DNA of 64,000 nt from Candidatus Nomurabacteria bacterium RIFOXYD2_FULL_35_12 (GTDB taxonomy: Bacteria > Patescibacteriota > Minisyncoccia > Phycocordibacterales > UBA9973), in NCBI GenBank assembly GCA_001786365.1, contig MFWK01000022.1, forward strand, positions 15,087-79,086. The letters run 5' to 3'. Positions 1-64,000 of the stretch are shown piece after piece. The notes beneath the pieces were generated by a model. That model made no database searches and was not told the origin of the DNA. It saw only the letters and a list, made by a program, of their open reading frames with translations. The translations under genes and the position numbers were made by a program. Numbering within the stretch: the first letter of the stretch is position 1; the number at the start of each line of letters is the position of its first letter.

Positions 1-1320
1 GTTATCTTTCCATTTGAAACCTTGCGCCAATGCTTTTTCTTTTGAAAGTGGCATATATTCGTTTACTATTGATTCATTATATGCAAATGGGCTCATCCAA
101 ATTGGAAAGAAGTTGCCCCAATCTCCATTTTTCTTCATGTTTTTAATAATTTGTGGAGCAAGTTTTTCATATTCTTCTTTTGAATATTGTTTATTTAAAA
201 TACAATATGATTTTTTACGAAGTCCATAACAACCAAAAATATTATTGCAATTAAAACATGCCTCAGAATAAAAAACATCGTGAGAATCAACAATAGTTTG
301 TGAACTAATAACTTTATTACTTCCTAATATTGTTAAACATTGATAGCATTCTGATAAATTTCCCGTAAAAGATATATCATAAGAATCTATGGCTTCACGA
401 ACAGTAAAGCAAAATCTCGAATTTTCGCCACTTTTTATGTCAAAAGAATTATGAATATTGTGACCATTATATATATGATTTCCTGAAACATTGTTATTAT
501 GCGAACCAAAAAAAGAACGCTGGGGAAGCTTTTTACGTAAAGTATTTTGTTCCTCTAAAATATATTCTAAGGTTGATTTTTCATTAAGTGGATGTTTAAT
601 TAAGAATTCTTTATATTCTTCTTTTGTAACAGGCTTATTAAAAATATAATAAGATTTATTTACTTGACCTACACAACCAATACAATTTAAACAATTTCTA
701 CAATCAAAAAGACCTATTCCATCGACACAAGCTTCGCATTCTTGCGAGTAAAAAAGTTTTGTGCTTCCTAGACAATCGATACATTCATAGCATGATTCAC
801 TTTTGAATAAATATAAGTTATCTAACGAATCTCTAGAATTCCAAACAATGTGTCCATAATCACAATCTTCATCATTTAAACCGCCGAAAATAAGATAACA
901 ATTTCTACTATTATCAATTTGATTAGAATATTGGCAATTTTCTGACCGCACACTCCAAATAGCAAGATGTGGGACCTTATTAAAAAGTTCTGAAATTTGA
1001 GTAAAAAAAGATTTTTTTAGATCAAGATTTATCCCGTAAGAGATGGCATCCCAATTGTCACTCCACCATTCTGTAATATCATAAACAGGAAAAGGCGCAT
1101 TAGGATTATAAGCTGAAATAATCATTTTACCCGACATACTTGATGGTCTTTTATAAAGTGTCTTAAAATTTCTAAAAAGTGTACGAAGTTGTTGACGACA
1201 TTCAGGACATTTTCCCGGCATTGGCACTTGTATTTTTTCATAAAATCCAAAATCATCTTCTTCTATAATGAATTTTTCTTTACAATTTTTACAATTTTTT
1301 ATTTCAGCTTCAGTTTTCAT
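1..1320 (-). CDS. Cys-rich multi-zinc-ribbon protein, paralog 1 (partial; C-terminal part lies beyond window start)
   Basis: Minus-strand ATG at 1320..1318 overlaps the purL stop (TAATG) and the frame stays open to position 1. Translation MKTEAEIKNCKNCKEKFIIEEDDFGFYEKIQVPMPGKCPECRQQLRTLFRN... shares the N-terminal CxxC..FYEK..CPECR motif and the internal CxxCxxCxGC...YCILNKQYSKEEYEKL repeats with ORFs 34418..36169 and 38054..39736. It is missing from the ORF track because it is truncated by the window edge. Confidence 0.6.
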   Translation of the reverse strand, partial: MKTEAEIKNCKNCKEKFIIEEDDFGFYEKIQVPMPGKCPECRQQLRTLFRNFKTLYKRPSSMSGKMIISAYNPNAPFPVYDITEWWSDNWDAISYGINLDLKKSFFTQISELFNKVPHLAIWSVRSENCQYSNQIDNSRNCYLIFGGLNDEDCDYGHIVWNSRDSLDNLYLFKSESCYECIDCLGSTKLFYSQECEACVDGIGLFDCRNCLNCIGCVGQVNKSYYIFNKPVTKEEYKEFLIKHPLNEKSTLEYILEEQNTLRKKLPQRSFFGSHNNNVSGNHIYNGHNIHNSFDIKSGENSRFCFTVREAIDSYDISFTGNLSECYQCLTILGSNKVISSQTIVDSHDVFYSEACFNCNNIFGCYGLRKKSYCILNKQYSKEEYEKLAPQIIKNMKKNGDWGNFFPIWMSPFAYNESIVNEYMPLSKEKALAQGFKWKDN

Positions 1321-4241
1321 TATTTTTGCGAATTAGAGAATTTGTGATAAATAGCAGTTAGTTTTTTTACAGTTGTTTCTACCACTTTTATAGTGGACAC
1401 TCGGTGTCCACTATTCTTAGTATCAGTAATAATAAACCTTCCCGCTGTTGTCACTTTCCCTAGTTTAACATAATAGATATCTTTCATTATTTTTTCAAAA
1501 ACTTTTACGTTTTTAGGAGCTACTGACACGAGTATCCTGCCTTGACTTTCGGAAAAAAGCTTGGCATCAGCTGTCAAACACCCGATGTTTGACACAGATA
1601 TATTGCATCCGATATTTCCTCCCACACAGGCTTTGGCTAAAGCAATTCCGAGTCCGCCAGAATTTACTGATATAGAAGAAGCTAAAAGTTCTTTCTGAAT
1701 AGCTTTTTCTGTAGCTAAATATGTTTTGATATTTTTTTCTAAATTAACTTTCGGTACACTATTACCAACTGCACCTAACATTTTAAAATATTCCCCTCCC
1801 CCGAGTTCGTCATTTGTTTCACCTAACAAATAAATTACATCTCCATTGTTTTTAAATTCAGGTGAAACGGTTTTGTATAAATCCGGCATTACACTTATTG
1901 CTGAAATTAAAAGTGTCGGTGGAATAGAAATAGCGACTTCATTGCCCTTTTCATCATAGCCTTTAAAATCATTAAACATGCTGTCTTTTCCTGATATAAA
2001 TGGTGTTCCATAGCCTATAGAGTAGTCATAACAGGCTTTTACGGCGTCTACGAGTTGTCCTAGGCGTTTTGGGTCATTTGATGAGCACCAACAGAAATTG
2101 TCCAAAATAGCGAGTTCTTTGAGGGTTCCACCACAAGCAATAGAATTTCTAATAGCAGTATCTAATGCGCAGGATGCCATGTGGTAGGTGCTGATGTCTC
2201 CATATGATGGATAAACTCCTGTTGATAAAACGACTCCTTTGTTTGAATTTAAAACTGGACGAAAGACTTGGGCGTCGGTATTTATTAGTCCAGCACCAGT
2301 GGTGGGTTTTAATACGGATGATGATTGCACTTCGTGGTCATATTGCTGTGAGATAAAATTAAATCCACTGATATTATTTTGGGCGAGCAGATTTTCAAGA
2401 GTTTTTGTAGAATTTTTATTCCCATCCTTATGGAGGAGGGGTGCAGGGGTGGTGATTTTATATGGCTCAGTAATTAAATGATGTTTTGGTAGGCCATTGT
2501 GCAGGAATTCCATATCTAAATTCATTATTTTTTTTCCTTGATAACTTATTACAACTTTTCCGGAATTAGTAAATTCACCTATTACTGTGGCTTCTACTCC
2601 ACGACTTTTCATTAAATTATAAAATATTTTCCATTTATTTTTTGGAACAGAGAGAGTCATACGTTCTTGTGATTCGGAAATCCAGATTTCCCAAGGACTT
2701 AAGCCAGGATATTTTAGTGGTACCTTATCTAAATATATTTTCACTCCTCCGCATTCCCTTGCCATTTCTGCCACAGATGAAGAGAGTCCACCTGCTCCAT
2801 CGTCGGTAATGCTGTTATATAAATTCATGTTGCGAGCCTCTTTGATTATCGCGTCGCTTAATTTCTTTTGAGTTATTGGATCACCGATTTGGACAGCGGT
2901 GGCAGGCGAAGTGGAGTCTATTCTTACCGAAGAAAACGTCGCCCCATGAATACCGTCGAGCCCAACTCTTCCACCAACCATGACTACATAATCTCCTGCT
3001 TGAGCTTTTTTCTCGTGAGAAGGTCGCTTTTTACCTCCATCTGCAGGTAAATTTCTGGGAATTAACCCTATTGTGCCAGCAAATACTAAAGGTTTACCCC
3101 TATATCTGTCATCATATTTTACAAATCCAGACAAAGTGGGTATTCCGGAGCAATTTCCACCAACATTTATTCCTTTTATTACGCCATCCATAATCCTTTT
3201 TGGAGAAAGCATTTTTTGTGTTTTTCCCTTATCTCGGAAAAGAGGCCTTTTATCATTTGGCTCACCAAAACAAAAACCATATGCATTTACCACTGGTTTA
3301 GACCCTAGTCCAAATCCTATTATGTCGCGATTTACTCCACCTATCCCTGTGACTGCCCCACCAAATGGGTCAAGAGCCGAAGGACTGTTGTGTGTTTCCA
3401 CTTTATGGGTGATTAAATAATTTTTATCAAAAATTATTCCGCCGGCGTTGTCAGAAAATACTGAAACACAGAAATCATCCTTGCCTTTTTGTTTTCGAAT
3501 CAAGTTTGTTGCACCTTTTATGTAAGTTTTATACAAGCCGTCCTTGATATCATCAATAGGATTAGCAAAAATCGTGTGTTTGCAGTGTTCGGACCATGTC
3601 TGTGCCAAAGACTCTAGCTCTATATCTGTGGGATTTCTTTTTAATTTAGAAAAATACTCTTTGATAACCTTCATTGAAGACAAATCTAGTGCTAGTGGCC
3701 CTCTGCGTGATCCATCTTCATTTTTTATCCCTTTTTCCCCTATTTCAATAAGTTCAGCATCTTCCACATCTAAAGATACACTTATAACTGGCTTTTTCTT
3801 TTTGAGAATAACTTTAGGAATTTCATTCGGTAAGTTTATTTTATTTGATTTTATAGGCACAATGTTAGCCCTTTCAATGAGCGGGTTATAAAGGGTTAAT
3901 GAATATTCTCGTACTTTTTCAATTTCTTTCTCTTTTATAAAGAAAATTTTTGAGGTGTATACATTAAAGTTAAAATCTTTTTTTAGATGAAGTAAATCAG
4001 TGGCAATTTCTTTGACTGTATGGCCGACATTGTCTGTAACACCCGGTAAAAAACCTATCTCAATAGCACATTGATAATTGTTTATTTTTGGAGATTCATT
4101 AATAAAGTAATCTTCTAATGTTGGATTAGTGAGCATTTCTGCGAGCTTTATGAGTTCTTTTTTAGATAATTTTGAGTCAATTAGATATGAATCTGCCTTG
4201 GTTGATACTTTTTTAGGCGCAATATATATCCGAGAAATCAT
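1320..4241 (-). CDS. purL: Phosphoribosylformylglycinamidine synthase, synthetase subunit (large-type PurL with N-terminal domain, no glutaminase domain)
   Basis: 973 aa. Hallmark motifs are present: AQTWSEHCKHTIF, and the AIR-synthase-related GATNLIRKQKGKDDF...THNSPSALDPFGGAVTGIGGVNRDI. Confidence 0.85.
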   Translation of the reverse strand: MISRIYIAPKKVSTKADSYLIDSKLSKKELIKLAEMLTNPTLEDYFINESPKINNYQCAIEIGFLPGVTDNVGHTVKEIATDLLHLKKDFNFNVYTSKIFFIKEKEIEKVREYSLTLYNPLIERANIVPIKSNKINLPNEIPKVILKKKKPVISVSLDVEDAELIEIGEKGIKNEDGSRRGPLALDLSSMKVIKEYFSKLKRNPTDIELESLAQTWSEHCKHTIFANPIDDIKDGLYKTYIKGATNLIRKQKGKDDFCVSVFSDNAGGIIFDKNYLITHKVETHNSPSALDPFGGAVTGIGGVNRDIIGFGLGSKPVVNAYGFCFGEPNDKRPLFRDKGKTQKMLSPKRIMDGVIKGINVGGNCSGIPTLSGFVKYDDRYRGKPLVFAGTIGLIPRNLPADGGKKRPSHEKKAQAGDYVVMVGGRVGLDGIHGATFSSVRIDSTSPATAVQIGDPITQKKLSDAIIKEARNMNLYNSITDDGAGGLSSSVAEMARECGGVKIYLDKVPLKYPGLSPWEIWISESQERMTLSVPKNKWKIFYNLMKSRGVEATVIGEFTNSGKVVISYQGKKIMNLDMEFLHNGLPKHHLITEPYKITTPAPLLHKDGNKNSTKTLENLLAQNNISGFNFISQQYDHEVQSSSVLKPTTGAGLINTDAQVFRPVLNSNKGVVLSTGVYPSYGDISTYHMASCALDTAIRNSIACGGTLKELAILDNFCWCSSNDPKRLGQLVDAVKACYDYSIGYGTPFISGKDSMFNDFKGYDEKGNEVAISIPPTLLISAISVMPDLYKTVSPEFKNNGDVIYLLGETNDELGGGEYFKMLGAVGNSVPKVNLEKNIKTYLATEKAIQKELLASSISVNSGGLGIALAKACVGGNIGCNISVSNIGCLTADAKLFSESQGRILVSVAPKNVKVFEKIMKDIYYVKLGKVTTAGRFIITDTKNSGHRVSTIKVVETTVKKLTAIYHKFSNSQK

Positions 4242-4281
4242 ATAGACATATTAATATATCTATAGGCTAAAGACAAATAAA

Positions 4282-5118
4282 TTATTTTTTATTATCGTGT
4301 AAGAAACGAACCCAGTTATTATAGAAAACTTGGCCGTTGGCGCCCCATGTTTTTGCTGGAAACTTCTTGTCATCATTATTTGGGAAATAGTGCAATGGAA
4401 CATTTATCTTGATTCCTTTATTTTTATCTCGAAAATATTCTCCACCAATATCATCGCGATCATATTCTGGATGACCTTGGATATATATCTCTCGGCCTTT
4501 TCTGCCGACAATAATGTGTGGTCCTACTTCAGGGCTTTCAACGAGAATTTCTAAATCTTTACATTTTTCAATAAGTTTTTTATTTTCTCCACGCCAACGT
4601 GAATGTGGAGCAAAGATTTGTTCATCCATGCCTTTAATAAATGGCGAATTTGATGCAATATCTACCTTGTGGTCAAAGATTCCAAACTGCTTGCAAGTAT
4701 TCATTACAGGCTCAATATTATAGAAATATTTAAGCGCAGCATGTGTAGCCCAACAGCTGTAAATAGTAGAAGAAACATTTTTTCTAACCCAATCAAGGAA
4801 TGAAGTGAACTCTTTCCAATATTTTACTTCTTCAAAAGAAACTTGTTCGAGGTTGGCCCCAGTAATTATCAGCCCATCGAGCCCATGTTTTTCAATGTCT
4901 GCAATTTTCTCGTAGTTTTTGTCAAAATATTCTTGATTGGAGTTTGATTTATGTTTATCAAAATAAAAGAAAATAGGTTTTACTGGAAATGGAGCGTTCT
5001 CAAGAAAATATTTGAACTGCTTTTCGGTACGTTCTACGACAGCGCTCGGCATAAGCATAAGAATACCCACTTGGAGCGGTGTTATACTCTTTTCTTTCGT
5101 TGTTTTTTTATCAGTCAT
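4282..5118 (-). CDS. metA: Homoserine O-acyltransferase (MetA/HTS family)
   Basis: 278 aa. Strong MetA motifs: PLQVGILMLMP, GLDGLIITGA, SCWATHAAL (catalytic Cys), APHSRW, QGHPEYD, HYFPNND. Confidence 0.8.
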   Translation of the reverse strand: MTDKKTTKEKSITPLQVGILMLMPSAVVERTEKQFKYFLENAPFPVKPIFFYFDKHKSNSNQEYFDKNYEKIADIEKHGLDGLIITGANLEQVSFEEVKYWKEFTSFLDWVRKNVSSTIYSCWATHAALKYFYNIEPVMNTCKQFGIFDHKVDIASNSPFIKGMDEQIFAPHSRWRGENKKLIEKCKDLEILVESPEVGPHIIVGRKGREIYIQGHPEYDRDDIGGEYFRDKNKGIKINVPLHYFPNNDDKKFPAKTWGANGQVFYNNWVRFLHDNKK

Positions 5119-5123
5119 GTTTG

Positions 5124-5690
5124 CTATCTTATCATAATTACAGAACCATCAGGTAAAGTTTTTTGTGCATCATTAAAACCTATTGCTTGTGCAAATCCTA
5201 TACTTCCGGCGTTTTCTTTTTTAATTACTGCTGAAAATTTAACATTAGGTATCTTGGAAGCATAAATATTCATTGCAAACTTTCCAAATTCTTTCATTAA
5301 TCCTTTACCTCGAAATTCTGGATAAGCGCGCCATGCGGATGCATGAAAATCCTCTTTTATTTCGTCTAATGATTTAGGTCCGAACCAAATTATGGCCGCT
5401 AATTTATTTGTATTTTTTTGCACAAGTACAAAAGGAGTTCTATTTTTCTTATACCAATCTTCATATTTTCCAAGCCCGAAACGTTTTCTATCGGAAGTAT
5501 TCTTTTGGATTTCTATGTCACTCTCATCTAATGACAATGCTTTTAATTGAATGACTTTTTCTTTATCCAAGCCCACAAAAACAGAAAAATTATCTCCTTC
5601 TTTACTTGTCGCATCTGCGATATTTATATTCGTATACATAAGCAAAGGCAAACTCGGCAATACTATATTTTCTTTTTGATTTATTATCAT
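5124..5690 (-). CDS. GNAT-family N-acetyltransferase (putative)
   Basis: 188 aa. Acetyl-CoA binding-like motif RGKGLMKEFGKFAM; size and context fit GNAT. Confidence 0.5.
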   Translation of the reverse strand: MIINQKENIVLPSLPLLMYTNINIADATSKEGDNFSVFVGLDKEKVIQLKALSLDESDIEIQKNTSDRKRFGLGKYEDWYKKNRTPFVLVQKNTNKLAAIIWFGPKSLDEIKEDFHASAWRAYPEFRGKGLMKEFGKFAMNIYASKIPNVKFSAVIKKENAGSIGFAQAIGFNDAQKTLPDGSVIMIR

Positions 5691-5716
5691 AGTTATAAGA
5701 TTATATCATAATTTTT

Positions 5717-7591
5717 TTACTCCACAGTCACGCTTTTGGCCAGATTGCGGGGTTTGTCGACATCGTTACCTCTTTCTACTGATATATAGTATGCCAAAAG
5801 TTGCATTGGAACAAAAGCCAAGATTGGAGTCAGGATTTCAAGAGTCTTTGGAATATATATCACGTCATCAGCTATATTATTTAATTCTTTATTGCCTTCA
5901 GTTGTGAGTGCGATGACTATACCTCCACGAGCTTTTATTTCTTGGATATGAGATTTATTTTTTTCATACATACTATCTATTGGCGCGATAACGAGCGAAG
6001 GAAAATCCTTATCAATTAAAGAAATCGGTCCATGCTTTAGTTCTGCAGAATTGCATCCTTCGGCATGAATATATGAACATTCTTTTAATTTTAATGCTCC
6101 TTCCATCGCTGCACCAGTATTATATTTACGTCCTAGAAAGAAAAAGTTTTCACTCTTTTTATATTTTTTTGCAAGCTGTTTTATGTGTTTAGAATTTTTT
6201 AAAATAATTTCTACTAGAGCTGGAAGTTTCTCTATTTCTTTCAAGATTTCCTGACTTTTATTTTTTGAAAGATTGCCGCGCATTCTTCCTAAATAAATTG
6301 CGAGCATAATTAAAAGGAGAACTTGCGAGGTGGATGCTTTTGTTGAGGCTACAGCAGTTTCTGGTCCAATATGATTGTAAATACCGGCATCGACTTCCCT
6401 TGCTATGGTTGACCCTATAACATTCACGACGCCGAGCGTTAGCATCTTATCTCTTTTTGCTTTTTTGATGGCATTTAATGTGTCGGCGGTTTCGCCAGAT
6501 TGCGAAATTGCGATTAATCCAGCCCTATAAGGTGTCGCAACATCACGATAAGTGAATTCTGAACCATATTCTACTTTTGTTCTTATTCCAGACAACTCTT
6601 CGATGGCATATTCACCTATTAAACCAGCAAAACGAGCTGTTCCCATTCCCACTATTGTGAGATGATTTAAATTTTCTAATTCTTTTTTAAATTTTTCCAA
6701 GCCCCCAAATTTAACATTCCCTTTTTCCAACACAATTCTTCCACGCATAGTGTTTCTTAGAGATTCTGGCTGTTCAAATATTTCTTTCAACATAAAATGT
6801 GGAAAACCACCTTTTTCTAGTTCTTCTATTTTTATTTTTAATTGATGAATGTAAGGAATCTTTACGGTTTTATCTGTTATTGTTTTTATTTTTAAATTAA
6901 ATTTTTTGTTTTTATTATTTATTACAGCCATTTCTCCGTCTTCTAAATAAATAACTTTTTTTGTGTGCTCAATGATGGGTGTAGCGTCAGAAGCAATAAA
7001 AAACTCATTTTTTCCTACTCCAATAACGACAGGACTGCCGAGCTTGGCTATTACCATAGTGTCCGGTTCTTCTTTTGAGATAACTAATATGGCATAAGCT
7101 CCATTTACTTCATTTAATGCCAACCGTACAGCCTCATCAATGGATACTTTTGCATGTTTTTTTACATCTTCAATTAAATTTGCCAAAACTTCGGTATCGG
7201 TATCGCTTTTAAACTTATATCCTTTATTAATTAATATCTTTTTTATAGAAAGATAATTTTCAATAATGCCATTGTGCACTATCGCAATCGTCCCATCATT
7301 TGATAAATGCGGATGAGCATTTGAATCTGAAGGTATACCATGTGTGGCCCAACGTGTGTGTGCTATGCCTATTTTTCCAGAAAGATTTTTTTTAATTTCT
7401 TCTTTATTTAAATTTTTTATAAATTTAGACAACTCTACTACTTTGCCTTTCTTTTTACAGACAAAAAAAGCTCTGTCATTCATTAAAGCAATTCCCGCAG
7501 AATCATATCCGCGATATTCGAGGCGTTCTAATCCCTTGATTAAAATAGGCCAAGCTTCCTTTTTCCCAATGTATCCGACAATGCCACACAT
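5717..7591 (-). CDS. glmS: Glutamine--fructose-6-phosphate aminotransferase
   Basis: 624 aa. N-terminal MCGIVGYIG (Ntn amidotransferase) followed by two SIS domains. Confidence 0.9.
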   Translation of the reverse strand: MCGIVGYIGKKEAWPILIKGLERLEYRGYDSAGIALMNDRAFFVCKKKGKVVELSKFIKNLNKEEIKKNLSGKIGIAHTRWATHGIPSDSNAHPHLSNDGTIAIVHNGIIENYLSIKKILINKGYKFKSDTDTEVLANLIEDVKKHAKVSIDEAVRLALNEVNGAYAILVISKEEPDTMVIAKLGSPVVIGVGKNEFFIASDATPIIEHTKKVIYLEDGEMAVINNKNKKFNLKIKTITDKTVKIPYIHQLKIKIEELEKGGFPHFMLKEIFEQPESLRNTMRGRIVLEKGNVKFGGLEKFKKELENLNHLTIVGMGTARFAGLIGEYAIEELSGIRTKVEYGSEFTYRDVATPYRAGLIAISQSGETADTLNAIKKAKRDKMLTLGVVNVIGSTIAREVDAGIYNHIGPETAVASTKASTSQVLLLIMLAIYLGRMRGNLSKNKSQEILKEIEKLPALVEIILKNSKHIKQLAKKYKKSENFFFLGRKYNTGAAMEGALKLKECSYIHAEGCNSAELKHGPISLIDKDFPSLVIAPIDSMYEKNKSHIQEIKARGGIVIALTTEGNKELNNIADDVIYIPKTLEILTPILAFVPMQLLAYYISVERGNDVDKPRNLAKSVTVE

Positions 7592-7597
7592 GACAAA

Positions 7598-8611
7598 ATG
7601 ATAGCAAAATTCATTGATTTAGGCTATTATTTAATGATGAAAAATATTGTTAATATCGGCGGTGGAACTGGAAGATATACTGTTTTATCTGGCCTTAAGA
7701 ATATTCCAAACATTTCCCTTACAGCCCTTGTCACTATGGCTGATGATGGCGGATCTACTGGCGTACTTATGGATGAACTAGGTGTCTTGCCTCCTGGAGA
7801 TGTAAGGCAATGCCTTGTAGCTCTTTCCGAGCACAGTGATGTGGTGCGTAAATTAATGAATTATAGATTTGAAAATGGAGGACTTGGTGGGCATAATTTC
7901 GGCAATATTTTCCTAGCAGCGCTGGAAAAAGTTACTGGGGATTTTGCTAAGGGTGTAGAAATTGCCTCAGAAATTCTAAAAGTAAAAGGTAAAGTGATAC
8001 CGATAACAAAAGACAGGGCAAAATTATCTGTTTCATTTTTAAATGGAAAATCTGCCGAGGGTGAAAATAGAATTGACCACATGAATCTACAGAAGTCTGG
8101 GGTTGATAATATTTTTTATAAAGACAAAGTAAAACTAAATGAAAATGCTAAACGCGCAATCCTAAAAGCAGATTATATAATCCTTGGCCCTGGTGATTAT
8201 TTTACTTCCATAATTCCGAATTTAATTGTGAATGGTTTTAAAGAAGCATTTAAAAAAAGTAAAGCGAAGATAATTCTACCGATAAATCTCACAAATAAAA
8301 AAGGCCATACGACGCACTGGAAAGTGAGCGACTATGTAAAATTTATGGAAAAATATCTTGAAAAGCCTGTTGATTTTATTCTCGTTAATACCGAGATGCC
8401 TTCCAAAGAGCAGATAAAAAAATACAAGATAAAAGAAGGAGACGATGTGCTCGTAGAGGATGATTTTAAAGATTCGAGAGTAATTAGAGGATCTCTTTTA
8501 TCACATGCATCTATTGTAAGCAACAAAGCCGATAAATTAGCTGATACACGAAGTTTTATTCGTCACGATTCAGAAAAATTAGCAGAGTGTATTAATAAAA
8601 TAATTTCTTAA
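7598..8611 (+). CDS. YvcK/CofD-like (UPF0052) gluconeogenesis-factor family protein
   Basis: 337 aa. MKNIVNIGGGTGRYTVLSGLK...TMADDGGSTG...PPGDVRQCLVAL is typical of the YvcK/CofD family. Divergent from glmS. Confidence 0.7.
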   Translation: MIAKFIDLGYYLMMKNIVNIGGGTGRYTVLSGLKNIPNISLTALVTMADDGGSTGVLMDELGVLPPGDVRQCLVALSEHSDVVRKLMNYRFENGGLGGHNFGNIFLAALEKVTGDFAKGVEIASEILKVKGKVIPITKDRAKLSVSFLNGKSAEGENRIDHMNLQKSGVDNIFYKDKVKLNENAKRAILKADYIILGPGDYFTSIIPNLIVNGFKEAFKKSKAKIILPINLTNKKGHTTHWKVSDYVKFMEKYLEKPVDFILVNTEMPSKEQIKKYKIKEGDDVLVEDDFKDSRVIRGSLLSHASIVSNKADKLADTRSFIRHDSEKLAECINKIIS

Positions 8612-8612
8612 T

Positions 8613-9170
8613 ATGAAATTTATTTTTGATTTTGATGATGTGTTGTTTAATAATACGAGACTATTCAAAGAACATATGTATTTGTGTTTAGAAAAAGCTG
8701 GTGTATCACGTAGTAAAGCAGAAGAATATTATAAAACTGTAAGAGAAAATCAATTAAATGGTATTTGGTTGAAAAAATTACTCGCTCATTTCTCTCTAAA
8801 AGATGATTTATATGAAAAAATTTTAGGTAAAAGTAAAGATTTTATAAATAAAGAATTATTATTATTAATAAAAAAGATAGGGAAAGAGAATTGTTATATT
8901 GTGACTCATGGATACGAAGAATGGCAAAGAGATAAAATTAAAAGAGTTTGTATTGAACCGTTTTTCTCTGAAATTGTTGTAGTTCAAGGAACTAAGAATG
9001 AAGCTGTAGAGAAAATATGTGCTAAGCATAAAGATGAGGAAGTAGTATTTATAGATGATAAAGCTAAACATTTTGAAAATTTGGATTTCAAAAAATGTTC
9101 CAACCTAAAAACTATTCTTTTTGATGATGAAGGTTTAGGGAAATTAAAAGCTATTTTATCATCCGAGTAA
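8613..9170 (+). CDS. HAD-superfamily hydrolase (putative)
   Basis: 185 aa. N-terminal FDFDDVL (DxD motif I) and a later VFIDDK (motif IV-like). Confidence 0.5.
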   Translation: MKFIFDFDDVLFNNTRLFKEHMYLCLEKAGVSRSKAEEYYKTVRENQLNGIWLKKLLAHFSLKDDLYEKILGKSKDFINKELLLLIKKIGKENCYIVTHGYEEWQRDKIKRVCIEPFFSEIVVVQGTKNEAVEKICAKHKDEEVVFIDDKAKHFENLDFKKCSNLKTILFDDEGLGKLKAILSSE

Positions 9171-10239
9171 GCACTAGATCTGTATCAGTCAATATCACAT
9201 TGAATCGTAAAATACCAATGGTTTGATTTTGTTCTGTTTTTATGTTTACTCTCCATTTTCCAGTCGTTAAATTTGTGCGCATTGAATATGTTCGGAAACC
9301 GCCACCACGTCCACCATTTACAGAAAGATTTATAAGACTTTCAGTTGTCCATTTCCTTGATGCTTCATTATAGTGTTGCCACTCATGTACTATGTTTAGA
9401 TTTATGTCTTTTGGAGAAAAAATAGCGCTAAAAGCATATATGGGCTTTCCTAGAGTCTCTTTAAAGTCCGGATATAGCTTGAAATACCCTCTCCAACCTT
9501 GATTTTCATAAGTAACATCATAATTTCCTTCTGCATTTTTTTGAATTGAATGATATGCGCCGGCATCTTTTAAAGAAAGAGGAATGGGTGGAATTAAATT
9601 AGTAAAATATAAAGCATTAATTAGTGTAAAAATACCTGAAATTAATAAAATTATTAATCTTCTACTCTGAAAGTATTTATCTTTTATTAAATAAATTAAA
9701 ATTTTAATAAAAACAAAAATAAAGATTAAACTAAAAAGTCCAGCAAGTAAAAACATCCATACGCTTATTTGGCGGAAAATAATCGGCACTAAAAAAATCA
9801 TAAATGAATAAATAGAAAGGAAGAATAAACTTATTTGAAAACTAAGCCTAATATAATGTCTTTTCAAAGATTCATTTGCAATAAAAGCAATAACAAGCAA
9901 GGCAATAAACGGCCAAGTGGTAAAAATATCAGAACTTCTAAAATAAAATACTAGATAAGCTGAAAGAGTTCCTCCAAAGAAAAATTGTAATATATTTACA
10001 TACCAAAAATGAGCTTTTTTTGGATTCCCTTCACTTCCTGCCTCATTCTCTTTGATATGAATTAGTATTATAAAAATCCCAAGTATAATTAAATGCCCTA
10101 AAATCCAGACATTTTCAAATAGAGTGTCTACGCGCCGAAGCGTAAAAGCATCAAAAACGAATCCTAAAATAAGTGACAAAGATGAAATAGGACGTTCAAA
10201 TCGTCCATAAAAATTACGAATAGGTTCTATAAAAAACAT
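9151..10239 (-). CDS. Integral membrane protein with C-terminal extracytoplasmic domain (hypothetical)
   Basis: 362 aa. Several hydrophobic helices in the N-terminal two thirds and a Gly-rich soluble C-terminal domain. No recognisable catalytic motif. Confidence 0.4.
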   Translation of the reverse strand: MFFIEPIRNFYGRFERPISSLSLILGFVFDAFTLRRVDTLFENVWILGHLIILGIFIILIHIKENEAGSEGNPKKAHFWYVNILQFFFGGTLSAYLVFYFRSSDIFTTWPFIALLVIAFIANESLKRHYIRLSFQISLFFLSIYSFMIFLVPIIFRQISVWMFLLAGLFSLIFIFVFIKILIYLIKDKYFQSRRLIILLISGIFTLINALYFTNLIPPIPLSLKDAGAYHSIQKNAEGNYDVTYENQGWRGYFKLYPDFKETLGKPIYAFSAIFSPKDINLNIVHEWQHYNEASRKWTTESLINLSVNGGRGGGFRTYSMRTNLTTGKWRVNIKTEQNQTIGILRFNVILTDTDLVLTRMIK

Positions 10240-10269
10240 GTTTTTAGTATAACATCAATAAAGATATTT

Positions 10270-10965
10270 TTATATTCCAATAACGCCAAATATTTCTCCG
10301 ATGCCATAAGTTACAAGCATTGCAAGTAAGCCACCTATCACAACCCTCACGGTCGCGTTAATTTTTTTAGCTCCCCCTGCATGCGTGCTTAAGATTCCTA
10401 TTACAATGAGCACACATAATACTGTAAAAAATGTCACCGGGACACGAATTGAAGGAGGGGAAATCGTTATGGTGAAAAGTGGTATTATTCCCCCAAATAA
10501 AAAAGCAATAGCAGAAGCACAAGAAGCATGTAAAGGATTAGTCAGGTTGTTTGGGTTAATTCCCAATTCAGCATGAAAATGCGCAGCGTGTACATCATGG
10601 GCGGTGAATTCTTTCGCGACCAAAAGAGCTGTTTCTTTTGATAAACCTTCTTTTTCATAAATAGAGACAAGCTCTTTTAGTTCTTCTTCAGGGTTGTTAT
10701 TTATTTCATGACGTTCTTTTTCAATAAGCGCTTTCTCAGTATCACGTTGAGAACTTACAGACACATATTCTCCGACAGCCATAGATAAAGCTCCAGCGAT
10801 AAGGCTCGCCACACTGGCCGTCAAAATGATTTTTAAGTCATTTGTGGCGCCTGCCATTCCCACCACAACTGCGGAAATTGAAACTATGCCGTCATTACCT
10901 CCTAAAACTGCAGCTCGAAGCCAATTTAATTTTTGGTTAATATTTTCCATATATCTATAAATCAA
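10270..10965 (-). CDS. VIT1/CCC1-family iron/manganese transporter
   Basis: 231 aa. GGNDGIVSISAVVVGMAGA motif and a C-terminal TM bundle typical of the VIT family. Confidence 0.6.
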   Translation of the reverse strand: MIYRYMENINQKLNWLRAAVLGGNDGIVSISAVVVGMAGATNDLKIILTASVASLIAGALSMAVGEYVSVSSQRDTEKALIEKERHEINNNPEEELKELVSIYEKEGLSKETALLVAKEFTAHDVHAAHFHAELGINPNNLTNPLHASCASAIAFLFGGIIPLFTITISPPSIRVPVTFFTVLCVLIVIGILSTHAGGAKKINATVRVVIGGLLAMLVTYGIGEIFGVIGI

Positions 10966-11297
10966 TTCAACTTTCCACCTATAACTGCATTTTCTTTATC
11001 TGGAACCAGTAAGATTACTTTATCTTCTTTGTCCGGCACGCCGAGAGTTAAAACTTCTGATTCATAAGAGCCTATTTTCCTAACAGGAAAATTTATGACA
11101 CCTACTACGAGCTTCCCTATCAATTCTTCTTTTTGGTAAAAAATAGCAATTTGAGAAAATGAATTTTTAATCCCAACTTCAGGACCAAAGTCTATTCGAA
11201 GCTTGTATCCAGGCTTTCTGGCTTCGGGGTGGTCATTTACCTCAATTATTTTTCCAACTCTTATATCTAATTTTTCAAAATCTTCTATTGTTGCCAT
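10962..11297 (-). CDS. tRNA-binding protein (CsaA/YgjH, EMAP-like OB fold)
   Basis: 111 aa. LDIRVGKIIEVNDHPEARKPGYKLRIDFG matches the tRNA-binding domain of CsaA and the MetRS C-terminus. Confidence 0.7.
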   Translation of the reverse strand: MATIEDFEKLDIRVGKIIEVNDHPEARKPGYKLRIDFGPEVGIKNSFSQIAIFYQKEELIGKLVVGVINFPVRKIGSYESEVLTLGVPDKEDKVILLVPDKENAVIGGKLN

Positions 11298-11308
11298 TTT
11301 ACAAAAAA

Positions 11309-11827
11309 TTATTTTATTAAATTTGCTAAAGCTATGACACTATTTATTGGTTCAGAAGTATCTTTTTTTACAGCTAAAGCGCCAATATCAGTAAATTTTT
11401 TATTGTAAAAAGCACTACTTGAAAAACCAACTATTTTTCCGCTAAAGCCTTCATAAAGTAATAATCTTGCTAAATCGTCACCCTTGATGCCGTTTTCTAA
11501 TGTGTAATCAATTAGAACAATATCTGGTTTGACTTCTAAAATTTTTTTTACAAAAGTAGCCAAGCTTTGATCTTTATGTAAGATAAAAGACATATTTCCA
11601 TTTGTAGCAATCATGAAATGAGGAATAAAAGCTTCACCAATATTTGCGGAGTCATCTACCATAGCAATATTCATATTCTCTAATGGTTTATATTCGGGCA
11701 AGGCTTCATAGGCGCGCCTGTATGTAGCACTACTTCCTAAAGATTTTAAAGCTGCATTAATTTTTGCTAAAATTTTTAATCTATGAGCTTCTTCTGGGTT
11801 TATTGGTGTTGTTGGTTTTTCTTCCAT
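11309..11827 (-). CDS. Stand-alone CheY-like receiver-domain protein (putative)
   Basis: 172 aa. IAMVDDS...DIVLIDYTL...GFSSS pattern (acidic pocket, phospho-Asp, Ser/Thr) with an N-terminal ~50 aa extension. Confidence 0.45.
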   Translation of the reverse strand: MEEKPTTPINPEEAHRLKILAKINAALKSLGSSATYRRAYEALPEYKPLENMNIAMVDDSANIGEAFIPHFMIATNGNMSFILHKDQSLATFVKKILEVKPDIVLIDYTLENGIKGDDLARLLLYEGFSGKIVGFSSSAFYNKKFTDIGALAVKKDTSEPINSVIALANLIK

Positions 11828-11871
11828 ATTTTTATTATATCAGATACTAAATGTAAAGATATTATTAAGAA

Positions 11872-12081
11872 TTAAGATTTGTCGTTTAAGTATTTACTGG
11901 CAACACTCAATACAAATGAAGGCAATATGATAAATACAGTAGTAAATAAAAGCTTAATTAATATTTCACTTATGTTTGAATCTGGGGTATTTGGCCCAGA
12001 AGCAGTCAAGACAACCAAAATGCCGATAATTCCAAAAACAATAGATGAATAAATAAAAACTCGTGTTACTATTTTTTGCAT
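11872..12081 (-). CDS. Small membrane protein (hypothetical)
   Basis: 69 aa with two predicted TM helices. Overlaps the next ORF by 13 nt. Confidence 0.3.
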   Translation of the reverse strand: MQKIVTRVFIYSSIVFGIIGILVVLTASGPNTPDSNISEILIKLLFTTVFIILPSFVLSVASKYLNDKS

Positions 12082-12299
12082 AATTTTATTATAGCAGATT
12101 TAGCTGTGTCTAAGATAAAGGTATCTCTTTCCTTGATAAAACGACCCGCATAATTATTTGGTTTACTTTCTGATATGAATTTAAGTGCCTTCTCAAAAGG
12201 AATCCATACAGGCTTTTTAAAACCTTGTCTAATTTCGTGCTCGGTAAAAGCAACTTTGTCAGCAATATTGTCTTGATTTATAATTTTGAGTATTTTCAT
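12069..12299 (-). CDS. Hypothetical protein
   Basis: 76 aa ORF immediately 3' of tRNA-Gln. No recognisable motif. Confidence 0.3.
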   Translation of the reverse strand: MKILKIINQDNIADKVAFTEHEIRQGFKKPVWIPFEKALKFISESKPNNYAGRFIKERDTFILDTAKSAIIKLCKK

Positions 12300-12310
12300 A
12301 ATATTCTACT

Positions 12311-12383
12311 TCCACGCAAGGCTGGGGGACTAGGATTCGGACCTAGATAGTGGGATCCAAAATCCCAAGTCCTACCGTTAGAC
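12311..12383 (-). tRNA. tRNA-Gln (anticodon UUG)
   Basis: Reverse complement reads TGGGGGATCGTCTAACGGTAGGACTTGGGATTTTGGATCCCACTATCTAGGTCCGAATCCTAGTCCCCCAGCC. Acceptor stem is 7 bp, anticodon loop is TTTTGGA, T-loop is TCCGAAT, and discriminator G is followed by CC. The overall pattern is close to E. coli tRNA-Gln. Confidence 0.8.
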
Positions 12384-12406
12384 GATCCCCCAGCTTTGCG
12401 AATAAG

Positions 12407-13108
12407 TTATTTATTATTGGCAATTTTTTCAAAAATCCCGTCTGACCATCCTGCTATTTTTCTAACTAAATTAGAACTTCTTCTAACCATTATTTTTAAT
12501 ACTCCATGATATTTTTCTCCGGTATTTTTTCTATTTGTTTTCTTAATTTTATTATTTTTAAGATAAACTTTAGAGAAGTTATCGACCGAAAAACCAGTAG
12601 TTTTAGACCAGAATTGCCTTACTTCATCTATCCTTTCCTTATGACTCGCATGAATCATTATTTCAAATAATATCATATTATTTGGTATTTTGCATATTTC
12701 ATCAAGCCATTTTAGGAATAAAATTATCATTTTAGGATCCATATTAGAAAAAGCAGTTGGAGACCCAGGGCGATATTGTTTTTCTTTGGTACCTTCAGCC
12801 CAATAAAGAACAACCCCTATAAGAAAAAATTCTTTTATAGATAAATTTTTTATCTCAGATTTTGCTTCAAAAAATATCTTTTCTTGCTTTTCAATTCTTT
12901 GTTTCTTTTTTGCTTGTCCACCACGAAGCGATGCAAGTCTTTTAGCCTTAGTAAATATTTGTTTTTGAGCTTTAGCCATACCGACACTTCGTAACCAAAT
13001 TGAGAGAGTTGATTTAGCTACGGGAATAGCTCTCAAAATGTCTGAATAGGTTTTACCTTCTTTGCGTAAAGCAATAGCTTTTTCTTTTTCTTTCACCTTT
13101 TTTATCAT
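12407..13108 (-). CDS. HTH-domain protein with LAGLIDADG-like C-terminal domain (possible homing-endonuclease-like / mobile-element remnant)
   Basis: 233 aa. The N-terminal KEGKTYSDILRAIPVAKSTLSIWLR is an HTH. The C-terminal region carries FLIGVVLYWAEGTKE, resembling a degenerate LAGLIDADG motif. Sits directly upstream of tRNA-Gln. Confidence 0.35.
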   Translation of the reverse strand: MIKKVKEKEKAIALRKEGKTYSDILRAIPVAKSTLSIWLRSVGMAKAQKQIFTKAKRLASLRGGQAKKKQRIEKQEKIFFEAKSEIKNLSIKEFFLIGVVLYWAEGTKEKQYRPGSPTAFSNMDPKMIILFLKWLDEICKIPNNMILFEIMIHASHKERIDEVRQFWSKTTGFSVDNFSKVYLKNNKIKKTNRKNTGEKYHGVLKIMVRRSSNLVRKIAGWSDGIFEKIANNK

Positions 13109-13153
13109 AGGTAGGATATTAGTATTATAGCACTCTACCTATGTAGTAATCAA

Positions 13154-14239
13154 CTATTTATTTGAAATATCTACTTCTTTGGCTATTATCTTCACCAAAG
13201 CAAGCTCTAAAGGCAATTCGGCAATAAAAGTATTTTCTATATTTTGATAAGCTTCCAATAAGGTAGAAAGAGATAATGAATGAAACATTCCTGCTTTACC
13301 GGGTAAATCTTTTTTAATAAGAATTTTTAGGAAATCAATATCGGTCTTAGATAAATCCCCTACCATCTTATCTTCTAATCCTGGGGCTGATTTTAAAATT
13401 ATGGCCATACGGAATTTATTAATAATTAATTTTAAATACAATTTCATATCTAAATTAAGAGTTGAAGCTGAACGCACGGTGCTAATTCCCTTTTCTAAAT
13501 TCCTTTCGGCGATTGCGGAAATAAAATCATTCACAAGAGTCGTTTTCGGTGCGCCAGTGATAGATTCCACACCTTCGCGGGTAACCTTTGAAACTTTCTT
13601 TCCTTTTTTGTCTTTACCAATGAAATTTAGAACCTTTTGAAGTTCACCGAGTCCATCACGAAACGAACCATCAGCTAGGATAGCTAGAAGTTCAGCCGAG
13701 TCTCCATCTAATTCAAAGCCTTCACCTTTTGCCACATCTATCAGCATCTTCTTGCAAACAAGGTCTGAAGCTTTTTTAAATGTGAAAACCTGACAGCGAG
13801 AAATGATAGTTTCTGGCACTTTATGAAGCTCTGTCGTCGCTAAAATAAAAATAACATGCTTTGGCGGTTCTTCTAAGGTTTTCAATAATGCGCCCCAAGC
13901 GTCTTTGGAAAGCATGTGCACCTCGTCTATTATGTAAACTTTATATTTTGAATCAAAAGGAAGCACTCGCGCGCCATCACGCAGAAGTTTTATGTCCTCG
14001 ATGCCCCTGTTTGATGCAGCATCTATCTCATACATATCATTTACTGATACGCCTATGCGGGTGGCAAAAATTCTAGCCACAGAAGTCTTGCCTGTGCCTC
14101 TAGAGCCGACAAAAAGGTAAGCATGCGAAACTTTATTCGTCTCCACCGAACTTTCTAAGACTTTTACAATATGATCCTGACCTAAGACTTCCTTGAAGCT
14201 CTTTGGTCTGTATTTTCTATATAATGCCAAATCGTGCAT
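13154..14239 (-). CDS. dnaX: DNA polymerase III subunit gamma/tau (short form)
   Basis: 361 aa. YRPKSFKEVLGQDHIV, Walker A GSRGTGKTS, and the clamp-loader box TLEEPPKHVIFILATT. Confidence 0.9.
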   Translation of the reverse strand: MHDLALYRKYRPKSFKEVLGQDHIVKVLESSVETNKVSHAYLFVGSRGTGKTSVARIFATRIGVSVNDMYEIDAASNRGIEDIKLLRDGARVLPFDSKYKVYIIDEVHMLSKDAWGALLKTLEEPPKHVIFILATTELHKVPETIISRCQVFTFKKASDLVCKKMLIDVAKGEGFELDGDSAELLAILADGSFRDGLGELQKVLNFIGKDKKGKKVSKVTREGVESITGAPKTTLVNDFISAIAERNLEKGISTVRSASTLNLDMKLYLKLIINKFRMAIILKSAPGLEDKMVGDLSKTDIDFLKILIKKDLPGKAGMFHSLSLSTLLEAYQNIENTFIAELPLELALVKIIAKEVDISNK

Positions 14240-14301
14240 ATGAGGATTATACTCTAAAAAAGAAAAAATCTAAAGAATTTTAAGCGTCGTGGGTTCCCTA
14301 A

Positions 14302-14811
14302 CTAATCGTCTTCGTAATCTCTATTTTTAGGTAAAGTAGGGTTTGGATTTGCTACAGGTGGAGTAGTTGGATTACTAGAACTAGTTGCTACTGTCTGATT
14401 TAAATCTCCTATATAATAAGCAGAGAGCAGAGCATGGGCAGAAGAAGAATGCGCCCCAGTGCCACCTCTATTTGCATAAATTGTCGTCGCATCGGTGCCA
14501 CAAGTCGGCAAAATAGCGCTGACACCTCCAGGGTGTTGGTTGAAATAAGAAGTAACATCATAGATTTTACCGGAAACAAGGAGCCAGCAACTCTGTCTTG
14601 AATTATGTTTTGTAAGTTAAGTTTTATTTAAGAGTAAACTAGAATTTCCAGATTTTGTGCCAGAAGTATTATTAAGATTATTATTTCCAAGAACATTTTC
14701 TCCATTTGTTATTGTTCCAGTATTTTGATTATATAAAATGAGCCCAGCCACGATAATGGCCACAGTCACTGCCCAGAAAATAAATAAAGACATCGTTACG
14801 TATTTTTTCAT
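14302..14811 (-). pseudogene. Secreted/membrane-anchored cytochrome-b5-like heme-binding domain protein interrupted by an in-frame TAA
   Basis: ORFs 14617..14811 (signal/TM MKKYVTMSLFIFWAVTVAIIVAGLILY plus an Asn/Thr/Gly-rich linker) and 14302..14511 are in the same frame, separated by a single TAA (14617..14619). Reading through the stop gives ...LVSGKIYDVTSYFNQHPGG..., the cytochrome b5 fingerprint, which starts upstream of the annotated TTG start of the second ORF. Confidence 0.45.
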
Positions 14812-14817
14812 AAAATT

Positions 14818-16125
14818 TTAAAGACTAAATTCTTCTGAATGAATTTTATTATTAATAAAACCTAAATTTATAAACTGTTCTCTTAAACTCTTCATAAACT
14901 TTTTAGGTCCGCATAAGAATATATCTATATTTATGTCCTCATTTTTTGAAACTAAACTTACAGAAATATAACTATCTTTTTCTGAAAGATATGGGTGAAA
15001 TTTAAAATTATTATTTTGCCTAGCTATTTGTTCAAATTCTATAGCGAAAGCCAACTCAGAAGTATTCTTTACACTATAATATAGGTCTATATTATAAGAA
15101 TTAAACTCTGCTTTTTTTGTATTAATCTGCCTCGCCATACTCAAAAATGGAGTGATGCCGATACCTCCAGCTATCCATATTTGCCTTTTTGACTCCCCTT
15201 TTAAATAAGAAAAAGAACCAAAAGGTCCTTCGATTGAGCAAGTAACTCCCGGCTTTAAAAGATAAATCATCGAAGTGTAGTCTCCTAATGTTTTTATACC
15301 TAAAGATAAATGATCATCACTAGGAGAAGATGTTATAGAAAATGGGTGAGATTCAGAAAGGATACCTTTTTCTTGGAATCTCAGAAAAACAAATTGTCCT
15401 GGTAGAAATCGCATTCTTTTACTCAATGATGAAAGTTTTAATTCCGCTATGTCATCATTTACTCTTATTATTTCTTCTAATTTATATTGATACTCATCCT
15501 TTTTATAAACTTGCAAAATAGTTCTGTAAATATAAGAACAGGCACCCAGCATTGCTAAAATTATCATGTAGTATTTTAATGTCGTATTGTTAGAAATGTC
15601 GCTAGGTATCAAAAACATATGCAGGCCACTTAAAAACAAAACAATTCCTAGATATTTGTGAGTATTTTTCCAATTTTCATATTTAAATTTTAAATAAAAA
15701 GTAATTACCATCAAAACAATAAATACAAGGATAGCAATTTTACCGAGGTTTAAAGCTAGATCTTGAAAAGAGAAAACAAAGAGAAAAGAAGCTTTCAGGG
15801 AGATAAATAAATATTGAATAATAAGAAAAACTGGGTGAAAAAGTATGAGGCAAAAAGCTAATGCTCCGATAGTGTGGTGTTTAATATAAACTCTATTCAG
15901 TCCATTGAATAATTTATCTAAAAATTTAAAACGAGCAGCTAAAATAAAATTAATGGAAAGTAGTGCCATACCTAAGAGTCCAGTTATCTGCCCGAGACTA
16001 CGAAATGTCATTCCAAATGAAGTAAACCTATCAGCTAGTGGCTTCATAAAAAGCCAAATGATTATAGGAATGATAGACAAAATTATAACGAGAATAAGAC
16101 CTGAATTATTTTTGAACAATTTCAT
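14818..16125 (-). CDS. Ferric-reductase/NADPH-oxidase-like flavocytochrome (TM bis-heme domain + FAD + NAD(P)H domains)
   Basis: 435 aa with six N-terminal TM helices. Paired His pattern HHTIGALAFCLILFHP / HKYLGIVLFLSGLH (bis-heme); FAD motif HPFSI; NAD(P)H motif GGIGITPF; C-terminal CGP. Confidence 0.7.
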   Translation of the reverse strand: MKLFKNNSGLILVIILSIIPIIIWLFMKPLADRFTSFGMTFRSLGQITGLLGMALLSINFILAARFKFLDKLFNGLNRVYIKHHTIGALAFCLILFHPVFLIIQYLFISLKASFLFVFSFQDLALNLGKIAILVFIVLMVITFYLKFKYENWKNTHKYLGIVLFLSGLHMFLIPSDISNNTTLKYYMIILAMLGACSYIYRTILQVYKKDEYQYKLEEIIRVNDDIAELKLSSLSKRMRFLPGQFVFLRFQEKGILSESHPFSITSSPSDDHLSLGIKTLGDYTSMIYLLKPGVTCSIEGPFGSFSYLKGESKRQIWIAGGIGITPFLSMARQINTKKAEFNSYNIDLYYSVKNTSELAFAIEFEQIARQNNNFKFHPYLSEKDSYISVSLVSKNEDINIDIFLCGPKKFMKSLREQFINLGFINNKIHSEEFSL

Positions 16126-16157
16126 AATTATGATTTTATTATATTAAAAACTTATTT

Positions 16158-17240
16158 TCAACTTAATTTATTATTTTTAATAAAAGTATTAATTGTCTTT
16201 TCTACTTGTTTAGAATTTTCAGTTTCCATTAATTTTATTCGAAGCTCTTTTGCACCATCAAAACCGTTCACGTAAGCTTTAAAATGTTTTTTCATCACAT
16301 CAAAACCTTTATGTTTTGGTTTAGCGAGTTCTTCATCAAAAATCTGTGTATGCTCTATTAGAACTTCAAGCTTTTCTTTAATGGAAGGAAGAACAGCATC
16401 AAAAGAGACTTGGGAGCGCGACGGCGCGAGCACGAGGAATTTTTCAGTAGAAAAATATCCGTGCTCTTCGGATGCTGTTCTTCCTGAAAAAAACCAAGGA
16501 TTTCCAAAAACTCCCCTGCCTATCATCACTCCATCACAGCCATACTCTCTAGCTTTATCTTCTGCATCTTTCAAACTCGCAACATCACCATTACCAATGA
16601 GTAAAATATCTTTACCACTCTTCTCTATGCATTTTTTAACTTTTTTAATAAGTTCCCAATTTGCCGGAACGAGTGAAAGTTCTTTTGTGGTTCTCAAATG
16701 AATCGTCAAAGCTGAAATGTCTTCTTTTAATAATTCAGGTATCCAATTATCTATATCTTCTTTATTAAAACCAACTCTCGTCTTCACTGACACAGGAGTA
16801 TTTAGGCCAGCTGATTTTATTCCCGCATGAGCCGACTGAATAATTTCTCGCGCAAGCTTCGGATTCTTTATCAAAGCCGAACCAGCTCCTTGGCTGATTA
16901 CTGATTTATCCGGACAGCCCATATTTATGTCTATGCCATCAAAACCAAGGCTCGCAATATACTGACAAGCCTTCTTCATATTTTCCAGATTAGCGCCAAA
17001 AACTTGCGCCACAATAGGCCTTTCACGTTCTTTATATTTTAAAATATGCGCTAGCTTTTTTCTGCCAAGCTTGTCCGCAAGGCCATCTGCAGCCACGAAC
17101 TCAGTCCAGAAAACAACTTTGTCTTTGTTTTCCCTATTCTTGCCATATTTTGCCAACATATAGCGAAAAGCGATATCAGTGACATCTGACATCGGCGCAA
17201 GGCAGAAGAAAGGTTTATCTAGTTTTGTCCAAAAATTCAT
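16158..17240 (-). CDS. dusB: tRNA-dihydrouridine synthase (Dus family)
   Basis: 360 aa. FFCLAPMSDVTD, DINMGCP, TIM-barrel FMN motifs. Confidence 0.8.
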   Translation of the reverse strand: MNFWTKLDKPFFCLAPMSDVTDIAFRYMLAKYGKNRENKDKVVFWTEFVAADGLADKLGRKKLAHILKYKERERPIVAQVFGANLENMKKACQYIASLGFDGIDINMGCPDKSVISQGAGSALIKNPKLAREIIQSAHAGIKSAGLNTPVSVKTRVGFNKEDIDNWIPELLKEDISALTIHLRTTKELSLVPANWELIKKVKKCIEKSGKDILLIGNGDVASLKDAEDKAREYGCDGVMIGRGVFGNPWFFSGRTASEEHGYFSTEKFLVLAPSRSQVSFDAVLPSIKEKLEVLIEHTQIFDEELAKPKHKGFDVMKKHFKAYVNGFDGAKELRIKLMETENSKQVEKTINTFIKNNKLS

Positions 17241-17253
17241 TGCTTTGAAAAAC

Positions 17254-17340
17254 TCGGGGGTAAAAAATTTCTTAAAACTGCGCCCTCGAGGTCATAAGGA
17301 CAGGGAACCCACACGTTTTTTAAAATTCTTTACCCCCGAG
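17254..17340. repeat. Family D 32-nt repeat core (17281..17312) inside an 87-nt extended hairpin (12-bp perfect outer stem CTCGGGGGTAAA/TTTACCCCCGAG)
   Basis: Core CGCCCTCGAGGTCATAAGGACAGGGAACCCAC recurs as a reverse complement at 59949..59980. A partial copy CGTGGGTTCCCT lies at 14287..14298. The outer flank inverted repeats are visible directly. Confidence 0.7.
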
Positions 17341-17344
17341 TTTC

Positions 17345-18199
17345 CTATCGAGTGAACTTGTAATATACCTTATTTCCGAACCTTAAATCAATATATTGTA
17401 ATAAGGTGTATTTATTCTTTAAATTAGACAAGAGAGGTTCTGTACTGATGGCTGACTCTAAATTTTCAGCCACATTTTTGAAATCAGAATCAATTTTAAA
17501 AATTAAATATGGTTCTTTTGATATTTTATTTTTAACGGAAAGGAATATTTTTACATCACCATTATTTAAAATATACAAAGAAATAGGCTTGAATCCCATT
17601 GTTACCAACACATCTTTAAAATCAACTAGTTGCTTAAAATTTTCCTTTGAGAAATAGTTTTCATTATCTACCGGACCATAAAACTTAAAATATACTTCTC
17701 CAGAGAAATATGGCGCTTCGTCAAAAATATAACCACTTTCATCCACAAAATAACACTTTTTATCAGAAGAAATTAAATCTTCCTTTACATTTCCACACCA
17801 TGTATACAATGCTTCCCTCTCAGTCAAAGATATTTCTAAAGTTTTTATGTTTTTTACACCAACACTGATGTCTTTGATTCTTTTAAAAGAATTTTCTAGA
17901 TTAGTTTTTATTATATTCTGTGGATAAAACAAAAAATTAGTCTTTGGGAAAAACCAGAAATAATTTCCCGCAAGCTCTTTGTCTACAATCTCTTTGATTA
18001 GTTTTGTTTCAATGGCCTTATTTCCATTTATCTCTATTTTATTTATATTTAAATTAGAATCACGAGAAATAAAAACAATAGAACCTAGAATAACTGCAAT
18101 TAAGAATAAAGAAATAAAAATTTTATATAAAAAAATTCTTCTTCGACGTTTTTTTAACTCCAAAAGACCGGGAGAATTTAAAATATATCTTTTTCGCAT
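17345..18199 (-). CDS. ftsQ: Cell division protein FtsQ/DivIB-like (TM anchor + POTRA)
   Basis: 284 aa. RRRRIFLYKIFISLFLIAVILGSIVFI TM anchor followed by a POTRA-like I..IEINGN...I region. Confidence 0.55.
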   Translation of the reverse strand: MRKRYILNSPGLLELKKRRRRIFLYKIFISLFLIAVILGSIVFISRDSNLNINKIEINGNKAIETKLIKEIVDKELAGNYFWFFPKTNFLFYPQNIIKTNLENSFKRIKDISVGVKNIKTLEISLTEREALYTWCGNVKEDLISSDKKCYFVDESGYIFDEAPYFSGEVYFKFYGPVDNENYFSKENFKQLVDFKDVLVTMGFKPISLYILNNGDVKIFLSVKNKISKEPYLIFKIDSDFKNVAENLESAISTEPLLSNLKNKYTLLQYIDLRFGNKVYYKFTR

Positions 18200-18228
18200 T
18201 CTATTTACTTTATAACTTTAAGAACTTT

Positions 18229-19494
18229 CTACTTTATAAACTCTCTATTACCCATATACTTTCTCAAAACTTCTGGAATTTTTACAGAGCCATCAGCTTG
18301 CTGGAAATTTTCCACTATTGCCTCAATTATTCTAGGAGTAGCCACAGCTGTATTGTTTAAAGAATGAGCATATTTTAATTTTCCATCTGCATCTTTATAT
18401 CTAATATTCAAACGTCTAGTTTGAAAATCATGAAAATAAGAAGCTGAATGAGTCTCTCTGTATTTGTTTTGAGAAGGCATCCAAACTTCGATATCGTATT
18501 TCTTTACTTGTCCGAGGCCTAAGTCTCCACCACAGTTTGCAACTATATGATAAGGCAAATTTAATGCTATAAGTAAATCCTCTACATTTTTTGTAATTTC
18601 TTCGTGAAATTTTACACTCTCTTCATGATTAGCTTCACACAATACTACTTGTTCTAGTTTATAAAACTCATGCACTCTAAAAAATCCTTTAACATCTTTA
18701 CCATGACTTCCTGCTTCTCTACGAAAACAAGTAGAAAATGCGGCAAATTTTATAGGAAATTTTGTTTTATCCAAAACCTCATTTGAATAATAAGACATAG
18801 TTGCGACTTCCCCAGTACCAGCCAAATAATCACCGTCTTGAGTCTTATATAGGTCATCTTCTCCACCTGGAATGTATCCTGTACCAACCAAAGAAGCCTT
18901 TTTTACGAGCGATGGCACAATCATCGGAATAAAACCCTTACTAACTAAACTATCAAAAAAGAATTGCCATAATGCAAAAGCCAAGAGTGCCCCTTCATTT
19001 TTCAAAAAATAACCTCTAAAGCCTGCAACTTTCGTGCCACGCTCAAAATCTGCAAGATCCAAGTCACTTATTAAAGTTAATTGATTCTTTATTTCAAAAT
19101 TAAAAATAGGTTTTTCTCCGCCAACTTTTACTTCTTTATTTTCTGCATCACTGGATCCTTCTGGCACAGATATATCTGGCACATTTGGCACACTCAGCAT
19201 CATCTTCTGCCATTCTTCCATTATTGTTTTCAGTTTTTCTTCTTTTGATTTAATATCTTCCTTCACCACCCGCATTTCTTCAATGAGCTGAATTTTTAGC
19301 GCTGAATCTTGATTGCGAACTATGTCGTTTGAAACTTTGTTTACTTCTGAACGGAGCTCTTCTACTTCTTTTAATATTTTTAAGCGTTCATCATCGAGAG
19401 CTATGAGTTTAGTTATGTCTATATCCACGCGCTTTTTCTTTGCGCCCTCTTGCACTATCTCTTTATTTTCACGAATAAATTTGATGTCTAGCAT
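18229..19494 (-). CDS. serS: Seryl-tRNA synthetase
   Basis: 421 aa. N-terminal coiled-coil arm MLDIKFIRENKE...; class II motifs FRREAGSHGKDVKGFFRVHEF and GLGQ. Confidence 0.9.
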   Translation of the reverse strand: MLDIKFIRENKEIVQEGAKKKRVDIDITKLIALDDERLKILKEVEELRSEVNKVSNDIVRNQDSALKIQLIEEMRVVKEDIKSKEEKLKTIMEEWQKMMLSVPNVPDISVPEGSSDAENKEVKVGGEKPIFNFEIKNQLTLISDLDLADFERGTKVAGFRGYFLKNEGALLAFALWQFFFDSLVSKGFIPMIVPSLVKKASLVGTGYIPGGEDDLYKTQDGDYLAGTGEVATMSYYSNEVLDKTKFPIKFAAFSTCFRREAGSHGKDVKGFFRVHEFYKLEQVVLCEANHEESVKFHEEITKNVEDLLIALNLPYHIVANCGGDLGLGQVKKYDIEVWMPSQNKYRETHSASYFHDFQTRRLNIRYKDADGKLKYAHSLNNTAVATPRIIEAIVENFQQADGSVKIPEVLRKYMGNREFIK

Positions 19495-19560
19495 AAATTA
19501 GGTTCTAGCTTCTAGTAGCTAGGTTCTAGTATTATACATTAATACTGTTATAATTACAAA

Positions 19561-20424
19561 ATGCAAATCAGAAAATTACCAAAAAGTAAATTTCCAAAGG
19601 CACTTTTGGAAATTCCTCAACCTCCGGAGAATCTCTGGATTATTGGAGAATTACCAACTGATAAAAATCTAATTTACTTGAGTGTCGTGGGTTCGCGCAA
19701 GTTTACCACCTATGGACGCGAAGCCTGTGAAAAAATAATTACCGGATTAAAAGGCTATCCTATAGTGATTGTTTCCGGTTTTGCTATGGGTATAGATACT
19801 ATTGCGCACAAAGCAGCAATGCGAGCCGGACTCAAAACAATGGTTTTCCCCGGTTCCGGACTTTCTGATAAAGCAATCTATCCAAAAACAAATGTACAAC
19901 TAATGCGTGAAGTTGTAGAAAATGGCGGATGCCTTCTATCAGAATTTGAACCGGATTTTATGGCAACACAATGGGGTTTCCCGATGAGAAATAGATTGAT
20001 GGCAGGAATCTCAAAAGCTGTACTCATAATAGAAGCGGAAGAAAGGTCTGGCACCCTCATTACCGCTCGACTAACTACAGAATACAACAGAGATTTATTA
20101 GTTGTGCCTGGATCAATTTTTTCTTCAAATTCAAATGGAACAAATAGATTATTAAAACAAGGAGCAACGCCTGTCGCCAATTCCGAAGACGTTTTAGAAG
20201 CGCTTGGTTTTGAATTACCAAAAGATGAAGAAAAACAAAAAAAGCTTTTTGCTGATTTATCACCGGAGGAGAAAAAAATTGTAGCCCTACTTCGTGAACC
20301 AATACCTCGAGATGATTTAATTCGAGAAATGAAGATACCAATACCTACTGCAAATGCCATGCTGACTGTGATGGAAATCAAAGGACTAATCAAGGAAGAA
20401 ATGGGTGAAGTGAGACTCATATAA
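19561..20424 (+). CDS. dprA: DNA processing protein DprA/Smf
   Basis: 287 aa. VVGSRKFTTYGRE...IVSGFAMGIDTIAHKAAMRAG Rossmann-like DprA core. Confidence 0.85.
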   Translation: MQIRKLPKSKFPKALLEIPQPPENLWIIGELPTDKNLIYLSVVGSRKFTTYGREACEKIITGLKGYPIVIVSGFAMGIDTIAHKAAMRAGLKTMVFPGSGLSDKAIYPKTNVQLMREVVENGGCLLSEFEPDFMATQWGFPMRNRLMAGISKAVLIIEAEERSGTLITARLTTEYNRDLLVVPGSIFSSNSNGTNRLLKQGATPVANSEDVLEALGFELPKDEEKQKKLFADLSPEEKKIVALLREPIPRDDLIREMKIPIPTANAMLTVMEIKGLIKEEMGEVRLI

Positions 20425-20468
20425 TTTGCATTGTAAAACTATTTCGTGTAATACTGTGTGAAATGAAT

Positions 20469-20584
20469 CCCGTTAGAAGTCGCGGTCGCGAATTTTATTT
20501 GGGATAATTGTATAAATTGTTTATTAAATTAATTAGCGGGGATAGGTTTTTCAAAAGAAAGACCGCGACCTGCTTCTAAGCGGG
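20469..20584. repeat. Family A MITE-like element, copy A1 (TIRs CCCGTTAGAAG...CTTCTAAGCGGG)
   Basis: cccgttagaagtcgcggtc at 20469.. and gaccgcgacctgcttctaagcggg at ..20584 are imperfect inverted repeats about 75 nt apart. The right end directly abuts the topA ATG (20585). Confidence 0.75.
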
Positions 20585-22870
20585 ATGAAATTATTAATTG
20601 TTGAGTCACCATCAAAAGCAAAAACAATCGAGAAATACTTGTCCGCCGATTCAGGGGCGGATCGAGATCATTTTACTGTGCGTGCATCGGTGGGACACAT
20701 TCGCGATTTACCGAAATCAAATAAAATAGCAATAGACATAGAAGCAGGCTTTGTCCCCCATTATGAAATTTCAAAAGGAAAAGAAAAAATTGTTCACGAA
20801 TTGCAAAGCTTGGCTGAAAAAGCGACTGAAATATTACTAGCGACAGACCCCGACCGTGAAGGAGAAGCTATCGCTTGGCATATAGAAACTCTTTTAAAGG
20901 CTGATAAAAAAGTGGAAGCTCCTATTAAGCGAGTGACTTTTCATGAAATCACCAAAGAAGCAGTTCTCGAAGCCATAGAACATCCTCGCAAGATTGATAC
21001 AGCCTTACGCAAAGCCCAAGAAGCGCGTAGAGTCTTGGATCGTCTTGTAGGCTATGACCTTTCTGGTTTAATTTGGAAAAAGGTTCGTTATGGACTTTCT
21101 GCCGGGCGTGTTCAATCCCCTGCGCTTCGCATAATCATGGAACGTGAGCGTGAGATACGAGCATTCGTGCCGGAAAAATTCTGGAAGCTTTTAGGATTAT
21201 TTGAAACTGTTAAAAAAGAAAAAATAACTTTAGAATGTTCAGAAGAACCAAGAGACAGAAAACTTGTAGACAAAATACTTGAAAATGGTAAAAAGGGAAC
21301 TTGGATAATTAACAACGTAAAAGAATCCGAACAGAAACGTTCCCCTCGCGCACCTTTTACTACTTCTACCTTGCAACAAACTGCTAGCTCTCGACTCGGC
21401 TACTCGCCTTCCCGCACAATGCAGATAGCGCAGAAACTTTATGAAGCCGGACATATCACATATATGCGAACCGATAGCACAAACCTTTCCGCTATAGCGC
21501 AAGGACAAATTGTTTCTTTTATTAAAAATAAATATGGAAAAGAATATGCAGAAGGAAGAATTTATAAAACTAAATCAAAAAATGCGCAGGAAGCCCATGA
21601 AGCAATTCGCCCTACACATATAGACAAACTTATCGCTGGGACTGAAGACCAAGATAGGTTATATAGATTAATATGGGAACGAGCTATTTCTTCCCAAATG
21701 ACTGACGCAAAGTTATTAAAAACAAAAATTTCTGCAATTATTAAAGATCACGAAGATTTACCAAACTTTTCTGCTAACGGCTCCCGTTTACTTTTCCCTG
21801 GATGGCTCAAAGTAGATGCTGATGCTCGTGGCGATGATGTAGAATTACCTAAATGTAATGTCGGAGAAGAATTAAAACTGATAAATCTTTCAAGTGAAGA
21901 AAAATTTACTGAACCTCCAGATAGATATAGCGAAGCAGGCCTTGTCAAAGAATTAGAAGCTAGAGGAATCGGAAGACCATCCACCTATGCGTCTATTATG
22001 AGAACAATAGAAGACAGGGGCTATGTAAACAAAGAAGGAAAAACATTATTCCCTACTGATGTTGGCGAAGTTGTTTCTGATTTCTTAGAAAAACATTTTA
22101 TGAATTACATCTCCGATAGCTTTACGGCAGAGATGGAAGATGAACTCGATGAAATCTCTCGAGGTGAACGTGAATATGAGAAAACATTGAAAGATTTCTA
22201 TGGACCATTCTTAAAAGATGTAAAATCAAAAGAAAAACTAGAAAAAGCTACAAATTTGGGTGATGCTCCAGAAAATATAAAATGTCCAAAATGTAGATCA
22301 ACTATGATTATAAAACTCTCACGCGGAGGGAAATTTTACTCTTGTTCAAAATATCCGGATTGTGATGGAGCCTTGATGCTCGATGGAACAGAATTAAAAG
22401 GACCAGAAGAAACTGGAGAAAAATGTCCTGAATGTGGCGACCCCGAAGGAAAACAAACTTCCAACGGGGCAGGGGAAAAAGGAAAATCTAAATCAAAAGG
22501 AGGTGTGTTAGTTATTAGACAGAGACGAGATGGCACCGGTACTTTTATTTCTTGCTCGCGTTATCCAAAATGTAAATTTATAAAAAGTGACAAAGCAGAC
22601 GAAGAAAAAAAGAAAACGGGTGTACTTTGCCCTATTTGTAAAACTGGAGACATCAGCGAGCGTCGTGGACGATTCGGAATTTTTTATTCCTGTTCAAATT
22701 ATCCAAAATGCAAATTTGCCATAAAAGCAAAACCAACAGGTAAAATATGTAAAGAATGCGGAAGCTTGATGATGGAAGGCACAAAAACCATTCCCGAAAG
22801 ATGCAGTAATAAATCTTGCCCTCAACACAATCCACATAAATTACTCAAGAAAGGTTTAAGCATTGAGTAA
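20585..22870 (+). CDS. topA: DNA topoisomerase I with C-terminal Cys4 zinc ribbons
   Basis: 761 aa. Toprim MKLLIVESPSKAKTIEKYL...TDPDREGE; at least four C-terminal CxxC...CxxC ribbons. Confidence 0.9.
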   Translation: MKLLIVESPSKAKTIEKYLSADSGADRDHFTVRASVGHIRDLPKSNKIAIDIEAGFVPHYEISKGKEKIVHELQSLAEKATEILLATDPDREGEAIAWHIETLLKADKKVEAPIKRVTFHEITKEAVLEAIEHPRKIDTALRKAQEARRVLDRLVGYDLSGLIWKKVRYGLSAGRVQSPALRIIMEREREIRAFVPEKFWKLLGLFETVKKEKITLECSEEPRDRKLVDKILENGKKGTWIINNVKESEQKRSPRAPFTTSTLQQTASSRLGYSPSRTMQIAQKLYEAGHITYMRTDSTNLSAIAQGQIVSFIKNKYGKEYAEGRIYKTKSKNAQEAHEAIRPTHIDKLIAGTEDQDRLYRLIWERAISSQMTDAKLLKTKISAIIKDHEDLPNFSANGSRLLFPGWLKVDADARGDDVELPKCNVGEELKLINLSSEEKFTEPPDRYSEAGLVKELEARGIGRPSTYASIMRTIEDRGYVNKEGKTLFPTDVGEVVSDFLEKHFMNYISDSFTAEMEDELDEISRGEREYEKTLKDFYGPFLKDVKSKEKLEKATNLGDAPENIKCPKCRSTMIIKLSRGGKFYSCSKYPDCDGALMLDGTELKGPEETGEKCPECGDPEGKQTSNGAGEKGKSKSKGGVLVIRQRRDGTGTFISCSRYPKCKFIKSDKADEEKKKTGVLCPICKTGDISERRGRFGIFYSCSNYPKCKFAIKAKPTGKICKECGSLMMEGTKTIPERCSNKSCPQHNPHKLLKKGLSIE

Positions 22871-22924
22871 AACTCAATATTAAAAAAAATTGAAGCTTAG
22901 CCCACCTTGGGCTATAATGCCTTT

Positions 22925-24394
22925 ATGGCAAATGTTAAGGAAGTAATAAACCTTATTTCTGGAGGAATAAGTAAAAAGGAGAAAGAACTTATAGAAAAAG
23001 CCTATAAATATGCAGAAGATGCGCATGAAGGTCAAAAAAGATTAAGCGGAGATCCATATTTTATTCACCCCTTTGAAACTGCAAAGATTTTAGCTTCACT
23101 CGGAATGGATACCCAAACTATCGTGGGTGGATTTTTACATGATATTTTAGAGGATACAAAAATTACAGAGAAAAATGTAGAAGAAGAATTTGGTTCTGAA
23201 GTATTATTTTTGGTTAAAGGCGCGACAAATTTAGGTAAATTAAAATATCGAGGACGAGAAAGATATGTAGAAAGTTTGAGAAAATTTTTCTTTGCGATGG
23301 CAAAAGATCTACGTGTAGTTATAATAAAATTTGCAGACAGACTTCATAATTTAAGAACATTACAATATCAAAGAGAAGACAAAAGGAAAAGAATTGCCAT
23401 AGAATCTATTGAAGTTTATGCTCCACTTGCAAACCGTCTTGGAATGGGAAAACTAAAAGGCCAATTAGAAGATGCCGCTTTTCCATATGCTTATCCAAAA
23501 GAATATGCGCAAACTGAAGAAATAATAAAAGAAAAAAAAGATTTATATAAAAAAAATCTATCTGAAATACAAAAACAACTTGAAAAAGAACTACTAAAAA
23601 ATAAAGTGAAAATAATTGAGGTAGACCACAGAATGAAACGCAAATATAGTTTATGGAAAAAACTTGTAAAACGTGAAATGGATTTAGAGAAAGTATATGA
23701 CATAATTGCCTTACGTATCGTGCTCGAAACTGTGGAAGACTGTTATAAAGTGCTCGGAATAATTCATTCTATTTGGAATCCATTACCCGGAAGAATAAAA
23801 GATTATATAGCTCTTCCAAAGCCAAATGGCTATCGTTCCATTCACACTACAATCTTTACCGGTTCAGGTGATGCGGCTGAAATCCAAATAAGAACGAAAG
23901 AAATGCATGCCGAAGCGGCGCATGGCATTGTCGCGCATTTTGCTTACAAAGAAGATAAAGAAAAAAAAGTTAAAAACGACAAATTAAAATTTAAGTGGCT
24001 TGAAGAACTAAAAGAAATAAACTATACACCGAGTGAACCTCAAAAATTTCTAGAGCATTTAAAAACAGATTTCTTTAATGACCGTATTTTTGTCTTTACT
24101 CCCGAAGGAGATGTCATAGATCTACCTGAAGATTCGAGTCCTATAGATTTTGCTTATTCAATACATTCAGCTATTGGAGACCATATTTCTGGCGCAAAAA
24201 TTAATGGAAAGATGAGTCAAATTTATTCAAAATTAAAAAATAGAGATATTGTGGAAATAATTAAGAAAAAAGATGCTCACCCATCAGGAAAATGGCTCGA
24301 ATATGTGAAAACAACCATTGCAAAAAAACATATAAAGTCATATTTAGAAAAAAATAATCTAGCAAACAAGCTTAAATCTTTTGGTAAATCTTAA
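22925..24394 (+). CDS. Small bifunctional (p)ppGpp synthetase/hydrolase (Rel/SpoT homolog; HD + synthetase domains, no TGS/ACT)
   Basis: HD motif HPFETAKILASLGMDTQTIVGGFLHDILEDT. Synthetase motif DIIALRIVLE...YRSIHTTI. The ORF track starts at TTG 22907; the in-frame ATG at 22925 is preceded by TATAAT. Confidence 0.8.
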   Translation: MANVKEVINLISGGISKKEKELIEKAYKYAEDAHEGQKRLSGDPYFIHPFETAKILASLGMDTQTIVGGFLHDILEDTKITEKNVEEEFGSEVLFLVKGATNLGKLKYRGRERYVESLRKFFFAMAKDLRVVIIKFADRLHNLRTLQYQREDKRKRIAIESIEVYAPLANRLGMGKLKGQLEDAAFPYAYPKEYAQTEEIIKEKKDLYKKNLSEIQKQLEKELLKNKVKIIEVDHRMKRKYSLWKKLVKREMDLEKVYDIIALRIVLETVEDCYKVLGIIHSIWNPLPGRIKDYIALPKPNGYRSIHTTIFTGSGDAAEIQIRTKEMHAEAAHGIVAHFAYKEDKEKKVKNDKLKFKWLEELKEINYTPSEPQKFLEHLKTDFFNDRIFVFTPEGDVIDLPEDSSPIDFAYSIHSAIGDHISGAKINGKMSQIYSKLKNRDIVEIIKKKDAHPSGKWLEYVKTTIAKKHIKSYLEKNNLANKLKSFGKS

Positions 24395-24395
24395 A

Positions 24396-25391
24396 CTATA
24401 AACTGAAATTTGAGATGTTGTATAAATCTACATCATCTTCTTTTTTTTCTTCATTAGATCTGTCGTCTAAAAGTGCATTTTCTGTTTTTTGATCAGTTTC
24501 ATTTACTGCCTGTGAAGATAAATTTGCAATATGGTTTTCCAACATGTCATTTGGCTTTTTTTCACTATTTGATTTTTGTATTAAATCTAAAATAGCGCGA
24601 AGGTCTTCAGTAGAAAAATAATCGATTTTAATTTGCCCGCCAAGCTCTTTTCTATCTATATGCACTCTGGTGCCCAATTTTTCTTGAAATTCTTCTTCTA
24701 ATTCTACTATTTCTGGATCCGGCATAAATTCTTTCTTGCGAACTCTATCAAAAGCTATTTTTCTAGCCAACCTCTCTGCTTCTCTAACTGTAATTTTCTT
24801 AAAAACAATTTCTTTAAAGAGCACTAATTGCTCTTCGGGATGATCAGCGAGCATTAAAATAGGCCTAGTGTGACCTTCGGTAATCTTGCCATCTCTTAGA
24901 CCAGTCAAAATTTCTTCCGGTAAAGTCAAAATACGCAAGGAATTTGAAACATATTCCCTACTTCTACCCATTTTCTTCGCAATTTCATTATGCGTAAACT
25001 TAAACTCGCTAGCTAAGCGAAAAAAAGCTCGAGCACGATCAACTACATTTAAATCTTCTCGTTGTAAATTTTCAATAATAGCTAATTCTAGCTTCATTAT
25101 AGCTGTATCTCCAGTTCGGATTATCACAGGCACTTGTGAGACATGAGCCAAAATAGCTGCACGAAGTCTACGTTCTCCGGCAATGAGTTCATATTCAGTA
25201 AGTAAACCACCTCCTTCTTTTTCCACTTCTACTCTAGAAACTGTGAGGGGTTGGAGCACTCCGTATTGTTTTATGGAATCCGCTAAATCTTGTAAACGTA
25301 CTTCATCAAAATCCCGTCTAGGCTGATAAGGGTTTGGTTTTATTTTATCGGTGTCAACCCAAAAAATTGAATTTGAATATAAATTAGACAT
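24396..25391 (-). CDS. parB: ParB/Spo0J-family partition / nucleoid-occlusion protein
   Basis: 331 aa. ParB box YELIAGERRLRAA and N-terminal KPNPYQPRRDF...LADSIKQYGVLQPLTV. Confidence 0.8.
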   Translation of the reverse strand: MSNLYSNSIFWVDTDKIKPNPYQPRRDFDEVRLQDLADSIKQYGVLQPLTVSRVEVEKEGGGLLTEYELIAGERRLRAAILAHVSQVPVIIRTGDTAIMKLELAIIENLQREDLNVVDRARAFFRLASEFKFTHNEIAKKMGRSREYVSNSLRILTLPEEILTGLRDGKITEGHTRPILMLADHPEEQLVLFKEIVFKKITVREAERLARKIAFDRVRKKEFMPDPEIVELEEEFQEKLGTRVHIDRKELGGQIKIDYFSTEDLRAILDLIQKSNSEKKPNDMLENHIANLSSQAVNETDQKTENALLDDRSNEEKKEDDVDLYNISNFSL

Positions 25392-25465
25392 ACAATTATT
25401 TTAGCATATTTTTTTTATTTGCAATAATTGATTTCAGCTTGATTTTCTAGTATATTAAATAAATT

Positions 25466-25549
25466 GCCGGGGTGGCGAAATTGGTAACCGCAATTGACTC
25501 AAAATCAATCGGGGGCAACCCCTTGGGAGTTCGAGTCTCCCCCCCGGCA
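25466..25549 (+). tRNA. tRNA-Leu (anticodon CAA), long variable arm
   Basis: GCCGGGGTGGCGAAATTGGTAACCGCAATTGACTCAAAATCAATCGGGGGCAACCCCTTGGGAGTTCGAGTCTCCCCCCCGGCA. 7-bp acceptor stem, anticodon loop CTCAAAA, extra arm GGGGGCAACCCC, T-loop TTCGAGT. Confidence 0.8.
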
Positions 25550-25608
25550 CTAAGTTGGTATTTATAACAAAAAAAATAAGAAGGACTTATCCACAGCCTA
25601 TTTGCATT

Positions 25609-25624
25609 ATCTCATATATGAGAT
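25609..25624. promoter_or_regulatory. Perfect 16-bp palindrome ATCTCATATATGAGAT just upstream of the HTH-MurA gene (candidate operator)
   Basis: The sequence is its own reverse complement. It ends about 12 nt upstream of the ATG of an ORF whose N-terminus is an XRE-type HTH. Confidence 0.4.
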
Positions 25625-25636
25625 ATACTATTGAAT

Positions 25637-27154
25637 ATGAAAAAAGAGACTGAACAACAAAAGATAGGCTACTTTATAAAAGAGCTCCGCGAGCATCGCG
25701 GAATGACTCAAGAAGAATTTGCTAAAGCACTCAATACTTCTCAAAGTTCTGTCCCCCGAATGGAAAAAGGAGAACAAAATTTCACCACTGAATTACTTTT
25801 TAAAATAAGCAACGTCCTAAACCATCAAATAGTTTCTATAAATGATTCTATTGATTTCCAAGTAAATGGAGGAAAGAAATTAAGTGGAACCATAAAAACA
25901 AACTTTTCAAAAAATGGTTCAGTGGGACTTTTGTGTGCATCTTTATTAAATAGTGGAATAACGACTCTACATGGCATCGCACGAATTGAAGAAGTTTATC
26001 GAGTAATTGAAATTTTAGAAAGTATTGGAGTTACCATCAAATGGCTCGATCATAATACTTTAACTATAACGCCTCCAAAAAAATTCACTCTAGAAAATAT
26101 AAATATAGAATCAGCAATAAAGACACGTTCAGTTGTTATGCTAATAGGACCGCTCATTCACAAATTATCATCTTTCTCTATTCCCCATCCACATGGCTGT
26201 AATCTAGGTAGACGCACTATCGCTGCTCATATTTATGCTTTAGAAAATTTCGGAGTAAAGATAAAAACAACTAGTGTAAATTATGAAATTAAAGCCAAAA
26301 AATTAAAACCAACAGAGATAGTAATGTACGAATCCGGAGACACAGCCTGCGAAAATGTTTTGACGGCTTCTGCCCTTATCCCTGGTATCACGAAAATAAA
26401 TTTTGCTAGTGCAAATTATATGGTGCAGGAAGTATGCTTTTTCCTTGAAGCTTTGGGTGTAAAGATTGATGGCATCGGTACTGCATCACTAACCATTCAT
26501 GGAATTTCTGAAATAAATAAAAATATTGAATATTGGAATAGTGAAGACCCAATAGAATCAATGATGTTTATTTCTGCCGGAATTATTACTGACTCAAAAA
26601 TCACAATAACACGCTCCCCGATTGATTTCCTATCTCTTGAATTAGAAAAATTAAAGAGAATGAATTTGAAATATAAACTTTCAAAAGTCTATTATTCATA
26701 CAACGGTAGAACAAGACTTATAGATATAGAAATCTTTCCAAGTAAATTAAAAGCGTTAAATGACAAACTTCACTCAAATCCTTATCCTGGAATAAATATA
26801 GACAATTTACCCTTTTTTGTACCGATTGCCATAAAAGCCAAAGGTCAAACAATGATTCACGACTGGGTTTATGAAAATAGAGCAATATATTTAACTGAAT
26901 TGAACCGTCTAGGAGCAGATATAACTCTAGCTGACCCGCATCGCCTCTATATCAATGGTGGAACATCACTAAAGGCAGCACAAATTGTTTGTCCTCCAGC
27001 CCTACGCCCATCTATGGTTATACTCATCTCAATGCTTGGAGCTAGTGGAACCTCAATTCTACGAAATGTTTATATGATAAATCGCGGATATGAAGAGATA
27101 GCTGGACGTTTAAATTCTATTGGTGCTGACATAAAAATAATCAAGGGGAATTAA
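25637..27154 (+). CDS. murA: UDP-N-acetylglucosamine 1-carboxyvinyltransferase fused to an N-terminal XRE-family HTH domain
   Basis: HTH: IGYFIKELREHRGMTQEEFAKALNTSQSSVPRMEKG. MurA core from ~residue 73: FQVNGGKKLSGTIKTNFSKNGSVGLLCASLLNSGITTLHGIARIEEV... Both lie in one uninterrupted frame. The ORF track starts at TTG 25631; the ATG is at 25637. Confidence 0.8.
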   Translation: MKKETEQQKIGYFIKELREHRGMTQEEFAKALNTSQSSVPRMEKGEQNFTTELLFKISNVLNHQIVSINDSIDFQVNGGKKLSGTIKTNFSKNGSVGLLCASLLNSGITTLHGIARIEEVYRVIEILESIGVTIKWLDHNTLTITPPKKFTLENINIESAIKTRSVVMLIGPLIHKLSSFSIPHPHGCNLGRRTIAAHIYALENFGVKIKTTSVNYEIKAKKLKPTEIVMYESGDTACENVLTASALIPGITKINFASANYMVQEVCFFLEALGVKIDGIGTASLTIHGISEINKNIEYWNSEDPIESMMFISAGIITDSKITITRSPIDFLSLELEKLKRMNLKYKLSKVYYSYNGRTRLIDIEIFPSKLKALNDKLHSNPYPGINIDNLPFFVPIAIKAKGQTMIHDWVYENRAIYLTELNRLGADITLADPHRLYINGGTSLKAAQIVCPPALRPSMVILISMLGASGTSILRNVYMINRGYEEIAGRLNSIGADIKIIKGN

Positions 27155-28003
27155 ATGCAAAAAGAAAAAATTATCATCATTCTAGGCCAAACTGCCACTG
27201 GTAAAAGTAATTTGGCTGTAAAAATCGCCAAAAAAATAAACGGAGAAATTATCTCCGCAGACTCAAGACAAGTCTATGTAGGGCTTGATATAGGCACCGG
27301 CAAAATTACACAAAAAGAAATGAAAGGAATTCCCCATCATTTAATTGATATCGTAAAACCAAAAAATAAATTTACAGTCGCAGAGTATAAAAAATTAGCA
27401 GAAGAAAAAATAAAAGAAATAATTTCTCGTGATAAAACACCAATTATCTGCGGAGGCACAGGATTCTATATTGATGCTATCACCAAAGGTGTCATTTTTC
27501 CGAAAGTTCCACCAAATTCTAAATTAAGAAAAATTTTAGAGAAAAAATCTACAGAACAATTATTAAAAATATTAAAAAAATTAGATCCCACAAGAGCAAA
27601 AAATATAGATTCAAAAAATAAAGTCAGACTAATTAGGGCAATTGAAATAGCTAAAGCTCTCGGTAAAGTCCCGAAAATTACAGCGGTGAAACCGCTGTAT
27701 AAATTTATAAAGATTGGTTTATATCTGCCACAAGATAAATTAAAGAAGAAAGTAGAAAAAAGAGTTAAAAAAATGTTTACCGATGGTTTACTGAATGAAA
27801 TTAAAAAGCTTAAAAAAGCCAGTATATCCCAAAAAAGGCTTTCTGAGCTAGGTTTTGAATATAACAATCCTACTTATGAAAAAGTAGTCAGAGGGACTCT
27901 ACAATATGCCAAGCACCAGATGCAATGGTTTAAACGCGATAAAGAAATAAAATGGTTTGATGCGTCAAAGAAAATATTTGACATAATTATGATGAAGTTG
28001 TAA
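27155..28003 (+). CDS. miaA: tRNA dimethylallyltransferase
   Basis: 282 aa. P-loop IIIILGQTATGKSNLAVKIAKK, SADSRQVYVGLDIGTGK. Confidence 0.85.
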   Translation: MQKEKIIIILGQTATGKSNLAVKIAKKINGEIISADSRQVYVGLDIGTGKITQKEMKGIPHHLIDIVKPKNKFTVAEYKKLAEEKIKEIISRDKTPIICGGTGFYIDAITKGVIFPKVPPNSKLRKILEKKSTEQLLKILKKLDPTRAKNIDSKNKVRLIRAIEIAKALGKVPKITAVKPLYKFIKIGLYLPQDKLKKKVEKRVKKMFTDGLLNEIKKLKKASISQKRLSELGFEYNNPTYEKVVRGTLQYAKHQMQWFKRDKEIKWFDASKKIFDIIMMKL

Positions 28004-28093
28004 GGTTTCCAAAGAACCAAACGCGTGAAAACGGATACGTCCGACACGCATGCACATAACAACGCCGCCTTAAAAACGGCACAATAGAGGAGA

Positions 28094-28795
28094 TTGAAAA
28101 TGGACACGTCCATCAATCATCAAGATAGTTGCAAAGAAGGATTGGGAGAACAACAACGAAACAAGAGAACCATCATAACGACTGTCCTTGTAGAGGACTT
28201 TCTTTTTGACGGAGGACAAGGAGTCGATGCGGATCGTCTGTCACCAGAAACGAAAATTAAGGTGATCAAACGTGTTCTCGCAGAATCGAAGCCTTATCTC
28301 AAATACATGTTCGCTCACACACTTCGTGACGACCCCACATTGCTCAAAGCAGTTGGCGGGGATTGGAACGAGAGAAGCATGTGTTCTAATGTGTGGAACT
28401 CAGGAGTAGACTTGTGCTGGGAGACGAGAATTGGCTATCTGTTTGGATCCAAACGACAATCCCTGTATTCACCGGAGATGGCTCAAAAGACACCAGATCG
28501 AGATGAGTGGGTTAAGTCGCTGTTCTTCATCTCAGACAAGGGCTGTCTCGTTGAGGTAAAGCTCGTGTCAAAGATATCAAAAGGATTCCTCATTGAATAT
28601 CCATGCTTGATGGAGGCTAAAATGCTCACTGATGAGAGGCTCACCGAGCTTTTTGTTAGTCACGAGTTCTTTTTCCAGGGTTTACTGGAATGCATCGAAG
28701 CCCACTACACCGCTCGTATAAGTGACCAGGAAGCTCGAGCGAATAACATGCGCCGAAACAGAACGAACATCAGGAGGATTCTTTCTCTGGTTTAA
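28094..28795 (+). CDS. Hypothetical protein encoded in a GC-rich island
   Basis: 233 aa ORF with a GGAG RBS 8 nt upstream and a rho-independent terminator downstream. Local GC is near 48% against a ~30% background. No recognisable domain. Confidence 0.4.
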   Translation: MKMDTSINHQDSCKEGLGEQQRNKRTIITTVLVEDFLFDGGQGVDADRLSPETKIKVIKRVLAESKPYLKYMFAHTLRDDPTLLKAVGGDWNERSMCSNVWNSGVDLCWETRIGYLFGSKRQSLYSPEMAQKTPDRDEWVKSLFFISDKGCLVEVKLVSKISKGFLIEYPCLMEAKMLTDERLTELFVSHEFFFQGLLECIEAHYTARISDQEARANNMRRNRTNIRRILSLV

Positions 28796-28819
28796 TCAGT
28801 AAAAAACCGCTCAACAACT

Positions 28820-28848
28820 TAGACCGTTGGAGGGCGGTCTTTGTTTTT
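28820..28848 (+). terminator. Rho-independent terminator (AGACCGTTGGAGGGCGGTCT + TTGTTTTTT)
   Basis: 6-bp GC stem, 8-nt loop, U-tract. Directly 3' of the 28094..28795 gene and next to the convergent aldehyde dehydrogenase stop. Confidence 0.6.
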
Positions 28849-30212
28849 TACCCAAAATAAACGTTTTTTATATTTACGAATTCCTTGATTCCATAAGTTC
28901 CGAGTTCACGGCCGTAGCCAGACTTTTTAATGCCTCCAAATGGCGCTCGCGGATCAGACTTAACCATATCATTCACACACACATTCCCCGCTTCAATTTG
29001 CGGAATAATTCGTTTTGCTTTTTTCATATCGGAAGTAAAAATAGACGCACCTAAGCCATATCTAGTGTCATTAGCTATTTGTATCGCCTCTTTTTCATTT
29101 TTAAAAGAAATAATCGGCATAACTGGACCAAAAACTTCCTCATCATAAACAGGCATACCCTTTTTCACATTCGTCATGACAACAGGCGAATAGAAATACC
29201 CTTTTTTATTTTTTTGAACGCCTTTATAAACAATTTTTGCTCCGAGGGATACTGATTTTTCTACTTGTTTTTCTACATCCAGTAAAATTTGTTCTGTTGC
29301 CAAAGGCCCTATGTCTATCTTTGAGTCACTAGGATCACCAATTGATAATTTTGAAAGTTCTTTTACTACATTTTTTATAAAAATATCTTTTATACTCTCC
29401 TCGACAATAAAACGTTTAGCAGAAATACAACTTTGCCCAACATTTCCTTGCAACCTTGCTGTGACAGCGATTTTCGCTGCTTCATCGATGTCCGCATCAG
29501 CAAAAACAATAAATGGATCACTACCACCGAGTTCAAGCACCACTTTTTTTATTTCCGCCCCAGCGACACTCGCAACCTCGCTTCCCGCTTTCTCACTGCC
29601 CGTCAAAGTAACTGCAGAAATTCTATTATCACGAATTAAATCAGCAACTCGAGACGACGAAAGAAATAAATTTTGGAATACGCCCTCGGGGAAACCACAA
29701 GCTCTAAATGATTCTTCTATTGCTTCCGCGCACTGTGGCACATTTGAAGCATGTTTAAGAAGCCCGACATTTCCTGCCATTAGTGCTGGTACAGCAAAAC
29801 GATAAACTTGCCAAAAAGGAAAATTCCAAGGCATTATTGCCAAAACTATTCCGAGCGGATCAAATTCCACATATTGTTCTTTCTTGCCCGTATCTAATTT
29901 TTCATTCTTTAAGATAATTTCCGCATTATCAGCATAATAATCACACAAAAGCCCGCATTTCTTTATGCCAAATGGACCAGACTTCATGGTCTTGCCCATT
30001 TCAAGCATTTGTAATTTTGAAAACTCTTCCGCATGGTTATTTAAATATTCTCCCAGCTTGTGCATTAAGGTAGCGCGCTCTTTAAAAGAAGTTCTCTTCC
30101 AAGACTCAAAAGCTTTCTTTGCTAGAGAAAGTTTCTTTTCTAATTCTTTTTCAGAAACTTCTTTAAAACTTTTTAAAACTTCTTCTGTTGCTGGATTTTT
30201 TGATTGAATCAT
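28848..30212 (-). CDS. NAD(P)-dependent aldehyde dehydrogenase (succinate-semialdehyde dehydrogenase-like)
   Basis: 454 aa. ELGGSDP, catalytic Cys context GQSCISAKRFIV, GxxxxG NAD site. Confidence 0.8.
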   Translation of the reverse strand: MIQSKNPATEEVLKSFKEVSEKELEKKLSLAKKAFESWKRTSFKERATLMHKLGEYLNNHAEEFSKLQMLEMGKTMKSGPFGIKKCGLLCDYYADNAEIILKNEKLDTGKKEQYVEFDPLGIVLAIMPWNFPFWQVYRFAVPALMAGNVGLLKHASNVPQCAEAIEESFRACGFPEGVFQNLFLSSSRVADLIRDNRISAVTLTGSEKAGSEVASVAGAEIKKVVLELGGSDPFIVFADADIDEAAKIAVTARLQGNVGQSCISAKRFIVEESIKDIFIKNVVKELSKLSIGDPSDSKIDIGPLATEQILLDVEKQVEKSVSLGAKIVYKGVQKNKKGYFYSPVVMTNVKKGMPVYDEEVFGPVMPIISFKNEKEAIQIANDTRYGLGASIFTSDMKKAKRIIPQIEAGNVCVNDMVKSDPRAPFGGIKKSGYGRELGTYGIKEFVNIKNVYFG

Positions 30213-31870
30213 ATGTTTTTTACAGTTCCTAAAACTTTATTTGCTTCATCATAATTTATCGGACAAGCAATAATATGCACACCCTTAGAATTAAACGCCT
30301 TTTTCAAAAGTAGAGCAAGGTCTTCTGTTTTTTCAACCTTGTGTCCTACTGCGCCAAAACTCTCTGCCAGCCTTATAAAATCAGGGTTATTAAAGGAAAG
30401 ACCAAATGAGGACAAGTTCATATTTTTCTGTTTCCATCGAATCATTCCGAAACCAGCATCATCCATCACAAGCACGACTAAATCCAGCTTTAAACGCACG
30501 GCTGTTTCTAATTCTCCGATACTCATCATCATTCCTCCATCGCCAGCTACAACTAAAACTTTTTCGTCTGGATGAAGAATTTTTAATGCAATACCGGAAG
30601 GCAAACCTGCACCCATAGTGGCAAGAGCATTATCTAAAAGAATACTATTTGTATTTTTTGTAATAAAGTTGCGAGCAACCCAGAGCTTATACATACCGTT
30701 ATCTAATGCGAGGATACTATCTTCAGGCATTATTTTATTTATATCAGAAACAATACGTTCTGGACGAAGTGGAAAATCAGATGATTGAGAAAATTTAGCT
30801 ATGTCTTTTTTGAGAACATCTCGCACTTTGAAAAAATAATTAAAATCCCAAGCAGGATTTCCGCCAGAGGCGGATCCGCCTTGGGCGGATATTTTTTTAG
30901 TAAAAGCCGAAAGAGTTTTGGAAATATCTCCAATAACTTCATGTGTTGGAACATAAACTTCCGGCACAACAGAAGAAAAATAATTTATATGGATAATTTT
31001 CTTCCCTGAATTTTTATCTAAAATAAATGGAGGCTTTTCTACAACATCATGACCGATTAAGATGATGGTGTCTGCATGATTTAATGCCTGATGCACATAG
31101 TCTCCTGATGACAGAGCAGTAGTGCCAATATATAATTTAGAATTCTCGTCAAACGACCCTTTCCCCATCTGAGTAGAAATGAAAGGTATGCCAGACTTTT
31201 CTATAAGCAATTTTAACTCTTTGCTGATAGATTTATTATTTGCGCCCCTGCCTAAAACAATAATGGGATGTTTTGATTTTTCTATTTCCAAAATAGCTTG
31301 ATTAATAATTTTTTCATCTGAAATAGGGTAATTTATTTTTTTAACAATTTTTATATCCGCATTACAAGATTCACTTGCTACATCTTCGGGTAATTCTAAA
31401 TGCACTGCGCCAGCGCGTTCCATCTCAGCTAGGCTTATAGCTTCAGCCACTAAACTAGACACATTTTTGCCGGATGTGATAGTTTTAGAAAATTTTGTAA
31501 TTGGCTTCATCATCGCTACGATATCAACAATTTGGAATTTTCCTTGTTTGTTATTTTTTATCGCTTTTTGGCCAGTAATAACCAAAAGAGGAAAACCACC
31601 CAACTGTGCATAAGCCACGCCTGTAAGCAGATTTGTGGCTCCAGGGCCGAGAGTAGACAATGCCACACCGACTTTGCCCGTCATTCTGCCAAATGTAGAG
31701 GCCATAAATACGGCGCCTTGCTCAATGCGAGTAGTGATAAAACTTATTTTAGATTTTCGAACGGCCTCTAAAAAAACTAAATTCTCCTCCCCTGGTACAC
31801 CAAAAATATGAAAAACTCCATTAGCTTCTAAACATTCCACCAACACTTCAGCTGTATTTTTCTTTTGCAT
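30209..31870 (-). CDS. Thiamine-diphosphate enzyme of the acetolactate synthase large-subunit family
   Basis: 553 aa. TPP-binding GDGGMMMSIGELETA and N-terminal pyrimidine-binding domain. Overlaps the aldehyde dehydrogenase by 4 nt (operon). Confidence 0.75.
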   Translation of the reverse strand: MQKKNTAEVLVECLEANGVFHIFGVPGEENLVFLEAVRKSKISFITTRIEQGAVFMASTFGRMTGKVGVALSTLGPGATNLLTGVAYAQLGGFPLLVITGQKAIKNNKQGKFQIVDIVAMMKPITKFSKTITSGKNVSSLVAEAISLAEMERAGAVHLELPEDVASESCNADIKIVKKINYPISDEKIINQAILEIEKSKHPIIVLGRGANNKSISKELKLLIEKSGIPFISTQMGKGSFDENSKLYIGTTALSSGDYVHQALNHADTIILIGHDVVEKPPFILDKNSGKKIIHINYFSSVVPEVYVPTHEVIGDISKTLSAFTKKISAQGGSASGGNPAWDFNYFFKVRDVLKKDIAKFSQSSDFPLRPERIVSDINKIMPEDSILALDNGMYKLWVARNFITKNTNSILLDNALATMGAGLPSGIALKILHPDEKVLVVAGDGGMMMSIGELETAVRLKLDLVVLVMDDAGFGMIRWKQKNMNLSSFGLSFNNPDFIRLAESFGAVGHKVEKTEDLALLLKKAFNSKGVHIIACPINYDEANKVLGTVKNI

Positions 31871-31874
31871 TTTT

Positions 31875-31946
31875 GCGGGCGATGAAGGAATCGAACCTTC
31901 GACTGTTCTTTTGGAGAGAATTATGATGCCACTTCACCAATCGCCC
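31875..31946 (-). tRNA. tRNA-Trp (anticodon CCA)
   Basis: Reverse complement GGGCGATTGGTGAAGTGGCATCATAATTCTCTCCAAAAGAACAGTCGAAGGTTCGATTCCTTCATCGCCCGCA. 7-bp acceptor, anticodon loop CTCCAAA, T-loop TTCGATT. Confidence 0.75.
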
Positions 31947-31986
31947 GTAACCTTATTTATACCTTAATTTTGGAAAAAGGGCAAAA

Positions 31987-32010
31987 GAAAACCCCTATTT
32001 AAGGGGTTTT
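31987..32010. terminator. Bidirectional hairpin AAAACCCCTATTTAAGGGGTTTT
   Basis: 5-bp G/C stem flanked by A- and T-runs, immediately 3' of rpmG. Confidence 0.55.
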
Positions 32011-32020
32011 CTGAGAAAAT

Positions 32021-32179
32021 CTATTTCTTTATCTCTTTATGCTTTGTCTGCTTTCGGCACCATTTGCAATACTTTTTGAGCTCGATCTTTTTAGTGACGA
32101 GTTTCTTGTTTTTACTGGACCAGTAATTTACGCGTTTGCAGGTTCCGCAGGCGAGTTTTATAAGTCTATCTTGTGACAT
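32021..32179 (-). CDS. rpmG: 50S ribosomal protein L33
   Basis: Not in the ORF track (52 aa). Translation MSQDRLIKLACGTCKRVNYWSSKNKKLVTKKIELKKYCKWCRKQTKHKEIKK carries the L33 CxxC...LELKKYCxxCRKHTxHKExK signature. Confidence 0.75.
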   Translation of the reverse strand: MSQDRLIKLACGTCKRVNYWSSKNKKLVTKKIELKKYCKWCRKQTKHKEIKK

Positions 32180-32204
32180 ATCTATATATTAGTATAAAAA
32201 ATCT

Positions 32205-32235
32205 TAAATTGCAACCCCGAAGCAGAGCCTAGGCT
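32205..32235. repeat. GC-rich palindromic element (family E; ends resemble family C)
   Basis: CCCCGAAGCAGAGCCTAGGCTCGCTACGGGG contains the perfect 12-bp palindrome GAGCCTAGGCTC, flanked by CCCCGAAGC/GCTACGGGG. It begins CCCCG and ends CGGGGCAGG like family C copies. Confidence 0.55.
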
Positions 32236-32256
32236 CGCTACGGGGCAGGCTCCCAT

Positions 32257-33405
32257 TTATGTGTAAAATCTTTTAATAAGAGGGTTAATTCGAGTAATAG
32301 TTTCATACCAAGATAAATCTAAAATATTACTAATCCCTTCCATAGAACAAGACGAATTGCTATCATTTCCAATAACTACAACTTCATCTCCTGCATATAG
32401 ATTTTTTACTTCACTTACATCAATACAAACCATATCCATAGAAACCCTACCGATGACTTTACATTCTTCCCCTTTGACAATCATCCTGCCGATTGAAGAA
32501 AGAGAGCGAGGATATCCATGCCAATACCCCACAGGCACGATAGCTATCAAGCCATCTTTGGCTAATGATTCTGTTAGATCATAGCCCATTCGATTACCCT
32601 TTGGTTGTTTTTTGATTTCAGTAATTAATGATTTCCAAGAAAGGATTGGCTTAAGTAAAATCTTGTCTTGCAAAGCAGCCTTAGTTTCTTTTGAAGGCCA
32701 TAAACCATAAAGTCCTATGCCTATGCGCACCATATCAAAATGAGAATTTGGGAAAAGTAATGCACCAGCTGTGGCTCCCGCATGAGCTATTGGTTTCAAA
32801 CCCTCTTGCTTAAAATCATGAATCCATAATTTGAAATCTTTTATCTGCCCTTCAGTATCTGCAGGAAAAGATGGATTTTTTGCAGAAGCAAAATGAGTAA
32901 ATAATCCTTCGACATAAATATTGTCATTTTTCTGTGAGCTCAAAATTTTTAACAATTTTTTACGGTCTTCCATTTGAAATCCTTGACGATGCATGCCTGT
33001 ATCAACCTTTATATGAATATTCAAAGGTTTAATAAAATGTTTTTGATTAGCAATTATGTATTCTAATGATTCAAAATTTGATACAGATAAAGAAATATTA
33101 TTACTGGTAGCTAAATTAACCATTTCTGGAAGCGTATAACCTAACACCAAAATAGGCGTTTTAATTCCTTCTTTCCTTAAAGCTAAACCTTCCACTATCG
33201 AATCTACACCCAAAAAATTAGCCCCTAAATTCTCCATTTCTCGCGCAAAATCAATAAGACTGTGGCCATAAGCATTAGATTTTATTACTGCCATGAGCTT
33301 AGTTTTTTTAGAAATCAAAGATCGAAAGACTGAAAAATTGTGAGCAACAGCTTTTCGGTCAATTTCAATCCAAGTCCTCAAGCCTTTTCTTTGTTCTTTA
33401 TTCAT
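32257..33405 (-). CDS. alr: Alanine racemase
   Basis: 382 aa. PLP-Lys motif AVIKSNAYGHS and a C-terminal beta domain. Confidence 0.85.
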   Translation of the reverse strand: MNKEQRKGLRTWIEIDRKAVAHNFSVFRSLISKKTKLMAVIKSNAYGHSLIDFAREMENLGANFLGVDSIVEGLALRKEGIKTPILVLGYTLPEMVNLATSNNISLSVSNFESLEYIIANQKHFIKPLNIHIKVDTGMHRQGFQMEDRKKLLKILSSQKNDNIYVEGLFTHFASAKNPSFPADTEGQIKDFKLWIHDFKQEGLKPIAHAGATAGALLFPNSHFDMVRIGIGLYGLWPSKETKAALQDKILLKPILSWKSLITEIKKQPKGNRMGYDLTESLAKDGLIAIVPVGYWHGYPRSLSSIGRMIVKGEECKVIGRVSMDMVCIDVSEVKNLYAGDEVVVIGNDSNSSCSMEGISNILDLSWYETITRINPLIKRFYT

Positions 33406-33408
33406 TCT

Positions 33409-34377
33409 TTATTTAACTGTAGTTTTTAATTTCTGTTCTCTTTCAAAACGAGCTATTGCAAAACTTATCAATTTGTCTAAAAGAATCGTCTGTGATATTC
33501 CGTCTGCCTCCCATAACTTTGGATACATGCTGATGTTTGTGAATCCAGGGATGGTATTTATCTCATTCGCTATCACTTCTCCATTTTCCTTCAAGAAAAA
33601 GTCAACTCGGCCCATTCCTTCGCAAGATAACACTTTAAATACTTTCACAGCCAACTCTTGGACTTTTTTAGAAGTTTCCTTGCTGATTTTTGCAGGAATA
33701 TTTATAACATATCCATCGTCTATATATTTTGCATCATATGAATAGAAATCTTGATTCGCAATAATTTCCCCCGGAGTTGAAGCAATAGGATTCTCATTAC
33801 CCATGACAGAACATTCTATTTCTCGCCCATCAATAAATTCTTCAATAACTATTTTACTATCAAACTTAAATGCTTCTGTGACAGCTTTTTTAAAATCTTT
33901 TTCATTTCGTACTTTACTGATTCCAACAGAAGAACCCATATTTGCCGGTTTGATGAATAATGGCAAACCCAATTTATTTTTAACTTCATTAAAATTTATT
34001 TTTTCATTATTCCTAATAGTTATAAATTTCCCTATCGGAATACCTGCATCTCGGAATAATCTTTTCATCACATCTTTGTCCATACCCACAGCCGAACCGA
34101 GCACACTCGGACCCACAAATGGAACACCAGCCAACTTGAGCAAACCTTGCATGCTACCATCTTCGCCAAAAGGTCCGTGCATTACCGGAAAAATCACATC
34201 AAATTTTTTAACTAAATTGAAATCAAAATTTCCATCCCGTCCTATTTTTATTGGAGTTATTTCATATTTCGTCTTATCTAGGGCATTTATTACATTTTTA
34301 GCGGACAACAAAGACACATCATGTTCTGCTGATTTGCCTCCAAAAAGCACCCCAATTTTTAATTTCTTCTTTGCCAT
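33409..34377 (-). CDS. ddl: D-alanine--D-alanine ligase
   Basis: 322 aa. ATP-grasp motifs IGVLFGGKSAEHDVSL, EEFIDGREIECSV. Confidence 0.85.
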   Translation of the reverse strand: MAKKKLKIGVLFGGKSAEHDVSLLSAKNVINALDKTKYEITPIKIGRDGNFDFNLVKKFDVIFPVMHGPFGEDGSMQGLLKLAGVPFVGPSVLGSAVGMDKDVMKRLFRDAGIPIGKFITIRNNEKINFNEVKNKLGLPLFIKPANMGSSVGISKVRNEKDFKKAVTEAFKFDSKIVIEEFIDGREIECSVMGNENPIASTPGEIIANQDFYSYDAKYIDDGYVINIPAKISKETSKKVQELAVKVFKVLSCEGMGRVDFFLKENGEVIANEINTIPGFTNISMYPKLWEADGISQTILLDKLISFAIARFEREQKLKTTVK

Positions 34378-34417
34378 AGGGTGTAGTATACAATAATTAT
34401 TTTAAAAATACACTTTT

Positions 34418-36169
34418 CTAATATACTTCTTTTTTGTAACAACTGTCACAGTAAATAATTTCTGGTCTGTCGGGAGCATAGGAAGTTTCAAATTCATTTT
34501 TGCATCCTTGGTTCATACACTTCCTGTGATAAAGTTTTGGTGGGTTTAATATTTCTATTCTTTCCATATGTCTACAATTTGGACAAAGTTTTGGTAATGG
34601 CACTTCTAATATTTTAGAAATGTTTAATTCATTTTGAATTATACGAAAAGCAGTGGTGCATTTATGATTACAATCACCATTATGTTCGCATTGTATTATT
34701 TCTTTTAAAATATTATCGTCAGCATTTTTTATTACTGGTAGTTTATCAAAAGTAATTGTCGGCTTATAATTTTTTACTTCAGGCTCTTTATACTTATATC
34801 CTTTTCTTAAAATTTCTTCTTTAGTTAATGGAAAATATTCTGAAACCACCGAATCATTATAAGCGAAAGGAATAATTTCAAATGGAAAAAATTCTCCATA
34901 TTTGTATATTCTCCCTTTTTTATCAATAAAAGGCATCTCTTCCATACTTTTTTTAATTTTAAGTACAAATTCATCATATTCTTCTTTACTATATTGTGTA
35001 TTTAAAATACAATATTGCTTTTTACGTAATCCAGCACAAGCAAAAAGATACTCAGAATTATAACAATCATCAGAATATTCAACATTGTGAGAATAATAAA
35101 CTCTGGTAGAAAATTTCACTCTATTATCTCCAAAACCGCTATGTACTTCACAGCATTCTGTTGACCCGAGGCCCACATGGTCAATATCAAAACAATCCTT
35201 TGAATTTGTCCCTGCACAGAAAAAAACGTAATTCATATTTTCACCATCGGGAACAAGAAAAGCATGATGACAGTCTTTGACATTCTCCAAATTATCACCA
35301 GTAGAATTAATTATATTTTTTATGTTTGCGTATTTTCTTGGAAAATTTAAAGAATGTTGCCAAAATTCTTTTTTCATTTTTTCCAGACTTTCTCGGTCTG
35401 ATAAATTCATTTCTTTTACTCTTCTTTCATACTCGTCTTTTGAATATTGTATATTAAAAATACAGTGAGTTTTACCAACTAAATTTGTACACCCAACACA
35501 ACTAGAGCAATTTCTGCAAGCATAAATAAACCATGAATCCATACAATTTTCCGAAAAATATCCATATTTTACTTTATAGCAATTTATTACCCGCAAAGAT
35601 TCATAACAAAGCTCATTATTATGAGAAAAATCTACATCCGAAGAACTTTTTAGATAAAAATTTTGAGCAGAATAATTTGAATCCTCATAATGATGCCCGC
35701 CAAAACAAAGATAAGAATTTTTTATATAAACAATTTGATTCGTGTATTCACTGTTTTCCGCAAAATCCTGATATAACGCACGCCTAGGAATTGATTTTAA
35801 AAGTTCTCCAAGTTGTTCAAAAAAGGATCGGAAAAAATCAATTTTTTTACCAAATTTAAATGGATCCCAATTATCTGAATTGTAACAATCAATACAGTAA
35901 ACTAGATATTTTTGCTCCGGATCATACATAGAAATCACGGATTTCTTACAAAGACCGCAATCCTGTTTATAGAGAGAACGTTCATTTCTAAAAAGCATTC
36001 TTCTCACCATCCGACACTCTGGGCACCAAGTAGGCGGAGGAACTTGGATTTTTTCGTAAAATTTGAAATCATCCGGAAAAATTGTAAATTCTTTTTTGCA
36101 GTTTTGACAATTTTTAGTTTCAACTTTCATAATTTTTTTTTCAAAAGGGCATCTCTTGGAACCATCCAA
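34418..36169 (-). CDS. Cys-rich multi-zinc-ribbon protein, paralog 2
   Basis: 583 aa and at least 45 Cys. N-terminal CQNCKKEFTIFPDDFKFYEKIQVPPPTWCPECR; internal tandem CxxCxxCxGC..L....YCIxNxQYSKxEY repeats; C-terminal CPNCRH...CMNQGCKNEFETSYAPDRPEIIYCDSCYKKEVY. Confidence 0.6.
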   Translation of the reverse strand: MDGSKRCPFEKKIMKVETKNCQNCKKEFTIFPDDFKFYEKIQVPPPTWCPECRMVRRMLFRNERSLYKQDCGLCKKSVISMYDPEQKYLVYCIDCYNSDNWDPFKFGKKIDFFRSFFEQLGELLKSIPRRALYQDFAENSEYTNQIVYIKNSYLCFGGHHYEDSNYSAQNFYLKSSSDVDFSHNNELCYESLRVINCYKVKYGYFSENCMDSWFIYACRNCSSCVGCTNLVGKTHCIFNIQYSKDEYERRVKEMNLSDRESLEKMKKEFWQHSLNFPRKYANIKNIINSTGDNLENVKDCHHAFLVPDGENMNYVFFCAGTNSKDCFDIDHVGLGSTECCEVHSGFGDNRVKFSTRVYYSHNVEYSDDCYNSEYLFACAGLRKKQYCILNTQYSKEEYDEFVLKIKKSMEEMPFIDKKGRIYKYGEFFPFEIIPFAYNDSVVSEYFPLTKEEILRKGYKYKEPEVKNYKPTITFDKLPVIKNADDNILKEIIQCEHNGDCNHKCTTAFRIIQNELNISKILEVPLPKLCPNCRHMERIEILNPPKLYHRKCMNQGCKNEFETSYAPDRPEIIYCDSCYKKEVY

Positions 36170-36186
36170 GGGATGCCCTTGGATTC

Positions 36187-37323
36187 TTAAAACAATTTAA
36201 CTATATCGTGATATGTGACAGCGAGCATCAAAATAATTAAAATACCAAAACCAATCATATTCGCAGTATTGGCAAATTTTGGATTTATGCGTGAACCTTT
36301 TATTTTTTCAATAAGTAAAAAGAAAAGTCGTCCACCGTCTAATGCTGGAAATGGCAATAAATTTATGATTGCGAGGTTCACAGAAATAAGCGCAGTAAAA
36401 GATAAAAGATAAACAAAACCGAATTGATAGGCATCACCCACGATGCCCACCATACCGACAGGTCCAGTAACTGATGAGAAGCTTCCTTTACCCTGTATAC
36501 CCTCTGCAATAAGCGTATAAAGCCCTAAAACAGTACCTTTAGTGATAAACCAAGTTAATGACATTCCCTCTTTTAAGGCTGAAAATAGGGGTAATTTGAC
36601 AGTTCCGATCATGTCCATAGATATGCCAATTTCTGGGATATTATTTGTTTTATTTATTACTGGAGTAACGACAGCTAAATTTATATTTTTGTCTTGTCCG
36701 CGTATGTATCCAACGGTTATTTCCCCGCCTGCAACGCTTTGCGTAGCATTGCGGGCAGGTTTTTTACTATGAGATAATATAAAAGATTTCAAAGTGTCAG
36801 GATTTATATCTGAAACAGAATCTTTACCACTTGCGAGTGAAATAATTTTATCACCAGACTTAAGTCCTGCTATTTGTGCTGGAGATTTCTCTAACACAGA
36901 AACAACTGTTAAATTTATATTACTCAATTTATAACCGGCAGACTCTCCACTCACAGAAGTTGGCAATCCAGACATAAAACCAATTGAAAATAAAAACCAT
37001 GCTAATAAAAGATTCGCAAAAACCCCGGCAAATAAAACTATGGCTTGTTGCCATTTTGGTTTATTAACAAAACTCCTACTCGCATCAGGTCCAAAAGTAT
37101 TTTCATCATCAGGATTCTCACCAAAAATTTTAACAAAACCACCGATAGGTAAAAGATTTAAACTATATTCAGTCTCTCCGTATTTCTTACCATAAATCTT
37201 TGGTGGAAAACCAAAACCAAATTCATCAACCCGAATACCAAACTTTTTTGCAGTAAAAAAATGCCCAAACTCATGGACCAGTACGAGGACGAGAAGTATT
37301 ATTATGAAAATTAATATATTCAA
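36187..37323 (-). CDS. rseP: RIP metalloprotease RseP (site-2 protease) with PDZ domain
   Basis: 378 aa. HEFGHFFTAKKFG (HExxH) and C-terminal LDGG. Contains the in-frame family C element (KPARNATQSVAGGE). Confidence 0.8.
   Translation of the reverse strand: MNILIFIIILLVLVLVHEFGHFFTAKKFGIRVDEFGFGFPPKIYGKKYGETEYSLNLLPIGGFVKIFGENPDDENTFGPDASRSFVNKPKWQQAIVLFAGVFANLLLAWFLFSIGFMSGLPTSVSGESAGYKLSNINLTVVSVLEKSPAQIAGLKSGDKIISLASGKDSVSDINPDTLKSFILSHSKKPARNATQSVAGGEITVGYIRGQDKNINLAVVTPVINKTNNIPEIGISMDMIGTVKLPLFSALKEGMSLTWFITKGTVLGLYTLIAEGIQGKGSFSSVTGPVGMVGIVGDAYQFGFVYLLSFTALISVNLAIINLLPFPALDGGRLFFLLIEKIKGSRINPKFANTANMIGFGILIILMLAVTYHDIVKLF
36723..36759. repeat. Family C GC-rich quasi-palindromic element, copy C1 (in-frame inside rseP)
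   Basis: CCCCGCCTGCAACGCTTTGCGTAGCATTGCGGGCAGG is near-identical to 54214..54250. It sits in a coding region at ~70% GC against ~30% surroundings. Confidence 0.7.
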
Positions 37324-37350
37324 TTCGTAATTCTTAATTCGTAATTAACT

Positions 37351-37902
37351 TTACCCCATTACTTCTTTCTGTTTTTTCTCAAAACTTGCTTCTAGGTTTC
37401 TATTTGCCTCATCAATGATTTTTTGTAGTTCGTCTTTTGCTCGGAATTTTTCATCTTCGGTCAATTTTCCTGCTTTTTCTTTCTCTTCCACATCTCTCCA
37501 AATACGTTCTCGTTCTCGACGAACTGTAATTCTTTGTTCCTCTAATTTTTCTTTTAAGACTTTTACGAGGTTTTGCCTCGTTTCTGTAGTTAACTGAGGA
37601 AAAATAACTCTGATACCTAAGTCATCAGTAGCCACAGAGAGACCCAAGTTTGCAGCCACTATCGCCTTTTCAATATCTTTTACCTGACTTTTGTCCCAAG
37701 GCGTGATACGCAGAGTCTTTGAATCTTCTATGTTAATATTTGCAACATTTTTAAGCGGAACTCGTGAGCCATATGACTCTACTGATACTCCGTCTAGAAC
37801 CATAGGCGACGCACGGCCTATATTTAACTGACCGTATTCTTTAGTCAAAAATTTCCCTACTTTTTTTAACTCTGTTTTAAATTGTGAAAAGTTGTATTGC
37901 AT
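37351..37902 (-). CDS. frr: Ribosome recycling factor
   Basis: 183 aa. ...LNIGRASPMVLDGV...; typical Frr length and charge pattern. Confidence 0.9.
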   Translation of the reverse strand: MQYNFSQFKTELKKVGKFLTKEYGQLNIGRASPMVLDGVSVESYGSRVPLKNVANINIEDSKTLRITPWDKSQVKDIEKAIVAANLGLSVATDDLGIRVIFPQLTTETRQNLVKVLKEKLEEQRITVRRERERIWRDVEEKEKAGKLTEDEKFRAKDELQKIIDEANRNLEASFEKKQKEVMG

Positions 37903-38020
37903 CCCGTTAGAGATAGAGAATCTTTAGATTCTCGTAATTTTATTTAATAATTCGACAAAACATACTATCATTATTATTTACATACCCGTTTGATTTTTTA
38001 ACAATATGATCTCTAACGGG
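37903..38020. repeat. Family A MITE-like element, copy A2 (TIRs CCCGTTAGAGAT / ATCTCTAACGGG)
   Basis: Perfect 12-bp terminal inverted repeats about 94 nt apart. The left end directly abuts the frr start codon (37902). Confidence 0.75.
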
Positions 38021-38053
38021 ATTGCATATTTCCATTGTAGCACTATTTTTCAT

Positions 38054-39736
38054 TTAGTAAACCTCTTGCTGATAGCATTTCTCACAAAAAATTATCTCTG
38101 ACCGGTCTGGAGAATATGGTGTCTCAAATTTATTTTTACATCCACCCTTCATACATTTCCTATGCCAAAGTTTATTTGGTCCCCTATTTTTAAATCGTCT
38201 TGTATGTCTACACTCAGGGCAATTTCGCGGAATCGGTATATTCATTCTTTTATAAAAAATAAGTTCGTCTGTAATTATCCGATAATTTTTTTCACATTCT
38301 ATGCATACAAAAACTTCTTTATTCACGTCAAAATCTTTTGGTAATTCCAAAATAGAATCTGGAAAATTTTTCCAATCTATGGTTTCTTTACCAAAAGTGC
38401 CACGTGATGTGTCTTCCCATTTAAATCCTTGTTTTAGAGCTTCTTCTTTATTTAATGGAAACTCATCCATTACCGAAGATTCATTGTATCCAAGCGGAGC
38501 AAATTCTTTAGGGAAAAATTCCCCATAAATTCCTTCCTTTTTCATTTTCTCAATAATTTCAACGCGCAATTTCTCATATTCTTCTTTTGTGTATTGCTTA
38601 TTTAAAATGCAATAAGAGCCTTGAATCAAACCTGCACACCCAAAACAATTATTAGAATTAGGACAATTTAAACAATATTCCATAAAATTAGATTCCCAAC
38701 AATAATAACTGCAAATCACATTAGCGCATTGCATTCCAATGTTTAAAGAGTTGTAAATTAGTTCAGCTGTACGTCCGGCAGTATTACAATCCATACAATT
38801 TTTTGCTTCACGCCAAACATGAATAGAATAAGCATTATCTTCCGCATCATAAGAATGAAAACAATGCTTATTATTTCTAACATTCTTCATATAATTACCC
38901 GTAGAATTGACAGCATTTGTAATTTCCGCAAATTTTCTGGGCTTGTCTTTAATAAAATCTGCGAATTCTTTTTTAAAACTCTCAACACCAGAATAAGTGT
39001 CTAGCTTAAAAGATTTTAATTTTTTCTCGTATTCTTCTTTTGTGTATGGTTTATTAAAAATATGATATTTTTGTTCCCTTAAATTTATACATCCAAGACA
39101 GCTTGTACATCCCCTACAATCAAGCAGAAAAAAACTATCTAGACAGTTGTAACAACCTTTTGACCAACGCAAAGAATGACAATCATAACAATCGTCGACT
39201 TCATAAGAAAGTTCAACTTGATTCGTAAAAGAACAATCTGTTAAATCTTTTGAAAGCTGTATCCAATAGCAGTTCGTGCAATTTTCATTGTTAGAAGATT
39301 CCATAATCATGTAACAATTTTTTGTATCAGCAGTATGGTTAAGATATTCAGAATTAACACTGTTCATATGGACGAGAGCAGGTTTTGGAACTTTCTGCCA
39401 CAATTCATTGAACTGCTCAAAAAAAGATTTTTTAGGATTATATTCCAACGCATAATCTTTACCCTGCAAATCATCACTACGCCAACATTTGTGACACCAT
39501 ACGGGATAAGTCTTGTTGGCGCTAAACATAGAGATGGTGTTTTTTTTACAATTATCGCAGACACGTTTATATAGAAACCTTTCATTCCTAAAAATTAGCC
39601 GAAGCTGTGAACGGCACTCTGGACAAAGCTTTGGTGGAAGTACTCCCATCTTTTCATAAAATCCAAAGTCATTCGGCTCTATAGTAAAGTATTTTTTGCA
39701 GTTCTGACATATTTTATTTTCTACTATATACGCCAT
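38054..39736 (-). CDS. Cys-rich multi-zinc-ribbon protein, paralog 3
   Basis: 560 aa. N-terminal CQNCKKYFTIEPNDFGFYEKMGVLPPKLCPECR; internal repeats ending YCILNKQYTKEEYEKL; C-terminal CPECRH...CMKGGCKNKFETPYSPDRSEIIFCEKCYQQEVY. Confidence 0.6.
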   Translation of the reverse strand: MAYIVENKICQNCKKYFTIEPNDFGFYEKMGVLPPKLCPECRSQLRLIFRNERFLYKRVCDNCKKNTISMFSANKTYPVWCHKCWRSDDLQGKDYALEYNPKKSFFEQFNELWQKVPKPALVHMNSVNSEYLNHTADTKNCYMIMESSNNENCTNCYWIQLSKDLTDCSFTNQVELSYEVDDCYDCHSLRWSKGCYNCLDSFFLLDCRGCTSCLGCINLREQKYHIFNKPYTKEEYEKKLKSFKLDTYSGVESFKKEFADFIKDKPRKFAEITNAVNSTGNYMKNVRNNKHCFHSYDAEDNAYSIHVWREAKNCMDCNTAGRTAELIYNSLNIGMQCANVICSYYCWESNFMEYCLNCPNSNNCFGCAGLIQGSYCILNKQYTKEEYEKLRVEIIEKMKKEGIYGEFFPKEFAPLGYNESSVMDEFPLNKEEALKQGFKWEDTSRGTFGKETIDWKNFPDSILELPKDFDVNKEVFVCIECEKNYRIITDELIFYKRMNIPIPRNCPECRHTRRFKNRGPNKLWHRKCMKGGCKNKFETPYSPDRSEIIFCEKCYQQEVY

Positions 39737-39751
39737 GGCTGATATATAATT

Positions 39752-40474
39752 TTATAATTTTTCTGGAATAATCAAAGCTACTGATTCCATCAAAGTTTTA
39801 GCTGAACTTCCCGGCATACGCAAAAACTCGCGAACTTTGAAAATATGCTCAAAAATTCTAGTGTCAAGGGGCATCCTTGACATCTTGCTATGTAAAACGG
39901 ATTCTAGTGTGTTTAAGAGCTTTAGGGCTTTTGAACGATTAGATTCTATACTTATTTCTTCCTCACTTTCCTCTTCTTTCTTTGGTAATAATTCTTTTAT
40001 AAAATCAATCCTTCTTTGCAAAGGCATATTTATAAATTTCTCCCCGACGTTTTCAGTCGGGGCCCCGACCTCTTCGAGCGTCGGGGCTGCCTTTATTAAA
40101 TAAAATCTAGAAACTAAAGTTTTTAAAAGAGTATTAATATCTGGCACCACAAGAAAAAAATGCGTATTTTCTATCGGCTCTTCAAACATTTTCAATAAAA
40201 CATTTTGCGCATCTAAAGAAAAACTATTTACACTAATCACAAATACTTTTTTAAAAGAAGAAAAAGCTTTGTTGGTAGACATTGAGCGTAAATCAAAAGC
40301 CTCATCAATTTTAAAATTATCTATCGAAATATGGCAAAAATCAGGATTGCCAGAAGTTTTTATATCTAAACTTTCACAAAATTCTAAAATCTCAGGCACA
40401 ACTTTTTCCCTATCTCCTTCTATGAGGTATGCATGATGCAAATTATCTTTATTTAAATGCCTAGCTAAGTTCAT
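39752..40474 (-). CDS. holB: DNA polymerase III delta-prime subunit-like clamp-loader protein
   Basis: 240 aa. HAYLIEGD...LLKMFEEP...VSRF pattern of HolB. Carries the in-frame family B element (APTLEEVGAPTENVG). Confidence 0.65.
   Translation of the reverse strand: MNLARHLNKDNLHHAYLIEGDREKVVPEILEFCESLDIKTSGNPDFCHISIDNFKIDEAFDLRSMSTNKAFSSFKKVFVISVNSFSLDAQNVLLKMFEEPIENTHFFLVVPDINTLLKTLVSRFYLIKAAPTLEEVGAPTENVGEKFINMPLQRRIDFIKELLPKKEEESEEEISIESNRSKALKLLNTLESVLHSKMSRMPLDTRIFEHIFKVREFLRMPGSSAKTLMESVALIIPEKL
40032..40076. repeat. Family B GC-rich double-hairpin element, copy B1 (in-frame inside holB)
   Basis: CCCCGACGTTTTCAGTCGGGGCCCCGACCTCTTCGAGCGTCGGGG: two tandem CCCGAC/GTCGGG hairpins, highly GC-rich. 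Confidence 0.75.
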
Positions 40475-40529
40475 AAAGTTATAAAGTTCTTAAGGTTGTA
40501 AAGTTTGAAAAATTAAATAGTTCTTAAGA

Positions 40530-40649
40530 AAAGCCTTGCGCAGGAGCTTAGAAAATAAATGAGGTAATCCGAATATTATTTTCTTGAGCGACGAGCAGTT
40601 CGCTGGCGAAGCTTCGCCAGATAGATTGCTTTTCGAGAGAAGCTATTTA
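40530..40649. repeat. Family F ~120-bp repeat, copy F1 (candidate structured RNA or MITE)
   Basis: AAAGCCTTGCGCAGGAGCTTAGAAAATAAA...TATTATTTTCTTGAGCGACGAGCAGTTCGCTGGCGAAGCTTCGCCAGATAGATTGCTTTT. About 90% identical to 48327..48445 and to the reverse complement of 61409..61511. Confidence 0.8.
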
Positions 40650-40662
40650 GTTTTTCAAAGAA

Positions 40663-41676
40663 CTACTTTTTGCTTAAAACTGTTTTTTTATACACGTCCA
40701 AATGATCGAGAGCTATACCTGTGCCTTTTACTACACAGAAAAGAGGATCCTCAGCCAAAGCAGCCTTTACTCCAGTCTTTCTATAAACCAAATCAGTGAA
40801 ATTTCGAAGTTGAGAAGAACCTCCAGTCATGATTATTCCTTGATCAATAATATCTGAGGCTAATTCTGGCGGAGTTTCTTGCAATACATCTTTGATAGCT
40901 TGAATTATTTGTTTTAGTTCTCCATCTATCGCTTTGACTATTTCATTTGTTCCCACTCGCGCTGACCTAGGCAAGCCTTGAATAAAATCCCTACCTTTTA
41001 TCGTCACACTGAGCTCTTCTTCTAAAAGCACCGCTGCACCGATTTTAATTTTTACTTCTTCGGCTGTCCTATCACCGATAGCTAAGTTAAAAGTTTTTTT
41101 AATATAATCAGCTATAGCGCCATCTATTTTATTTCCAGCGCACTTTACTGATTTAGAGGCCACAATTCCGCCAAGCGAAATGACTGCTACGTCTGTCGTG
41201 CCCCCACCTATGTCCACAACCATATGCCCTTTCGATTCATAAATTGGAATTCCCGCGCCGATGGCTGCTAAGATAGGCTCTTTGACTACATAAGCATTCT
41301 TTGCACCAGCGCGAATTGCAGCTTCTATGACTGCTCGCCTCTCTGTACTCGTGACTCCTGCAGGAACCGAAACCATCACATCCGGTTTGAAAAAATTAAA
41401 TTTCCCCATCGCTTTATTTATAAAATAACGAAGCATTGCCTCAGTCACACGATAATCTGCTATGACTCCATCTTTCATCGGGCAATAAGTAATGATAGAT
41501 TCTGGGGTCTTTCCAATCATATCTTTGGCTTCAAAACCAATAGCTAGAATTTTATTGTCTTGTTCAGAAACCGCTACAACAGAAGGCTCGTTTAGAATAA
41601 TTCCTTTTCCAGGTAAAAAGACCAAAGTATTGGCTGTTCCTAAATCTATGCCTAGTTTTTTCGTAAAAATACCCAT
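40663..41676 (-). CDS. mreB: Rod shape-determining protein MreB
   Basis: 337 aa. GIDLGTANTLV, DIGGGTTD actin-fold motifs. Confidence 0.9.
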   Translation of the reverse strand: MGIFTKKLGIDLGTANTLVFLPGKGIILNEPSVVAVSEQDNKILAIGFEAKDMIGKTPESIITYCPMKDGVIADYRVTEAMLRYFINKAMGKFNFFKPDVMVSVPAGVTSTERRAVIEAAIRAGAKNAYVVKEPILAAIGAGIPIYESKGHMVVDIGGGTTDVAVISLGGIVASKSVKCAGNKIDGAIADYIKKTFNLAIGDRTAEEVKIKIGAAVLLEEELSVTIKGRDFIQGLPRSARVGTNEIVKAIDGELKQIIQAIKDVLQETPPELASDIIDQGIIMTGGSSQLRNFTDLVYRKTGVKAALAEDPLFCVVKGTGIALDHLDVYKKTVLSKK

Positions 41677-41794
41677 CCCGTTTAGAAGCAGGTCGCGGTC
41701 AACAAACCTCGACTTTGCTTAGTTATGTTATTAAATTTTTTATCTTTTATAAACATGATTCTTATATAAAACTGCGACCGTGGCTTCTAACGGG
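41677..41794. repeat. Family A MITE-like element, copy A3
   Basis: CCCGTTTAGAAGCAGGTCGCGGTC...GCGACCGTGGCTTCTAACGGG. The left end directly abuts the mreB start codon (41676). Confidence 0.75.
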
Positions 41795-41836
41795 ACCCAT
41801 GAGCCTATGTTATCATATTTATGTTAAAATCAAAGA

Positions 41837-42172
41837 ATGGATGACGAAGAAAAAAATGATATAGAAAACAATCTCAAAAACCCATTTATAGGATATTTGG
41901 CAAATTTAAAGAAACATAAACAAGCCATAAACCCTGTTCATGAAATTGTAAATTGCTATTATAAAATGAATGGCTGGGAAAAAATGCCAAAAGATTTTTA
42001 TACCGGTAGATATGCTTATAATAAGCTCGCGAAAGAAGCAAAAATGCTCTACCAAGCTTGTAATGAAGTTTTAGATGATGCTATTTGGGCTTTAGACAAA
42101 ATGAAATACCTCGCCGAGAAAGGCAAATTCGACTGGTCTATAATCACCTGTTTGAAACACAAATTAAAATAG
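41837..42172 (+). CDS. Hypothetical protein
   Basis: 111 aa ORF, no recognisable motif. Confidence 0.3.
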   Translation: MDDEEKNDIENNLKNPFIGYLANLKKHKQAINPVHEIVNCYYKMNGWEKMPKDFYTGRYAYNKLAKEAKMLYQACNEVLDDAIWALDKMKYLAEKGKFDWSIITCLKHKLK

Positions 42173-42173
42173 T

Positions 42174-42878
42174 TTAAGAAACAATTACTGTAAATTCCCC
42201 TCTTTGCTTGTCAGGATTTTTATTGAAATATTCTAAAATTTCGTGTGGTAAACCAGTTTTAAATTCTTCATAGATTTTTGTCAATTCGCGAGCTACGCAG
42301 ACTTTTTTATGAGGGCAAAATTCAACAAGCGATGCTAATGTTTTTAAAATTCTGTGAGGAGATTCATAAAATACCATCGTGCGTTCAGAAATTGCTATTT
42401 CTTTAAATAAAGTTTCTCTGCCTTTCTTGTGCGGAAGAAAACCAAGAAAAGTAAATTCATGAATAGGCATTCCTGATGCAGAAAGCGCGGCAATAACGGC
42501 TGAAGCTCCAGGGATTGGAATCACTTGAACTTCTTCATTGGTAAATTTTTCTTTTATTCTAGAAACGAGCATTGAGCCCGGGTCTGATATTGTGGGAGTG
42601 CCAGCATCAGAAACCAATGCAACATTTTTCCCGTCGTATAATAATTTAAAAATTTTATCTAATTTCTCATTCTTTCCGAGTTTATAATCAGCTCCAGCTA
42701 CATCGTCAGACGGATAGCTCATCGTTTCTTTATTTATTTCATATTTATTTAAAATTTTCTTTGTCTCTCGCGTATCTTCACACAATATCAAATCCACGCT
42801 TTTAAGCGTCTCGATAGCTCGGAGTGTGATGTCTCCCATATTTCCTATCGGCGTCGCCACAACATAAAATTTAGACAT
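42174..42878 (-). CDS. rsmI: 16S rRNA (cytidine1402-2'-O)-methyltransferase
   Basis: 234 aa. FYVVATPIGNMGDITLRAIETLKSVDLILCEDTR tetrapyrrole-methylase fold of RsmI. Confidence 0.85.
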   Translation of the reverse strand: MSKFYVVATPIGNMGDITLRAIETLKSVDLILCEDTRETKKILNKYEINKETMSYPSDDVAGADYKLGKNEKLDKIFKLLYDGKNVALVSDAGTPTISDPGSMLVSRIKEKFTNEEVQVIPIPGASAVIAALSASGMPIHEFTFLGFLPHKKGRETLFKEIAISERTMVFYESPHRILKTLASLVEFCPHKKVCVARELTKIYEEFKTGLPHEILEYFNKNPDKQRGEFTVIVS

Positions 42879-42883
42879 AAATT

Positions 42884-43330
42884 TTATTTCCTATACTTTC
42901 TAGTTCTCCACTTGTCTGCAATCTTAACACGAGTGAGTGAACGTTCGAGTTCAGCTTCAAAATGCTCAAAGTCCACATGGTCTTTGTTTTCCATTTGTTT
43001 TTCCAATTCAATAGCACGAGCTTTTGCTTTTTCTATTTTTTCATCTGAAATTTCAGACACATGTTCGGCAAAGTCCGCCAAAATAGCGACTTCGGTAATT
43101 TTATTTTCACCTTGTTTTATTTCCATAAACCCTCCAGCAACTGCCATCGGAACATGTTCACCATTTACGACAGCCACAATATCTCCAGATGCAAGACCTG
43201 CAATGAGTGGAATATGTTCCGGCAAAATGGTTATCTCACCTTCCGTAGTAGGCAAAGTGACTTGATCTACCATTTCTTCCAGAACTAGTCTTTCTGGGGT
43301 GATTATTTTAAGTTTTAATTGTTTTGACAT
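42884..43330 (-). CDS. atpC: F1 ATP synthase epsilon subunit
   Basis: 148 aa. LKLKIITPERLVLEEMVDQVTLPTTEGEITILPEH... beta-sandwich plus C-terminal helices. Confidence 0.8.
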   Translation of the reverse strand: MSKQLKLKIITPERLVLEEMVDQVTLPTTEGEITILPEHIPLIAGLASGDIVAVVNGEHVPMAVAGGFMEIKQGENKITEVAILADFAEHVSEISDEKIEKAKARAIELEKQMENKDHVDFEHFEAELERSLTRVKIADKWRTRKYRK

Positions 43331-43455
43331 AAATTTTTGACTTTAAAATTTTTAAATAGTGCTTTTAAAAATCGTACGGAGGCCGACGGGCCGAAGTCTT
43401 AGCAAAAATTTAGTAAAATTTTATGCGGGTTTTTAAAAGTACCTATTTAAAAATT

Positions 43456-44856
<1,401 letters not shown>

Positions 44857-45861
44857 TTAACTTACACTTGCCATACCCGCACTGATTTCTGATATTTCCC
44901 TAGTAATGTTTCCCTGCCTTGCTTTATTGAACACCAGGGTCAGATCATCTATCATTTCTCCTGAAGCATCAGAAGCATTTTTCATTGCGACCATTCGACT
45001 CGACTGTTCAGAAGCATTTGATTCGAGCAACATTTGATAAATCTGCATCCTTGTAATCTTCTCCGCGAGTGACCCTATCAATGTGTTCATGTCTCCTTCT
45101 ATTAAATAACTTATACTTTTTTCTCTCCCGACGCTTTCGGTCGGGACTCCGACCTCTCCAGGCGTCGGAGCTAAATTGTTTATTAAATCTTGTAATTCTG
45201 TTTTAGATACAGGCAATATTTGTTTTATATTTGGCTTCTGATTTAAAGCGGAAATAAAATCAGTATAAGCTACTAAAACTTTATCGTAATGAAGAAGGAT
45301 ATATTCATCTATGGTAAATTTTGAAATTGGAACAACTTCTGTCAAAGAAATATTATTGCTCAAATCTGCAAAAGTGGCAACGACATTTACTCCGAGTCTG
45401 CGCATCGCCACATCTCCTTTTTTACCGACAGAAACAATATCTACCCCGTTAGAAGCAGGTCGCCCCGAGGTGACCGTAGCACTCTCGTGCTCGAGAGAGC
45501 GGCTTCTAACGGGGTCTAAATTTATGTTTTGACTTTTTAAAAATGAAATCGTTTTTTTAATAACTTGCGCATTATAAGATCCACACAAACCCCTGTTTGA
45601 TGTAATGAGCACAAGCAACACATTTGCTTTTACCCCACCTTTCTTTTCTCTTTCAGTAAAAAGTGGATGGGAATTCTCCTCTATATTTTTAGCTATTGAT
45701 GTAAGAACTTCCCACGAATATCCAGCATAAAGACGTGACGCCAAAGTAGAAGCCACCGCACGCTTCATCTTACTAGCAGCCACGAGCTCCATCGCTTTCG
45801 TGATTTTCTTTGTGTTCTTTACAGACTTTATGCGTCGTTTTATTTCTTTAGTTCCCGCCAT
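44857..45861 (-). CDS. atpG: F1 ATP synthase gamma subunit (with two in-frame repeat-element insertions)
   Basis: Conserved N-terminus MAGTKEIKRRIKSVKNTKKITKAMELVAASKMKRA at 45861 (the ORF track's upstream extension to 45954 is unlikely). Inserts encode LDPVRSRSLEHESATVTSGRPASNG (family A) and APTPGEVGVPTESVG (family B). Confidence 0.85.
   Translation of the reverse strand: MAGTKEIKRRIKSVKNTKKITKAMELVAASKMKRAVASTLASRLYAGYSWEVLTSIAKNIEENSHPLFTEREKKGGVKANVLLVLITSNRGLCGSYNAQVIKKTISFLKSQNINLDPVRSRSLEHESATVTSGRPASNGVDIVSVGKKGDVAMRRLGVNVVATFADLSNNISLTEVVPISKFTIDEYILLHYDKVLVAYTDFISALNQKPNIKQILPVSKTELQDLINNLAPTPGEVGVPTESVGREKSISYLIEGDMNTLIGSLAEKITRMQIYQMLLESNASEQSSRMVAMKNASDASGEMIDDLTLVFNKARQGNITREISEISAGMASVS
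45127..45168. repeat. Family B element, copy B2 (in-frame inside atpG)
   Basis: CCCGACGCTTTCGGTCGGGACTCCGACCTCTCCAGGCGTCGG. Same architecture and reading frame (A-P-T...VG..TE.VG) as B1 and B4. Confidence 0.75.
45444..45514. repeat. Family A element, copy A4 (in-frame inside atpG)
   Basis: CCCCGTTAGAAGCAGGTCGCCCCGAGGTGACCGTAGCACTCTCGTGCTCGAGAGAGCGGCTTCTAACGGGG. Termini match A1/A3, and the interior holds nested palindromes. Confidence 0.7.
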
Positions 45862-45922
45862 TTGATATTTCTTTTGCCTGTCCCGTACGAAGCTTTGCTT
45901 TCGTTCGGGATACCGGCCATAA

Positions 45923-47425
45923 TTATTTACTAAAACCCATCTTAAAATCACCAATTACTTTTTTTAATTCTACTTCGCCTTTATCTGTCCACATTTTGGA
46001 CTCTTTGATTTCTTTGTAGAAAGTTTTTGCATGACGCTCACTGTATTCTATAAGTCCTTGCTCAAATTCTTTTATTTTATCAATAGAAACATCATCCATA
46101 AGCCCTTTTGTGAGAGCATAAAGTGTAACAATTTGATTTTCAATTTTCATCGGAGAATATTGAAGTTGTTTCAAAACTTCCACAGCTCTTTTACCCCTTT
46201 CAAGTTGTTTCTTTGTAGATTCATCAAGGTCGGAACCGAATTGAGCAAATGCTTCAAGTTCGCGGAATTGCGCAAGGTCAAGCTTTAATGTTCCAGCCAC
46301 TTTTTTCATTCCTTTTATTTGCGCGCTAGAACCGACACGAGAAACAGAAAGACCGACGTTTACAGCCGGACGGATACCTTTATAGAAAAGATCTGTTTCC
46401 AAAAAGATTTGTCCATCGGTAATAGAAATAACGTTTGTCGGAATATAAGCAGACACGTCGCCAGCTTGCGTCTCCACTATCGGAAGCGCAGTGATAGAAC
46501 CACCGCCATATTTTGCATTTCTTCGGCAAGCGCGTTCTAGTAAACGAGAGTGTAAATAGAAAACATCTCCTGGATACGCTTCACGTCCTGGTGGTCGGCG
46601 GAGAAGAAGAGAAATTTCACGATATGCCACAGCATGTTTAGAAAGATCATCATAAATAATTAAAACATCTTTTCCTTGATCCATAAAATATTCCGCAATA
46701 GAAACTCCGGCATAAGGAGCAATATATGACATTGAAGCAGCTTCTGATGCTCCAGCTGAAACTATAACTGTATAATCCATAGCACCACCGGCTTCCAACC
46801 TTGCTCCTAATTTTCGAAGCTTGGAATCCTTTTGACCAATAGAAACATAAACGCAAATCATATTTTGACCCTTTTGATTTAAAATTGCATCGATAGCGAT
46901 AGCTGTCTTTCCTGTTTGTCTATCACCAATGATGAGCTCACGTTGACCACGGCCGATTGGAATAATGGCATCGATAACTTTGATACCGGTAGCAACCGCT
47001 TGGTCCACACTTTGTCTAGTGACAACTCCTGGAGCCACCTTTTCAATTGGATATGTTTTTGAGGCTTTGATTGCTCCTTTTCCATCAATCGGCGCACCAA
47101 TAGCATTTACCACTCTGCCTAAAATACTGTCTCCTACTGGTATTTCCAAAATTTTTCCGGTTGCTTTTACTTCATCTCCTTCTTTAATTTTTGAAAAGTC
47201 TCCTAGAATAATTACTCCGACTGCATCTTCTTCCAAATTGAGCGCCACACCGACTTCACCATTTGGAAAAGTCACCATTTCGGATGATTTGATATCGGAA
47301 AGTCCAGAAACCTTCGCAATACCATCAAAAACCTCTATTACTTGACCTACCTTTTCAACTTTTAATTGAAGTGAAAAATTATCTATCTCCTTTTTTAAAT
47401 TTTCTACTATTGTGTTGCTGTTCAT
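45923..47425 (-). CDS. atpA: F1 ATP synthase alpha subunit
   Basis: 500 aa. Walker A GDRQTGKT. Confidence 0.95.
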
Positions 47426-47829
47426 ACTTTTATTAAATATTCTTGTAATTTTTCAATTTTATTTTTAATCGATAGGTCAATAACTTCATCATTCACTTCT
47501 ATTTTTAATCCACCTAATAATTTTTTATCTATATATTCCTTGAGAACAACTTCTTTTACTAAATAACGTTTCTTTAAAGTTTGTTCTAGATGTGTTTTAA
47601 CCTGATGACTGAGTGCTTCCACACTTGATATCTTCACTTCTAATCTCCCATCTGCATTGTTTATTATTTTTTTTAATCTAGAAAGTATATCAGGAGCTTT
47701 AGAAAGTAAACGTCTACGAAATAAAAATTTAACAACTTTTTCAGATATATTTTTTTGCTCAGAACTACTCTTATCTTTAAACATAAGGTAGATTGCGCGA
47801 GCTATGTCATTGTTTGATGTTGTTGTCAT
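47422..47829 (-). CDS. atpH: F1 ATP synthase delta subunit (OSCP)
   Basis: 135 aa, position between atpF and atpA, helical N-domain. Short for delta, hence moderate confidence. Confidence 0.65.
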
Positions 47830-48290
47830 TATAAATTATTCAAGTCTTTTTTACTCCCAAGTATCTTTTCTGTAGCTTTCATCGCAATATCAACAATTTC
47901 TTTTCTTGCTGATTCGACTATGGCTTTTTTATCAATCTCCATTTGTATAATTCTTTTCTTATTCCATTCATCATTGTCTTTCTTTATCCTCTCGAGATTT
48001 TCTATTTTTAATTTTTCCAAGTCTTTTTGAAGTTCTTTTTGAGCATCTGCAGAAATTTTTCTAAGTTTAATTGTATTTTCCTTATATTCTTCGCCAGCTT
48101 TCTCTAATAATCCGTTGGCTTTTTTTGAATCAATTAAACCTTTCTTTATCTTTTCTGTACGCTCGGCCATCAACTTGCCTAGTGGCTTTAAAGCAAACAT
48201 ATACAAAACAACAAAGACAATAATAAAATTTATCGCTTGAGCGATGATAATTTTCCAGTCTATGTGAAATGTAGAAATAATTGAATCCAT
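47829..48290 (-). CDS. atpF: Fo ATP synthase subunit b
   Basis: 153 aa. Single N-terminal TM helix then a long charged coiled coil. Confidence 0.75.
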   Translation of the reverse strand: MDSIISTFHIDWKIIIAQAINFIIVFVVLYMFALKPLGKLMAERTEKIKKGLIDSKKANGLLEKAGEEYKENTIKLRKISADAQKELQKDLEKLKIENLERIKKDNDEWNKKRIIQMEIDKKAIVESARKEIVDIAMKATEKILGSKKDLNNL

Positions 48291-48326
48291 TGTTTTTATT
48301 TAAAAAAATTAAAATAGTTCTTTTTA

Positions 48327-48445
48327 AAAGCCTTGCGCAGGAGCTTAGAAAATAAAAATGGTATTCCATTTATTATTTTCTTGAGCGACGAGCAGTTCGC
48401 TGGCAAAGCTTTGCCAGATAGATTGCTTTTTAAAAGAAGCTATTT
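48327..48445. repeat. Family F ~120-bp repeat, copy F2 (between atpE and atpF)
   Basis: Same sequence as F1. Its central palindrome reads CTGGCAAAGCTTTGCCAG here. Confidence 0.8.
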
Positions 48446-48457
48446 TAAATTTTCAAA

Positions 48458-48735
<278 letters not shown>

Positions 48736-48771
48736 TTAATAATAATAATTTCGACTAATAATTTATAATAA

Positions 48772-49662
48772 TCACACTGATACTACCACATTTTCTTCAT
48801 GCTTTTCATGCTCATCATGTGCATCATGATCCGTGGCTGAAATTGTAAAATAAACAACCAAAAGCATTGAAAATATGAGAGCTTGAATGACTCCAACCAA
48901 TATTTCTAAAAATACGAATGGAATAGGTAAAATATAAGCAAAAATGGCTGCCATTGACGCCAAAAGGACTTCTCCGGCAAAAACGTTACCAAAAAGTCGG
49001 AACGACAATGATGCTATTTTTGCAAACTCACCGACAAGCTCGAGTAGACCGACAAAGAACGTGATTGGGGCGACAATAATTATCGTTTTGTCTTTTTTTA
49101 TCTTCGTAAATATCTGCCCCAGCGCTTTTAGATTAACATACTTGTTAAAAATTTTCCATATACCGATTGAAAAAATACCGAACAAATTTGCTCCAATAAC
49201 AGCCATGATGGCGAGAGCAATAGTGGTGTTCACATCGGCTGTGCCACCACGAAGAAATGGGATAAAAGCTAAACCGTGTTCACCTTTTTCTAAAAGTCCT
49301 AAACCACCGATCGGTAAAAGCCCTAGCCAATTGTTTATAAGAATAAAAAAGAAAACGGAAATAGCTATTGGAAAAACGATAACTGAGAGTGACCTATTGT
49401 TTGTCACTTGATCACATAGATCAAGCGCGCCTTCTACAACAATTTCAAAAACATTTTGTAAAACATTTGGAACTTCTTTTAATTTTTTTCGTAAAATTAC
49501 AGCAAGAATTATTATTATCAAAACTGCTAACCAGCTCGTGACGAGAGCATTTGTAAAAGTAAAATTATTTGTATGAAAAACAGGTTCTGCAAAAAGAGTA
49601 GTCTCGTAACTAATTTCCCCTCCTGTTTCTGTATTTACGTTTATTTCTTTTGCTTCTATCAT
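48772..49662 (-). CDS. atpB: Fo ATP synthase subunit a
   Basis: 296 aa polytopic membrane protein. Conserved Arg context LSFRLFGNVFAGE. Confidence 0.85.
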   Translation of the reverse strand: MIEAKEINVNTETGGEISYETTLFAEPVFHTNNFTFTNALVTSWLAVLIIIILAVILRKKLKEVPNVLQNVFEIVVEGALDLCDQVTNNRSLSVIVFPIAISVFFFILINNWLGLLPIGGLGLLEKGEHGLAFIPFLRGGTADVNTTIALAIMAVIGANLFGIFSIGIWKIFNKYVNLKALGQIFTKIKKDKTIIIVAPITFFVGLLELVGEFAKIASLSFRLFGNVFAGEVLLASMAAIFAYILPIPFVFLEILVGVIQALIFSMLLVVYFTISATDHDAHDEHEKHEENVVVSV

Positions 49663-49664
49663 TT

Positions 49665-49931
49665 TTATTTCTTGTCTTTTTTATCTTCTATTTCTAAAGT
49701 TTTCATATATTTAAATACTACTCGCACTATGCCATATGAAGAGATTATGAATCCTAAACCAGTGCATCCTAAAAATATCCAAGGGTCTGTGCCGTAATGA
49801 CTGTCTAATGCTTTACCTATTATGAGCGCCAAAACTATAGGCACTACAACCCAAGTCGAAACCCTGCTGAATACATCAAAAGCAGGCTTCCAATCTATTT
49901 TTTTATTACTTTCATTAGTCACAAAAAACAA
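49665..49931 (-). CDS. Small membrane protein at the head of the atp operon (AtpI/AtpZ-like)
   Basis: 88 aa, two TM helices, immediately upstream of atpB. Confidence 0.4.
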   Translation of the reverse strand: MFFVTNESNKKIDWKPAFDVFSRVSTWVVVPIVLALIIGKALDSHYGTDPWIFLGCTGLGFIISSYGIVRVVFKYMKTLEIEDKKDKK

Positions 49932-49984
49932 AGCCCTTACGGCTTTACCCTAGTATAAGATAAAAATATATTGGATGCAAATGT

Positions 49985-50137
49985 AAAGTTATTTACCCTC
50001 TTCTGGTGGAAAATCTTCTTGGTATCTTTTCAATGCTTCTTTTAATGCTGCTTCTGTATCTCCAAATAAATCTTCTTCCTTAGGAATTTCATCCTGAGGC
50101 TTTTTTTCTCCCATATTTTGTGGTGCACCTTCGTTCA
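49985..50137 (-). CDS. Small acidic hypothetical protein (50 aa)
   Basis: MNEGAPQNMGEKKPQDEIPKEEDLFGDTEAALKEALKRYQEDFPPEEGK. Not in the ORF track. A hairpin AAAGCCCTTACGGCTTT follows. Coding status is uncertain. Confidence 0.25.
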
Positions 50138-50145
50138 TAAAATTT

Positions 50146-50655
50146 CTATTTTTTATCTACAAAACGTCCGCCATTAATTTTTTTGCACTTATCCCAATCA
50201 TAAATTCTTCCATTTAAAGCAATAAAAATACCTTTATCTAAAACATTAAGAGCGCCAATAGCTACACCGATATTAAACTCAGCATCCGATTCTCGAAACC
50301 TCCACGGCTGAGAAGCACCAGTCAAAATTATTACTTTATCTTTTATATCACTCAAAACTTTCGCTGTTTCAACCATTGTATCCGTTCCGTGAGTAATCAA
50401 AATTTTATTTTCTTTAGTTTTCAAACATGCTTTTTTAATTGTTTGTCTATCTCCTTCATTCATATAAAGACTGCTTTTCATTTTAAGACTGTCTTTAGCA
50501 AAAAGAGGTTCTATTTTATAGCCAAAATTTAGCTTGACTTTATCACGATATATTTCATTGATAGCAGGCTCTCCAAAAGAAAAGTTATAGATTCCTTTAG
50601 TTTCTAGATAAATTTTATCTATCGTTCCGCCACAGGTAAAAACTTTTATTTTCAT
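50146..50655 (-). CDS. L-asparaginase N-terminal-domain-only protein (type I asparaginase/GatD-like)
   Basis: 169 aa. Asparaginase motifs FTCGGTI and HGTDTM. No C-terminal domain. Confidence 0.55.
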   Translation of the reverse strand: MKIKVFTCGGTIDKIYLETKGIYNFSFGEPAINEIYRDKVKLNFGYKIEPLFAKDSLKMKSSLYMNEGDRQTIKKACLKTKENKILITHGTDTMVETAKVLSDIKDKVIILTGASQPWRFRESDAEFNIGVAIGALNVLDKGIFIALNGRIYDWDKCKKINGGRFVDKK

Positions 50656-50694
50656 AATATCTATTTATACCAGACATAGCTCATAAAATCAATG

Positions 50695-50766
50695 TGAGTG
50701 TGGAAGGAATCGGACCTTCGACCTCTGTCTTATCAGGACAGCGTTCTACCACTGAACTACACACTC
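50695..50766 (-). tRNA. tRNA-Ile (anticodon GAU)
   Basis: Reverse complement GAGTGTGTAGTTCAGTGGTAGAACGCTGTCCTGATAAGACAGAGGTCGAAGGTCCGATTCCTTCCACACTCA. Anticodon loop CTGATAA. Confidence 0.75.
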
Positions 50767-50890
50767 AAAAACTGTTTAAAAAACTATAACAGAAAATATT
50801 GAGTAAAGCAAAATTCCCCTCACCCCTTGCTTTCCCCTCTCCATTTTAAAAATAAATGGAGAGGGGTTGGGGAGAGGAAAGAGATTAAAC

Positions 50891-50915
50891 AAAAAACCAC
50901 CCAAGGTGGTTTTTT
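50891..50915. terminator. Rho-independent terminator AAAAAACCACCCAAGGTGGTTTTTT (bidirectional)
   Basis: Perfect GC stem with A- and T-tracts, 3' of the RRM-protein gene. Confidence 0.7.
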
Positions 50916-50940
50916 GTTTAATCTGAAATCTAAATTTAAA

Positions 50941-51261
50941 TTAGTATTCTCGGCGTCCGCCTCCTCCCCCATAACCTCCTCGGTCATTGCCTCCACTTCG
51001 TGGTGGGCGAGCTTCCATTGGGCGAGCTTCGTTGACAGTAAGTTTGCGTCCTTCGAATTCTTGATCGTTGAACATCGAGATAGCTTTTGCAGCTTCATCT
51101 TGAGATGACATTTCTACGAATCCAAAACCTTTTGAACGACCAGACATCTTGTCCATGATAATAACAGCGGAAACAACGTTTCCAGCCTGTGCGAAGAGCT
51201 CTTTTAGGGCACCTTCGACTGTGCTGTAAGGGAGTCCCCCTACATATAGCTTTGTAGCCAT
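50941..51261 (-). CDS. Glycine-rich RNA-binding protein (single RRM)
   Basis: 106 aa. RNP2 KLYVGGL, RNP1 KGFGFVEM, C-terminal GGYGGGGGRR tail. Confidence 0.8.
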   Translation of the reverse strand: MATKLYVGGLPYSTVEGALKELFAQAGNVVSAVIIMDKMSGRSKGFGFVEMSSQDEAAKAISMFNDQEFEGRKLTVNEARPMEARPPRSGGNDRGGYGGGGGRREY

Positions 51262-51393
51262 TTTCTTTACTTCTCCCGTTTTTAAAAATCGGGCAAAAAC
51301 TACTTAATAAAACGTAGAAACTCTTTTCGCTAAGTGAGAAACTACGATGAAAAGCATAACATATTTAAAATGAAAAGTAAATAAAGAGAATCT

Positions 51394-52359
51394 TTACTCC
51401 TCCGTTTCATTTCCCACTGCACCTGTTTCAATATCAGCAATTATTTCCCCTATTCCGCCTTCCATTATTTTCGGCAAATTGTGCCAAGATTTCTTTATAC
51501 GATGATCCGTCACGCGGTCTTGAGGGAAATTATAAGTGCGGATTTTTTCTGATCTATCTGCTGTACCTATTTGCTCTTTGCGTTCTCCGGCATATTTTTT
51601 TGCTTCTTTTTCTTCTTCTAATTGCTGAAGTTTAGCAGTCAAAATAGCCATCGCTTTTTCTCTGTTTGCGAGCTGACTGCGTTCATTTGTAGAACGGACA
51701 TCAAGTCCGGTAGGCTTGTGAATGATACGTACAGCCGTTTCAACCTTGTTCACATTTTGTCCTCCTTTTCCACCAGAACGAGAATATTCCAACTCAAACT
51801 CCGAAGGATCAATTTTTACTGTTACTTTTTTCCTTATCGGCAATACTGCCACAGATGCAGTGGAAGTATGAATCCTGCCGTTTTTTTCTGTCGCAGGCAT
51901 TCTCTGCACCCTGTGCACACCCGTCTCATATCGCATTTTACTGTAAACATCTTTACCTTTTATTTCAAAACTCGCTTCTTTATAACCATTCAAATCACTC
52001 TTTGATTCATAATTTACTTTCCAGCTCCAGCCTTGTGCTTCTGAAAACTTCTCATACATATGGGCGAGTTCCCAAGCAAAAAGAGATGCTTCGTCTCCAC
52101 CGGCACCAGCTCGCACTTCTAAAACTATTTCATTCGTCATCTCTTCCTCTTCTTTGTCTTTGTCAAAAATTTCTTGTACTTGTTTTTCTATTCTTTCTCT
52201 TTCTTCTTGAATAAATTTTAATTCCTTTACTGCCATTTCATGCAAACTATCATCGCTCGCGAGCATTTCTCGCACTTCCGCTTCTTCTCGGACAAGTTTT
52301 TCCAACATGTCAGCTAAATAGCTTGTATTATGATTTCTTTTAAGTTCTTCTAAATCCAT
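51394..52359 (-). CDS. prfA: Peptide chain release factor 1
   Basis: 321 aa. GGQ motif SGGKGGQNVNKVETAV; RF1-type tripeptide region RVQRMPATEKNGRIHTS (PxT). Confidence 0.85.
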   Translation of the reverse strand: MDLEELKRNHNTSYLADMLEKLVREEAEVREMLASDDSLHEMAVKELKFIQEERERIEKQVQEIFDKDKEEEEMTNEIVLEVRAGAGGDEASLFAWELAHMYEKFSEAQGWSWKVNYESKSDLNGYKEASFEIKGKDVYSKMRYETGVHRVQRMPATEKNGRIHTSTASVAVLPIRKKVTVKIDPSEFELEYSRSGGKGGQNVNKVETAVRIIHKPTGLDVRSTNERSQLANREKAMAILTAKLQQLEEEKEAKKYAGERKEQIGTADRSEKIRTYNFPQDRVTDHRIKKSWHNLPKIMEGGIGEIIADIETGAVGNETEE

Positions 52360-52438
52360 ATAATTATATTATACAAAAATAAATCGTTGAGTCGTAACTC
52401 TTTGCAGGGGTTTCGAGGCTGACGAGCCGAGAATTTCA

Positions 52439-52463
52439 GGATTTTTTAAGCTTCAAAAAATCC
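52439..52463. terminator. Hairpin GGATTTTTTAAGCTTCAAAAAATCC (9-bp stem) between rpmE and prfA
   Basis: Perfect inverted repeat GGATTTTTT/AAAAAATCC. Confidence 0.5.
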
Positions 52464-52494
52464 GTACCGAAAAAGAGTTATGACGAGAAAGATT

Positions 52495-52719
52495 TTATTT
52501 CTTTGCTTTAGCAGTTACGGTTGCAGCACGTCGCTTGTTGAATCTCTCTACGCGTCCAGCAGTGTCCATAATTTTTTCATTACCAGTATAAAAAGGATGG
52601 CAATTACTGCAGATTTCCATAGCAATTTCAGGCATTGTGGAACCAACTTCAAAAACCGCCCCGCAAGCGCAAGTGGCTTTTGTCTTTATATCGTATTTTG
52701 GATGTATCTCTTTTTTCAT
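52495..52719 (-). CDS. rpmE: 50S ribosomal protein L31
   Basis: 74 aa. MKKEIHPKY...CxCG...CSNCHPFYTG signature. Confidence 0.85.
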   Translation of the reverse strand: MKKEIHPKYDIKTKATCACGAVFEVGSTMPEIAMEICSNCHPFYTGNEKIMDTAGRVERFNKRRAATVTAKAKK

Positions 52720-52748
52720 TGCTCAAAAAGATTATCACGAATTCTATT

Positions 52749-54158
52749 TTAAAGCAAATCTATATCAGCTTGAATTTTTAATTTCAATTTTTGAACGCTT
52801 CGGCTATAAGAACAAGAAGTTCCCGTGCCTTTTTTTACTGTTTCATATTTTTTTGTTTTTGTATTATATATTTGGTTAAGACCTGTTCCATAGTAACTGC
52901 AAGCTGCTTTGTTTTGCTTACTAGTGCTCGTGCCCACTGCTCCAAGATCTGATAAAAACATTCCTGAAGCCATAAATGCATCTCTCGGAGCCCACGGATT
53001 GGCAACAGAACCCAAAACATCTTTCAGACGACTAGCAAAAATCTTCCAAGTAGAAGGAATAAATTGTGCCGGCCCCATAGCCCCGCCATAGCCTTTTATA
53101 TTTGCCACCGGACAAGAAACAGCAGTTTTATAAGCATTAAATCCCAGCTCCACAGTCATACTCAAAAATACCGGAACATCACGCGTAGGATTCATCACAT
53201 TTGCAAAAACTTTTCCAGTATTTTTACCGACGCCAGCCCCTGTATCAGGATTCGTCAGATAACACTGCCCGACATTTGCGCCAAGGCTGGACTCTTGAGT
53301 TAAAATCGCCAACAAAAATGCCGGATCAACTCCTAATTTACTTTTTACTTCATTTGCATATTGCAACGCTGTTCCGAAATCAATTTTTTGCGAAATACCG
53401 GCAAGACTAAAAAGAGCACTGCGAATTTTATTTGCTTGAACTTTTTTTGCATCTGCTAATTTTTGATATTCTGCCTCTTTATTTTTTGAAATAGATAAAA
53501 GTTGTTTTTTCTCTGCTTCGGATTTCGCCACAGTTTTCTGAGCACTTTCTAACTCAGCTTTTGCATCAAGTTCGGCACTTTGTTTATTTTCTAAATCTTT
53601 TTTTGCAACTTCAGTTTGTGTTTTGGCTCCATTGACTATATCAATCGAAGATTTTACAGCTTGCTTTATCGAAGTGTAAGATTCTAAATCACTATAAAAA
53701 TCTGAAACGCTTTTATTTGAAAGAATTAAACTGACTAAATTCCCATCATCAAATTCATTTGTATTTCTGAGCAATTGAGCTAAAGATTCATGTTCACGCT
53801 CTATCTTGTCGGAAAGTGATTTGATGGTATTAACTTTTTCAGTAATATTTACTTTTAATTGAGCTATTGTGAGAGCTCTGGCTTTTATTTTTGCTTTTAA
53901 TGTATTTATCTTGCTAGTTAGATAATCCACATCCCCTTTCAAAGTTCCAGAAGTTTTTTGTTGCTCTTTTTGTTGTTCCAATAAAGCTGAAAGCTGAGCT
54001 TCTATCTGAGAAAGTTCATTTTGGCAATAATCTTTATCGGACTGAGCGGAAGATACTGTAAGCGTCAAACAATCAAAAACAGCATATGTTTTATGCCCTG
54101 AAAGACTAAAAAATAAAGATATTATAAAAATAAAAGCTATGACTGCGTTTCTCGTCAT
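52749..54158 (-). CDS. Secreted coiled-coil protein with C-terminal lytic-transglycosylase-like (SLT) domain
   Basis: 469 aa. Signal peptide MTRNAVIAFIFIISLFFSLSGHKTYA, ~250 aa coiled coil, then AFLLAILTQESSLGANVGQ (the E-S catalytic context of SLT domains). Confidence 0.45.
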   Translation of the reverse strand: MTRNAVIAFIFIISLFFSLSGHKTYAVFDCLTLTVSSAQSDKDYCQNELSQIEAQLSALLEQQKEQQKTSGTLKGDVDYLTSKINTLKAKIKARALTIAQLKVNITEKVNTIKSLSDKIEREHESLAQLLRNTNEFDDGNLVSLILSNKSVSDFYSDLESYTSIKQAVKSSIDIVNGAKTQTEVAKKDLENKQSAELDAKAELESAQKTVAKSEAEKKQLLSISKNKEAEYQKLADAKKVQANKIRSALFSLAGISQKIDFGTALQYANEVKSKLGVDPAFLLAILTQESSLGANVGQCYLTNPDTGAGVGKNTGKVFANVMNPTRDVPVFLSMTVELGFNAYKTAVSCPVANIKGYGGAMGPAQFIPSTWKIFASRLKDVLGSVANPWAPRDAFMASGMFLSDLGAVGTSTSKQNKAACSYYGTGLNQIYNTKTKKYETVKKGTGTSCSYSRSVQKLKLKIQADIDLL

Positions 54159-54190
54159 AGCTTTTATTATACCATAATTTTATAAAATTT

Positions 54191-54916
54191 TTACTTCTTT
54201 TCTGCCTTCTTTTCCCCGCCTGCAACGCTATGCGCAGCATTGCGGGCAGGTTCTTTAGCTGGTGTGGTGGTGGCTGGTTCTGCTCCAGGCACTCCTTCTT
54301 CTTCTTTCTTGCCTTTCTTCTCTACTTCAATAGCGGACAAATCAGGAGCAACTACGACTTCTTCTTTTTCTTCAACTTGAGCAACGACAGAAGCTACGAC
54401 ATCGCCTGTATTTGTGATGACGACGACTCCGGATGGCAATTTTATATCAGAAACGAAAACGTTATTATCCAAGGTTTCAAGTTTTGAAATATCTACAACT
54501 AAATTGTGCGGTAAATCTGCAGGCAAAGCTTCGATTTCTATTTCATGAAGAACTTTCACAAGATTTCCAATACCACTCTTTACCGCATTTGAAATACCTT
54601 CGAATACAAGAGGAACCTTGACTCGAATTTTCTTTTTCATATCAATAACCAAAAAATCCACATGGATTGGCTCATCGGTGACTGGGTCTACTTGCACTTC
54701 ATGAATAAGAGCATTCACATCGCCAGCAGGAGTAGAAATCTTGATAGCAGAAGACTCTCCGGCATCTCGCCAGATTTTCTTGAATTCAACGATAGAAAGT
54801 GTTACAGATGTGGTCTTTTCCCCTGCTCCGTAAAAAACAGCTGGGATTTTCCCAGACTTTCTCAAAACACCCAATTTTGTATCTAAATCTCTTTTATCAG
54901 CTTTAATTACAAACAT
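54191..54916 (-). CDS. rplY: 50S ribosomal protein L25 / general stress protein Ctc (with C-terminal repeat-containing tail)
   Basis: Conserved start MFVIKADKRDLDTKLGVLRKSGKIPAVFYG at 54916 (the ORF track's 54976 start is probably too far upstream). The C-terminal tail ...EPARNAAHSVAGGEKKAEKK is encoded by the family C element. Confidence 0.75.
   Translation of the reverse strand: MFVIKADKRDLDTKLGVLRKSGKIPAVFYGAGEKTTSVTLSIVEFKKIWRDAGESSAIKISTPAGDVNALIHEVQVDPVTDEPIHVDFLVIDMKKKIRVKVPLVFEGISNAVKSGIGNLVKVLHEIEIEALPADLPHNLVVDISKLETLDNNVFVSDIKLPSGVVVITNTGDVVASVVAQVEEKEEVVVAPDLSAIEVEKKGKKEEEGVPGAEPATTTPAKEPARNAAHSVAGGEKKAEKK
54214..54250. repeat. Family C element, copy C2 (in-frame at 3' end of rplY)
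   Basis: CCCCGCCTGCAACGCTATGCGCAGCATTGCGGGCAGG: 35 of 37 positions identical to C1, same frame (PARNA.HSVAGGE). Confidence 0.7.
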
Positions 54917-55045
54917 ATAACTTAATACAATATTATCTCCTCGACTCGGAAATGGAAAAAGAAAGATATTTTCCATTTCCCTCGCCTTACGTCGCTAATA
55001 AAGATAGTATATATAAAAATACTAAAAAAGCAAATATAAATTCAA

Positions 55046-56044
55046 CTATTTATATTTCCCAATAGATGCCAGGCTATTATTTTGAGCAGATTGCAAGAGA
55101 AGCTCTTGCGCACCTGATACATCATTTGGATTCTTTGCCCAAGATTTAAAAGCAGGATTTTGAATCGCTCGGCCATAAGAAAATGAAAGTGGCCAAGGAA
55201 GAAAATTATTCTTATGCATTGCATTCAAATTCATTGTCGCCTCGAGATCGAACTGCCCACCGGAGAGAAAAACAATTCCACCGATATCCTCCGGCACATG
55301 TTCCTTTAAACATCTCAAAGTTATTTCGGCTACTTTTTCCGGAGAAGATTTTTCTTTTGATTCTTTTCCAGAAATAACCATGCTGGTTTTCAAAATCATC
55401 CCCGGTAAGAAAACATTCGCATCTTTAAGCTTGGCAAAAACCATTTCCAGATTGCGAGCAGTCACTTGATAGCATTTTTCTAAAGTATGATTTCCATCTA
55501 TTAAAATTTCTGGTTCAACGATTGGTACAATGTCATTTTCTTGGCACAATATCGCATATTTTGCGAAAATTTCCGCATTTACTTTCATACAATCAAAGCT
55601 AGGAATATGCACACCTATAGTATAAACTGCGCGCCATTTTGCAAAAGTCGCGCCGAGTTTCTTATACTCTTTTAACCTCTCACTTAAACCTTCTAAGCCT
55701 TTAGTTATTTTTTCTCCATCATGATTCGAAAAATCTGTAGTGCCAGCATCAACTTTTATTCCAATTTCTATTCCTTTTGAATTTAAAATTGAAACAAAAC
55801 TTTTCCCATCAACGGTTTTTTGTTTTATTGTTTCATCAAAAAGGATATAACCGGAAATATACTTTTCTATCTTTGGCGCGGTAATAAGAAGTTCACGATA
55901 CTCTCTGCGTTTTTCCTCTGTATTTGGGACACCAAGCTTTAGAAAACGTCCAGCACTCGTATTTAAACTCTCATCAATGGCAAGTATCCCTTTTGGTATC
56001 TTCATCAAACGAGCAACTGTTTTGGTGAGAATTTTTTTATTCAT
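55046..56044 (-). CDS. fba: Fructose-bisphosphate aldolase, class I
   Basis: 332 aa. GILAIDESLNTSAGRFLKLGV...EKRREYRELL matches class I (Schiff-base) FBA. Confidence 0.8.
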   Translation of the reverse strand: MNKKILTKTVARLMKIPKGILAIDESLNTSAGRFLKLGVPNTEEKRREYRELLITAPKIEKYISGYILFDETIKQKTVDGKSFVSILNSKGIEIGIKVDAGTTDFSNHDGEKITKGLEGLSERLKEYKKLGATFAKWRAVYTIGVHIPSFDCMKVNAEIFAKYAILCQENDIVPIVEPEILIDGNHTLEKCYQVTARNLEMVFAKLKDANVFLPGMILKTSMVISGKESKEKSSPEKVAEITLRCLKEHVPEDIGGIVFLSGGQFDLEATMNLNAMHKNNFLPWPLSFSYGRAIQNPAFKSWAKNPNDVSGAQELLLQSAQNNSLASIGKYK

Positions 56045-56126
56045 CCCGTTAGAAATAGGAAATGCTTTGCATTTCCATTGTTATATTACTTTTAATAAAA
56101 ATTTTAACCATATGATTTCTAACGGG
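56045..56126. repeat. Family A MITE-like element, copy A5
   Basis: TIRs CCCGTTAGAAAT / ATTTCTAACGGG, with an internal palindrome GGAAATGCTTTGCATTTCC. The left end abuts the fba start codon (56044). Confidence 0.75.
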
Positions 56127-56135
56127 ATTCATTAA

Positions 56136-57650
56136 TTATTTAAGTAAATCTATTAAGACCTGTTTTGTCACAGCCGGATTTGCAGAACCTTTTGTTTCTT
56201 TCATTATCTGACCGACGAGAGACATGAGTGCCTGTTCTTTACCACCCTTGTAGTCAGCAACAACTTTCGGACTAGCGTCAATAATCTTTTTTGCAATTTC
56301 TTTCAACGCTCCAGTATCGCTACTCTGAAGAAGGTTTTTCTCTGTCGCGATTTTCATCGGTGATTCATCTTTGCTATTAGTTTTTTTTGCAATCATCGCT
56401 AAAATATCTTTTGCCACGCGAGAAGAAATTTTATTTTCTGAAACAAGATTTATTAATTCTGCAAAATTTCCAACAGACGGCAGTTTTACCTCGCTTTTTG
56501 CTCTGAGTCCTATAAAATCTGTCGTAACATAATTAGACGCTATCTTTATTTGATCCTTATTTTTCAAAATTTTAGCCACTTCTTCAAACCAAGCTCCCAA
56601 ACTAGGCTCATTTATATAGCTTTCTATGTCTTCATCTTTTATTCCAAAATCTTTCTTGTATCTTGCACGTTTTGCCTGTGGAAGTTCTGGTAATTCTTTT
56701 TCAATTTTTTCTAAGTCAAATGCTTCGTGTAATTTCATCTTTGGCAAATCGGGTTCTGGAAAATATCTATAGTCTGCGCTTCCCTCTTTTTTTCTCTGAG
56801 AAAAAGTTTTTTGTTTACCATCATCCCAACCTCGAGTTTCCTGCACTATTTCTGAGCCTTTGCCTTCTTCTACTAATTTTATCATCCGATCGACTTCGTA
56901 TTTTATAGCTCGTTCAACGCTTCGGAAAGAATTTAAATTCTTTACTTCTACTTTTGTGCCTAATTTTTTTAGATCCGTAGAAACAGAAATGTTTGCTTCC
57001 ACGCGCATTTCACCTTTCTCCATATTCGCTTCGGAAACTCCAAGATACCAAAGTATAAGCTGGAGTTCTTTGGCAAATTTTGTCGAGCCTTTTGCCGCTT
57101 CTTCATCACTTTGAAAAGTTGTCGCTTCTGTCACAAGCTCCATCAAAGGTATACCTGCTCTGTTAAAGTCTACTAAACTATATCCGCCACGGTCACCTGC
57201 CCCGTACCGAGCTTGCTCTGGTTCGGGGTGCTTGTTGTTTGCTGTGTCTTCTTCCAAATGCACGCGAGTTATGTCAAAATCTGCCAAATGTCCACCAGAA
57301 ACTATTGGAAATTTATATTGAGAAATCTGATAACCTTTTGGAATATCCGGATAAAAATAATTCTTACGATCAAATTCCGTAAAGTCCGCAATTTTTCCAT
57401 CTACCGCCAAGCCGACTTTTATAACATTTTCTATCGCTTTTTTATTTATAACTGGCAAAGCTCCCGGATGCGCCATGCAAACTGGGCAGACATTTACGTT
57501 TGGCTTTTCTTCATCTGGGTCATTCTTGCAACCACAAAACATTTTTGTATTTGTCGAAAGTTCCGCATGTATTTCTAAACCAATTGTCGGGTAATACTTT
57601 TTTTCCATTATTAAAATAATAGCATATTTATAAAATATAATGAATTCCAC
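56136..57650 (-). CDS. gatB: Asp-tRNA(Asn)/Glu-tRNA(Gln) amidotransferase subunit B
   Basis: 504 aa. YYPTIGLEIHAELSTNTKMFCGC... C-terminal YqeY-like domain. Confidence 0.9.
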   Translation of the reverse strand: MEFIIFYKYAIILIMEKKYYPTIGLEIHAELSTNTKMFCGCKNDPDEEKPNVNVCPVCMAHPGALPVINKKAIENVIKVGLAVDGKIADFTEFDRKNYFYPDIPKGYQISQYKFPIVSGGHLADFDITRVHLEEDTANNKHPEPEQARYGAGDRGGYSLVDFNRAGIPLMELVTEATTFQSDEEAAKGSTKFAKELQLILWYLGVSEANMEKGEMRVEANISVSTDLKKLGTKVEVKNLNSFRSVERAIKYEVDRMIKLVEEGKGSEIVQETRGWDDGKQKTFSQRKKEGSADYRYFPEPDLPKMKLHEAFDLEKIEKELPELPQAKRARYKKDFGIKDEDIESYINEPSLGAWFEEVAKILKNKDQIKIASNYVTTDFIGLRAKSEVKLPSVGNFAELINLVSENKISSRVAKDILAMIAKKTNSKDESPMKIATEKNLLQSSDTGALKEIAKKIIDASPKVVADYKGGKEQALMSLVGQIMKETKGSANPAVTKQVLIDLLK

Positions 57651-57670
57651 AAATATAGATTGTTAATTTA

Positions 57671-57710
57671 TCTACCATCTAGAACATATGTAAAAGTTAG
57701 TAGAAATAAT
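57671..57710. promoter_or_regulatory. Promoter-like ~30-bp motif (TTTACA-N17-ATAAAT on minus strand), copy 1, upstream of gatB
   Basis: TAGAACATATGTAAAAGTTAGTAGAAATAAT is repeated directly (2 mismatches) at 58315..58353. On the minus strand it reads TTTCTACTAACTTTTACATATGTTCTA and lies ~35-60 nt 5' of the gatB ATG. Confidence 0.4.
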
Positions 57711-57715
57711 ATAAC

Positions 57716-58285
57716 TTAACTTTTTGATTTCAAAGTTCCATTTTTTGTAACTTCCAAGATTTCCACATAATCTAAAATGCCTAGCTTGCTTAAATCAGTA
57801 ATAAATCTTTCAGGTAGCTCTACCTTGCCCACCCAAACACTCTTGTGAACTAAATTAAAATCAAGCATTTGCAACATACCTCTTAAAATATTTCTCTCTC
57901 TATTGAAAGAAACTGGGATATCATAACTAATTACCACAACCTTATTTCCTAATTTTGATTTATATAAATCCTTATTTAAGGAAAAAGAATTTTGAAAATT
58001 ATTTAATTTATGTTTTCCTTTTTCGCTCAAATAAATTTGATTTAAGTCATTTTTAAAAATCAACCCTTCACTTTTTAATTTGGACAAATATTTTTTTAAC
58101 TTATCCATTTTCTGTTTGTCTAATTGTAAATTTATTCTTTTGTTTTGTATTTTTGAAAACTCGTATCTTATTTTATTACTCGTTGCGCCATATCCTGCTT
58201 GTAAAAAAGAATTTGCAAAATCAACATAATCAATCACTTCATCACCCAATAAATTAAAAATTTTATAAATAATTTCTCCTTTCAT
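57716..58285 (-). CDS. Hypothetical protein (flanked by the 30-bp direct repeats)
   Basis: 189 aa, no recognisable motif. Confidence 0.3.
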   Translation of the reverse strand: MKGEIIYKIFNLLGDEVIDYVDFANSFLQAGYGATSNKIRYEFSKIQNKRINLQLDKQKMDKLKKYLSKLKSEGLIFKNDLNQIYLSEKGKHKLNNFQNSFSLNKDLYKSKLGNKVVVISYDIPVSFNRERNILRGMLQMLDFNLVHKSVWVGKVELPERFITDLSKLGILDYVEILEVTKNGTLKSKS

Positions 58286-58314
58286 GCCATATATTATACA
58301 TCATAATTAATATT

Positions 58315-58353
58315 CTACTAATTTAGACATATGTAAAAGATAGTAGAAAATAT
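58315..58353. promoter_or_regulatory. Promoter-like ~30-bp motif, copy 2, upstream of the 57716..58285 gene
   Basis: TAGACATATGTAAAAGATAGTAGAAAATAT, a direct repeat of 57671..57710. Confidence 0.4.
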
Positions 58354-58394
58354 TTAATTTATTTTTTAAAAAATTTAATTACATAAAAAGAAAA

Positions 58395-58422
58395 TCGCCC
58401 CGGCTGGAGTGTCGGGGCGACA
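58395..58422 (-). terminator. Rho-independent terminator (TCGCCCCG-loop-CGGGGCGA + T-tract on minus strand), preceded by a second hairpin CTCGC-GCAGG-GCGAG
   Basis: Inverted repeat TCGCCCCGGCTGGAGTGTCGGGGCGA. The minus-strand reading is followed by TTTTCTTTTT. Lies 3' of the 58455..58802 gene. Confidence 0.6.
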
Positions 58423-58454
58423 ATCTCCTCGCGCAGGGCGAGATACAACATGAT

Positions 58455-58802
58455 TCATGACTGAACATACAGAGCTCCTTTCTCAAGGAGACCAGGAAGC
58501 TCTTTTTTACAGCAGTAGCATCTGAAAGATGAGCCAGCTCGAATAGTGTTGAGATTTCCACATTCCGAACAAGCTTCGCACTCCTCCAGGAAAAGGATTG
58601 GGTATGTTTGCCAAGCGTTCAAGAACACCCCAACAAGTGCACGGTCTATGATGAAATAAAGTGACGCTTCAGGTATGAAGCCTTCCCTGTCCACTTCCTT
58701 CATCATTCGATCCCAAGCTACCTTGATACTTTCCTGCGCTAATCCCCACTCTCGCAAAAAGTATAACAGACTCATTGCGTGATATGACATAGGATACGAC
58801 AT
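58455..58802 (-). CDS. Hypothetical protein with C-terminal CxxC...CxxC motif, encoded in a GC-rich island
   Basis: 115 aa. ...EECEACSECGNLNTIRAGSSFRCYCCKKE... Local GC ~45-50%, own terminator. ORF 58379..58561 overlaps and is probably spurious. Confidence 0.35.
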   Translation of the reverse strand: MSYPMSYHAMSLLYFLREWGLAQESIKVAWDRMMKEVDREGFIPEASLYFIIDRALVGVFLNAWQTYPILFLEECEACSECGNLNTIRAGSSFRCYCCKKELPGLLEKGALYVQS

Positions 58803-58904
58803 AAAGTTTGCTCCTTCCGTATTTTGATTTAACTTGTGAACACCTAAACTAAAAAAGATTATATCACAAATATAAGAGGTTGTCTATAAAAATATGGGGA
58901 AAAT

Positions 58905-59915
58905 TTACGCTTTCTTTAGAATCTTTACTAACGAGTCACTGAATTTTTTTACCATTTTGTCATCAAACAGAGAAAGAATAAAAACGTTCTTGCTGATTTT
59001 TTTGAAATCTGCTACTTTTTTAGCGATAATTTTAGCATCATTAACAAAATCAGATTTAGTTAAAATAATTATTTCTTCTTTTACAGACAAACCTTCATTA
59101 CCCAAGCCCAAAGTCTTGTCGTATTTTTCCAATTCTTTCCGTATTTCTTTATAACTTTTCATCATACCAGTAGAACCTTTAGAAAGATTTTCAAAAGAAA
59201 TGAGGTGCGCAATCATTTTCGTTCGTTTAATATGACGCAAGAATTTCACACCGAGGCCCTTGCCTTCTGAAGCCCCTTCAATGAGCCCAGGAATGTCCGC
59301 AATGATGTAACCATGAAAATCCCCCAAGTTTGGATCGAGCGTAGTAAAAGGATAATCTCCAACTTTTGCATCTGCATTTGTCAGTGCATTTAATAAAGAA
59401 GATTTACCCGCATTTGGAAGTCCAATAAAACCAATATCAGCAAAAAGCTCCAGCTCTATTTTAAAATCTCCTTTTTCACCAGGCCCACCGACATTTGATT
59501 CTTGTGGAGTCGTATTTACGGAACTTTTAAAATGTTCATTTCCAAAACCACCGAAACCACCCCTCAAGAGAAGAATCTTTTCTCCTTCTTTCATTAATTG
59601 CCATTTTTCATCAGTTGCAAGATTTGTAATAATAGAGCCAACAGGTAATTCTAAAATAAAATCTTGCCCATTTGCTCCATGCAAGCTCTTGCTTCCGCCG
59701 TCTTCCCCTCTGCCAGCAATAAAACTTTTCTTGGCTTTATATTTTAAAAGTATGTGCACGTCGCGGACAGCTTGCACATAAAAATTCCCGCCTCGTCCGG
59801 CATCTCCTCCGGCCGGGCCACCTTTTGGCTCAAATTTCTGCCTGTGCCACCTGACAACACCGTTTCCACCGGCTCCAGCTTCTGCATATATTTTAATTTC
59901 ATCAATGAATGCCAT
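58905..59915 (-). CDS. obg: GTPase Obg/CgtA
   Basis: 336 aa. Obg fold MAFIDEIKIYAEAGAGGNGVVRWHRQKF...; G1 GLPNAGKSS; G3 DIPG. Confidence 0.9.
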   Translation of the reverse strand: MAFIDEIKIYAEAGAGGNGVVRWHRQKFEPKGGPAGGDAGRGGNFYVQAVRDVHILLKYKAKKSFIAGRGEDGGSKSLHGANGQDFILELPVGSIITNLATDEKWQLMKEGEKILLLRGGFGGFGNEHFKSSVNTTPQESNVGGPGEKGDFKIELELFADIGFIGLPNAGKSSLLNALTNADAKVGDYPFTTLDPNLGDFHGYIIADIPGLIEGASEGKGLGVKFLRHIKRTKMIAHLISFENLSKGSTGMMKSYKEIRKELEKYDKTLGLGNEGLSVKEEIIILTKSDFVNDAKIIAKKVADFKKISKNVFILSLFDDKMVKKFSDSLVKILKKA

Positions 59916-59948
59916 ATGAAAAGTATAAAAATGAAAAATTAAGGAGCC

Positions 59949-59980
59949 GTGGGTTCCCTGTCCTTATGACCTCGAGGGCG
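59949..59980. repeat. Family D 32-nt repeat, copy D2 (reverse orientation)
   Basis: GTGGGTTCCCTGTCCTTATGACCTCGAGGGCG is the exact reverse complement of 17281..17312. Confidence 0.7.
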
Positions 59981-60016
59981 AAGGTGGGAGAATTTTTTAT
60001 TTTTACATTTTTCATA

Positions 60017-60916
60017 TTAACCTAATAATGCCAATTCTGCTAATTTAATTGCCCCTTCTTTTGATTTTGCGACTGCAAGAAAAAGCGCCCGATGACAGAA
60101 TACCGCATCCTTTACTCCTGTTATTTTTTGCAAATCTTCATATGAATATCCACCCCAAGAAACAGGAAAGTCCTTCCTATTTCCAAAACTACTTTTGCTT
60201 TTCCTCATAGATACAACAGACCAATCATCTTTATCACCATAAACTACAAAAAGGGGTTCTTCAAAGTCTTGCAACGCATCCCAAATCTCAAATCTAGAAA
60301 CCTTTGGCTTGTCTATAACGATAAGCCTCTTGTCTTCCGACTTTTTATAATAACCTTTAATAATTTTTGTGATTTCTATTTGATCACTTGCTCTTTTAAT
60401 TTCTCTCTTTAAAATTTCTTTCGCCCACACCAACACTTTCAAAAACTGCTTGTCTTTCTCTACATCCTCTAATGCAGTCGGAGAAAAAATAGAAAAAACA
60501 TCCTGTAAAGTATATGGGAAAATATTCGAAAAATTACTCTTATACAAATCGATTCCGTTATCATTTGCATCCACCGGCATCACTAGTTTACGTTCAATCA
60601 CATCTGCGACTTCTTTACTACCGGAGATTTCTTTGCCAAATTTTTTCCAAATAAGACCAAAAGACGAATAAGGTATACCCTCCCTTTCACCTGCTCCGCC
60701 CTTCTGATGATGATCAAATCTATTTAGATCTTCACTATATATTCTTCCCACATCAAAGACATAATCTCCACTTTTTTTAATCTCAATATCTCTCGTGCGA
60801 ATTATTTTAAAATTCTCACCTCGATTCTCAAGCATGATTAAAAGCGTCGCAGCCGCAAAAATATCATCGGGGTGAAACGAACCATCATGTGTTACTAATT
60901 TTGTCAGTTTTTTCAT
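60017..60916 (-). CDS. MYG1/UPF0160-family metal-dependent hydrolase
   Basis: 299 aa. THDGSFHPDDIFAAATL N-terminal motif typical of MYG1. Confidence 0.65.
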   Translation of the reverse strand: MKKLTKLVTHDGSFHPDDIFAAATLLIMLENRGENFKIIRTRDIEIKKSGDYVFDVGRIYSEDLNRFDHHQKGGAGEREGIPYSSFGLIWKKFGKEISGSKEVADVIERKLVMPVDANDNGIDLYKSNFSNIFPYTLQDVFSIFSPTALEDVEKDKQFLKVLVWAKEILKREIKRASDQIEITKIIKGYYKKSEDKRLIVIDKPKVSRFEIWDALQDFEEPLFVVYGDKDDWSVVSMRKSKSSFGNRKDFPVSWGGYSYEDLQKITGVKDAVFCHRALFLAVAKSKEGAIKLAELALLG

Positions 60917-60930
60917 CCAAGTGCAAAAAT

Positions 60931-61380
60931 TTAAAATAATGAATCTACGACTTCTTTGACCAAAGTGCCATCCGCTTTACCTTTTAATTCTTTCATAACA
61001 GCAGACATCAACATACCCTTTTTTGTGGCATCAGTAATTGCAAGCTCGGCCTTTTTTGCTTTGGCGACCTTTTCAATATCTCCTTTGCTCATCATTTTCG
61101 GAAGATAAGTTTCTAGAATGGAAAGTTCTGCTTGTTCTTCTTTTACCAAGTCTTCTCTATTTCCTTTTTTGAACTGTTCAATAGAATCCTTGCGTTGCTT
61201 GGCGAGCCTATTTATCACAGCTAAAGCTTCTTCATCTTTGAGCATTTCTTGAGGCTTTTTATTTTTTGCTACAAGCTCATTTGTAAAAGCTGCAGACATA
61301 GCCCGAAATGCTTTCAGCTTTAATGCATCGTGTGCCATCATCGCTTCTTTTATTCCATTTTTTATTTGTTCGTGTAACAT
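60931..61380 (-). CDS. GatB/YqeY-domain protein
   Basis: 149 aa. MLHEQIKNGIKEAMMAHDALKLKAFRAMSAAFTNELV... is YqeY-like. Confidence 0.7.
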   Translation of the reverse strand: MLHEQIKNGIKEAMMAHDALKLKAFRAMSAAFTNELVAKNKKPQEMLKDEEALAVINRLAKQRKDSIEQFKKGNREDLVKEEQAELSILETYLPKMMSKGDIEKVAKAKKAELAITDATKKGMLMSAVMKELKGKADGTLVKEVVDSLF

Positions 61381-61408
61381 AAATTTATATAGGAATATCT
61401 ATTTTTAT

Positions 61409-61511
61409 AAAGCAATCTATCTGGGCAAGCTTGCCCAGCGAACTGCTCGTCGCTCAAGAAAATAATAAATAGAATACTATTTTTATTTTCTAAGCTCCTG
61501 CGCAAGGCTTT
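61409..61511. repeat. Family F ~120-bp repeat, copy F3 (reverse orientation, between divergent genes)
   Basis: Reverse complement matches F1/F2. The central palindrome here is CTGGGCAAGCTTGCCCAG. Confidence 0.8.
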
Positions 61512-61564
61512 CTAAAAACAATATTCCTATATAAATTATAACAGAATTGTGTTAAAATAGCACT

Positions 61565-62302
61565 ATGTCTAAATTAATATTTTTTGATACAGAAACCACC
61601 GGTAATACAGACAAAGATTTTCTTTGTCAGATTGCTTACAAAACAGATAAAGAAACTTTTACAGGCTTATATAAACCAGAAATCAAAATCCCTCCGGAAG
61701 CTTCTGCTGTGCATCACCTAACGAATAAAATGCTTACTGATAAACCCTCTTTTAAAGATTCCGGTGATCAGCAAAAAATCAAAAAACTTTTTGAAGATAA
61801 AGATTCAGTAGTTGTAGCTCACAACGCACCTTTTGACTTGATAATGATAAAAAAAGAAGGCATTGAGCCTAAAAAATTCATCTGCACCCTACGAGTCGCC
61901 AGACATTTAGATAAAGAAGAAAAAATAGAAAGATATAATTTACAATATTTGCGTTACTTGCTCGAAATAGAAGTAGATGCCACAGCTCACGACGCACTCG
62001 GTGACGTGCTCGTATTGGAACAACTTTTTGAAAGGCTATATAAAAAAGTGAAAGAAGAAATAGCCCCGACGTCTAAAGGAGTCGGGGTCACGACCGAAAA
62101 CGTCGTGAATAAAATGATAGAAATTTCCTCGCACCCCTCCCTTTTGCGTTCTTTTGGTTTTGGTAAACATAACGGTAAAAGAATAGAAGAAGTGGCAAAA
62201 ATGGATAGAGGTTATCTGGAGTGGCTCCTAGCCCAAAAACTCGCGGGAGACCAAATGGACGAGGATTGGATTTATACCTTGAAGCATTACTTAGATAAAT
62301 AA
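61565..62302 (+). CDS. DnaQ-like 3'-5' exonuclease (DEDDh) with C-terminal extension
   Basis: 245 aa. Exo I FFDTETTG, Exo II VAHNAPFD, Exo III HDALGD. The extension includes in-frame family B element B4 (APTSKGVGVTTENVV). Confidence 0.75.
   Translation: MSKLIFFDTETTGNTDKDFLCQIAYKTDKETFTGLYKPEIKIPPEASAVHHLTNKMLTDKPSFKDSGDQQKIKKLFEDKDSVVVAHNAPFDLIMIKKEGIEPKKFICTLRVARHLDKEEKIERYNLQYLRYLLEIEVDATAHDALGDVLVLEQLFERLYKKVKEEIAPTSKGVGVTTENVVNKMIEISSHPSLLRSFGFGKHNGKRIEEVAKMDRGYLEWLLAQKLAGDQMDEDWIYTLKHYLDK
62065..62107. repeat. Family B element, copy B4 (in-frame inside the dnaQ-like gene)
   Basis: CCCCGACGTCTAAAGGAGTCGGGGTCACGACCGAAAACGTCGTG. Confidence 0.7.
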
Positions 62303-62379
62303 ACCTACTTGGATAATTATAAAACGTGTGTTAGCATCTTAGGAGAAATGTTAGCGCGTTAGCGAAAAAAAAAGGAACA

Positions 62380-62544
62380 ATGCAAAGCAAATGCAAAAAA
62401 CACCCTAATTACACGCCGGTTCCCAGGTTTCATCCACAACGGACAGAACCTCGAAACAAATGCCCTACTTGTTGGGACATATGGGAACATCGGTTTGATT
62501 TTCTAATCAAACGAAGGAGGAATCATATTGACGTTCCCAGATAG
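62380..62544 (+). CDS. Candidate small zinc-ribbon ORF inside a GC-rich intergenic island
   Basis: 54 aa. MQSKCKKHPNYTPVPRFHPQRTEPRNKCPTCWDIWEHRFDFLIKRRRNHIDVPR, preceded by AAAGGA. The region 62330..62620 is ~45% GC. Coding status is unproven. Confidence 0.2.
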   Translation: MQSKCKKHPNYTPVPRFHPQRTEPRNKCPTCWDIWEHRFDFLIKRRRNHIDVPR

Positions 62545-62640
62545 ACAAATTATGCGCATCGCCGCCGTGAGAGCCGAGCTTTCACAGGCGGCTTCTCATT
62601 TCTACTCGATTATTTGGGGAAATAATATATAATATAAGTT

Positions 62641-63387
62641 ATGAAGGAAAGTCCAAACCATTTTAATCCTATTAAAAAACTCGGTAATGTGAACCAAATA
62701 AGTCTTGGAGCTGATTCAAGAGTTTTTCGTGTTGTAAATCCTAAAGAAGATGTTGATATCGTCGCAAAAGAATATAGTGAGATAAAAATTAAACCAGAGG
62801 TTGTAAAAGAAATTATAGAACAATACTATGCCGACACAGAAAGAGCTAAAAAAATAACTAATGAACAACCAAACCCCCTAAATCAAAGGGTTAAGATAGA
62901 AGATAAAATATACTCTTTGGAATATAGGATAACTTCTCAGGGTACAATTATTTTAAACATTCCAATGGTATCTAATCAATCAACTAGAATGTGGGAAATA
63001 ATGCATGGAATTCCTAAAAAGAAAAAACACCAAGAAAAAATAGAAAATAAAACATCTTTAGGACAAGAATTTATTGATGGATATGACCTTAATCTCTTAA
63101 TGAACTATGAAGGAGAATTTCAATCATTACCTAAAGGAATTACTGATGCACAAGAACCTTTTCTAGAACGTAAAGAACTTGGAAAAGTGTTATGTAGTAT
63201 GATTGAAGAATTTTTTAGTTATTTATCAAAAATACTCAACATAAATCTTTCTTTTGATTCTATTAATATAAAACCTTTCTTAGATAAAAGAAATGGAAAA
63301 ATAACCTTAATTATAACAGACTTAGCTTCTAGTTTAGAGGATTATTATAAAAATAGTCCAAAATTTAAAAAACCTAAAGAAAAATAA
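62641..63387 (+). CDS. Hypothetical protein
   Basis: 248 aa ORF, no confident motif. Confidence 0.3.
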   Translation: MKESPNHFNPIKKLGNVNQISLGADSRVFRVVNPKEDVDIVAKEYSEIKIKPEVVKEIIEQYYADTERAKKITNEQPNPLNQRVKIEDKIYSLEYRITSQGTIILNIPMVSNQSTRMWEIMHGIPKKKKHQEKIENKTSLGQEFIDGYDLNLLMNYEGEFQSLPKGITDAQEPFLERKELGKVLCSMIEEFFSYLSKILNINLSFDSINIKPFLDKRNGKITLIITDLASSLEDYYKNSPKFKKPKEK

Positions 63388-63403
63388 TGTTAATATAAAT
63401 ATA

Positions 63404-64000
63404 TGGAAAATGTAATTTGGATAATATTAGGAATAGTCGTAGGAGGCGCAGTAGCCTACTCTATTTTAAATAAAAAAAAGGAAGAGAAAAAAGACGACAT
63501 TGGGCTCAACCTTATTCTCACGCAAATAAACGAACTCTCACGAACAGTAGACAGCAAAATCGGCGAAAGTCATAAACAAGTAAACGAAAGCTTGAAATTT
63601 CATTCAAGTGAATCAAACAAAATTATTCGAGACGTGACGGAGCGACTGACTAGACTGGATGAGACGAATAAACAAGTCATTTCTTTTGCCGACCAATTGC
63701 AAAGCTTGGAAAATATCTTAAAAAATCCAAAACAACGTGGAATCTTGGGTGAATATTATCTGGAAACAGTTTTAAAAAACGTCCTTCCACCCGGCAGTTA
63801 CCAAATGCAATATGAATTCCCTGATAAAACTATCGTGGACGCCGTCGTCTTTGTGAAAGATAAAATTATTCCTATTGACTCAAAATTCTCGCTGGAGAAT
63901 TACAACAAGATGGTGGAAGAGCGTGATGGAGCAGAAAAGAAAAAATTAGAAACTATTTTCATAAACGATTTAAAAAATAGAATTACCGAAACTGCAAAAT
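63404..64000 (+). CDS. rmuC: DNA recombination protein RmuC (partial, runs off window end)
   Basis: ATG at 63404. N-terminal TM MENVIWIILGIVVGGAVAYSIL, coiled coil, then the RmuC motif NPKQRGILGEYYLETVLKNVLP. Confidence 0.75.

Follow-up and report, generated by a model that had tools for sequence, protein, structure and literature searches.

A probable mobile REP/RPE-like double-hairpin family with in-frame copies in CPR bacteria

Introduction

Rickettsia palindromic elements (RPEs) are palindromic repeats of a reduced genome that lie in frame in unrelated housekeeping genes, at permissive positions, and also occur as intergenic copies (PMC10969869; PMC3733652). REPs are GC-rich hairpins of 20-40 nt, usually arranged as inverted doublets, with a short unpaired GTAG tag outside the stem (Di Nocera et al. 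2013, PMC3733652). Occasional intragenic REPs are in frame and code for 20-30 aa; their hosts are often replication or repair genes (PMC3733652).

The stretch of DNA analysed here as a whole, called the window, is 64 kb long and comes from a Nomurabacteria (CPR) host. We consider it probable, at roughly two chances in three, that four sites in it belong to a mobile REP/RPE-like family of double hairpins with in-frame copies. To our knowledge the family is undescribed: in agreement with the earlier note that had pointed out the sites, we found no published description of such an element family for CPR.

Results

All four copies are present, three inside the genes claimed for them and one between atpB and atpE, and Pfam matches identify the three hosts as expected (DNA_pol3_delta2, ATP-synt gamma, and RNase_T with ExoX-like_C). 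Three of the intervals in the earlier note hold to within 1-2 nt, but the first (40032-40076) had been placed about 10 nt too far left. The features are as follows.

40042-40086, minus strand: double-hairpin copy 1, 45 nt, in frame in the holB-like gene
45126-45170, minus strand: double-hairpin copy 2, 45 nt, in frame in atpG
48695-48735, minus strand: double-hairpin copy 3, 41 nt, in the atpB/atpE spacer
62064-62108, plus strand: double-hairpin copy 4, 45 nt, in frame in the ExoX/DnaQ-like exonuclease gene
39752-40474, minus strand: holB-like clamp-loader subunit, 240 aa, Pfam PF13177 (DNA_pol3_delta2), 2.7e-17
44857-45861, minus strand: atpG, F1 gamma subunit, 334 aa from the ATG of other callers, Pfam PF00231, 4.2e-79
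48458-48676, minus strand: atpE, from translation and Pfam label, flanking copy 3
48772-49662, minus strand: atpB, from translation and Pfam label, flanking copy 3
61565-62302, plus strand: ExoX/DnaQ-like 3'-5' exonuclease, 245 aa, Pfam PF00929 (RNase_T) and PF20600 (ExoX-like_C)

The open frame of atpG reaches 45954, beyond the ATG chosen by other callers. This gene also holds a 75-bp palindromic insertion at 45440-45516, unrelated to the double-hairpin family.

On its sense strand copy 1 reads CCCCGAC-GCTCGAAGAG-GTCGGGG, followed directly by CCCCGAC-TGAAAAC-GTCGGGG. The stems of copy 2 are CTCCGAC/GTCGGAG and TCCCGAC/GTCGGGA, and the second stem of copy 4 is the compensated variant TCACGAC/GTCGTGA, with an ACGAC/GTCGT core. 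The three coding copies encode (A)APTLEEVGAPTENVG (copy 1), APTPGEVGVPTESVG (copy 2) and APTSKGVGVTTENVV (copy 4); these peptides share one frame, one orientation relative to the gene and the pattern APT...VG.PT...VG, and copy 3 is oriented to its operon as the coding copies are to their genes. The pattern CCGAC-N4-12-GTCGG-N4-CCGAC-N3-12-GTCGG matches the window three times against 0.00 expected (100 dinucleotide shuffles), and the fourth copy escapes it only through its compensated second stem; there are no further CCGAC-type hairpins in the 64 kb. Folded as single-stranded DNA, the window copies have predicted energies of -12.6 to -16.8 kcal/mol (z = -3.0 to -5.2). The sequence is identical in two independent assemblies (ENA, JGI) across 17-21 kb, and the copies are therefore no assembly artefact.

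The family is not restricted to a single genome and is CPR-wide. A pattern scan of genome contigs placed the family unit in at least 119 genome stretches; among those listed, 102 are titled as CPR lineages, of many classes, and a few bona fide copies lie in other phyla. The unit measures 36-48 nt and consists of two directly abutting hairpins with 7-bp stems and free loops of 4-12 nt. Its five apical pairs, CCGAC/GTCGG, are nearly invariant, which in this sample is partly so by construction because the pattern that selected the contigs fixes most core bases. When the partner hairpin was sought without sequence constraint, it was nevertheless CCGAC in 238/253 cases among the matches listed, and where the core deviates, which is rare, the change is compensated (CCGAT/ATCGG, ACGAC/GTCGT). 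Covariation is seen at the two basal pairs: these free positions are 94% and 98% Watson-Crick with three pair types, where shuffles give about 47%. The unit is a REP doublet, its second hairpin being the first in inverted form; solos are rare (about 10 among the matches listed), and some copies have one loop that is the exact reverse complement of the other. For 21 copies the tandem-hairpin model gave 96.4% paired positions and a covariation of 0.296 versus 0.075 when shuffled (0/500). A nested model of the same copies was rejected at 83.7% paired and a covariation of 0.041 (498/500 shuffles), basal pairing in the nested alternative being at or under chance. The sequence 3' of the element is Y-T-R-A followed by unbiased bases; an intrinsic terminator was discarded as a candidate, there being no U/T tract after the element.

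Filled and empty sites can be compared directly. The closest syntenic relatives, L003 (AtpG 92% identical) and L005, lack all three comparable copies, and copy 1 is missing from both. Relative to L003 the atpG copy splits a GGA codon as G^GA, and copy 3 is a clean 41-nt insertion at TTAA^TTAA without duplication. In four further loci (L163, L157, L199 and L196), a G^AA codon of an otherwise 25-codon ExoX linker is interrupted by a clean insertion of 36 or 45 nt. Copy 1 is common to the HolB orthologues P0242 and P0250, and the HolB copy of L239 has a compensated change from C-G to T-A. The left flank of 129 copies has the consensus T-Y-A-R, with G at tag position -6 in 12/129 (about 9%), and on the sense strand the window copies are preceded by GCAG^, TTAG^, ATAG^ and TTAA^. 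New copies are precise insertions directly 3' of a TAG/CAG/TAA-like motif. Equal direct flanks occur in 3/129 copies, which is the chance level, and in none of the filled/empty pairs, so the family does not show the terminal inverted repeats with target-site duplication of a classical MITE. Like IS200/IS605-type elements, it has a hairpin at either end and inserts 3' of a short motif without duplication.

Could the segments be ancestral and lost in some lineages, or arise by chance or from assembly? Copy 4, including its variant stem, is common to ~25 ExoX orthologues of 78-83% identity and is old and vertically inherited inside its clade; moreover, similar peptides sit at the same loops in AtpG, HolB and ExoX orthologues of other lineages, where a sub-type with loops 4/4 and the peptide VPTEVGIPTxVG recurs in all three proteins. 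Such peptides in distant orthologues were what the earlier note had held to count against insertion. However, among the 120 nearest orthologues of each protein the majority lack the segment, the carriers are scattered over the tree and differ in loop length (4/4, 7/7, 10/7), and solved gamma subunits have 4 residues where the window AtpG has 24. Together with the clean filled/empty comparisons, the zero matches expected in shuffles and the identical assemblies, this already contradicts ancestry or artefact for the family as a whole, which we hold to be very improbable, and the proposal of lineage-specific insertions stands. The idea of simple 15-aa additions does not, since the three window coding copies bring net gains of only +5, +8 and +7 aa because neighbouring linker codons were lost.

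The placement in loops and linkers was borne out. In the holB-like protein, copy 1 directly follows the DNA_pol3_delta2 domain (residues 37-128), and copy 4 lies between the RNase_T (5-153) and ExoX-like_C (197-224) domains. The atpG copy falls within residues 227-250 of the query, a segment to which solved gamma subunits do not align, and within a coil predicted at 231-257 by a low-confidence structure model. The copies occupy inter-domain linkers or loops, and the AtpG, HolB and ExoX linkers are recurrent insertion hot spots. Other hosts of the family are SecA, EF-G, IF-2, NusA, UvrA/B, aminoacyl-tRNA synthetases, FBA and Def.

Among the matches listed, 48-53 of 132 copies (about 40%) lie inside long ORFs, as do 3/4 in the window. 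A length divisible by three was found for 38/48 coding-like copies versus 30/84 others (p = 2e-6), and the PT/PT frame was used by 18/48 against 1/9 expected (p = 2e-6); SRRPxGSGSRP and PRRKVGxPTKASG represent other recurrent frames. The supposition that all coding copies share one frame, for which related DNA was to provide the comparison, is therefore correct for the three window copies, and in the family the bias is strong but not absolute. In-gene copies mostly read Ala-Pro-Thr...Val-Gly, with Arg/Lys-rich frames in basic tails; surviving genic copies have a length divisible by three and a frame that suits the local protein.

Across six ExoX orthologues, all fourfold-degenerate stem sites (7/7) are invariant, versus 3/34 elsewhere in the gene (Fisher p = 5e-6); at an orthologous site, therefore, the stems are under nucleotide-level constraint. 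Pairwise identity at fourfold sites of this clade is 97% in stems versus 35% elsewhere, and the loops diverge. The invariant stem sites are G/C, the gene's fourfold sites having 42% GC. In HolB, 5/8 fourfold sites are invariant in stems versus 8/36, plus one compensatory pair, and in FBA 9/10 versus 30/90. In these alignments, the stems have been kept constant at synonymous sites over long divergence after insertion.

These data bear on whether an APTxxxVG linker could be a selected peptide module, its DNA likeness being a by-product of protein convergence or domain shuffling. One peptide type does recur in unrelated proteins, always in linkers. Intergenic copies, however, share the same DNA, other proteins use other frames, the basal stem pairs covary, and the fourfold sites are invariant and G/C despite the 42% GC of the gene. 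This reading is already contradicted and in our view scarcely tenable. We infer that what constrains the stems is not the peptide but the DNA, through some role it has or through a cost that imperfect hairpins impose at that level.

Might the double hairpin then be primarily a cis-acting DNA signal maintained by the host, with mobility secondary? A conserved CPR protein whose substrate is hairpin or cruciform DNA would bind or process it; replication, supercoiling, transformation and recombination are conceivable settings. Dispersed over the chromosome, such a signal would be forced into coding linkers because there is almost no intergenic space. The nucleotide-level stem constraint at orthologous sites is in line with such a signal, as are the 5-bp core near-invariant across CPR classes, the strict Watson-Crick pairing without wobble preference, the constant doublet architecture and the lack of any copy in 2.9 million viral contigs searched. 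We still regard it as rather doubtful: copies are few and very unevenly spread (4 in the 64 kb here, 0 in L003, and in about 182 kb of related DNA 0 apart from the ExoX linker), close relatives manage without them at these positions, no protein was identified as a candidate binder, and repeated independent insertions at permissive loops resemble mutational flux filtered by selection.

The family is also associated with tRNA genes, which 15% of copies adjoin, many of them within a local duplicate of the tRNA 5' end. The tRNA-linked intergenic copies lie 13-84 nt upstream of tRNAs, and the exact GTAG tag of this subset corresponds to the tRNA's own U8-A9-G10 context. Position in would-be leaders and in operons could suggest hairpins acting in mRNA, as stabilisers or processing sites of operons (atpB/atpE, tRNA leaders) and by making translation pause at domain boundaries, which would help co-translational folding. 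This would agree with the three window coding copies lying exactly between domains, and with an orientation bias to transcription in which the longer loop comes first in 30 copies versus 7 and A-rich loops lie on the sense strand. Yet the reverse complement gives the same stems, so orientation should matter little, and A-rich loops are explicable by strand composition and selection for hydrophilic residues. Among the mismatches in 1274 sense-strand pairs, G.T (3) is not favoured over A.C (7), albeit with small numbers; basal pairs are 94-98% Watson-Crick. The element is not followed by a U-tract and has no Rfam family, as only four tRNAs reached the gathering threshold and 48250-48800 gave no match at E <= 1. 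A function in mRNA therefore seems improbable.

Discussion

The earlier analogy with RPEs seems apt, as the CPR family likewise consists of palindromic repeats in frame in unrelated genes, with intergenic copies. Size and host set the two apart: RPEs measure about 100-150 bp, are found in Rickettsia only, fall into several sequence families and encode long peptides, whereas the CPR unit has 36-48 nt in two minimal hairpins with a 5-bp invariant core and is superphylum-wide. Neither synonymous-site constraint nor association with tRNA 5' fragments is reported for RPEs. With REPs and REPINs the family shares stable 20-40-nt hairpins with covarying stems and the inverted doublet. The likeness of GTAG to T-Y-A-R is weak, exact GTAG being seen in tRNA-linked copies, and REPs are mostly extragenic whereas about 40% of CPR copies lie in long ORFs. 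Their stems and loops match neither the GTAG nor the CGTC REP families as described in PMC3733652. No RAYT was found in the 64-kb window, nor in ~1 Mb of loci with approximate probe sequences.

IS200/IS605 elements move as single strands by 'peel and paste', have subterminal hairpins at both ends, insert 3' of a tetra- or pentanucleotide without duplication and show strand bias. The CPR family resembles them in its two similar one-strand hairpins, absence of duplication, 3'-of-motif insertion, orientation bias and DNA-type pairing, as a mechanistic analogy only: its hairpins abut without cargo, and there is no tnpA and no longer parent in the sequence examined. DUS/USS of Neisseria and Pasteurellaceae are short conserved motifs, also in coding DNA, with frame and position biases and conservation at orthologous sites; with a density of about one per kb, they are recognised by their sequence and not as hairpins. 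CPR bacteria are naturally competent, and dprA is present in the window. In contrast to DUS/USS, the CPR family reaches at most 1 copy per 16 kb and its stem positions covary. Yeast GC clusters and Allomyces elements are short GC-rich mobile hairpins of AT-rich compact genomes, situated in spacers and sometimes in frame in coding DNA. Double-hairpin elements are known from Allomyces and other mitochondrial genomes, and GC clusters from yeast (PMC4478555, PMC2800124). These organellar sequences are unrelated to the CPR family, and nothing suggests common descent.

For the mobile double-hairpin family we tentatively propose that copies would be mobilised as single-stranded DNA by a hairpin-recognising enzyme acting in trans, which may be an IS200/IS605- or RAYT-like HUH/Y1 transposase or a functional analogue. 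Four features hint at such mobilisation: the two hairpins are identical, duplication is absent, insertion is 3' of a motif, and pairing is strictly Watson-Crick. New copies land in spacers, notably beside tRNA genes, and in coding DNA. The window ORFs of >=110 aa hold no transposase, integrase or HUH domain; a phmmer search of ~1 Mb of element-bearing loci revealed no transposase, which with approximate probe sequences is a weak negative, and the sequence examined yielded no autonomous parent element.

Several observations sit uneasily with a mobile element. Keeping a 5-bp core across deep CPR needs a conserved recognising protein or frequent horizontal spread. The window coding copies are not simple additions, as adjacent linker codons are missing, and duplicated tRNA 5' fragments are unexplained by standard transposition chemistry. 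A purely selfish, decaying insert predicts no purifying selection.

Selfish DNA that is merely tolerated, as the earlier note had put it, is therefore too simple a description in view of the invariant ExoX stem sites. Because the stems remain unchanged at the DNA level after insertion, the family is more than tolerated junk, and the purifying selection seen on one orthologous copy indicates an effect at the level of the host.

Four double-hairpin copies in the window

All four double-hairpin copies claimed in an earlier note are present in the window. Three of the intervals reported there were accurate and the first was about 10 nt off; with full stems, the four copies of what we call the CCGAC element span:

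40042-40086, CCGAC element copy in holB
45126-45170, CCGAC element copy in atpG
48695-48735, CCGAC element copy in the atpB/atpE spacer
62064-62108, CCGAC element copy in the gene of an ExoX/DnaQ-like exonuclease (exoX)

Each copy consists of two abutting hairpins of the form NNCCGAC-loop-GTCGGNN, and in the copy at 62064-62108 the second stem is a compensated ACGAC/GTCGT. The two-hairpin pattern has 0.00 expected matches in shuffled sequence, and the 64-kb window holds no further CCGAC hairpins beyond the four copies. Folded as single-stranded DNA, these reach -12.6 to -16.8 kcal/mol (z = -3.0 to -5.2).

Pfam confirmed the host genes as named previously, a holB-like clamp-loader subunit, atpG and an ExoX/DnaQ-like exonuclease, and the remaining copy is intergenic between atpB and atpE, as claimed. 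The three coding copies do share one frame and orientation, and their translations are the peptides quoted in the earlier note; judged from loop similarity, the atpB/atpE copy is oriented to its operon as the coding copies are to their genes. Over 17-21 kb the window shows no difference from the ENA and JGI assemblies, and its AtpG is 100% identical to a protein of Candidatus Nomurabacteria bacterium RIFOXYC2_FULL_36_19 from Rifle groundwater, so the host had been guessed correctly as a member of the CPR.

Anatomy of the hairpins

Two basal stem positions, which the search pattern leaves open, form Watson-Crick pairs in 94% and 98% of cases, compared to about 47% in shuffles, and the pairs are of the types C-G, T-A, A-T and G-C. 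Over 21 copies, a model of two side-by-side hairpins gives 96.4% pairing and a covariation of 0.296 vs. 0.075 in shuffles (reached in 0 of 500). The alternative, one long hairpin in which arm 1 pairs with arm 4 and arm 2 with arm 3, gives 83.7% pairing and a covariation of 0.041 (498 of 500 shuffles), with basal pairing at or below chance. Covariation thus rules out the nested fold, although it is nonetheless the minimum-energy structure for the atpG and atpB/atpE copies. When one hairpin was fixed and its neighbour searched freely, the neighbour was a CCGAC hairpin 238 times out of 253 and the few variants were compensated; solo CCGAC hairpins are rare.

Few of the pairs are wobble pairs (6 of 516 basal cells), and among 1274 pairs the sense-strand mismatches comprise three G.T and seven A.C, so that G.T is no commoner. 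The scarcity of wobble hints at a requirement at the DNA rather than the RNA level; a role of the hairpin in the mRNA is possible and less favoured.

Insertion into host linkers

The suspicion that the copies are lineage-specific insertions was borne out by the closest syntenic relatives, L003 (AtpG 92% identical) and L005, which are without all three comparable copies. At TTAA|TTAA the atpB/atpE copy adds a clean 41 nt compared to L003, and the atpG copy splits a GGA codon, intact in L003, between G and GA. The net gain in the window genome is +5 aa in holB, +8 aa in atpG and +7 aa in exoX, values this small because neighbouring A-rich linker codons are absent. Textbook filled and empty pairs are seen in the ExoX linker of other lineages, where the insertion is 36 nt long in the stretches L163, L157 and L199 and 45 nt long in L196, each time inside a G^AA codon of a linker that otherwise has 25 codons.

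Neither target-site duplication nor a palindromic target was found at the CCGAC elements. The sense-strand 5' flanks of the window copies are GCAG^, TTAG^, ATAG^ and TTAA^, and the outer-flank consensus of the whole family is T-Y-A-R. Insertion of this doublet of hairpins is precise, free of duplication and placed 3' of a short motif.

The linkers of AtpG, ExoX and HolB are hot spots. In the nearest 120 orthologues of each protein, most linkers are plain and Lys/Glu-rich; the element recurs at the same linker in scattered lineages with loops of 4/4, 7/7 and 10/7, and several unrelated palindrome-derived peptides occur there too. The insert region comprises 24 residues in the window AtpG vs. 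4 in solved gamma subunits. An AlphaFold model of low confidence (21-sequence alignment, mean pLDDT 54), which served secondary-structure placement only, predicts the insert as a coil ahead of the C-terminal helix. The HolB and ExoX inserts lie exactly between Pfam domains.

Distribution

A family scan with the exact pattern, one genome per species, matched at least 119 stretches. Judged by title, the matches listed comprise 102 from the CPR, 7 unclassified and 10 labelled otherwise. CPR carriers among them are Saccharibacteria, Nomura-, Kaiser-, Adler-, Taylor-, Wolfe-, Yanofsky-, Zambryski-, Lipton-, Nealson-, Doudna-, Berkel- and Brennerbacteria, Paceibacterota and Minisyncoccia. Two of the ten listed matches with non-CPR labels are chance matches at 71% GC, while the rest keep all four basal pairs; intact copies lie in L032 (Chitinophagaceae, a 1.5-Mb contig), L063 (a Terrimonas pollutisoli isolate), L035, L076 and L119 ("Gammaproteobacteria" MAGs), L073 and L112. 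These reflect either horizontal spread or, for short MAG contigs, mis-binning. Copies are unevenly spread: over about 182 kb of related DNA, the ExoX linker is the only place with perfect ones. Viral carriage was rejected, with 0 strict matches in the 2.9 million viral contigs of IMG/VR, where the 25 relaxed matches are high-GC chance matches or tandem repeats without paired basal positions.

Constraint on coding copies

Well within ORFs of at least 150 aa lie 48 of the 132 copies. Their length is divisible by three in 38 of 48 cases, compared to 30 of the 84 others (p = 2e-6), and both hairpins are read in the Pro-Thr/Val-Gly frame in 18 of 48, where 1/9 is expected (p = 2e-6). Frame and length of the coding copies are thus under selection. 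The claim that the frame is always the same holds for the three window copies; family-wide, other frames recur (SRRPxGSGSRP, and PRRKVGxPTKASG in Lys-rich tails), and it therefore describes a strong bias, not a rule. In the coding direction the longer loop comes first in 30 copies vs. 7. Hosts include SecA, EF-G, IF-2, NusA, UvrA, UvrB, several aminoacyl-tRNA synthetases, a class II aldolase, Def, RsmA and RsmH.

The exoX copy is common to about 25 orthologues at 78-83% identity, which share its private ACGAC/GTCGT stem and an adjacent loss of 8-9 codons; the copy is therefore old and vertically inherited. In the six orthologues with DNA, fourfold-degenerate sites are invariant at 7/7 positions in the stem codons vs. 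3/34 elsewhere (Fisher p = 5e-6). Pairwise identity at such sites is 97% in stems and 35% elsewhere, and their GC is 57/58 in stems and 42% elsewhere, while the loops diverge freely. HolB orthologues show the same direction (5/8 invariant fourfold sites in stems vs. 8/36), and in the holB of L239 a compensatory C-G to T-A change consists of two synonymous substitutions. In the aldolase of a Yanofskybacterium and a Saccharibacterium the element occupies the same site, with fourfold identity of 9/10 in stems vs. 30/90; independent insertion is here a possible alternative to common inheritance.

The stems are constrained at the nucleotide level, where a dead insert would behave otherwise, and a peptide-level explanation is excluded. 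The variant stem private to this exoX copy speaks against homogenisation by other copies.

Association with tRNA genes

Within 100 nt of a tRNA gene lie 20 of the 132 copies, compared to 2.6% of the sequence (p = 3e-10), and 15 of these 20 are on the 5' side of the tRNA. At no fewer than 12 loci in different genomes (L013, L026, L031, L041, L047, L051, L055, L062, L076, L101, L102 and L119) the first 15-25 nt of the adjacent tRNA are repeated exactly nearby, and the element lies inside this repeat. The layout is tRNA nt 1-10, ending in GTAG, then the hairpins, then nt 11 to about 20, followed by a 5-60-nt spacer and the intact tRNA; at some loci the break falls after nt 15 instead (GCTCAG^TTGG). 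An upstream 5' copy is found for 12 of 81 tRNAs, ten with a CCGAC element and one with a CCGCC-type hairpin pair.

Insertion into a functional tRNA gene can be rejected, as excision of the element (+/-2 nt) never restores a tRNA found by ARAGORN and only the 5' fragment is duplicated. A tandem duplication of the upstream region together with the tRNA start was also rejected: the spacers are unlike the DNA that precedes the fragment. The position of the break agrees with insertion 3' of TAG/CAG.

Other repeats and side observations

Further palindromes were seen in the window. A 75-bp element (CCCCGTTAGAAGC...GCTTCTAACGGGG) at 45440-45516 cleanly adds 25 codons in frame to atpG compared to L003 and L005, has TAGA on either side and is present at the same site in orthologues P0003 and P0005. 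Its half-copies are:

20561-20595, topA 5' end
41674-41700, just upstream of mreB
41772-41805, mreB upstream spacer

A 47-bp palindrome (CCCCGCCTGCAACGC..GCATTGCGGGCAGG; 36720-36766 and 54211-54257, 94% identical) lies in frame in an M50 peptidase and ribosomal protein L25/Ctc and encodes PARNA.xSVAGGE, a peptide type present also in the HolB/AtpG orthologues P0273, P0279 and P0101 of other lineages. Another type of double hairpin, with CCGCC/GGCGG as its core, is in frame in a TPP-dependent enzyme gene (30847-30893), and topA contains a solo CCGCC hairpin (20637-20670). In L054, upstream of tRNA-Ser, CCGCC-type hairpins sit inside a duplicated tRNA-Ser 5' fragment, as in the CCGAC family. A GC-rich palindrome (CCCCTCTCCATTT...AAATGGAGAGGGG, about 50830-50890) is found about 60 nt upstream of tRNA-Ile, and SPTPLL..ERGEGV peptides in the AtpG loop of other lineages resemble the translation of this palindrome type. 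In L126, a Nomurabacteria-like relative, a 23S-rRNA-intervening-sequence protein gene (PF05635; 4068-4475) lies between atpG and atpD.

Three intergenic spacers (40508-40648, 48305-48445 and, inverted, 61394-61525) hold copies of a repeat that is about 125-140 bp long, 83-89% identical and without an Rfam match. A CCGAC element lies 250-550 bp from each copy, and the palindrome GCTGGCGAAGCTTCGCCAG inside the repeat varies between copies with compensation. One copy occupies the mreB-holB spacer, which in L003 totals 3 bp. The 50-nt inverted repeats at 17263-17312 and 59949-59998 (88% complementary, 42.6 kb apart) lie in non-coding spacers, the former within a larger local palindrome at 17250-17343. 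Gene orientation switches at 61380/61565. GC skew merely tracks gene strand, with positive values throughout the regions of + strand genes (8-10 kb, 20-24 kb and 62-64 kb), and was discarded as a guide to replication direction, since it does not separate this from the direction of transcription.

Proposed mobilisation and candidate trans-acting factors

The element would be mobilised through a single strand, guided by its hairpins, by a trans-acting enzyme of the HUH/Y1 type or an analogous one. In the 64-kb window and the element-bearing loci we found no transposase. A phmmer search of 5905 ORFs for a Y1 transposase near elements gave no hit with IS608 TnpA and E. coli RAYT as queries, which is a weak negative. 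A composite transposon was rejected because copy pairs about 2 kb apart enclose no transposase but ordinary genes (tuf-rpsJ-rplC, rpsB-tsf, pth-hisS). Three ORFs of 560-583 aa (34418-36169, 38054-39736 and a partial one near 1-1300) are cysteine-rich paralogues with CxxC zinc-ribbon-like ends and no above-threshold match in Pfam, NCBIfam or PDB; the ORF at 38054-39736 is missing from L003 and L005. As candidate trans factors near holB they were set aside, with sub-threshold treble-clef zinc-finger matches only.

A function of the hairpin for the host is a live alternative that does not exclude mobilisation. Tentatively, with a probability of about one in four, we propose that the CPR conserves the CCGAC double hairpin as a DNA signal that matters to the host. 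It would be recognised by a putative CPR-wide hairpin-binding protein, possibly a domesticated HUH/Y1 enzyme, and kept by purifying selection even in essential genes. It would be able to copy itself 3' of TAG/CAG motifs, including the universal U8-A9-G10 of tRNAs, where insertion would be coupled to a process that duplicates the tRNA 5' end.

Relation to known elements and significance

The closest analogues are Rickettsia palindromic elements (RPEs) and intragenic REPs. Size and taxon of the RPEs do not fit the CCGAC element, and the unpaired tag of REPs is weakly present in it. It differs from classical MITEs because it lacks a target duplication. No Rfam family matches, and a literature search (CPR palindromic, REP, MITE and RAYT reports, and the motif) found no description in the CPR, which does not show that there is none.

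Genomes of the CPR (Patescibacteria) are considered streamlined and repeat-poor, which makes a phylum-wide hairpin element significant. Its interest is its breadth, the constraint on its stems and the association with tRNA fragments. The duplicated 5' fragments of tRNAs suggest a chemistry of insertion or repair beyond that described for REPs, RPEs and MITEs, and the constraint at synonymous sites makes the question "selfish or functional?" directly testable. As carriers of the element, the cultured Terrimonas isolate and Saccharibacteria offer experimental handles. The element is a practical marker for binning and lineage dating, and a caution for annotation and structure prediction. It repeatedly adds 12-16 residues to SecA, EF-G, IF-2, ATP synthase, the clamp loader and aminoacyl-tRNA synthetases, and would be a general origin of lineage-specific insertions in CPR proteins.

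Follow-up and report, generated by a model that had tools for sequence, protein, structure and literature searches.

The stretch of DNA analysed here, 64,000 nucleotides long and hereafter called the window, contains three copies of a palindromic repeat, family F. Exact 23-mer and 30-mer probes matched the window only at 40530-40649 (+), 48327-48445 (+) and 61409-61511 (−), and the same probes gave 0 matches in 100 shuffles, confirming the three copies at the positions originally predicted. As also predicted, all three are intergenic. Copy 1 (+) fills the spacer from the mreB stop codon to the holB start and is antisense to these two neighbours. Copy 2 (+) separates atpE, which encodes the c subunit, from atpF, which encodes the b subunit, and it too runs antisense to its operon (atp). 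Copy 3 (−) shares its strand with yqeY, whose start codon is at 61380; it occupies the spacer that separates this gene from a divergently oriented gene for an ExoX-like exonuclease, and a TGnTATAAT motif (61543-61535, − strand) adjoins its 5′ arm. The terminal AAAGC/GCTTT complementarity that had been noted is present, and pairing runs further outward, giving full extents (outer stem plus core) of 40504-40659 (arms 40504-40520 and 40643-40659; I19), 48309-48448 (weaker arm pairing to 48297-48460; I2) and 61382-61537 (I7). The length first given, ~120 bp, thus describes the core repeat but not the whole element, which measures ~140-156 nt because an outer stem of 20-35 bp flanks a core of ~105 nt. 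Pairwise identity between the copies is 86%, 85% and 75.5% over 139 nt including the arms, and ~91-94% over the ~104-nt core (counted from the alignment); every difference between copies 2 and 3 lies within stems and is compensatory.

Structurally, the element consists of a long stem (P1) that ends in a Y-shaped three-way junction, made up of the P1b-P2 arm, the P4 hairpin and invariant joining strands (UUCG and AUAGAUU in family F). P1 is the A/U-rich outer stem; P1b pairs UUGC with GCAG and is accompanied by a small internal loop (GCA/GA); P2 comes in two sizes, a 4-bp stem closed by a GACG loop and an AU-rich expansion of 19 bp; and P4 has 7 bp with a loop of AGCU or AGCA. In the window, P2 (columns 34-77 of alignment A4) occupies 40546-40589 in copy 1 (+; long form, GCUUAGAAAAUAA...UUAUUUUCUUGAGC), 48343-48386 in copy 2 (+) and 61452-61495 in copy 3 (−), its tip reading AAATGG/CCATTT in copy 2 versus AAATAG/CTATTT in copy 3. 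P4 (A4 columns 91-108) coincides with the central palindromes described earlier, which are indeed perfect and specific to each copy: CTGGCGAAGCTTCGCCAG (40603-40620, +), CTGGCAAAGCTTTGCCAG (48400-48417, +) and CTGGGCAAGCTTGCCCAG (61438-61421, i.e., 61421-61438 on the − strand). Their perfect pairing holds, but they form a hairpin rather than a palindromic double-stranded site, since the loop is often the non-palindromic AGCA. The RNA fold of copy 1 has an energy of ~−50 kcal/mol (z = −5.0), and z-scores of family F copies range from −5 to −6. Each copy's two arms complement one another (median 24 bp), but arms differ from copy to copy, and non-cognate ones do not pair.

Family F was found at 41 loci in Patescibacteria genomes and at least 120 loci in metagenomes, together yielding a set of at least ~170 copies in a long and a short form; common descent links many of these copies, which makes the counts non-independent, and each search pattern imposed invariance on some alignment columns. 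The family is widespread and apparently undescribed, and its members are small insertion elements that fold into hairpins, carried by Patescibacteria (CPR) with tiny genomes. In a first covariation test, pairing held in 96.0% of cells (81.0% in shuffles) and both sides had changed in 19 pairs, and in a second, performed on alignment A4, 92.8% of cells were paired (80.2% in shuffles) and 32 pairs had changed on both sides. In either test none of 500 shuffles reached the observed value, and shifting the partner columns by 1-3 in the first lowered pairing to 28-50%. In P4, 99% of cells were paired and both sides had changed in five of the seven pairs, and in P2 base pairs 34-77 and 35-76 covary (A4), as do the tip pairs. 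The helices P1, P2 and P4 are thus massively supported by covariation; for P1b, the support is confined to the UUUC/GAAG variant of UUGC/GCAG carried by in-gene copies.

The compensatory changes that had been read from three copies are therefore upheld, by both tests, in a much larger set. Palindrome-breaking changes, the observation originally named as counting against a structured element, do not occur at similar frequency (nearly all of the 58 distinct P4 sequences are perfectly paired), and so this test fails to refute the proposal. A second hairpin, AGCGA/TCGCT, fared differently: its segments exist, but their pairing finds no support in the larger family and is contradicted by the covariation of competing P2 base pairs. 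P2 itself (GAAAATAA...TTATTTTC, with its covarying tip), a third covarying hairpin, had been overlooked. The outer stem can form in either orientation. The forward strand was the better-folding one in 135 of 136 copies with RNA parameters and in 127 of 136 with DNA parameters, and on this strand G-U is more frequent than A-C (41 vs 12 in antisense copies, 21 vs 15 in sense copies).

Covariance model R1 also matched related elements on the plus strand of the window. Element X (43341-43461, E = 2e-7) lies in the atpD-atpC spacer, a site at which relatives have family F proper. Element X is homologous to family F in its arms and has the P2 module GGCCGACGGGCC in common with it; its second hairpin differs and is AU-rich, and it resembles the F2-type copies at loci L070, L098 and L078. 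Element Z (52374-52505, model match 52388-52489, E = 1e-8), located between a release-factor gene and an SLT-domain gene, has the P2 module GGCUGACGAGCC, an AAGCUUC loop on its second hairpin and locus-specific arms; the arms of its siblings (L003, L052, L059 and L102) are unrelated. Within the window, related hairpin elements also sit in frame in dus and atpG. The dus insertion, element I11 (16386-16485, P2 module GCGCGACGGCGC, E = 9e-7), lies in frame in an ORF with a Pfam Dus match (16158-17240, − strand), and this gene encodes ~28 residues more than close orthologues. Family F proper, in its short form, also occurs in frame inside dus, at L183 and L184 (88 and 91 bits), with the predicted translation SKSNLSSAAAPANFSARQPAKGFS. 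Aligned with an insertion-free orthologue, these genes show a clean 93-nt difference, and in them P1b has changed from UUGC/GCAG to UUUC/GAAG, again a compensatory substitution.

Approximately 100 of 167 copies lie at ~9 recurrent orthologous sites, which across species include atpD-atpC, yqeY-exonuclease, ftsK, trmH-like, fpg and murD, and the copies occupy the entire spacer from stop codon to start codon. At the mreB-holB site, the element is antisense in the window, sense in L017, reduced to a single arm in L014 and absent from L028, L012 and L058, where the spacer is just 0-50 nt. At the atpE-atpF site, the window and L024 carry orthologous family F copies, L033 has no element, and the place is taken by other hairpin elements in L032, L038 and L039. 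The yqeY site is occupied in 12 other loci (one a duplicate of another), with nine elements forward and four reverse when the window is included, and orientation likewise varies between genomes at the same orthologous sites. Relative to flanking genes, orientation is random (27 antisense, 20 sense, 27 divergent and 23 convergent). With the arms counted, copy 1 shares 95.7% identity with the copy that L021 carries at atpD-atpC, more than with copies 2 (86%) and 3 (75.5%) of its own window. Assembled contigs also end inside family F copies.

These comparisons show that copies of family F appear, disappear and invert, both between genes and in tolerated protein loops, and that their stems change by compensation alone, with no variation in the joining strands. 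Cores at the yqeY site share 89% identity between species, whereas yqeY itself is saturated at third codon positions (49%), which looks like site-by-site selection rather than the decay of junk. The distal arms of orthologous copies are wholly different in sequence and still complementary, a pattern beyond simple transposition.

Signs of a conventional mobile element were sought as well. The longest direct repeat across the ends of copies averaged 4.0 nt, compared with 3.9 in non-cognate controls, and the single direct repeats TTTTCT (dus) and TAAAAAATA (L017) fall within the AT-rich background. Genes for a transposase, reverse transcriptase or recombinase did not recur next to copies, and no RAYT (Y1 HUH transposase) gene was seen among their neighbours; viral contigs gave no real matches to family F, and a conserved terminal repeat was not found among its copies. 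Of the two labels first offered, structured ncRNA or MITE, the mobile repeat stands. Family F is small, non-coding, multicopy (three in 64 kb) and polymorphic, with filled and empty orthologous sites, as expected of a MITE, but we rejected the classical form of that label: its arms differ between copies, the opposite of MITE terminal repeats, no target-site duplication rises above background and no parent transposase is found among recurrent neighbours. REP/REPIN elements, for which a conserved stem with a variable spacer is expected, were rejected on the reverse arrangement (core conserved, stem variable), and integron attC sites because family F copies are single and dispersed between housekeeping genes and their conserved part is central, not terminal.

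We consider family F to be, probably, a selfish, non-autonomous palindromic element resembling Rickettsia RPEs, in which the single-strand fold is under selection, and one branch of a superfamily of such elements in Patescibacteria (Paceibacteria, 'Nomurabacteria'-like), with a likeness also to MITE-type repeats such as Correia and ERIC. Weighing against this reading are the lack of a target-site duplication above background, of conserved terminal arms, of a recurrent partner enzyme and of viral matches, the concentration of copies at recurrent orthologous sites, and the patterns of core and distal-arm conservation described above. Such an element would propagate through a single-stranded intermediate (ssDNA or RNA) in the Y fold, recognised by a trans-acting factor. 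This factor would most likely recognise P2 together with the GA beside it, since no other module is shared as widely. Selection on the fold in those copies that seed new ones could keep the family uniform, and the long inverted arms would ease in-place inversion and hairpin-mediated deletion. Host read-through would turn the arms into an extended stem of double-stranded RNA on which RNase III could plausibly act, and this may let the host tolerate insertions between cistrons, or even profit from them. Less probably, the superfamily could be a structure-driven replicator as opposed to a transposase-driven MITE, its Y hairpin being copied to new sites, inverted and kept perfectly self-complementary by replication template switching or by a putative structure-specific CPR enzyme that reads the shared P2 hairpin, with some copies perhaps domesticated; the copies of the atp operon and the yqeY leader might then be domesticated double-stranded RNA processing sites.

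A role for the host itself seems to us unlikely. In that case the P1 stem would work in either orientation, within 5′ leaders and between cistrons, to permit RNase III processing, to stabilise or to insulate, and host need would retain the copies at conserved sites. Such a role would account for copies that fill whole spacers, for the recurrence of sites across species, for a core better conserved than the adjacent yqeY gene and for a stem available in both orientations; the atpD-atpC spacer is filled by the related element X in the window and by family F in every sampled relative (these loci had been retrieved via family F itself), and RNase III cleaves Correia elements (PMC10969869). A plain stem, however, leaves the invariant joining strands and the conserved P2 module unexplained, close relatives lack the element at the same sites, some copies lie inside ORFs, and the forward-strand G-U bias persists in antisense copies, where selection on host transcripts predicts the opposite.

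The same bias, together with the folding energetics, favours the forward strand as would be expected of a stand-alone ncRNA that is transcribed from that strand and released from the outer stem, whether it acts in trans as a small RNA or is a new ribozyme. Covarying stems, invariant junction nucleotides and the fold z-scores are typical of functional RNAs, and a TGnTATAAT motif stands immediately 5′ of yqeY-site copies; even so, we regard this reading as very improbable, and a dedicated ncRNA is the part of the original label that we dropped. Scans of family F copies for promoters and terminators gave no consistent signal, their orientation to neighbouring genes is random, and the spacers leave no space in which a separate promoter could fit. 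A single yqeY-site promoter reads the element forwards in nine loci and backwards in four. Close relatives differ in its presence, and the dus copies lie in a translated frame. Rfam 15 at gathering thresholds recognised only four tRNAs in the whole window and no family F match, and permissive searches of copy 2 (E ≤ 10) and of a short-form copy (E ≤ 1) found nothing relevant. A hammerhead ribozyme, which should present CUGANGA and GAAA around the junction, was rejected, as there is no GAAA strand and no Rfam hammerhead match; the hammerhead-like string CUGACGAG is the covarying P2 stem and loop, not a catalytic core, and its U covaries with A (UA 19, CG 9, GC 8). It is just as doubtful that the unit is a DNA-level site, a folded strand or cruciform with a fork-like three-way junction to which a host protein would bind when it replicates, recombines or organises the chromosome, and for which gene orientation would be irrelevant. 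Conserved positions, apparent independence of orientation combined with a strand-specific fold, and the preference of DNA parameters for the forward strand agree with such a site. Yet it is dispensable in close relatives, its orientation varies at one and the same site and hence has no polarity with replication, several distinct core families occupy the same sites, the in-frame gene copies resemble accidents rather than placed sites, and there is no known candidate protein.

The selfish palindromic element that we favour behaves much like the RPEs, which insert in frame within ORFs (PMC10969869, PMC1166351). Both are palindromic repeats of ~100-150 bp that form several families in a reduced-genome bacterium (PMC10969869, PMC1166351), and both occur in spacers and in frame in genes at tolerated positions, with no associated transposase. 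Unlike RPEs, family F conserves an asymmetric three-way-junction core, has variable, often locus-specific arms, and is found mostly in intergenic copies, many at conserved orthologous sites. The likeness is one of behaviour, the host phyla being unrelated and sequence homology not expected; we do not claim RPE membership, because the host belongs to the Patescibacteria.

In Correia elements the terminal inverted repeats (26 bp) are conserved and insertion duplicates a TA target; family F differs from them in its variable arms and in having no detectable target duplication. The Correia elements (CREE/NEMIS) of Neisseria nonetheless share with it a size of ~100-150 bp, inverted ends, placement in transcribed intergenic regions and in-place inversion (PMC10969869), as well as a double-stranded RNA stem, RNase III cleavage being known from the Correia side (PMC10969869). 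ERIC/IRU elements are likewise imperfect palindromes (~127 bp) found in either orientation in transcribed spacers and occasionally within genes, and their size variants, which arise via internal indels, recall the long and short P2 forms (PMC10969869). The ERIC of enterobacteria, however, belongs to another host clade and folds as a simple hairpin that lacks any conserved three-way junction. We know of no comparable covariation evidence for ERIC. REP/REPIN sequences resemble family F as hairpin-forming, vertically persistent intragenomic populations thought likely to move as folded single strands, and their extragenic confinement in compact genomes (PMC3116915, PMC3337134) recalls its mostly intergenic copies. 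In REPINs the REP stem is conserved and the loop variable, whereas family F conserves the loop and core and varies the stem.

Parvovirus inverted terminal repeats are T-shaped, with a long stem and two small hairpins, exist in 'flip' and 'flop' forms and carry GAGC repeats by the junction. Family F departs from them in its long conserved unpaired joining strands and in being chromosomal and dispersed, and we claim no evolutionary or mechanistic link. Purely as a structural analogy, it has the same shape, two orientations and GAGC repeats beside its junction.

All three copies of family F, the hairpin-forming repeat, lie where they were originally predicted, i.e., at 40530-40649 (plus strand, mreB-holB spacer; copy 1), 48327-48445 (plus strand, atpE-atpF spacer; copy 2) and 61409-61511 (minus strand, yqeY-exonuclease spacer; copy 3). 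Core probes (a 23-mer and a 30-mer) each matched only at these places, with 0 matches in 100 dinucleotide-preserving shuffles, and the sequences of the three central palindromes were as predicted. The AAAGC/GCTTT pairing of the ends is present, but it does not mark the limit of the element: in the alignment, complementarity runs 20-35 bp further out, and the full elements span 40504-40659, 48309-48448 and 61382-61537. The six core positions that distinguish copies 2 and 3 all fall within three base pairs, and every change is compensatory, which bears out the changes that had been proposed. RNA folds of the three copies were more stable for the forward strand, at -48 to -51 kcal/mol (z = -5 to -6), than for the reverse strand, at -38 to -43 kcal/mol.

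Family F occurs in a long form, that of the window copies, and a short form, the sole difference being helix P2, which is 19 bp and AU-rich in one form and a 4-bp hairpin closed by GACG or GGCG in the other. Read 5' to 3', the element consists of an outer stem, P1, which closes with AAAGC/GCUUU and usually carries one G.A mismatch and a bulged G on its 3' arm; a single unpaired C; helix P1b (UUGC/GCAG); an internal loop (GCA/GA); P2; the joining strand UUCG; P4, of 7 bp with a 4-nt loop; and the joining strand AUAGAUU. P4 corresponds to the central palindrome, whose pairing is genuine: 58 distinct sequences were found, nearly all perfectly paired, and its five variable pairs comprise 260 Watson-Crick, 9 G-U, 7 A-C and 14 other combinations. 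Its loop, however, is often AGCA, and thus P4 is a hairpin and not a double-stranded palindromic site. The second hairpin of the original prediction (AGCGA/TCGCT) did not hold up: 33 of 85 sequences lack its G76-C91 pair, and it is the P2 base pairs competing with it that covary (pair 35-76: CG 50, AU 24, UA 9).

The single-strand fold of family F is kept by compensation, and one of the two strands is the better folder. In the short-form alignment (n = 45), 96.0% of cells were paired, versus 81.0% after shuffling and 28-50% with partners shifted by 1-3 columns, and 19 pairs were altered on both sides, a value attained by 0 of 500 shuffles; in the long-form alignment (n = 85), 92.8% of cells were paired versus 80.2% after shuffling, with 32 pairs altered on both sides (0 of 500 shuffles). 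Each retrieval pattern held part of the core fixed, and P1b is invariant in both alignments partly because its 3' strand was fixed in the search pattern; in copies located inside genes P1b reads UUUC/GAAG, a compensatory change. Of 136 copies, 135 had their more stable fold on the forward strand as RNA, and 127 did so with DNA parameters; the forward strand carried 99 G-U pairs versus 12 A-C mismatches (27 versus 12 without the two fixed G-U pairs), the corresponding figures for the arms being 145 and 80. The median pairing length is 24 bp for cognate arms and 1 bp for non-cognate arms, and the distal arms are locus-specific, yet they remain complementary even where the arms of orthologous copies have wholly diverged in sequence. 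Hammerhead, K-turn and T-loop readings of the core were ruled out on inspection against the covariation tables.

The window has ~35% G+C, and its housekeeping genes include those for MreB, HolB, YqeY, GatB, Obg and a release factor, along with an F-type ATP synthase operon; identical proteins occur on metagenome scaffolds, and close homologues are labeled Candidatus Paceibacterota, Nomurabacteria or Parcubacteria. Family F is real, multicopy and widespread. In species-representative genomes a core 21-mer matched 48 stretches, of which 41 were true copies, in Paceibacterota, Nomurabacteria, Minisyncoccia and some Saccharibacteria-labeled MAGs (taxon names as in the record titles), and 7 were chance matches in GC-rich genes. 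A gapped pattern for the 3' half retrieved at least 120 metagenome loci, and altogether 170 copies were collected, a count that exceeds the number of independent events, since copies share phylogeny. The gapped pattern had 0 matches among 2.9 million viral contigs, and 11 matches of a P2 pattern proved to be chance hits in GC-rich coding DNA; carriage by phages was therefore rejected.

Family F showed no preference for gene context or orientation. Among 162 non-redundant copies, with genes in comparative loci defined by simple ORF calls, co-directional gene pairs held 27 antisense and 20 sense copies, divergent spacers 27 and convergent spacers 23. The element usually fills the whole spacer, and about nine orthologous sites account for ~100 of 167 copies; orientation is split at atpD-atpC (9:6), exonuclease-yqeY (7:5) and ftsK (6:5), among others, and one-sided at further sites. 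A TGnTATAAT motif stands before the element at the yqeY site, where the element is read in the forward direction in 9 loci and in the reverse direction in 4. In the window, genes switch from the minus to the plus strand at ~61500-62000, and the GC skew changes sign exactly at the copy 3 spacer; this switch, with 2.5 kb to its right, could be a replication origin or terminus, or merely a divergent gene pair.

Comparison of orthologous loci from other genomes and metagenomes (L-numbered) shows family F copies as gained, lost and inverted, and, by conceptual translation, as translatable in frame. The mreB-holB site carries an antisense copy in the window and, in L017, a sense copy whose outer arms differ; it is without the element in L028, L012 and L058, where the spacer measures only 0-50 nt, and retains a solitary arm in L014. 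The atpE-atpF site holds family F in the window and in L024, is empty in L033, and contains three different hairpin elements, GC-rich double hairpins included, in L032 (~6300-6430), L038 (~7745-7790) and L039 (~1015-1115); on the sequences compared, this spacer is a repeatedly hit target. Insertion into pre-existing host hairpins was rejected, as no hairpin is present at the mreB-holB sites that lack the element or at the empty atpE-atpF site. So was concerted evolution within a genome, as copies are nearer to orthologous or source copies in other genomes than to one another; copy 1 and the atpD-atpC copy of L021 are 95.7% identical, arms included, far above copy 1 versus copies 2 or 3.

Hairpin elements also lie within genes. 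The window's dus ORF (16158-17240, minus strand), whose product is spanned entirely by the Pfam Dus domain, contains the inverted-repeat element I11 in frame at 16386-16485 (covariance-model match at 16387-16486). Among close Dus orthologues (73-88% identical), almost the sole difference is the linker after GNPWFF, which has 5-7 residues in some orthologues and ~28 more in the window protein. Three orthologues, P0007, P0015 and P0047, carry SLRSEHISKSNLSSAAAPANFSARQPAKGFS (P0015 with small variations), the reverse-strand translation of short-form family F, and covariance-model matches within two of their genes scored 91 and 88 bits. Nucleotide alignment of a dus gene with the insertion and an orthologue without it revealed a clean 93-nt difference. 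This pair first suggested that arms are copied from the host flank at insertion, an idea weakened by a more distant orthologue that also carries the element; because of this orthologue, the "empty" allele more probably reflects a deletion that left one arm behind. Judging from the alignments, the linker is a hot spot at which orthologues differ in hairpin-element insertions or short scars. A second indel hot spot lies near the Dus N-terminus in P0011, P0028 and P0047 (PALPDG..SRGR / AASTRGDSSTRGG; alignment A5 of the Dus proteins), which may be another element-derived peptide.

Likewise, element I8 (45436-45522, arms CCCCGTTAGAAGC/GCTTCTAACGGGG, two inner hairpins) lies in frame within atpG (44857-45954, minus strand), adding 25 residues, DPVRSRSLEHESATVTSGRPASNGV, to the ATP synthase gamma subunit that are absent from the 76%-identical orthologue in L024. 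I8 and another inverted-repeat element, I13, have arm sequences in common. The spacer between the fructose-bisphosphate aldolase gene and gatB also contains a hairpin element (56036-56135), whose arms, ATCCCGTTAGAAAT / ATTTCTAACGGGAT, are similar to those of the atpG insertion.

In all, the 64-kb window holds at least ten long-stem hairpin elements of several core families, making up ~2% of its sequence. Scanning it with the short-form covariance model returned the three family F copies and three relatives, i.e., Z (52388-52489), X (43352-43452, atpD-atpC spacer) and I11, which have in common long arms, a second hairpin and a P2 module (GGCUGACGAGCC, GGCCGACGGGCC or GCGCGACGGCGC) with GA after it, and differ in their joining strands. 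Their siblings elsewhere have nearly identical cores and unrelated arms, and further core families share the design of a stem with two hairpins. A separate repeat family with the core GTGGGTTCCCTGTCCTTATGACCTCGAGGGCG, comprising the inverted-repeat elements I3 and I4 (window 17247-17346, minus strand, and 59914-60017, plus strand) and copies in L011 (~6586) and L041 (~6245), has long arms that are complementary within each copy and unrelated between copies; I4 had no Rfam match at E <= 1. A perfect 20-bp palindrome at 50882-50924 (AGATTAAACAAAAAACCACC / GGTGGTTTTTTGTTTAATCT) resembles a conventional bidirectional intrinsic terminator, so ordinary terminators coexist with the long-armed elements. 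Weak inverted repeats surround three tRNA genes (12298-12417, 25407-25578 and 31858-31991) and are probably AT-rich background; processing stems of the kind found around stable RNAs were rejected, as flank pairing at 44 tRNAs in related loci was no better than in controls.

The dedicated RNA gene of the original prediction does not fit, as family F is without any attribute of an independent RNA gene. No consistent sigma-70-type promoter or intrinsic terminator accompanies the copies, and Rfam yielded no family F match in the window at gathering thresholds, nor for copy 2 at E <= 10 or a short-form copy at E <= 1. Direct repeats at the element ends did not exceed background as target-site duplications, and no transposase lies next to the copies, whose recurrent neighbors are housekeeping genes. 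DGR, attC and TIGR arrays were dismissed on two grounds: copies occur singly and scattered, and the differences between them are not specific to adenines. No description of comparable elements in Patescibacteria was found in the searchable literature.

We infer that family F is selfish DNA. It would spread via a folded single-stranded intermediate, recognized through the conserved junction and the P2 hairpin; its long arms would give rise to inversions and hairpin-mediated deletions, and a read-through transcript, bearing a long double-stranded RNA stem, would be expected to be cut by RNase III. That the copies instead perform a function for the host is unlikely, and that they act as functional sites at the DNA level is very unlikely. 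Selection on host transcripts was rejected, as the G-U bias keeps its direction in antisense copies. Both alternatives are kept alive by several observations: the core at conserved sites is better preserved than the neighboring gene (at the yqeY site, 89% identity versus 83% for first and second codon positions and 49% for third positions), the locus-specific distal arms keep their complementarity even where orthologous arms have fully diverged, and no target duplication, conserved ends or partner enzyme was found.

Family F has partial counterparts. It resembles Rickettsia palindromic elements (RPEs) in its in-frame insertions and reduced host genome, Correia elements in inversion and a double-stranded RNA stem, and ERIC in occurring in both orientations and in length variants. 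In contrast, it lacks the conserved terminal repeats and target duplication of a classical MITE and the conserved stem that defines REPINs, and belongs neither to attC sites nor to any Rfam family. In-frame insertion in genes has been reported for RPEs (PMC10969869, PMC1166351). If confirmed, family F would extend "protein-coding palindromes" beyond Rickettsia as a second and independent case, again in an ultra-small, host-dependent bacterium, and such recurrence would suggest a general link between genome reduction and selfish DNA of this kind. CPR/Patescibacteria genomes are held to be streamlined and repeat-poor. The covariation of family F is unusually rich (58 P4 variants, modular P2), making it a good model for which single-stranded shape a mobilizing machinery recognizes.

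The comparative sequences are metagenome assemblies throughout, in which repeats can produce chimeras, and the second copy in L024 and the copy in L106 appear recombinant or split. In L106 (2669-3164), the copy is split in the P2 tip by ~390 nt resembling the 5' coding part of the neighboring FtsK-like gene, which could be a true rearrangement or an assembly chimera. Contigs often end inside or directly beside family F copies (L003, L019, L027, L043, L049, L071 and L171), and thus the repeat fragments CPR metagenome assemblies; in practice, these repeats both break assemblies and lengthen annotated proteins.

Follow-up and report, generated by a model that had tools for sequence, protein, structure and literature searches.

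The atpG gene and its two extra segments

The window analysed here, a stretch of 64 kb (64,000 nucleotides) from a tiny-genome groundwater bacterium, carries the atp operon on its minus strand. In this operon the gene for the gamma subunit of F1 contains two short palindromic segments, one belonging to a repeat family termed A and the other to a family termed B.

44857..45861, minus strand: atpG (F1 gamma subunit), 334 aa, intact reading frame spanning both inserts
45444..45514: family A element, 71 bp, with 14-bp perfect terminal inverted repeats (ACCCCGTTAGAAGC with the flanking base) and a two-hairpin interior
45440..45443: flanking direct repeat TCTA, copy 1 (TAGA on the gene strand; a single TAAA at the empty site of the closest relative)
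45515..45518: flanking direct repeat TCTA, copy 2, as read in the sequence
45127..45168: family B double-hairpin palindrome (CCCGAC..GTCGGG, CTCCGAC..GTCGGAG), read in atpG as A231-G245 (APTPGEVGVPTESVG)

The true start of atpG is the ATG at 45861, from which the protein begins with MAGTKEIKRR, as does every homologue. The deposited protein, annotated as "hypothetical protein", starts further upstream and has 364 aa, and its N-terminal extension has no counterpart in homologues. The Pfam ATP-synt family matches the atpG protein end to end (E = 3e-79), and outside the inserts the comparison with the closest relative, L001, gives dN/dS = 0.054 at dS = 0.8. By its sequence, atpG is an intact and functional gene under strong purifying selection. 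The extra segments correspond to residues 116-140 (insert A) and 231-245 (insert B). An earlier note on this DNA had placed a family A and a family B element inside atpG and had stated that neither is present in canonical gamma subunits; both segments indeed proved to be copies of dispersed repeat families, and the alignment blocks against solved gamma subunits skip them both.

In an AlphaFold2 model of the gamma subunit (mean pLDDT 80), residues 119-122, 124-130 and 231-247 have pLDDT < 50 and form coil between confident secondary-structure elements, so that alignment and modelling, the check proposed for the inserts, place both of them in low-confidence coil loops. Insert A lies between the helix 91-110 and the strand 140-145 of the Rossmann-like domain; insert B lies between the last strand and the C-terminal helix, which is the position of the chloroplast gamma insertion in an alignment with 6fkf chain g. 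The two inserts are thus predicted, on the model, to be floppy surface loops added to the gamma protein. Among 120 homologues the lengths of these loops range from 24 to 55 residues (A) and from 27 to 42 residues (B), and relatives carry unrelated perfect palindromes in the same two loops. The view that an essential subunit tolerating two insertions is a notable case therefore holds only in part: both inserts are real, but their tolerance is less remarkable, because many relatives have various palindromic inserts in both loops and loop B is where chloroplast gamma has its natural insertion of roughly 35 residues.

Probable repeated insertion of family A at one codon of atpG

The core of the atpG copy of family A (CCCGTTAGAAG...CTTCTAACGGG) spans 45445-45513, and a complementary terminal C/G pair extends it to 45444-45514. 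Its perfect terminal inverted repeats measure 12-14 bp, and its predicted RNA fold is very stable (-44.8 kcal/mol, z = -6.4), a structure that might affect expression from within the coding region. With the 4-bp flanking duplication the element adds 71 + 4 = 75 bp, or 25 codons, read as D116-V140 (DPVRSRSLEHESATVTSGRPASNGV). L001, which shares 84.5% nucleotide identity and 10 kb of conserved gene order with the window, lacks precisely the 75 bp at 45444-45518 (a synteny gap in which the sequence is present in the window only), in agreement with the earlier proposal that the atpG segments are insertions. In the codon alignment with L001 the insert boundary falls exactly at TTA|GAT (Leu115/Asp116).

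A family A insert is present at the same codon in two further relatives, L003 and L004, and in a neighbour-joining tree insert-A-bearing gamma subunits occur in at least four lineages, each with insert-free sisters. The flanking duplication fits the local sequence of each lineage, being TAGA/TAGA in the window and TGGA/TGGA in L003. Between lineages the insert is identical at 70/75 and 73/75 nucleotides, the rest of the gene at 71-73% and third codon positions at about 50%. We infer from these sequences that insert A was gained independently at the same atpG codon in at least four lineages; selection in favour of the insert could account for part of this recurrence. In L003 a compensatory pair of substitutions in the terminal stem (G>A/C>T) replaces two amino acids (R>K, S>F), and the changes between family A copies point to constraint on the fold of the nucleic acid, not on the peptide.

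Family B and other elements of the window

Besides the atpG copies, further elements of families A and B, members of a third family termed F and related palindromes were located in the operon and its neighbourhood:

48696..48735: family B copy in the atpB-atpE spacer, with TTAAT direct repeats at 48691-95 and 48736-40
40041..40090: in-frame copy of family B within holB (APTLEEVGAPTENVG)
62062..62109: family B again, in frame within an ORF for a DnaQ-like exonuclease (APTSKGVGVTTENVV)
48305..48445: family F element, 141 nt, with AT-rich inverted ends AAATAGTTCTTTTTAAAAGC, in the atpE-atpF spacer
40508..40648: family F copy in the holB-mreB spacer
43341..43461: inverted-repeat element, 121 bp, in the atpD-atpC spacer, with 31-nt F-like arms and a GC-rich centre
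41677..41794: 118-bp copy of family A placed exactly at the start codon of mreB, with ACCCAT duplicated on both sides
45882..45910: between atpA and atpG, a small A-like hairpin (CCCGTACGAAGC..GCTTTCGTTCGGG) that differs from the A terminus at two positions

The double hairpin of family B (about 42 bp) occurs four times in the window and never in 50 shuffled sequences. Three of the four copies are in frame within genes (holB, atpG and the exonuclease), and the fourth, between atpB and atpE where the earlier note had placed a family B copy, carries a 5-bp flanking duplication and has a fold z-score of -6.1. This intergenic copy is missing from both L001 and L003, each of which has a single ATTAA/ATTAG-type site. 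The linker that received the atpG copy is hypervariable, with 27 to 42 residues among relatives, which makes the empty site less clean; relative to the nearest relative the gene gains a net 8 residues, and comparison with relatives gave no clean empty site for family B in atpG or holB.

The family F element noted between atpE and atpF is indeed present, 88-89% identical to the copies at 40508-40648 and 61394-61525; L001 holds a different element at this site. The GC-rich patch at 43371..43400, between atpD and atpC, is also real and forms the centre of the 121-bp inverted-repeat element, which is 94% identical to its counterpart in L001. The description of the operon as punctuated by three repeat families is right in that such elements are present, but they amount to five elements rather than three patches. 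L001 lacks the family A copies in atpG and upstream of mreB, the intergenic family B copy and the family F copy between holB and mreB, which are only 2 bp apart in L001. At mreB, 124 bp (41677-41800) are found only in the window in the synteny comparison. A scan for sigma-70 promoters and terminators around the mreB copy and across the operon gave results at or near shuffle expectation. The A-like hairpin at 45882-45910 (fold -19.6 kcal/mol, z = -3.8) was overlooked in the first reading of the sequence; relatives have an ORF of about 110 aa in its place in the atpA-atpG spacer.

Family A across genomes

The family A 11-mer, with at most one mismatch, occurs 7 times in the window, while shuffled sequences contain 0.52 occurrences on average and 0/100 reach 7. 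The family has four copies in the 64 kb; those outside atpG lie at 20469-20583, 41677-41794 and 56045-56126. Each of two collection scans returned at least 120 matches, from the Candidate Phyla Radiation (CPR) and from other phyla; among the matches listed, the elements are 62-125 bp long, and they have no ORF of their own. Family A is best described as a large MITE-like superfamily. Its conserved termini are YCCCGTTAGAAG...CTTCTAACGGGR, copies from distant phyla share the same 11 terminal nt, and in 115-bp copies the terminal inverted repeats reach up to 23 bp. A scan of viral contigs gave a single match, and hence no sign of carriage by phages.

The target duplication of family A is 4 bp long (TNNA) and lies inside a preferred RTNNAY site. 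Among the matches listed in the genome scan, the bases adjoining the element are complementary (C/G or T/A) in 115/125 copies and duplication of the central four bases of the flanks is seen in 71-80% of the 125 copies; among the metagenome matches listed, the flanks agree at five or more of six positions in 69/115 copies. A 6-bp duplication was considered and rejected: agreement drops to 42-49% of copies at flank positions 1 and 6, compared with 71-80% at the four central ones, so a 4-bp duplication with complementary terminal bases is preferred.

Two of the three reading phases through the family A termini are free of stops and the third holds stop codons. The atpG copy is read in the predominant phase (PVRS...SNG). 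Among the matches listed, 26 copies lie inside long ORFs, of which 24 have a length divisible by three and 23 are read as PVRS..SNG; only 4 of the listed copies would disrupt an ORF, compared with these 26 in-frame and stop-free ones. The in-frame hosts include rsmH, secA, dnaE, uvrC, purD, carB, metG and ribD, the gene for ribosomal protein L25, and homologues of RNase J, hypD and tatD. One subfamily shows four helices with 93% pairing and 11 covarying pairs, a result reached by 0/500 shuffles and far above that of shifted-register controls. A subfamily of about 115 bp adjoins a start codon exactly, in a single orientation, in 116/118 copies among the matches listed.

Origin of the atpG inserts

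The most probable explanation, to which we assign a probability of about 0.8, is that both atpG segments are frame-keeping insertions of short, non-coding, self-complementary mobile repeats that are translated into surface loops. Family A would have integrated at the Leu115/Asp116 codon boundary, and the family B copy would have landed in the variable linker ahead of the C-terminal helix. Copies that break genes would be removed by selection, so that the survivors are found in permissive loops, at gene starts and between genes. The elements are probably selfish, were presumably moved by a transposase and should be close to neutral for the enzyme. Examples of the peptides predicted to span the insert junctions of the gamma subunit are ...SQNINLDPVR and ...ASNGVDIVSVGK. 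The loci fetched, about 1.75 Mb, contained no pair of family A termini 0.2-4 kb apart with a transposase gene between them and no autonomous element bounded by such termini; they had been chosen by their short elements, so that an insertion sequence could have been missed. Among the matches listed from a metagenome scan with a 23-nt extended end, there were only elements of 60-190 bp and one unconvincing 3.5-kb pair with a degenerate partner.

The inserts might instead be exapted loops that regulate the enzyme, as does the redox loop of chloroplast gamma or the mycobacterial gamma loop. In favour of such a role, four or more lineages carry insert A at the same codon, with 93-97% conservation of its nucleotides, and insert B stands where the chloroplast regulatory insertion does. 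We nevertheless regard it as improbable: the closest relatives do without insert A, the same sequences recur in intergenic DNA and in proteins with no relation to gamma, copies differ by substitutions that keep base pairing but not the amino acid, both inserts lack cysteines and have pLDDT < 50, and other relatives carry unrelated palindromes in the same loops. Equally doubtful is a single origin of insert A in an ancestral gamma subunit followed by many precise losses. Although the identical position in all carriers and the high similarity of the sequences fit a common origin, this history requires parallel changes in both duplicated flanks (TAGA/TAGA versus TGGA/TGGA) as well as many exact deletions across the tree, and synonymous sites have diverged far more than the insert has.

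That the palindromes are intervening sequences, processed from the RNA or excised from the DNA before translation to leave a canonical protein, seems very improbable. The terminal stem does bring the two direct repeats together and the predicted structure is very stable, but frame and stop codons would then be irrelevant, which is contradicted by the excess of in-frame, stop-free copies over disrupting ones and by the 24/26 in-ORF copies of length divisible by three among the matches listed; these coding-copy statistics also answer the suggestion that the inserts are spliced out. No intron or ribozyme of Rfam was matched, and an intein is excluded in 25 residues without splicing motifs. As for an assembly or binning artefact, the source is a metagenome-assembled genome and palindromes can be mis-assembled; the chance of this is nevertheless close to negligible, since the 364-aa protein is 100% identical on 10 contigs from several sources (cluster P0001), the same atpG insert occurs in two contigs from other samples (one from JGI and one from ENA Hainich), the reading frame is unbroken and the flanking sequence follows the same order as in relatives. 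With no frameshift present and the protein identical on these contigs, the possibility of a frameshift or sequencing error raised in the earlier note falls away.

Several specific candidates were also rejected. An intein or self-splicing intron does not fit inserts of only 25 and 15 residues for which Rfam gives no match at gathering score; a hammerhead or twister ribozyme was dismissed for want of a conserved core in the three-way junction, and an HrcA CIRCE operator because only one arm is similar. Rfam searches, at the gathering score and, over 40000-49000, at E <= 5, returned only tRNAs and a chance miRNA match.

Within the preferred reading of the inserts as mobile repeats, the folded nucleic acid of family A may have a function of its own, because termini of 11 nt identical across phyla and covarying hairpins would not be expected of pure junk. 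We tentatively consider it possible, though rather unlikely, that family A is a structured mobile module, shared across phyla, with ends shaped so as to do genes no harm or even to serve them. This idea would draw on the open phases through the termini, the duplication that regenerates a start codon and the start-codon-bound subfamily of about 115 bp. If it were true, either transposition would be directed to translation starts or the element would serve genes as a portable leader. A leader of this kind could act through its stem, by linking the ribosome-binding site to the AUG, or through translational coupling by a short upstream ORF. The copies on either side of atpE (B upstream, F downstream), like those in the other spacers of the operon, might in that case adjust subunit stoichiometry.

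Comparison with known mobile palindromes

Rickettsia palindromic elements (RPEs; Ogata et al. 2000, summarised in PMC10969869) are short dispersed hairpin repeats of about 100-150 bp known from Rickettsia, the group in which selfish DNA within genes was first seen. Like RPEs, the elements reported here stand in frame in unrelated housekeeping genes of a reduced genome, encode peptides predicted to be compatible with the fold and have intergenic copies too. Unlike RPEs, they measure 69-71 bp in family A and about 42 bp in family B, and their hosts are CPR bacteria; family A further differs in its clear terminal inverted repeats and 4-bp duplication, its presence in several phyla and its one subfamily abutting start codons. 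Since size (69-71 bp) and host (CPR) differ, we liken the atpG elements to RPEs by description, as an analogue and not as members. Bacterial MITEs (Correia, ERIC, RUP and others) have been reviewed (PMC10969869, PMC3184786). Family A shares with them terminal inverted repeats, target-site duplication, empty sites, many small copies without coding capacity and occasional in-frame fusion with host ORFs, but differs in the covariation of its interior hairpins, the identity of its termini across phyla and its polar association with start codons (116/118 among the matches listed).

In the literature searched there was no report of such elements in CPR bacteria, nor of the family A terminal sequence. 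The atpG elements add a case, from a bacterial group new to the phenomenon, of mobile palindromes of the Rickettsia type in genes, and extend their occurrence in essential genes to the small and poorly understood genomes of the CPR, where such inserts inflate and obscure protein annotation. They also amount to an experiment of nature that tells which F1 rotor loops can accommodate insertions, and they bring to light an element family that is very widespread, has conserved ends and a covarying structure, and is strikingly associated with start codons.

REP, BIME and REPIN elements are mobilised by RAYT transposases and are extragenic by definition. Family B resembles REP/REPIN elements as a short, GC-rich, imperfect palindrome forming a hairpin doublet, but 3/4 of its copies are intragenic and the intergenic one has a 5-bp flanking duplication. 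The var1 GC clusters of yeast and the DHEs of Allomyces are GC-rich palindromic mobile elements of AT-rich fungal mtDNA, some of them in frame; these are organellar and unrelated in sequence, and are likened here by description. The chloroplast and cyanobacterial gamma insertion (6fkf chain g) lies, like insert B, between the LLP(V/L)S strand and the start of the (Y/F)xxExD helix. That insertion is folded, has about 35-40 residues and bears a redox Cys pair, whereas insert B has 15 residues, no Cys and predicted disorder (pLDDT < 50), and is a copy of a dispersed repeat.

The atp Operon and the atpG Gene

The window, with a G+C content of 35%, carries the following atp genes.

Genes of the atp operon
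49665-49931, minus strand, atpI-like
48772-49662, minus strand, atpB
48458-48676, minus strand, atpE
47829-48290, minus strand, atpF
47422-47829, minus strand, atpH
45923-47425, minus strand, atpA
44857-45861, minus strand, atpG (start, ATG at 45861)
43456-44820, minus strand, atpD
42884-43330, minus strand, atpC

The start of atpG was placed at the ATG at 45861 because all 120 gamma homologues listed begin with MAGTKEIKRR. There is no support for a longer TTG-initiated ORF that reads through the upstream spacer, nor for the deposited "hypothetical protein" of 364 aa, which does the same. The gamma protein is 100% identical to homologue cluster P0001, found on 10 contigs, and the Pfam ATP-synt model spans it from end to end. 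The earlier note had described two selfish-element insertions in this gene, with coordinates and peptide translations that proved correct, and the observation was confirmed: alignments to solved gamma subunits break at residues 116-140 (insert A, of family A) and 231-245 (insert B, of family B), the two segments foreign to canonical gamma. The reading frame has no frameshift and no internal stop. Outside the inserts, comparison with L001 (JGI Ga0172379_10007087, a close relative sharing gene order over 10 kb at 84.5% nucleotide identity) gave dN = 0.043, dS = 0.81 and dN/dS = 0.054. Judged from its sequence, atpG is a living gene.

The atpA-atpG spacer (45862-45922) contains an A-like hairpin overlooked by the earlier note, which splits an apparent degenerate second copy of the ~24 nt at the start of atpG (ATGGCCGG...CAAAAGAAAT). 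At this place L001 and another relative, L003, have a ~110-aa ORF of unassigned function (28% identical between the two) that the window lacks. In locus L126, from a further relative, an MNT/HepT-type toxin-antitoxin pair (NTP_transf_2 and HepT-like, 842-1497) lies directly upstream of atpG, in place of atpA.

Repeat Copies and Empty Sites

Both atpG inserts are palindromic and form local G+C peaks (58-60%, against 35% for the genome). The terminal 11-mer of family A occurs seven times in the window (shuffle mean 0.52; none of 100 shuffles reached seven), and the family B double hairpin is present in four copies, against none in 50 shuffles.

Family A and family B copies in the window
20469-20583, family A element, intergenic
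41677-41794, family A element, intergenic, at the mreB start
45445-45513, family A element, in atpG
56045-56126, family A element, intergenic
40041-40090, family B copy, in holB
45127-45168, family B copy, in atpG
48696-48735, family B copy, between atpB and atpE
62062-62109, family B copy, in a DnaQ-like exonuclease gene

Additionally, there are three copies of family F (141 nt) with 88-89% identity. The GC-rich patch reported between atpD and atpC is real and forms the centre of a 121-bp element (43341-43461), whose 31-nt inverted arms are similar to those of family F. Because this element is 94% identical to L001 (118 of 126 aligned positions) despite a synonymous divergence of ~0.8 in atpG, the comparison suggests a constrained non-coding element in the spacer. 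The three coding family B copies, including the in-frame copy in the DnaQ-like exonuclease ORF (61565-62302), all have the same phase and orientation, with the peptide APTxxxVGxPTExVG.

Segments present in the window and absent from L001
75 bp, 45444-45518, inside atpG
124 bp, 41677-41800, at the start of mreB
30 bp, part of the family B copy in the atpB-atpE spacer
~189 bp, in the holB-mreB spacer (2 bp long in L001)
24 bp each, family B sites of atpG and holB

In the codon alignment, insert A falls exactly between TTA and GAT of atpG, the gene strand reading TTA GAC/CCCG...CGGG/GTA GAT in the window and TTA AAT in L001. From this alignment, the 75 bp (25 codons) resolve into a 4-bp TAGA duplication and an element of 71 bp that has complementary C...G ends. 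Similarly, the family B copy between atpB and atpE has ATTAA on both flanks, while L001 has a single ATTAA. For the coding family B copies no clean empty site was found in L001, where 8-9 unrelated residues stand opposite the peptide. The selfish-element reading of atpG is supported by the dispersed repeats and, for insert A, by the flanking duplication and the empty site.

Position of the Inserts and Recurrent Insertion in Gamma

An AlphaFold2 model of gamma, built from 109 sequences (mean pLDDT 80, pTM 0.75), places insert A in coil that follows helix 91-110 and precedes strand 140-145, and insert B in coil that joins helix 220-230 to the C-terminal helix 258-332. The pLDDT is below 50 at residues 119-122, 124-130 and 231-247, and the neighboring secondary-structure elements are confident. 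Among the 120 homologues listed, the first region is 24-55 residues long and the second 27-42. On this model, both inserts are shown to lie in variable, low-confidence loops. When gamma was aligned with its spinach chloroplast counterpart (6fkf chain g, residues 214-362), loop B matched the segment in which the chloroplast protein has its redox-regulatory insertion.

Insert A or same-ended variants occur at the identical codon in homologue clusters P0003, P0005, P0044, P0068 and P0109, and the carriers fall in at least four places in the neighbor-joining tree, with insert-free sisters beside each. This pattern could reflect one ancient gain followed by repeated loss, but the losses would need to be exact, many times. 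Moreover, the flanking duplication tracks the sequence of each lineage (TAGA/TAGA in the window, TGGA/TGGA in L003, TTGA/TAGA in L004), and the inserts are identical at 70/75 and 73/75 nt, against 71-73% for the rest of the gene and ~50% at third codon positions. Because of these lineage-specific duplications, the low insert divergence and the exact losses otherwise required, we favor independent gains.

In other relatives, unrelated perfect palindromes occupy both gamma loops. In locus L128 (homologue P0051) these reach -49 and -46.5 kcal/mol, one with a 22-bp stem (CCCAGAAGACGGTCTTCGGGG...), and it follows that the same two loops are used by several element families. Besides, family-B-like PT..VG.PTE.VG peptides were found in loop B of 11 of the 120 homologues listed.

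Distribution and Coding Frame of Family A

A scan of one genome per species for the two 11-nt ends, 40-70 nt apart, recovered at least 120 stretches. Among the matches listed, family A was found in the CPR groups Nomurabacteria, Yanofskybacteria, Kaiserbacteria, Falkowbacteria, Doudnabacteria and Saccharibacteria, and outside CPR in MAGs labelled Planctomycetota, Deltaproteobacteria, Nitrospirae, Elusimicrobiota and others. Of the 125 copies listed, 115 are bordered by complementary bases (C/G or T/A), and at the four central flank positions the two sides match in 71-80% of the 125 (consensus TNNA). In five loci from Planctomycetota MAGs (L008, L031, L045, L046 and L066), the same inverted ends have extra conserved flanks, CCTGC on one side and CTGGGAAGC..GCTACTGC on the other, and therefore the stem there is part of a larger repeat unit.

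Twenty-six of the 125 copies lie inside long ORFs; the length is divisible by three in 24, and 23 have the phase PVRS...SNG. Four further copies disrupt a gene, in that they would be within an ORF if the element were removed. Of 115 elements, about a quarter (the 26 in frame and the 4 disrupting) lie within a long ORF, against 57% of random positions in the same loci. The phase bias is explained by the terminal sequence, which is open as CCC GTT AGA AG and C CCG TTA GAA G and has a stop as CC CGT TAG. Host genes include rsmH, secA, dnaE, uvrC, pepA, purD, carB, metG, ribD and those for a pseudouridine synthase, ribosomal protein L25 and homologues of RNase J, hypD and tatD.

Elements Adjoining Start Codons

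All three intergenic family A copies in the window (20469-20583, 41677-41794 and 56045-56126) adjoin a start codon, the duplication including the ATG. Among the 126 genome-scan elements listed, 39 have, at offset 0, a start codon that opens an ORF of 60 codons or more, against 0-5 at every other offset from -12 to +12. A metagenome scan with a 23-nt extended end gave at least 120 loci (L129-L248); among the 118 elements in the loci listed, mostly ~115 bp, 116 adjoin an ORF start codon (median ORF 202 codons), always by the same end (...GACCGCGACCTGCTTCTAACGGG directly followed by ATG). In 78 of the 118 listed, a second ATG on the far side begins an upstream ORF that is short (median 17 codons) and has its stop inside the element. 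An upstream co-directional ORF ends close by in 68 of them, nine on TAG in the terminal repeat. Targeting may explain the association, and so may the loss of all insertions but these harmless ones.

Fold of Family A

The atpG copy is predicted to form a 14-bp closing stem with two hairpins (-44.8 kcal/mol, z = -6.4), and two hairpins within the closing stem were predicted for 38 of 52 GC-rich copies. Across the 19 members of one subfamily, drawn from separate genomes, pairing in four helices is 93%, with changes on both sides at 11 pairs; none of 500 shuffles matched that pairing, and shifted registers are 30-47% paired. The L003 atpG insert has a compensatory change in its closing stem that alters two residues. 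Because of this covariation and compensatory change, the nucleic-acid structure, not the peptide, is what selection or the copying mechanism acts on. An Rfam search found no matching family.

Possible Mechanism and Related Systems

By sequence comparison, the elements are shown to be dispersed repeats with inverted ends, flanking duplications, empty sites in related genomes and coding copies in frame. Movement may be driven by a transposase making 4-bp staggered cuts; 4-bp duplications are produced by families such as IS5, IS701 and IS1380. The inserts are probably translated and may be near-neutral for the enzyme. No autonomous partner of family A was found in the fetched loci of the genome and metagenome scans.

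Among known systems, the Rickettsia palindromic elements come closest; they are present as in-frame insertions in many housekeeping genes (PMC10969869) and work in the same way as the atpG case. However, the present family differs in size, host clade and cross-phylum distribution, and has clear inverted ends with a duplication and a start-codon subfamily. Family B resembles a REP doublet but is not restricted to extragenic sites as REPs are. We found no description of these elements in CPR in the literature, the coverage of which was incomplete, so an earlier description is possible. Taken alone, the atpG case clearly exemplifies, with good documentation, an event of a known kind, and family A is of more interest than that case by itself.

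Other Repeats and Paralogs in the Window

Another palindromic family (CCCCGCCTGCAACGC...GCATTGCGGGCAGG) has copies at 36720-36766 and 54211-54257 that are 94% identical, the former in frame within an RseP-like M50 peptidase ORF (..KKPARNATQSVAGGE..). A 50-nt inverted-repeat pair (17263-17312 and 59949-59998; 88% complementary, 42 kb apart) is probably a further dispersed family. Three paralogous genes lie at 136-1309, 34418-36169 and 38054-39736. One of the three stands between holB and frr, a place that is empty in L001. The two that lie wholly inside the window encode proteins of ~560-580 aa that are rich in Cys and have zinc-ribbon-like CxxC motifs at either end.
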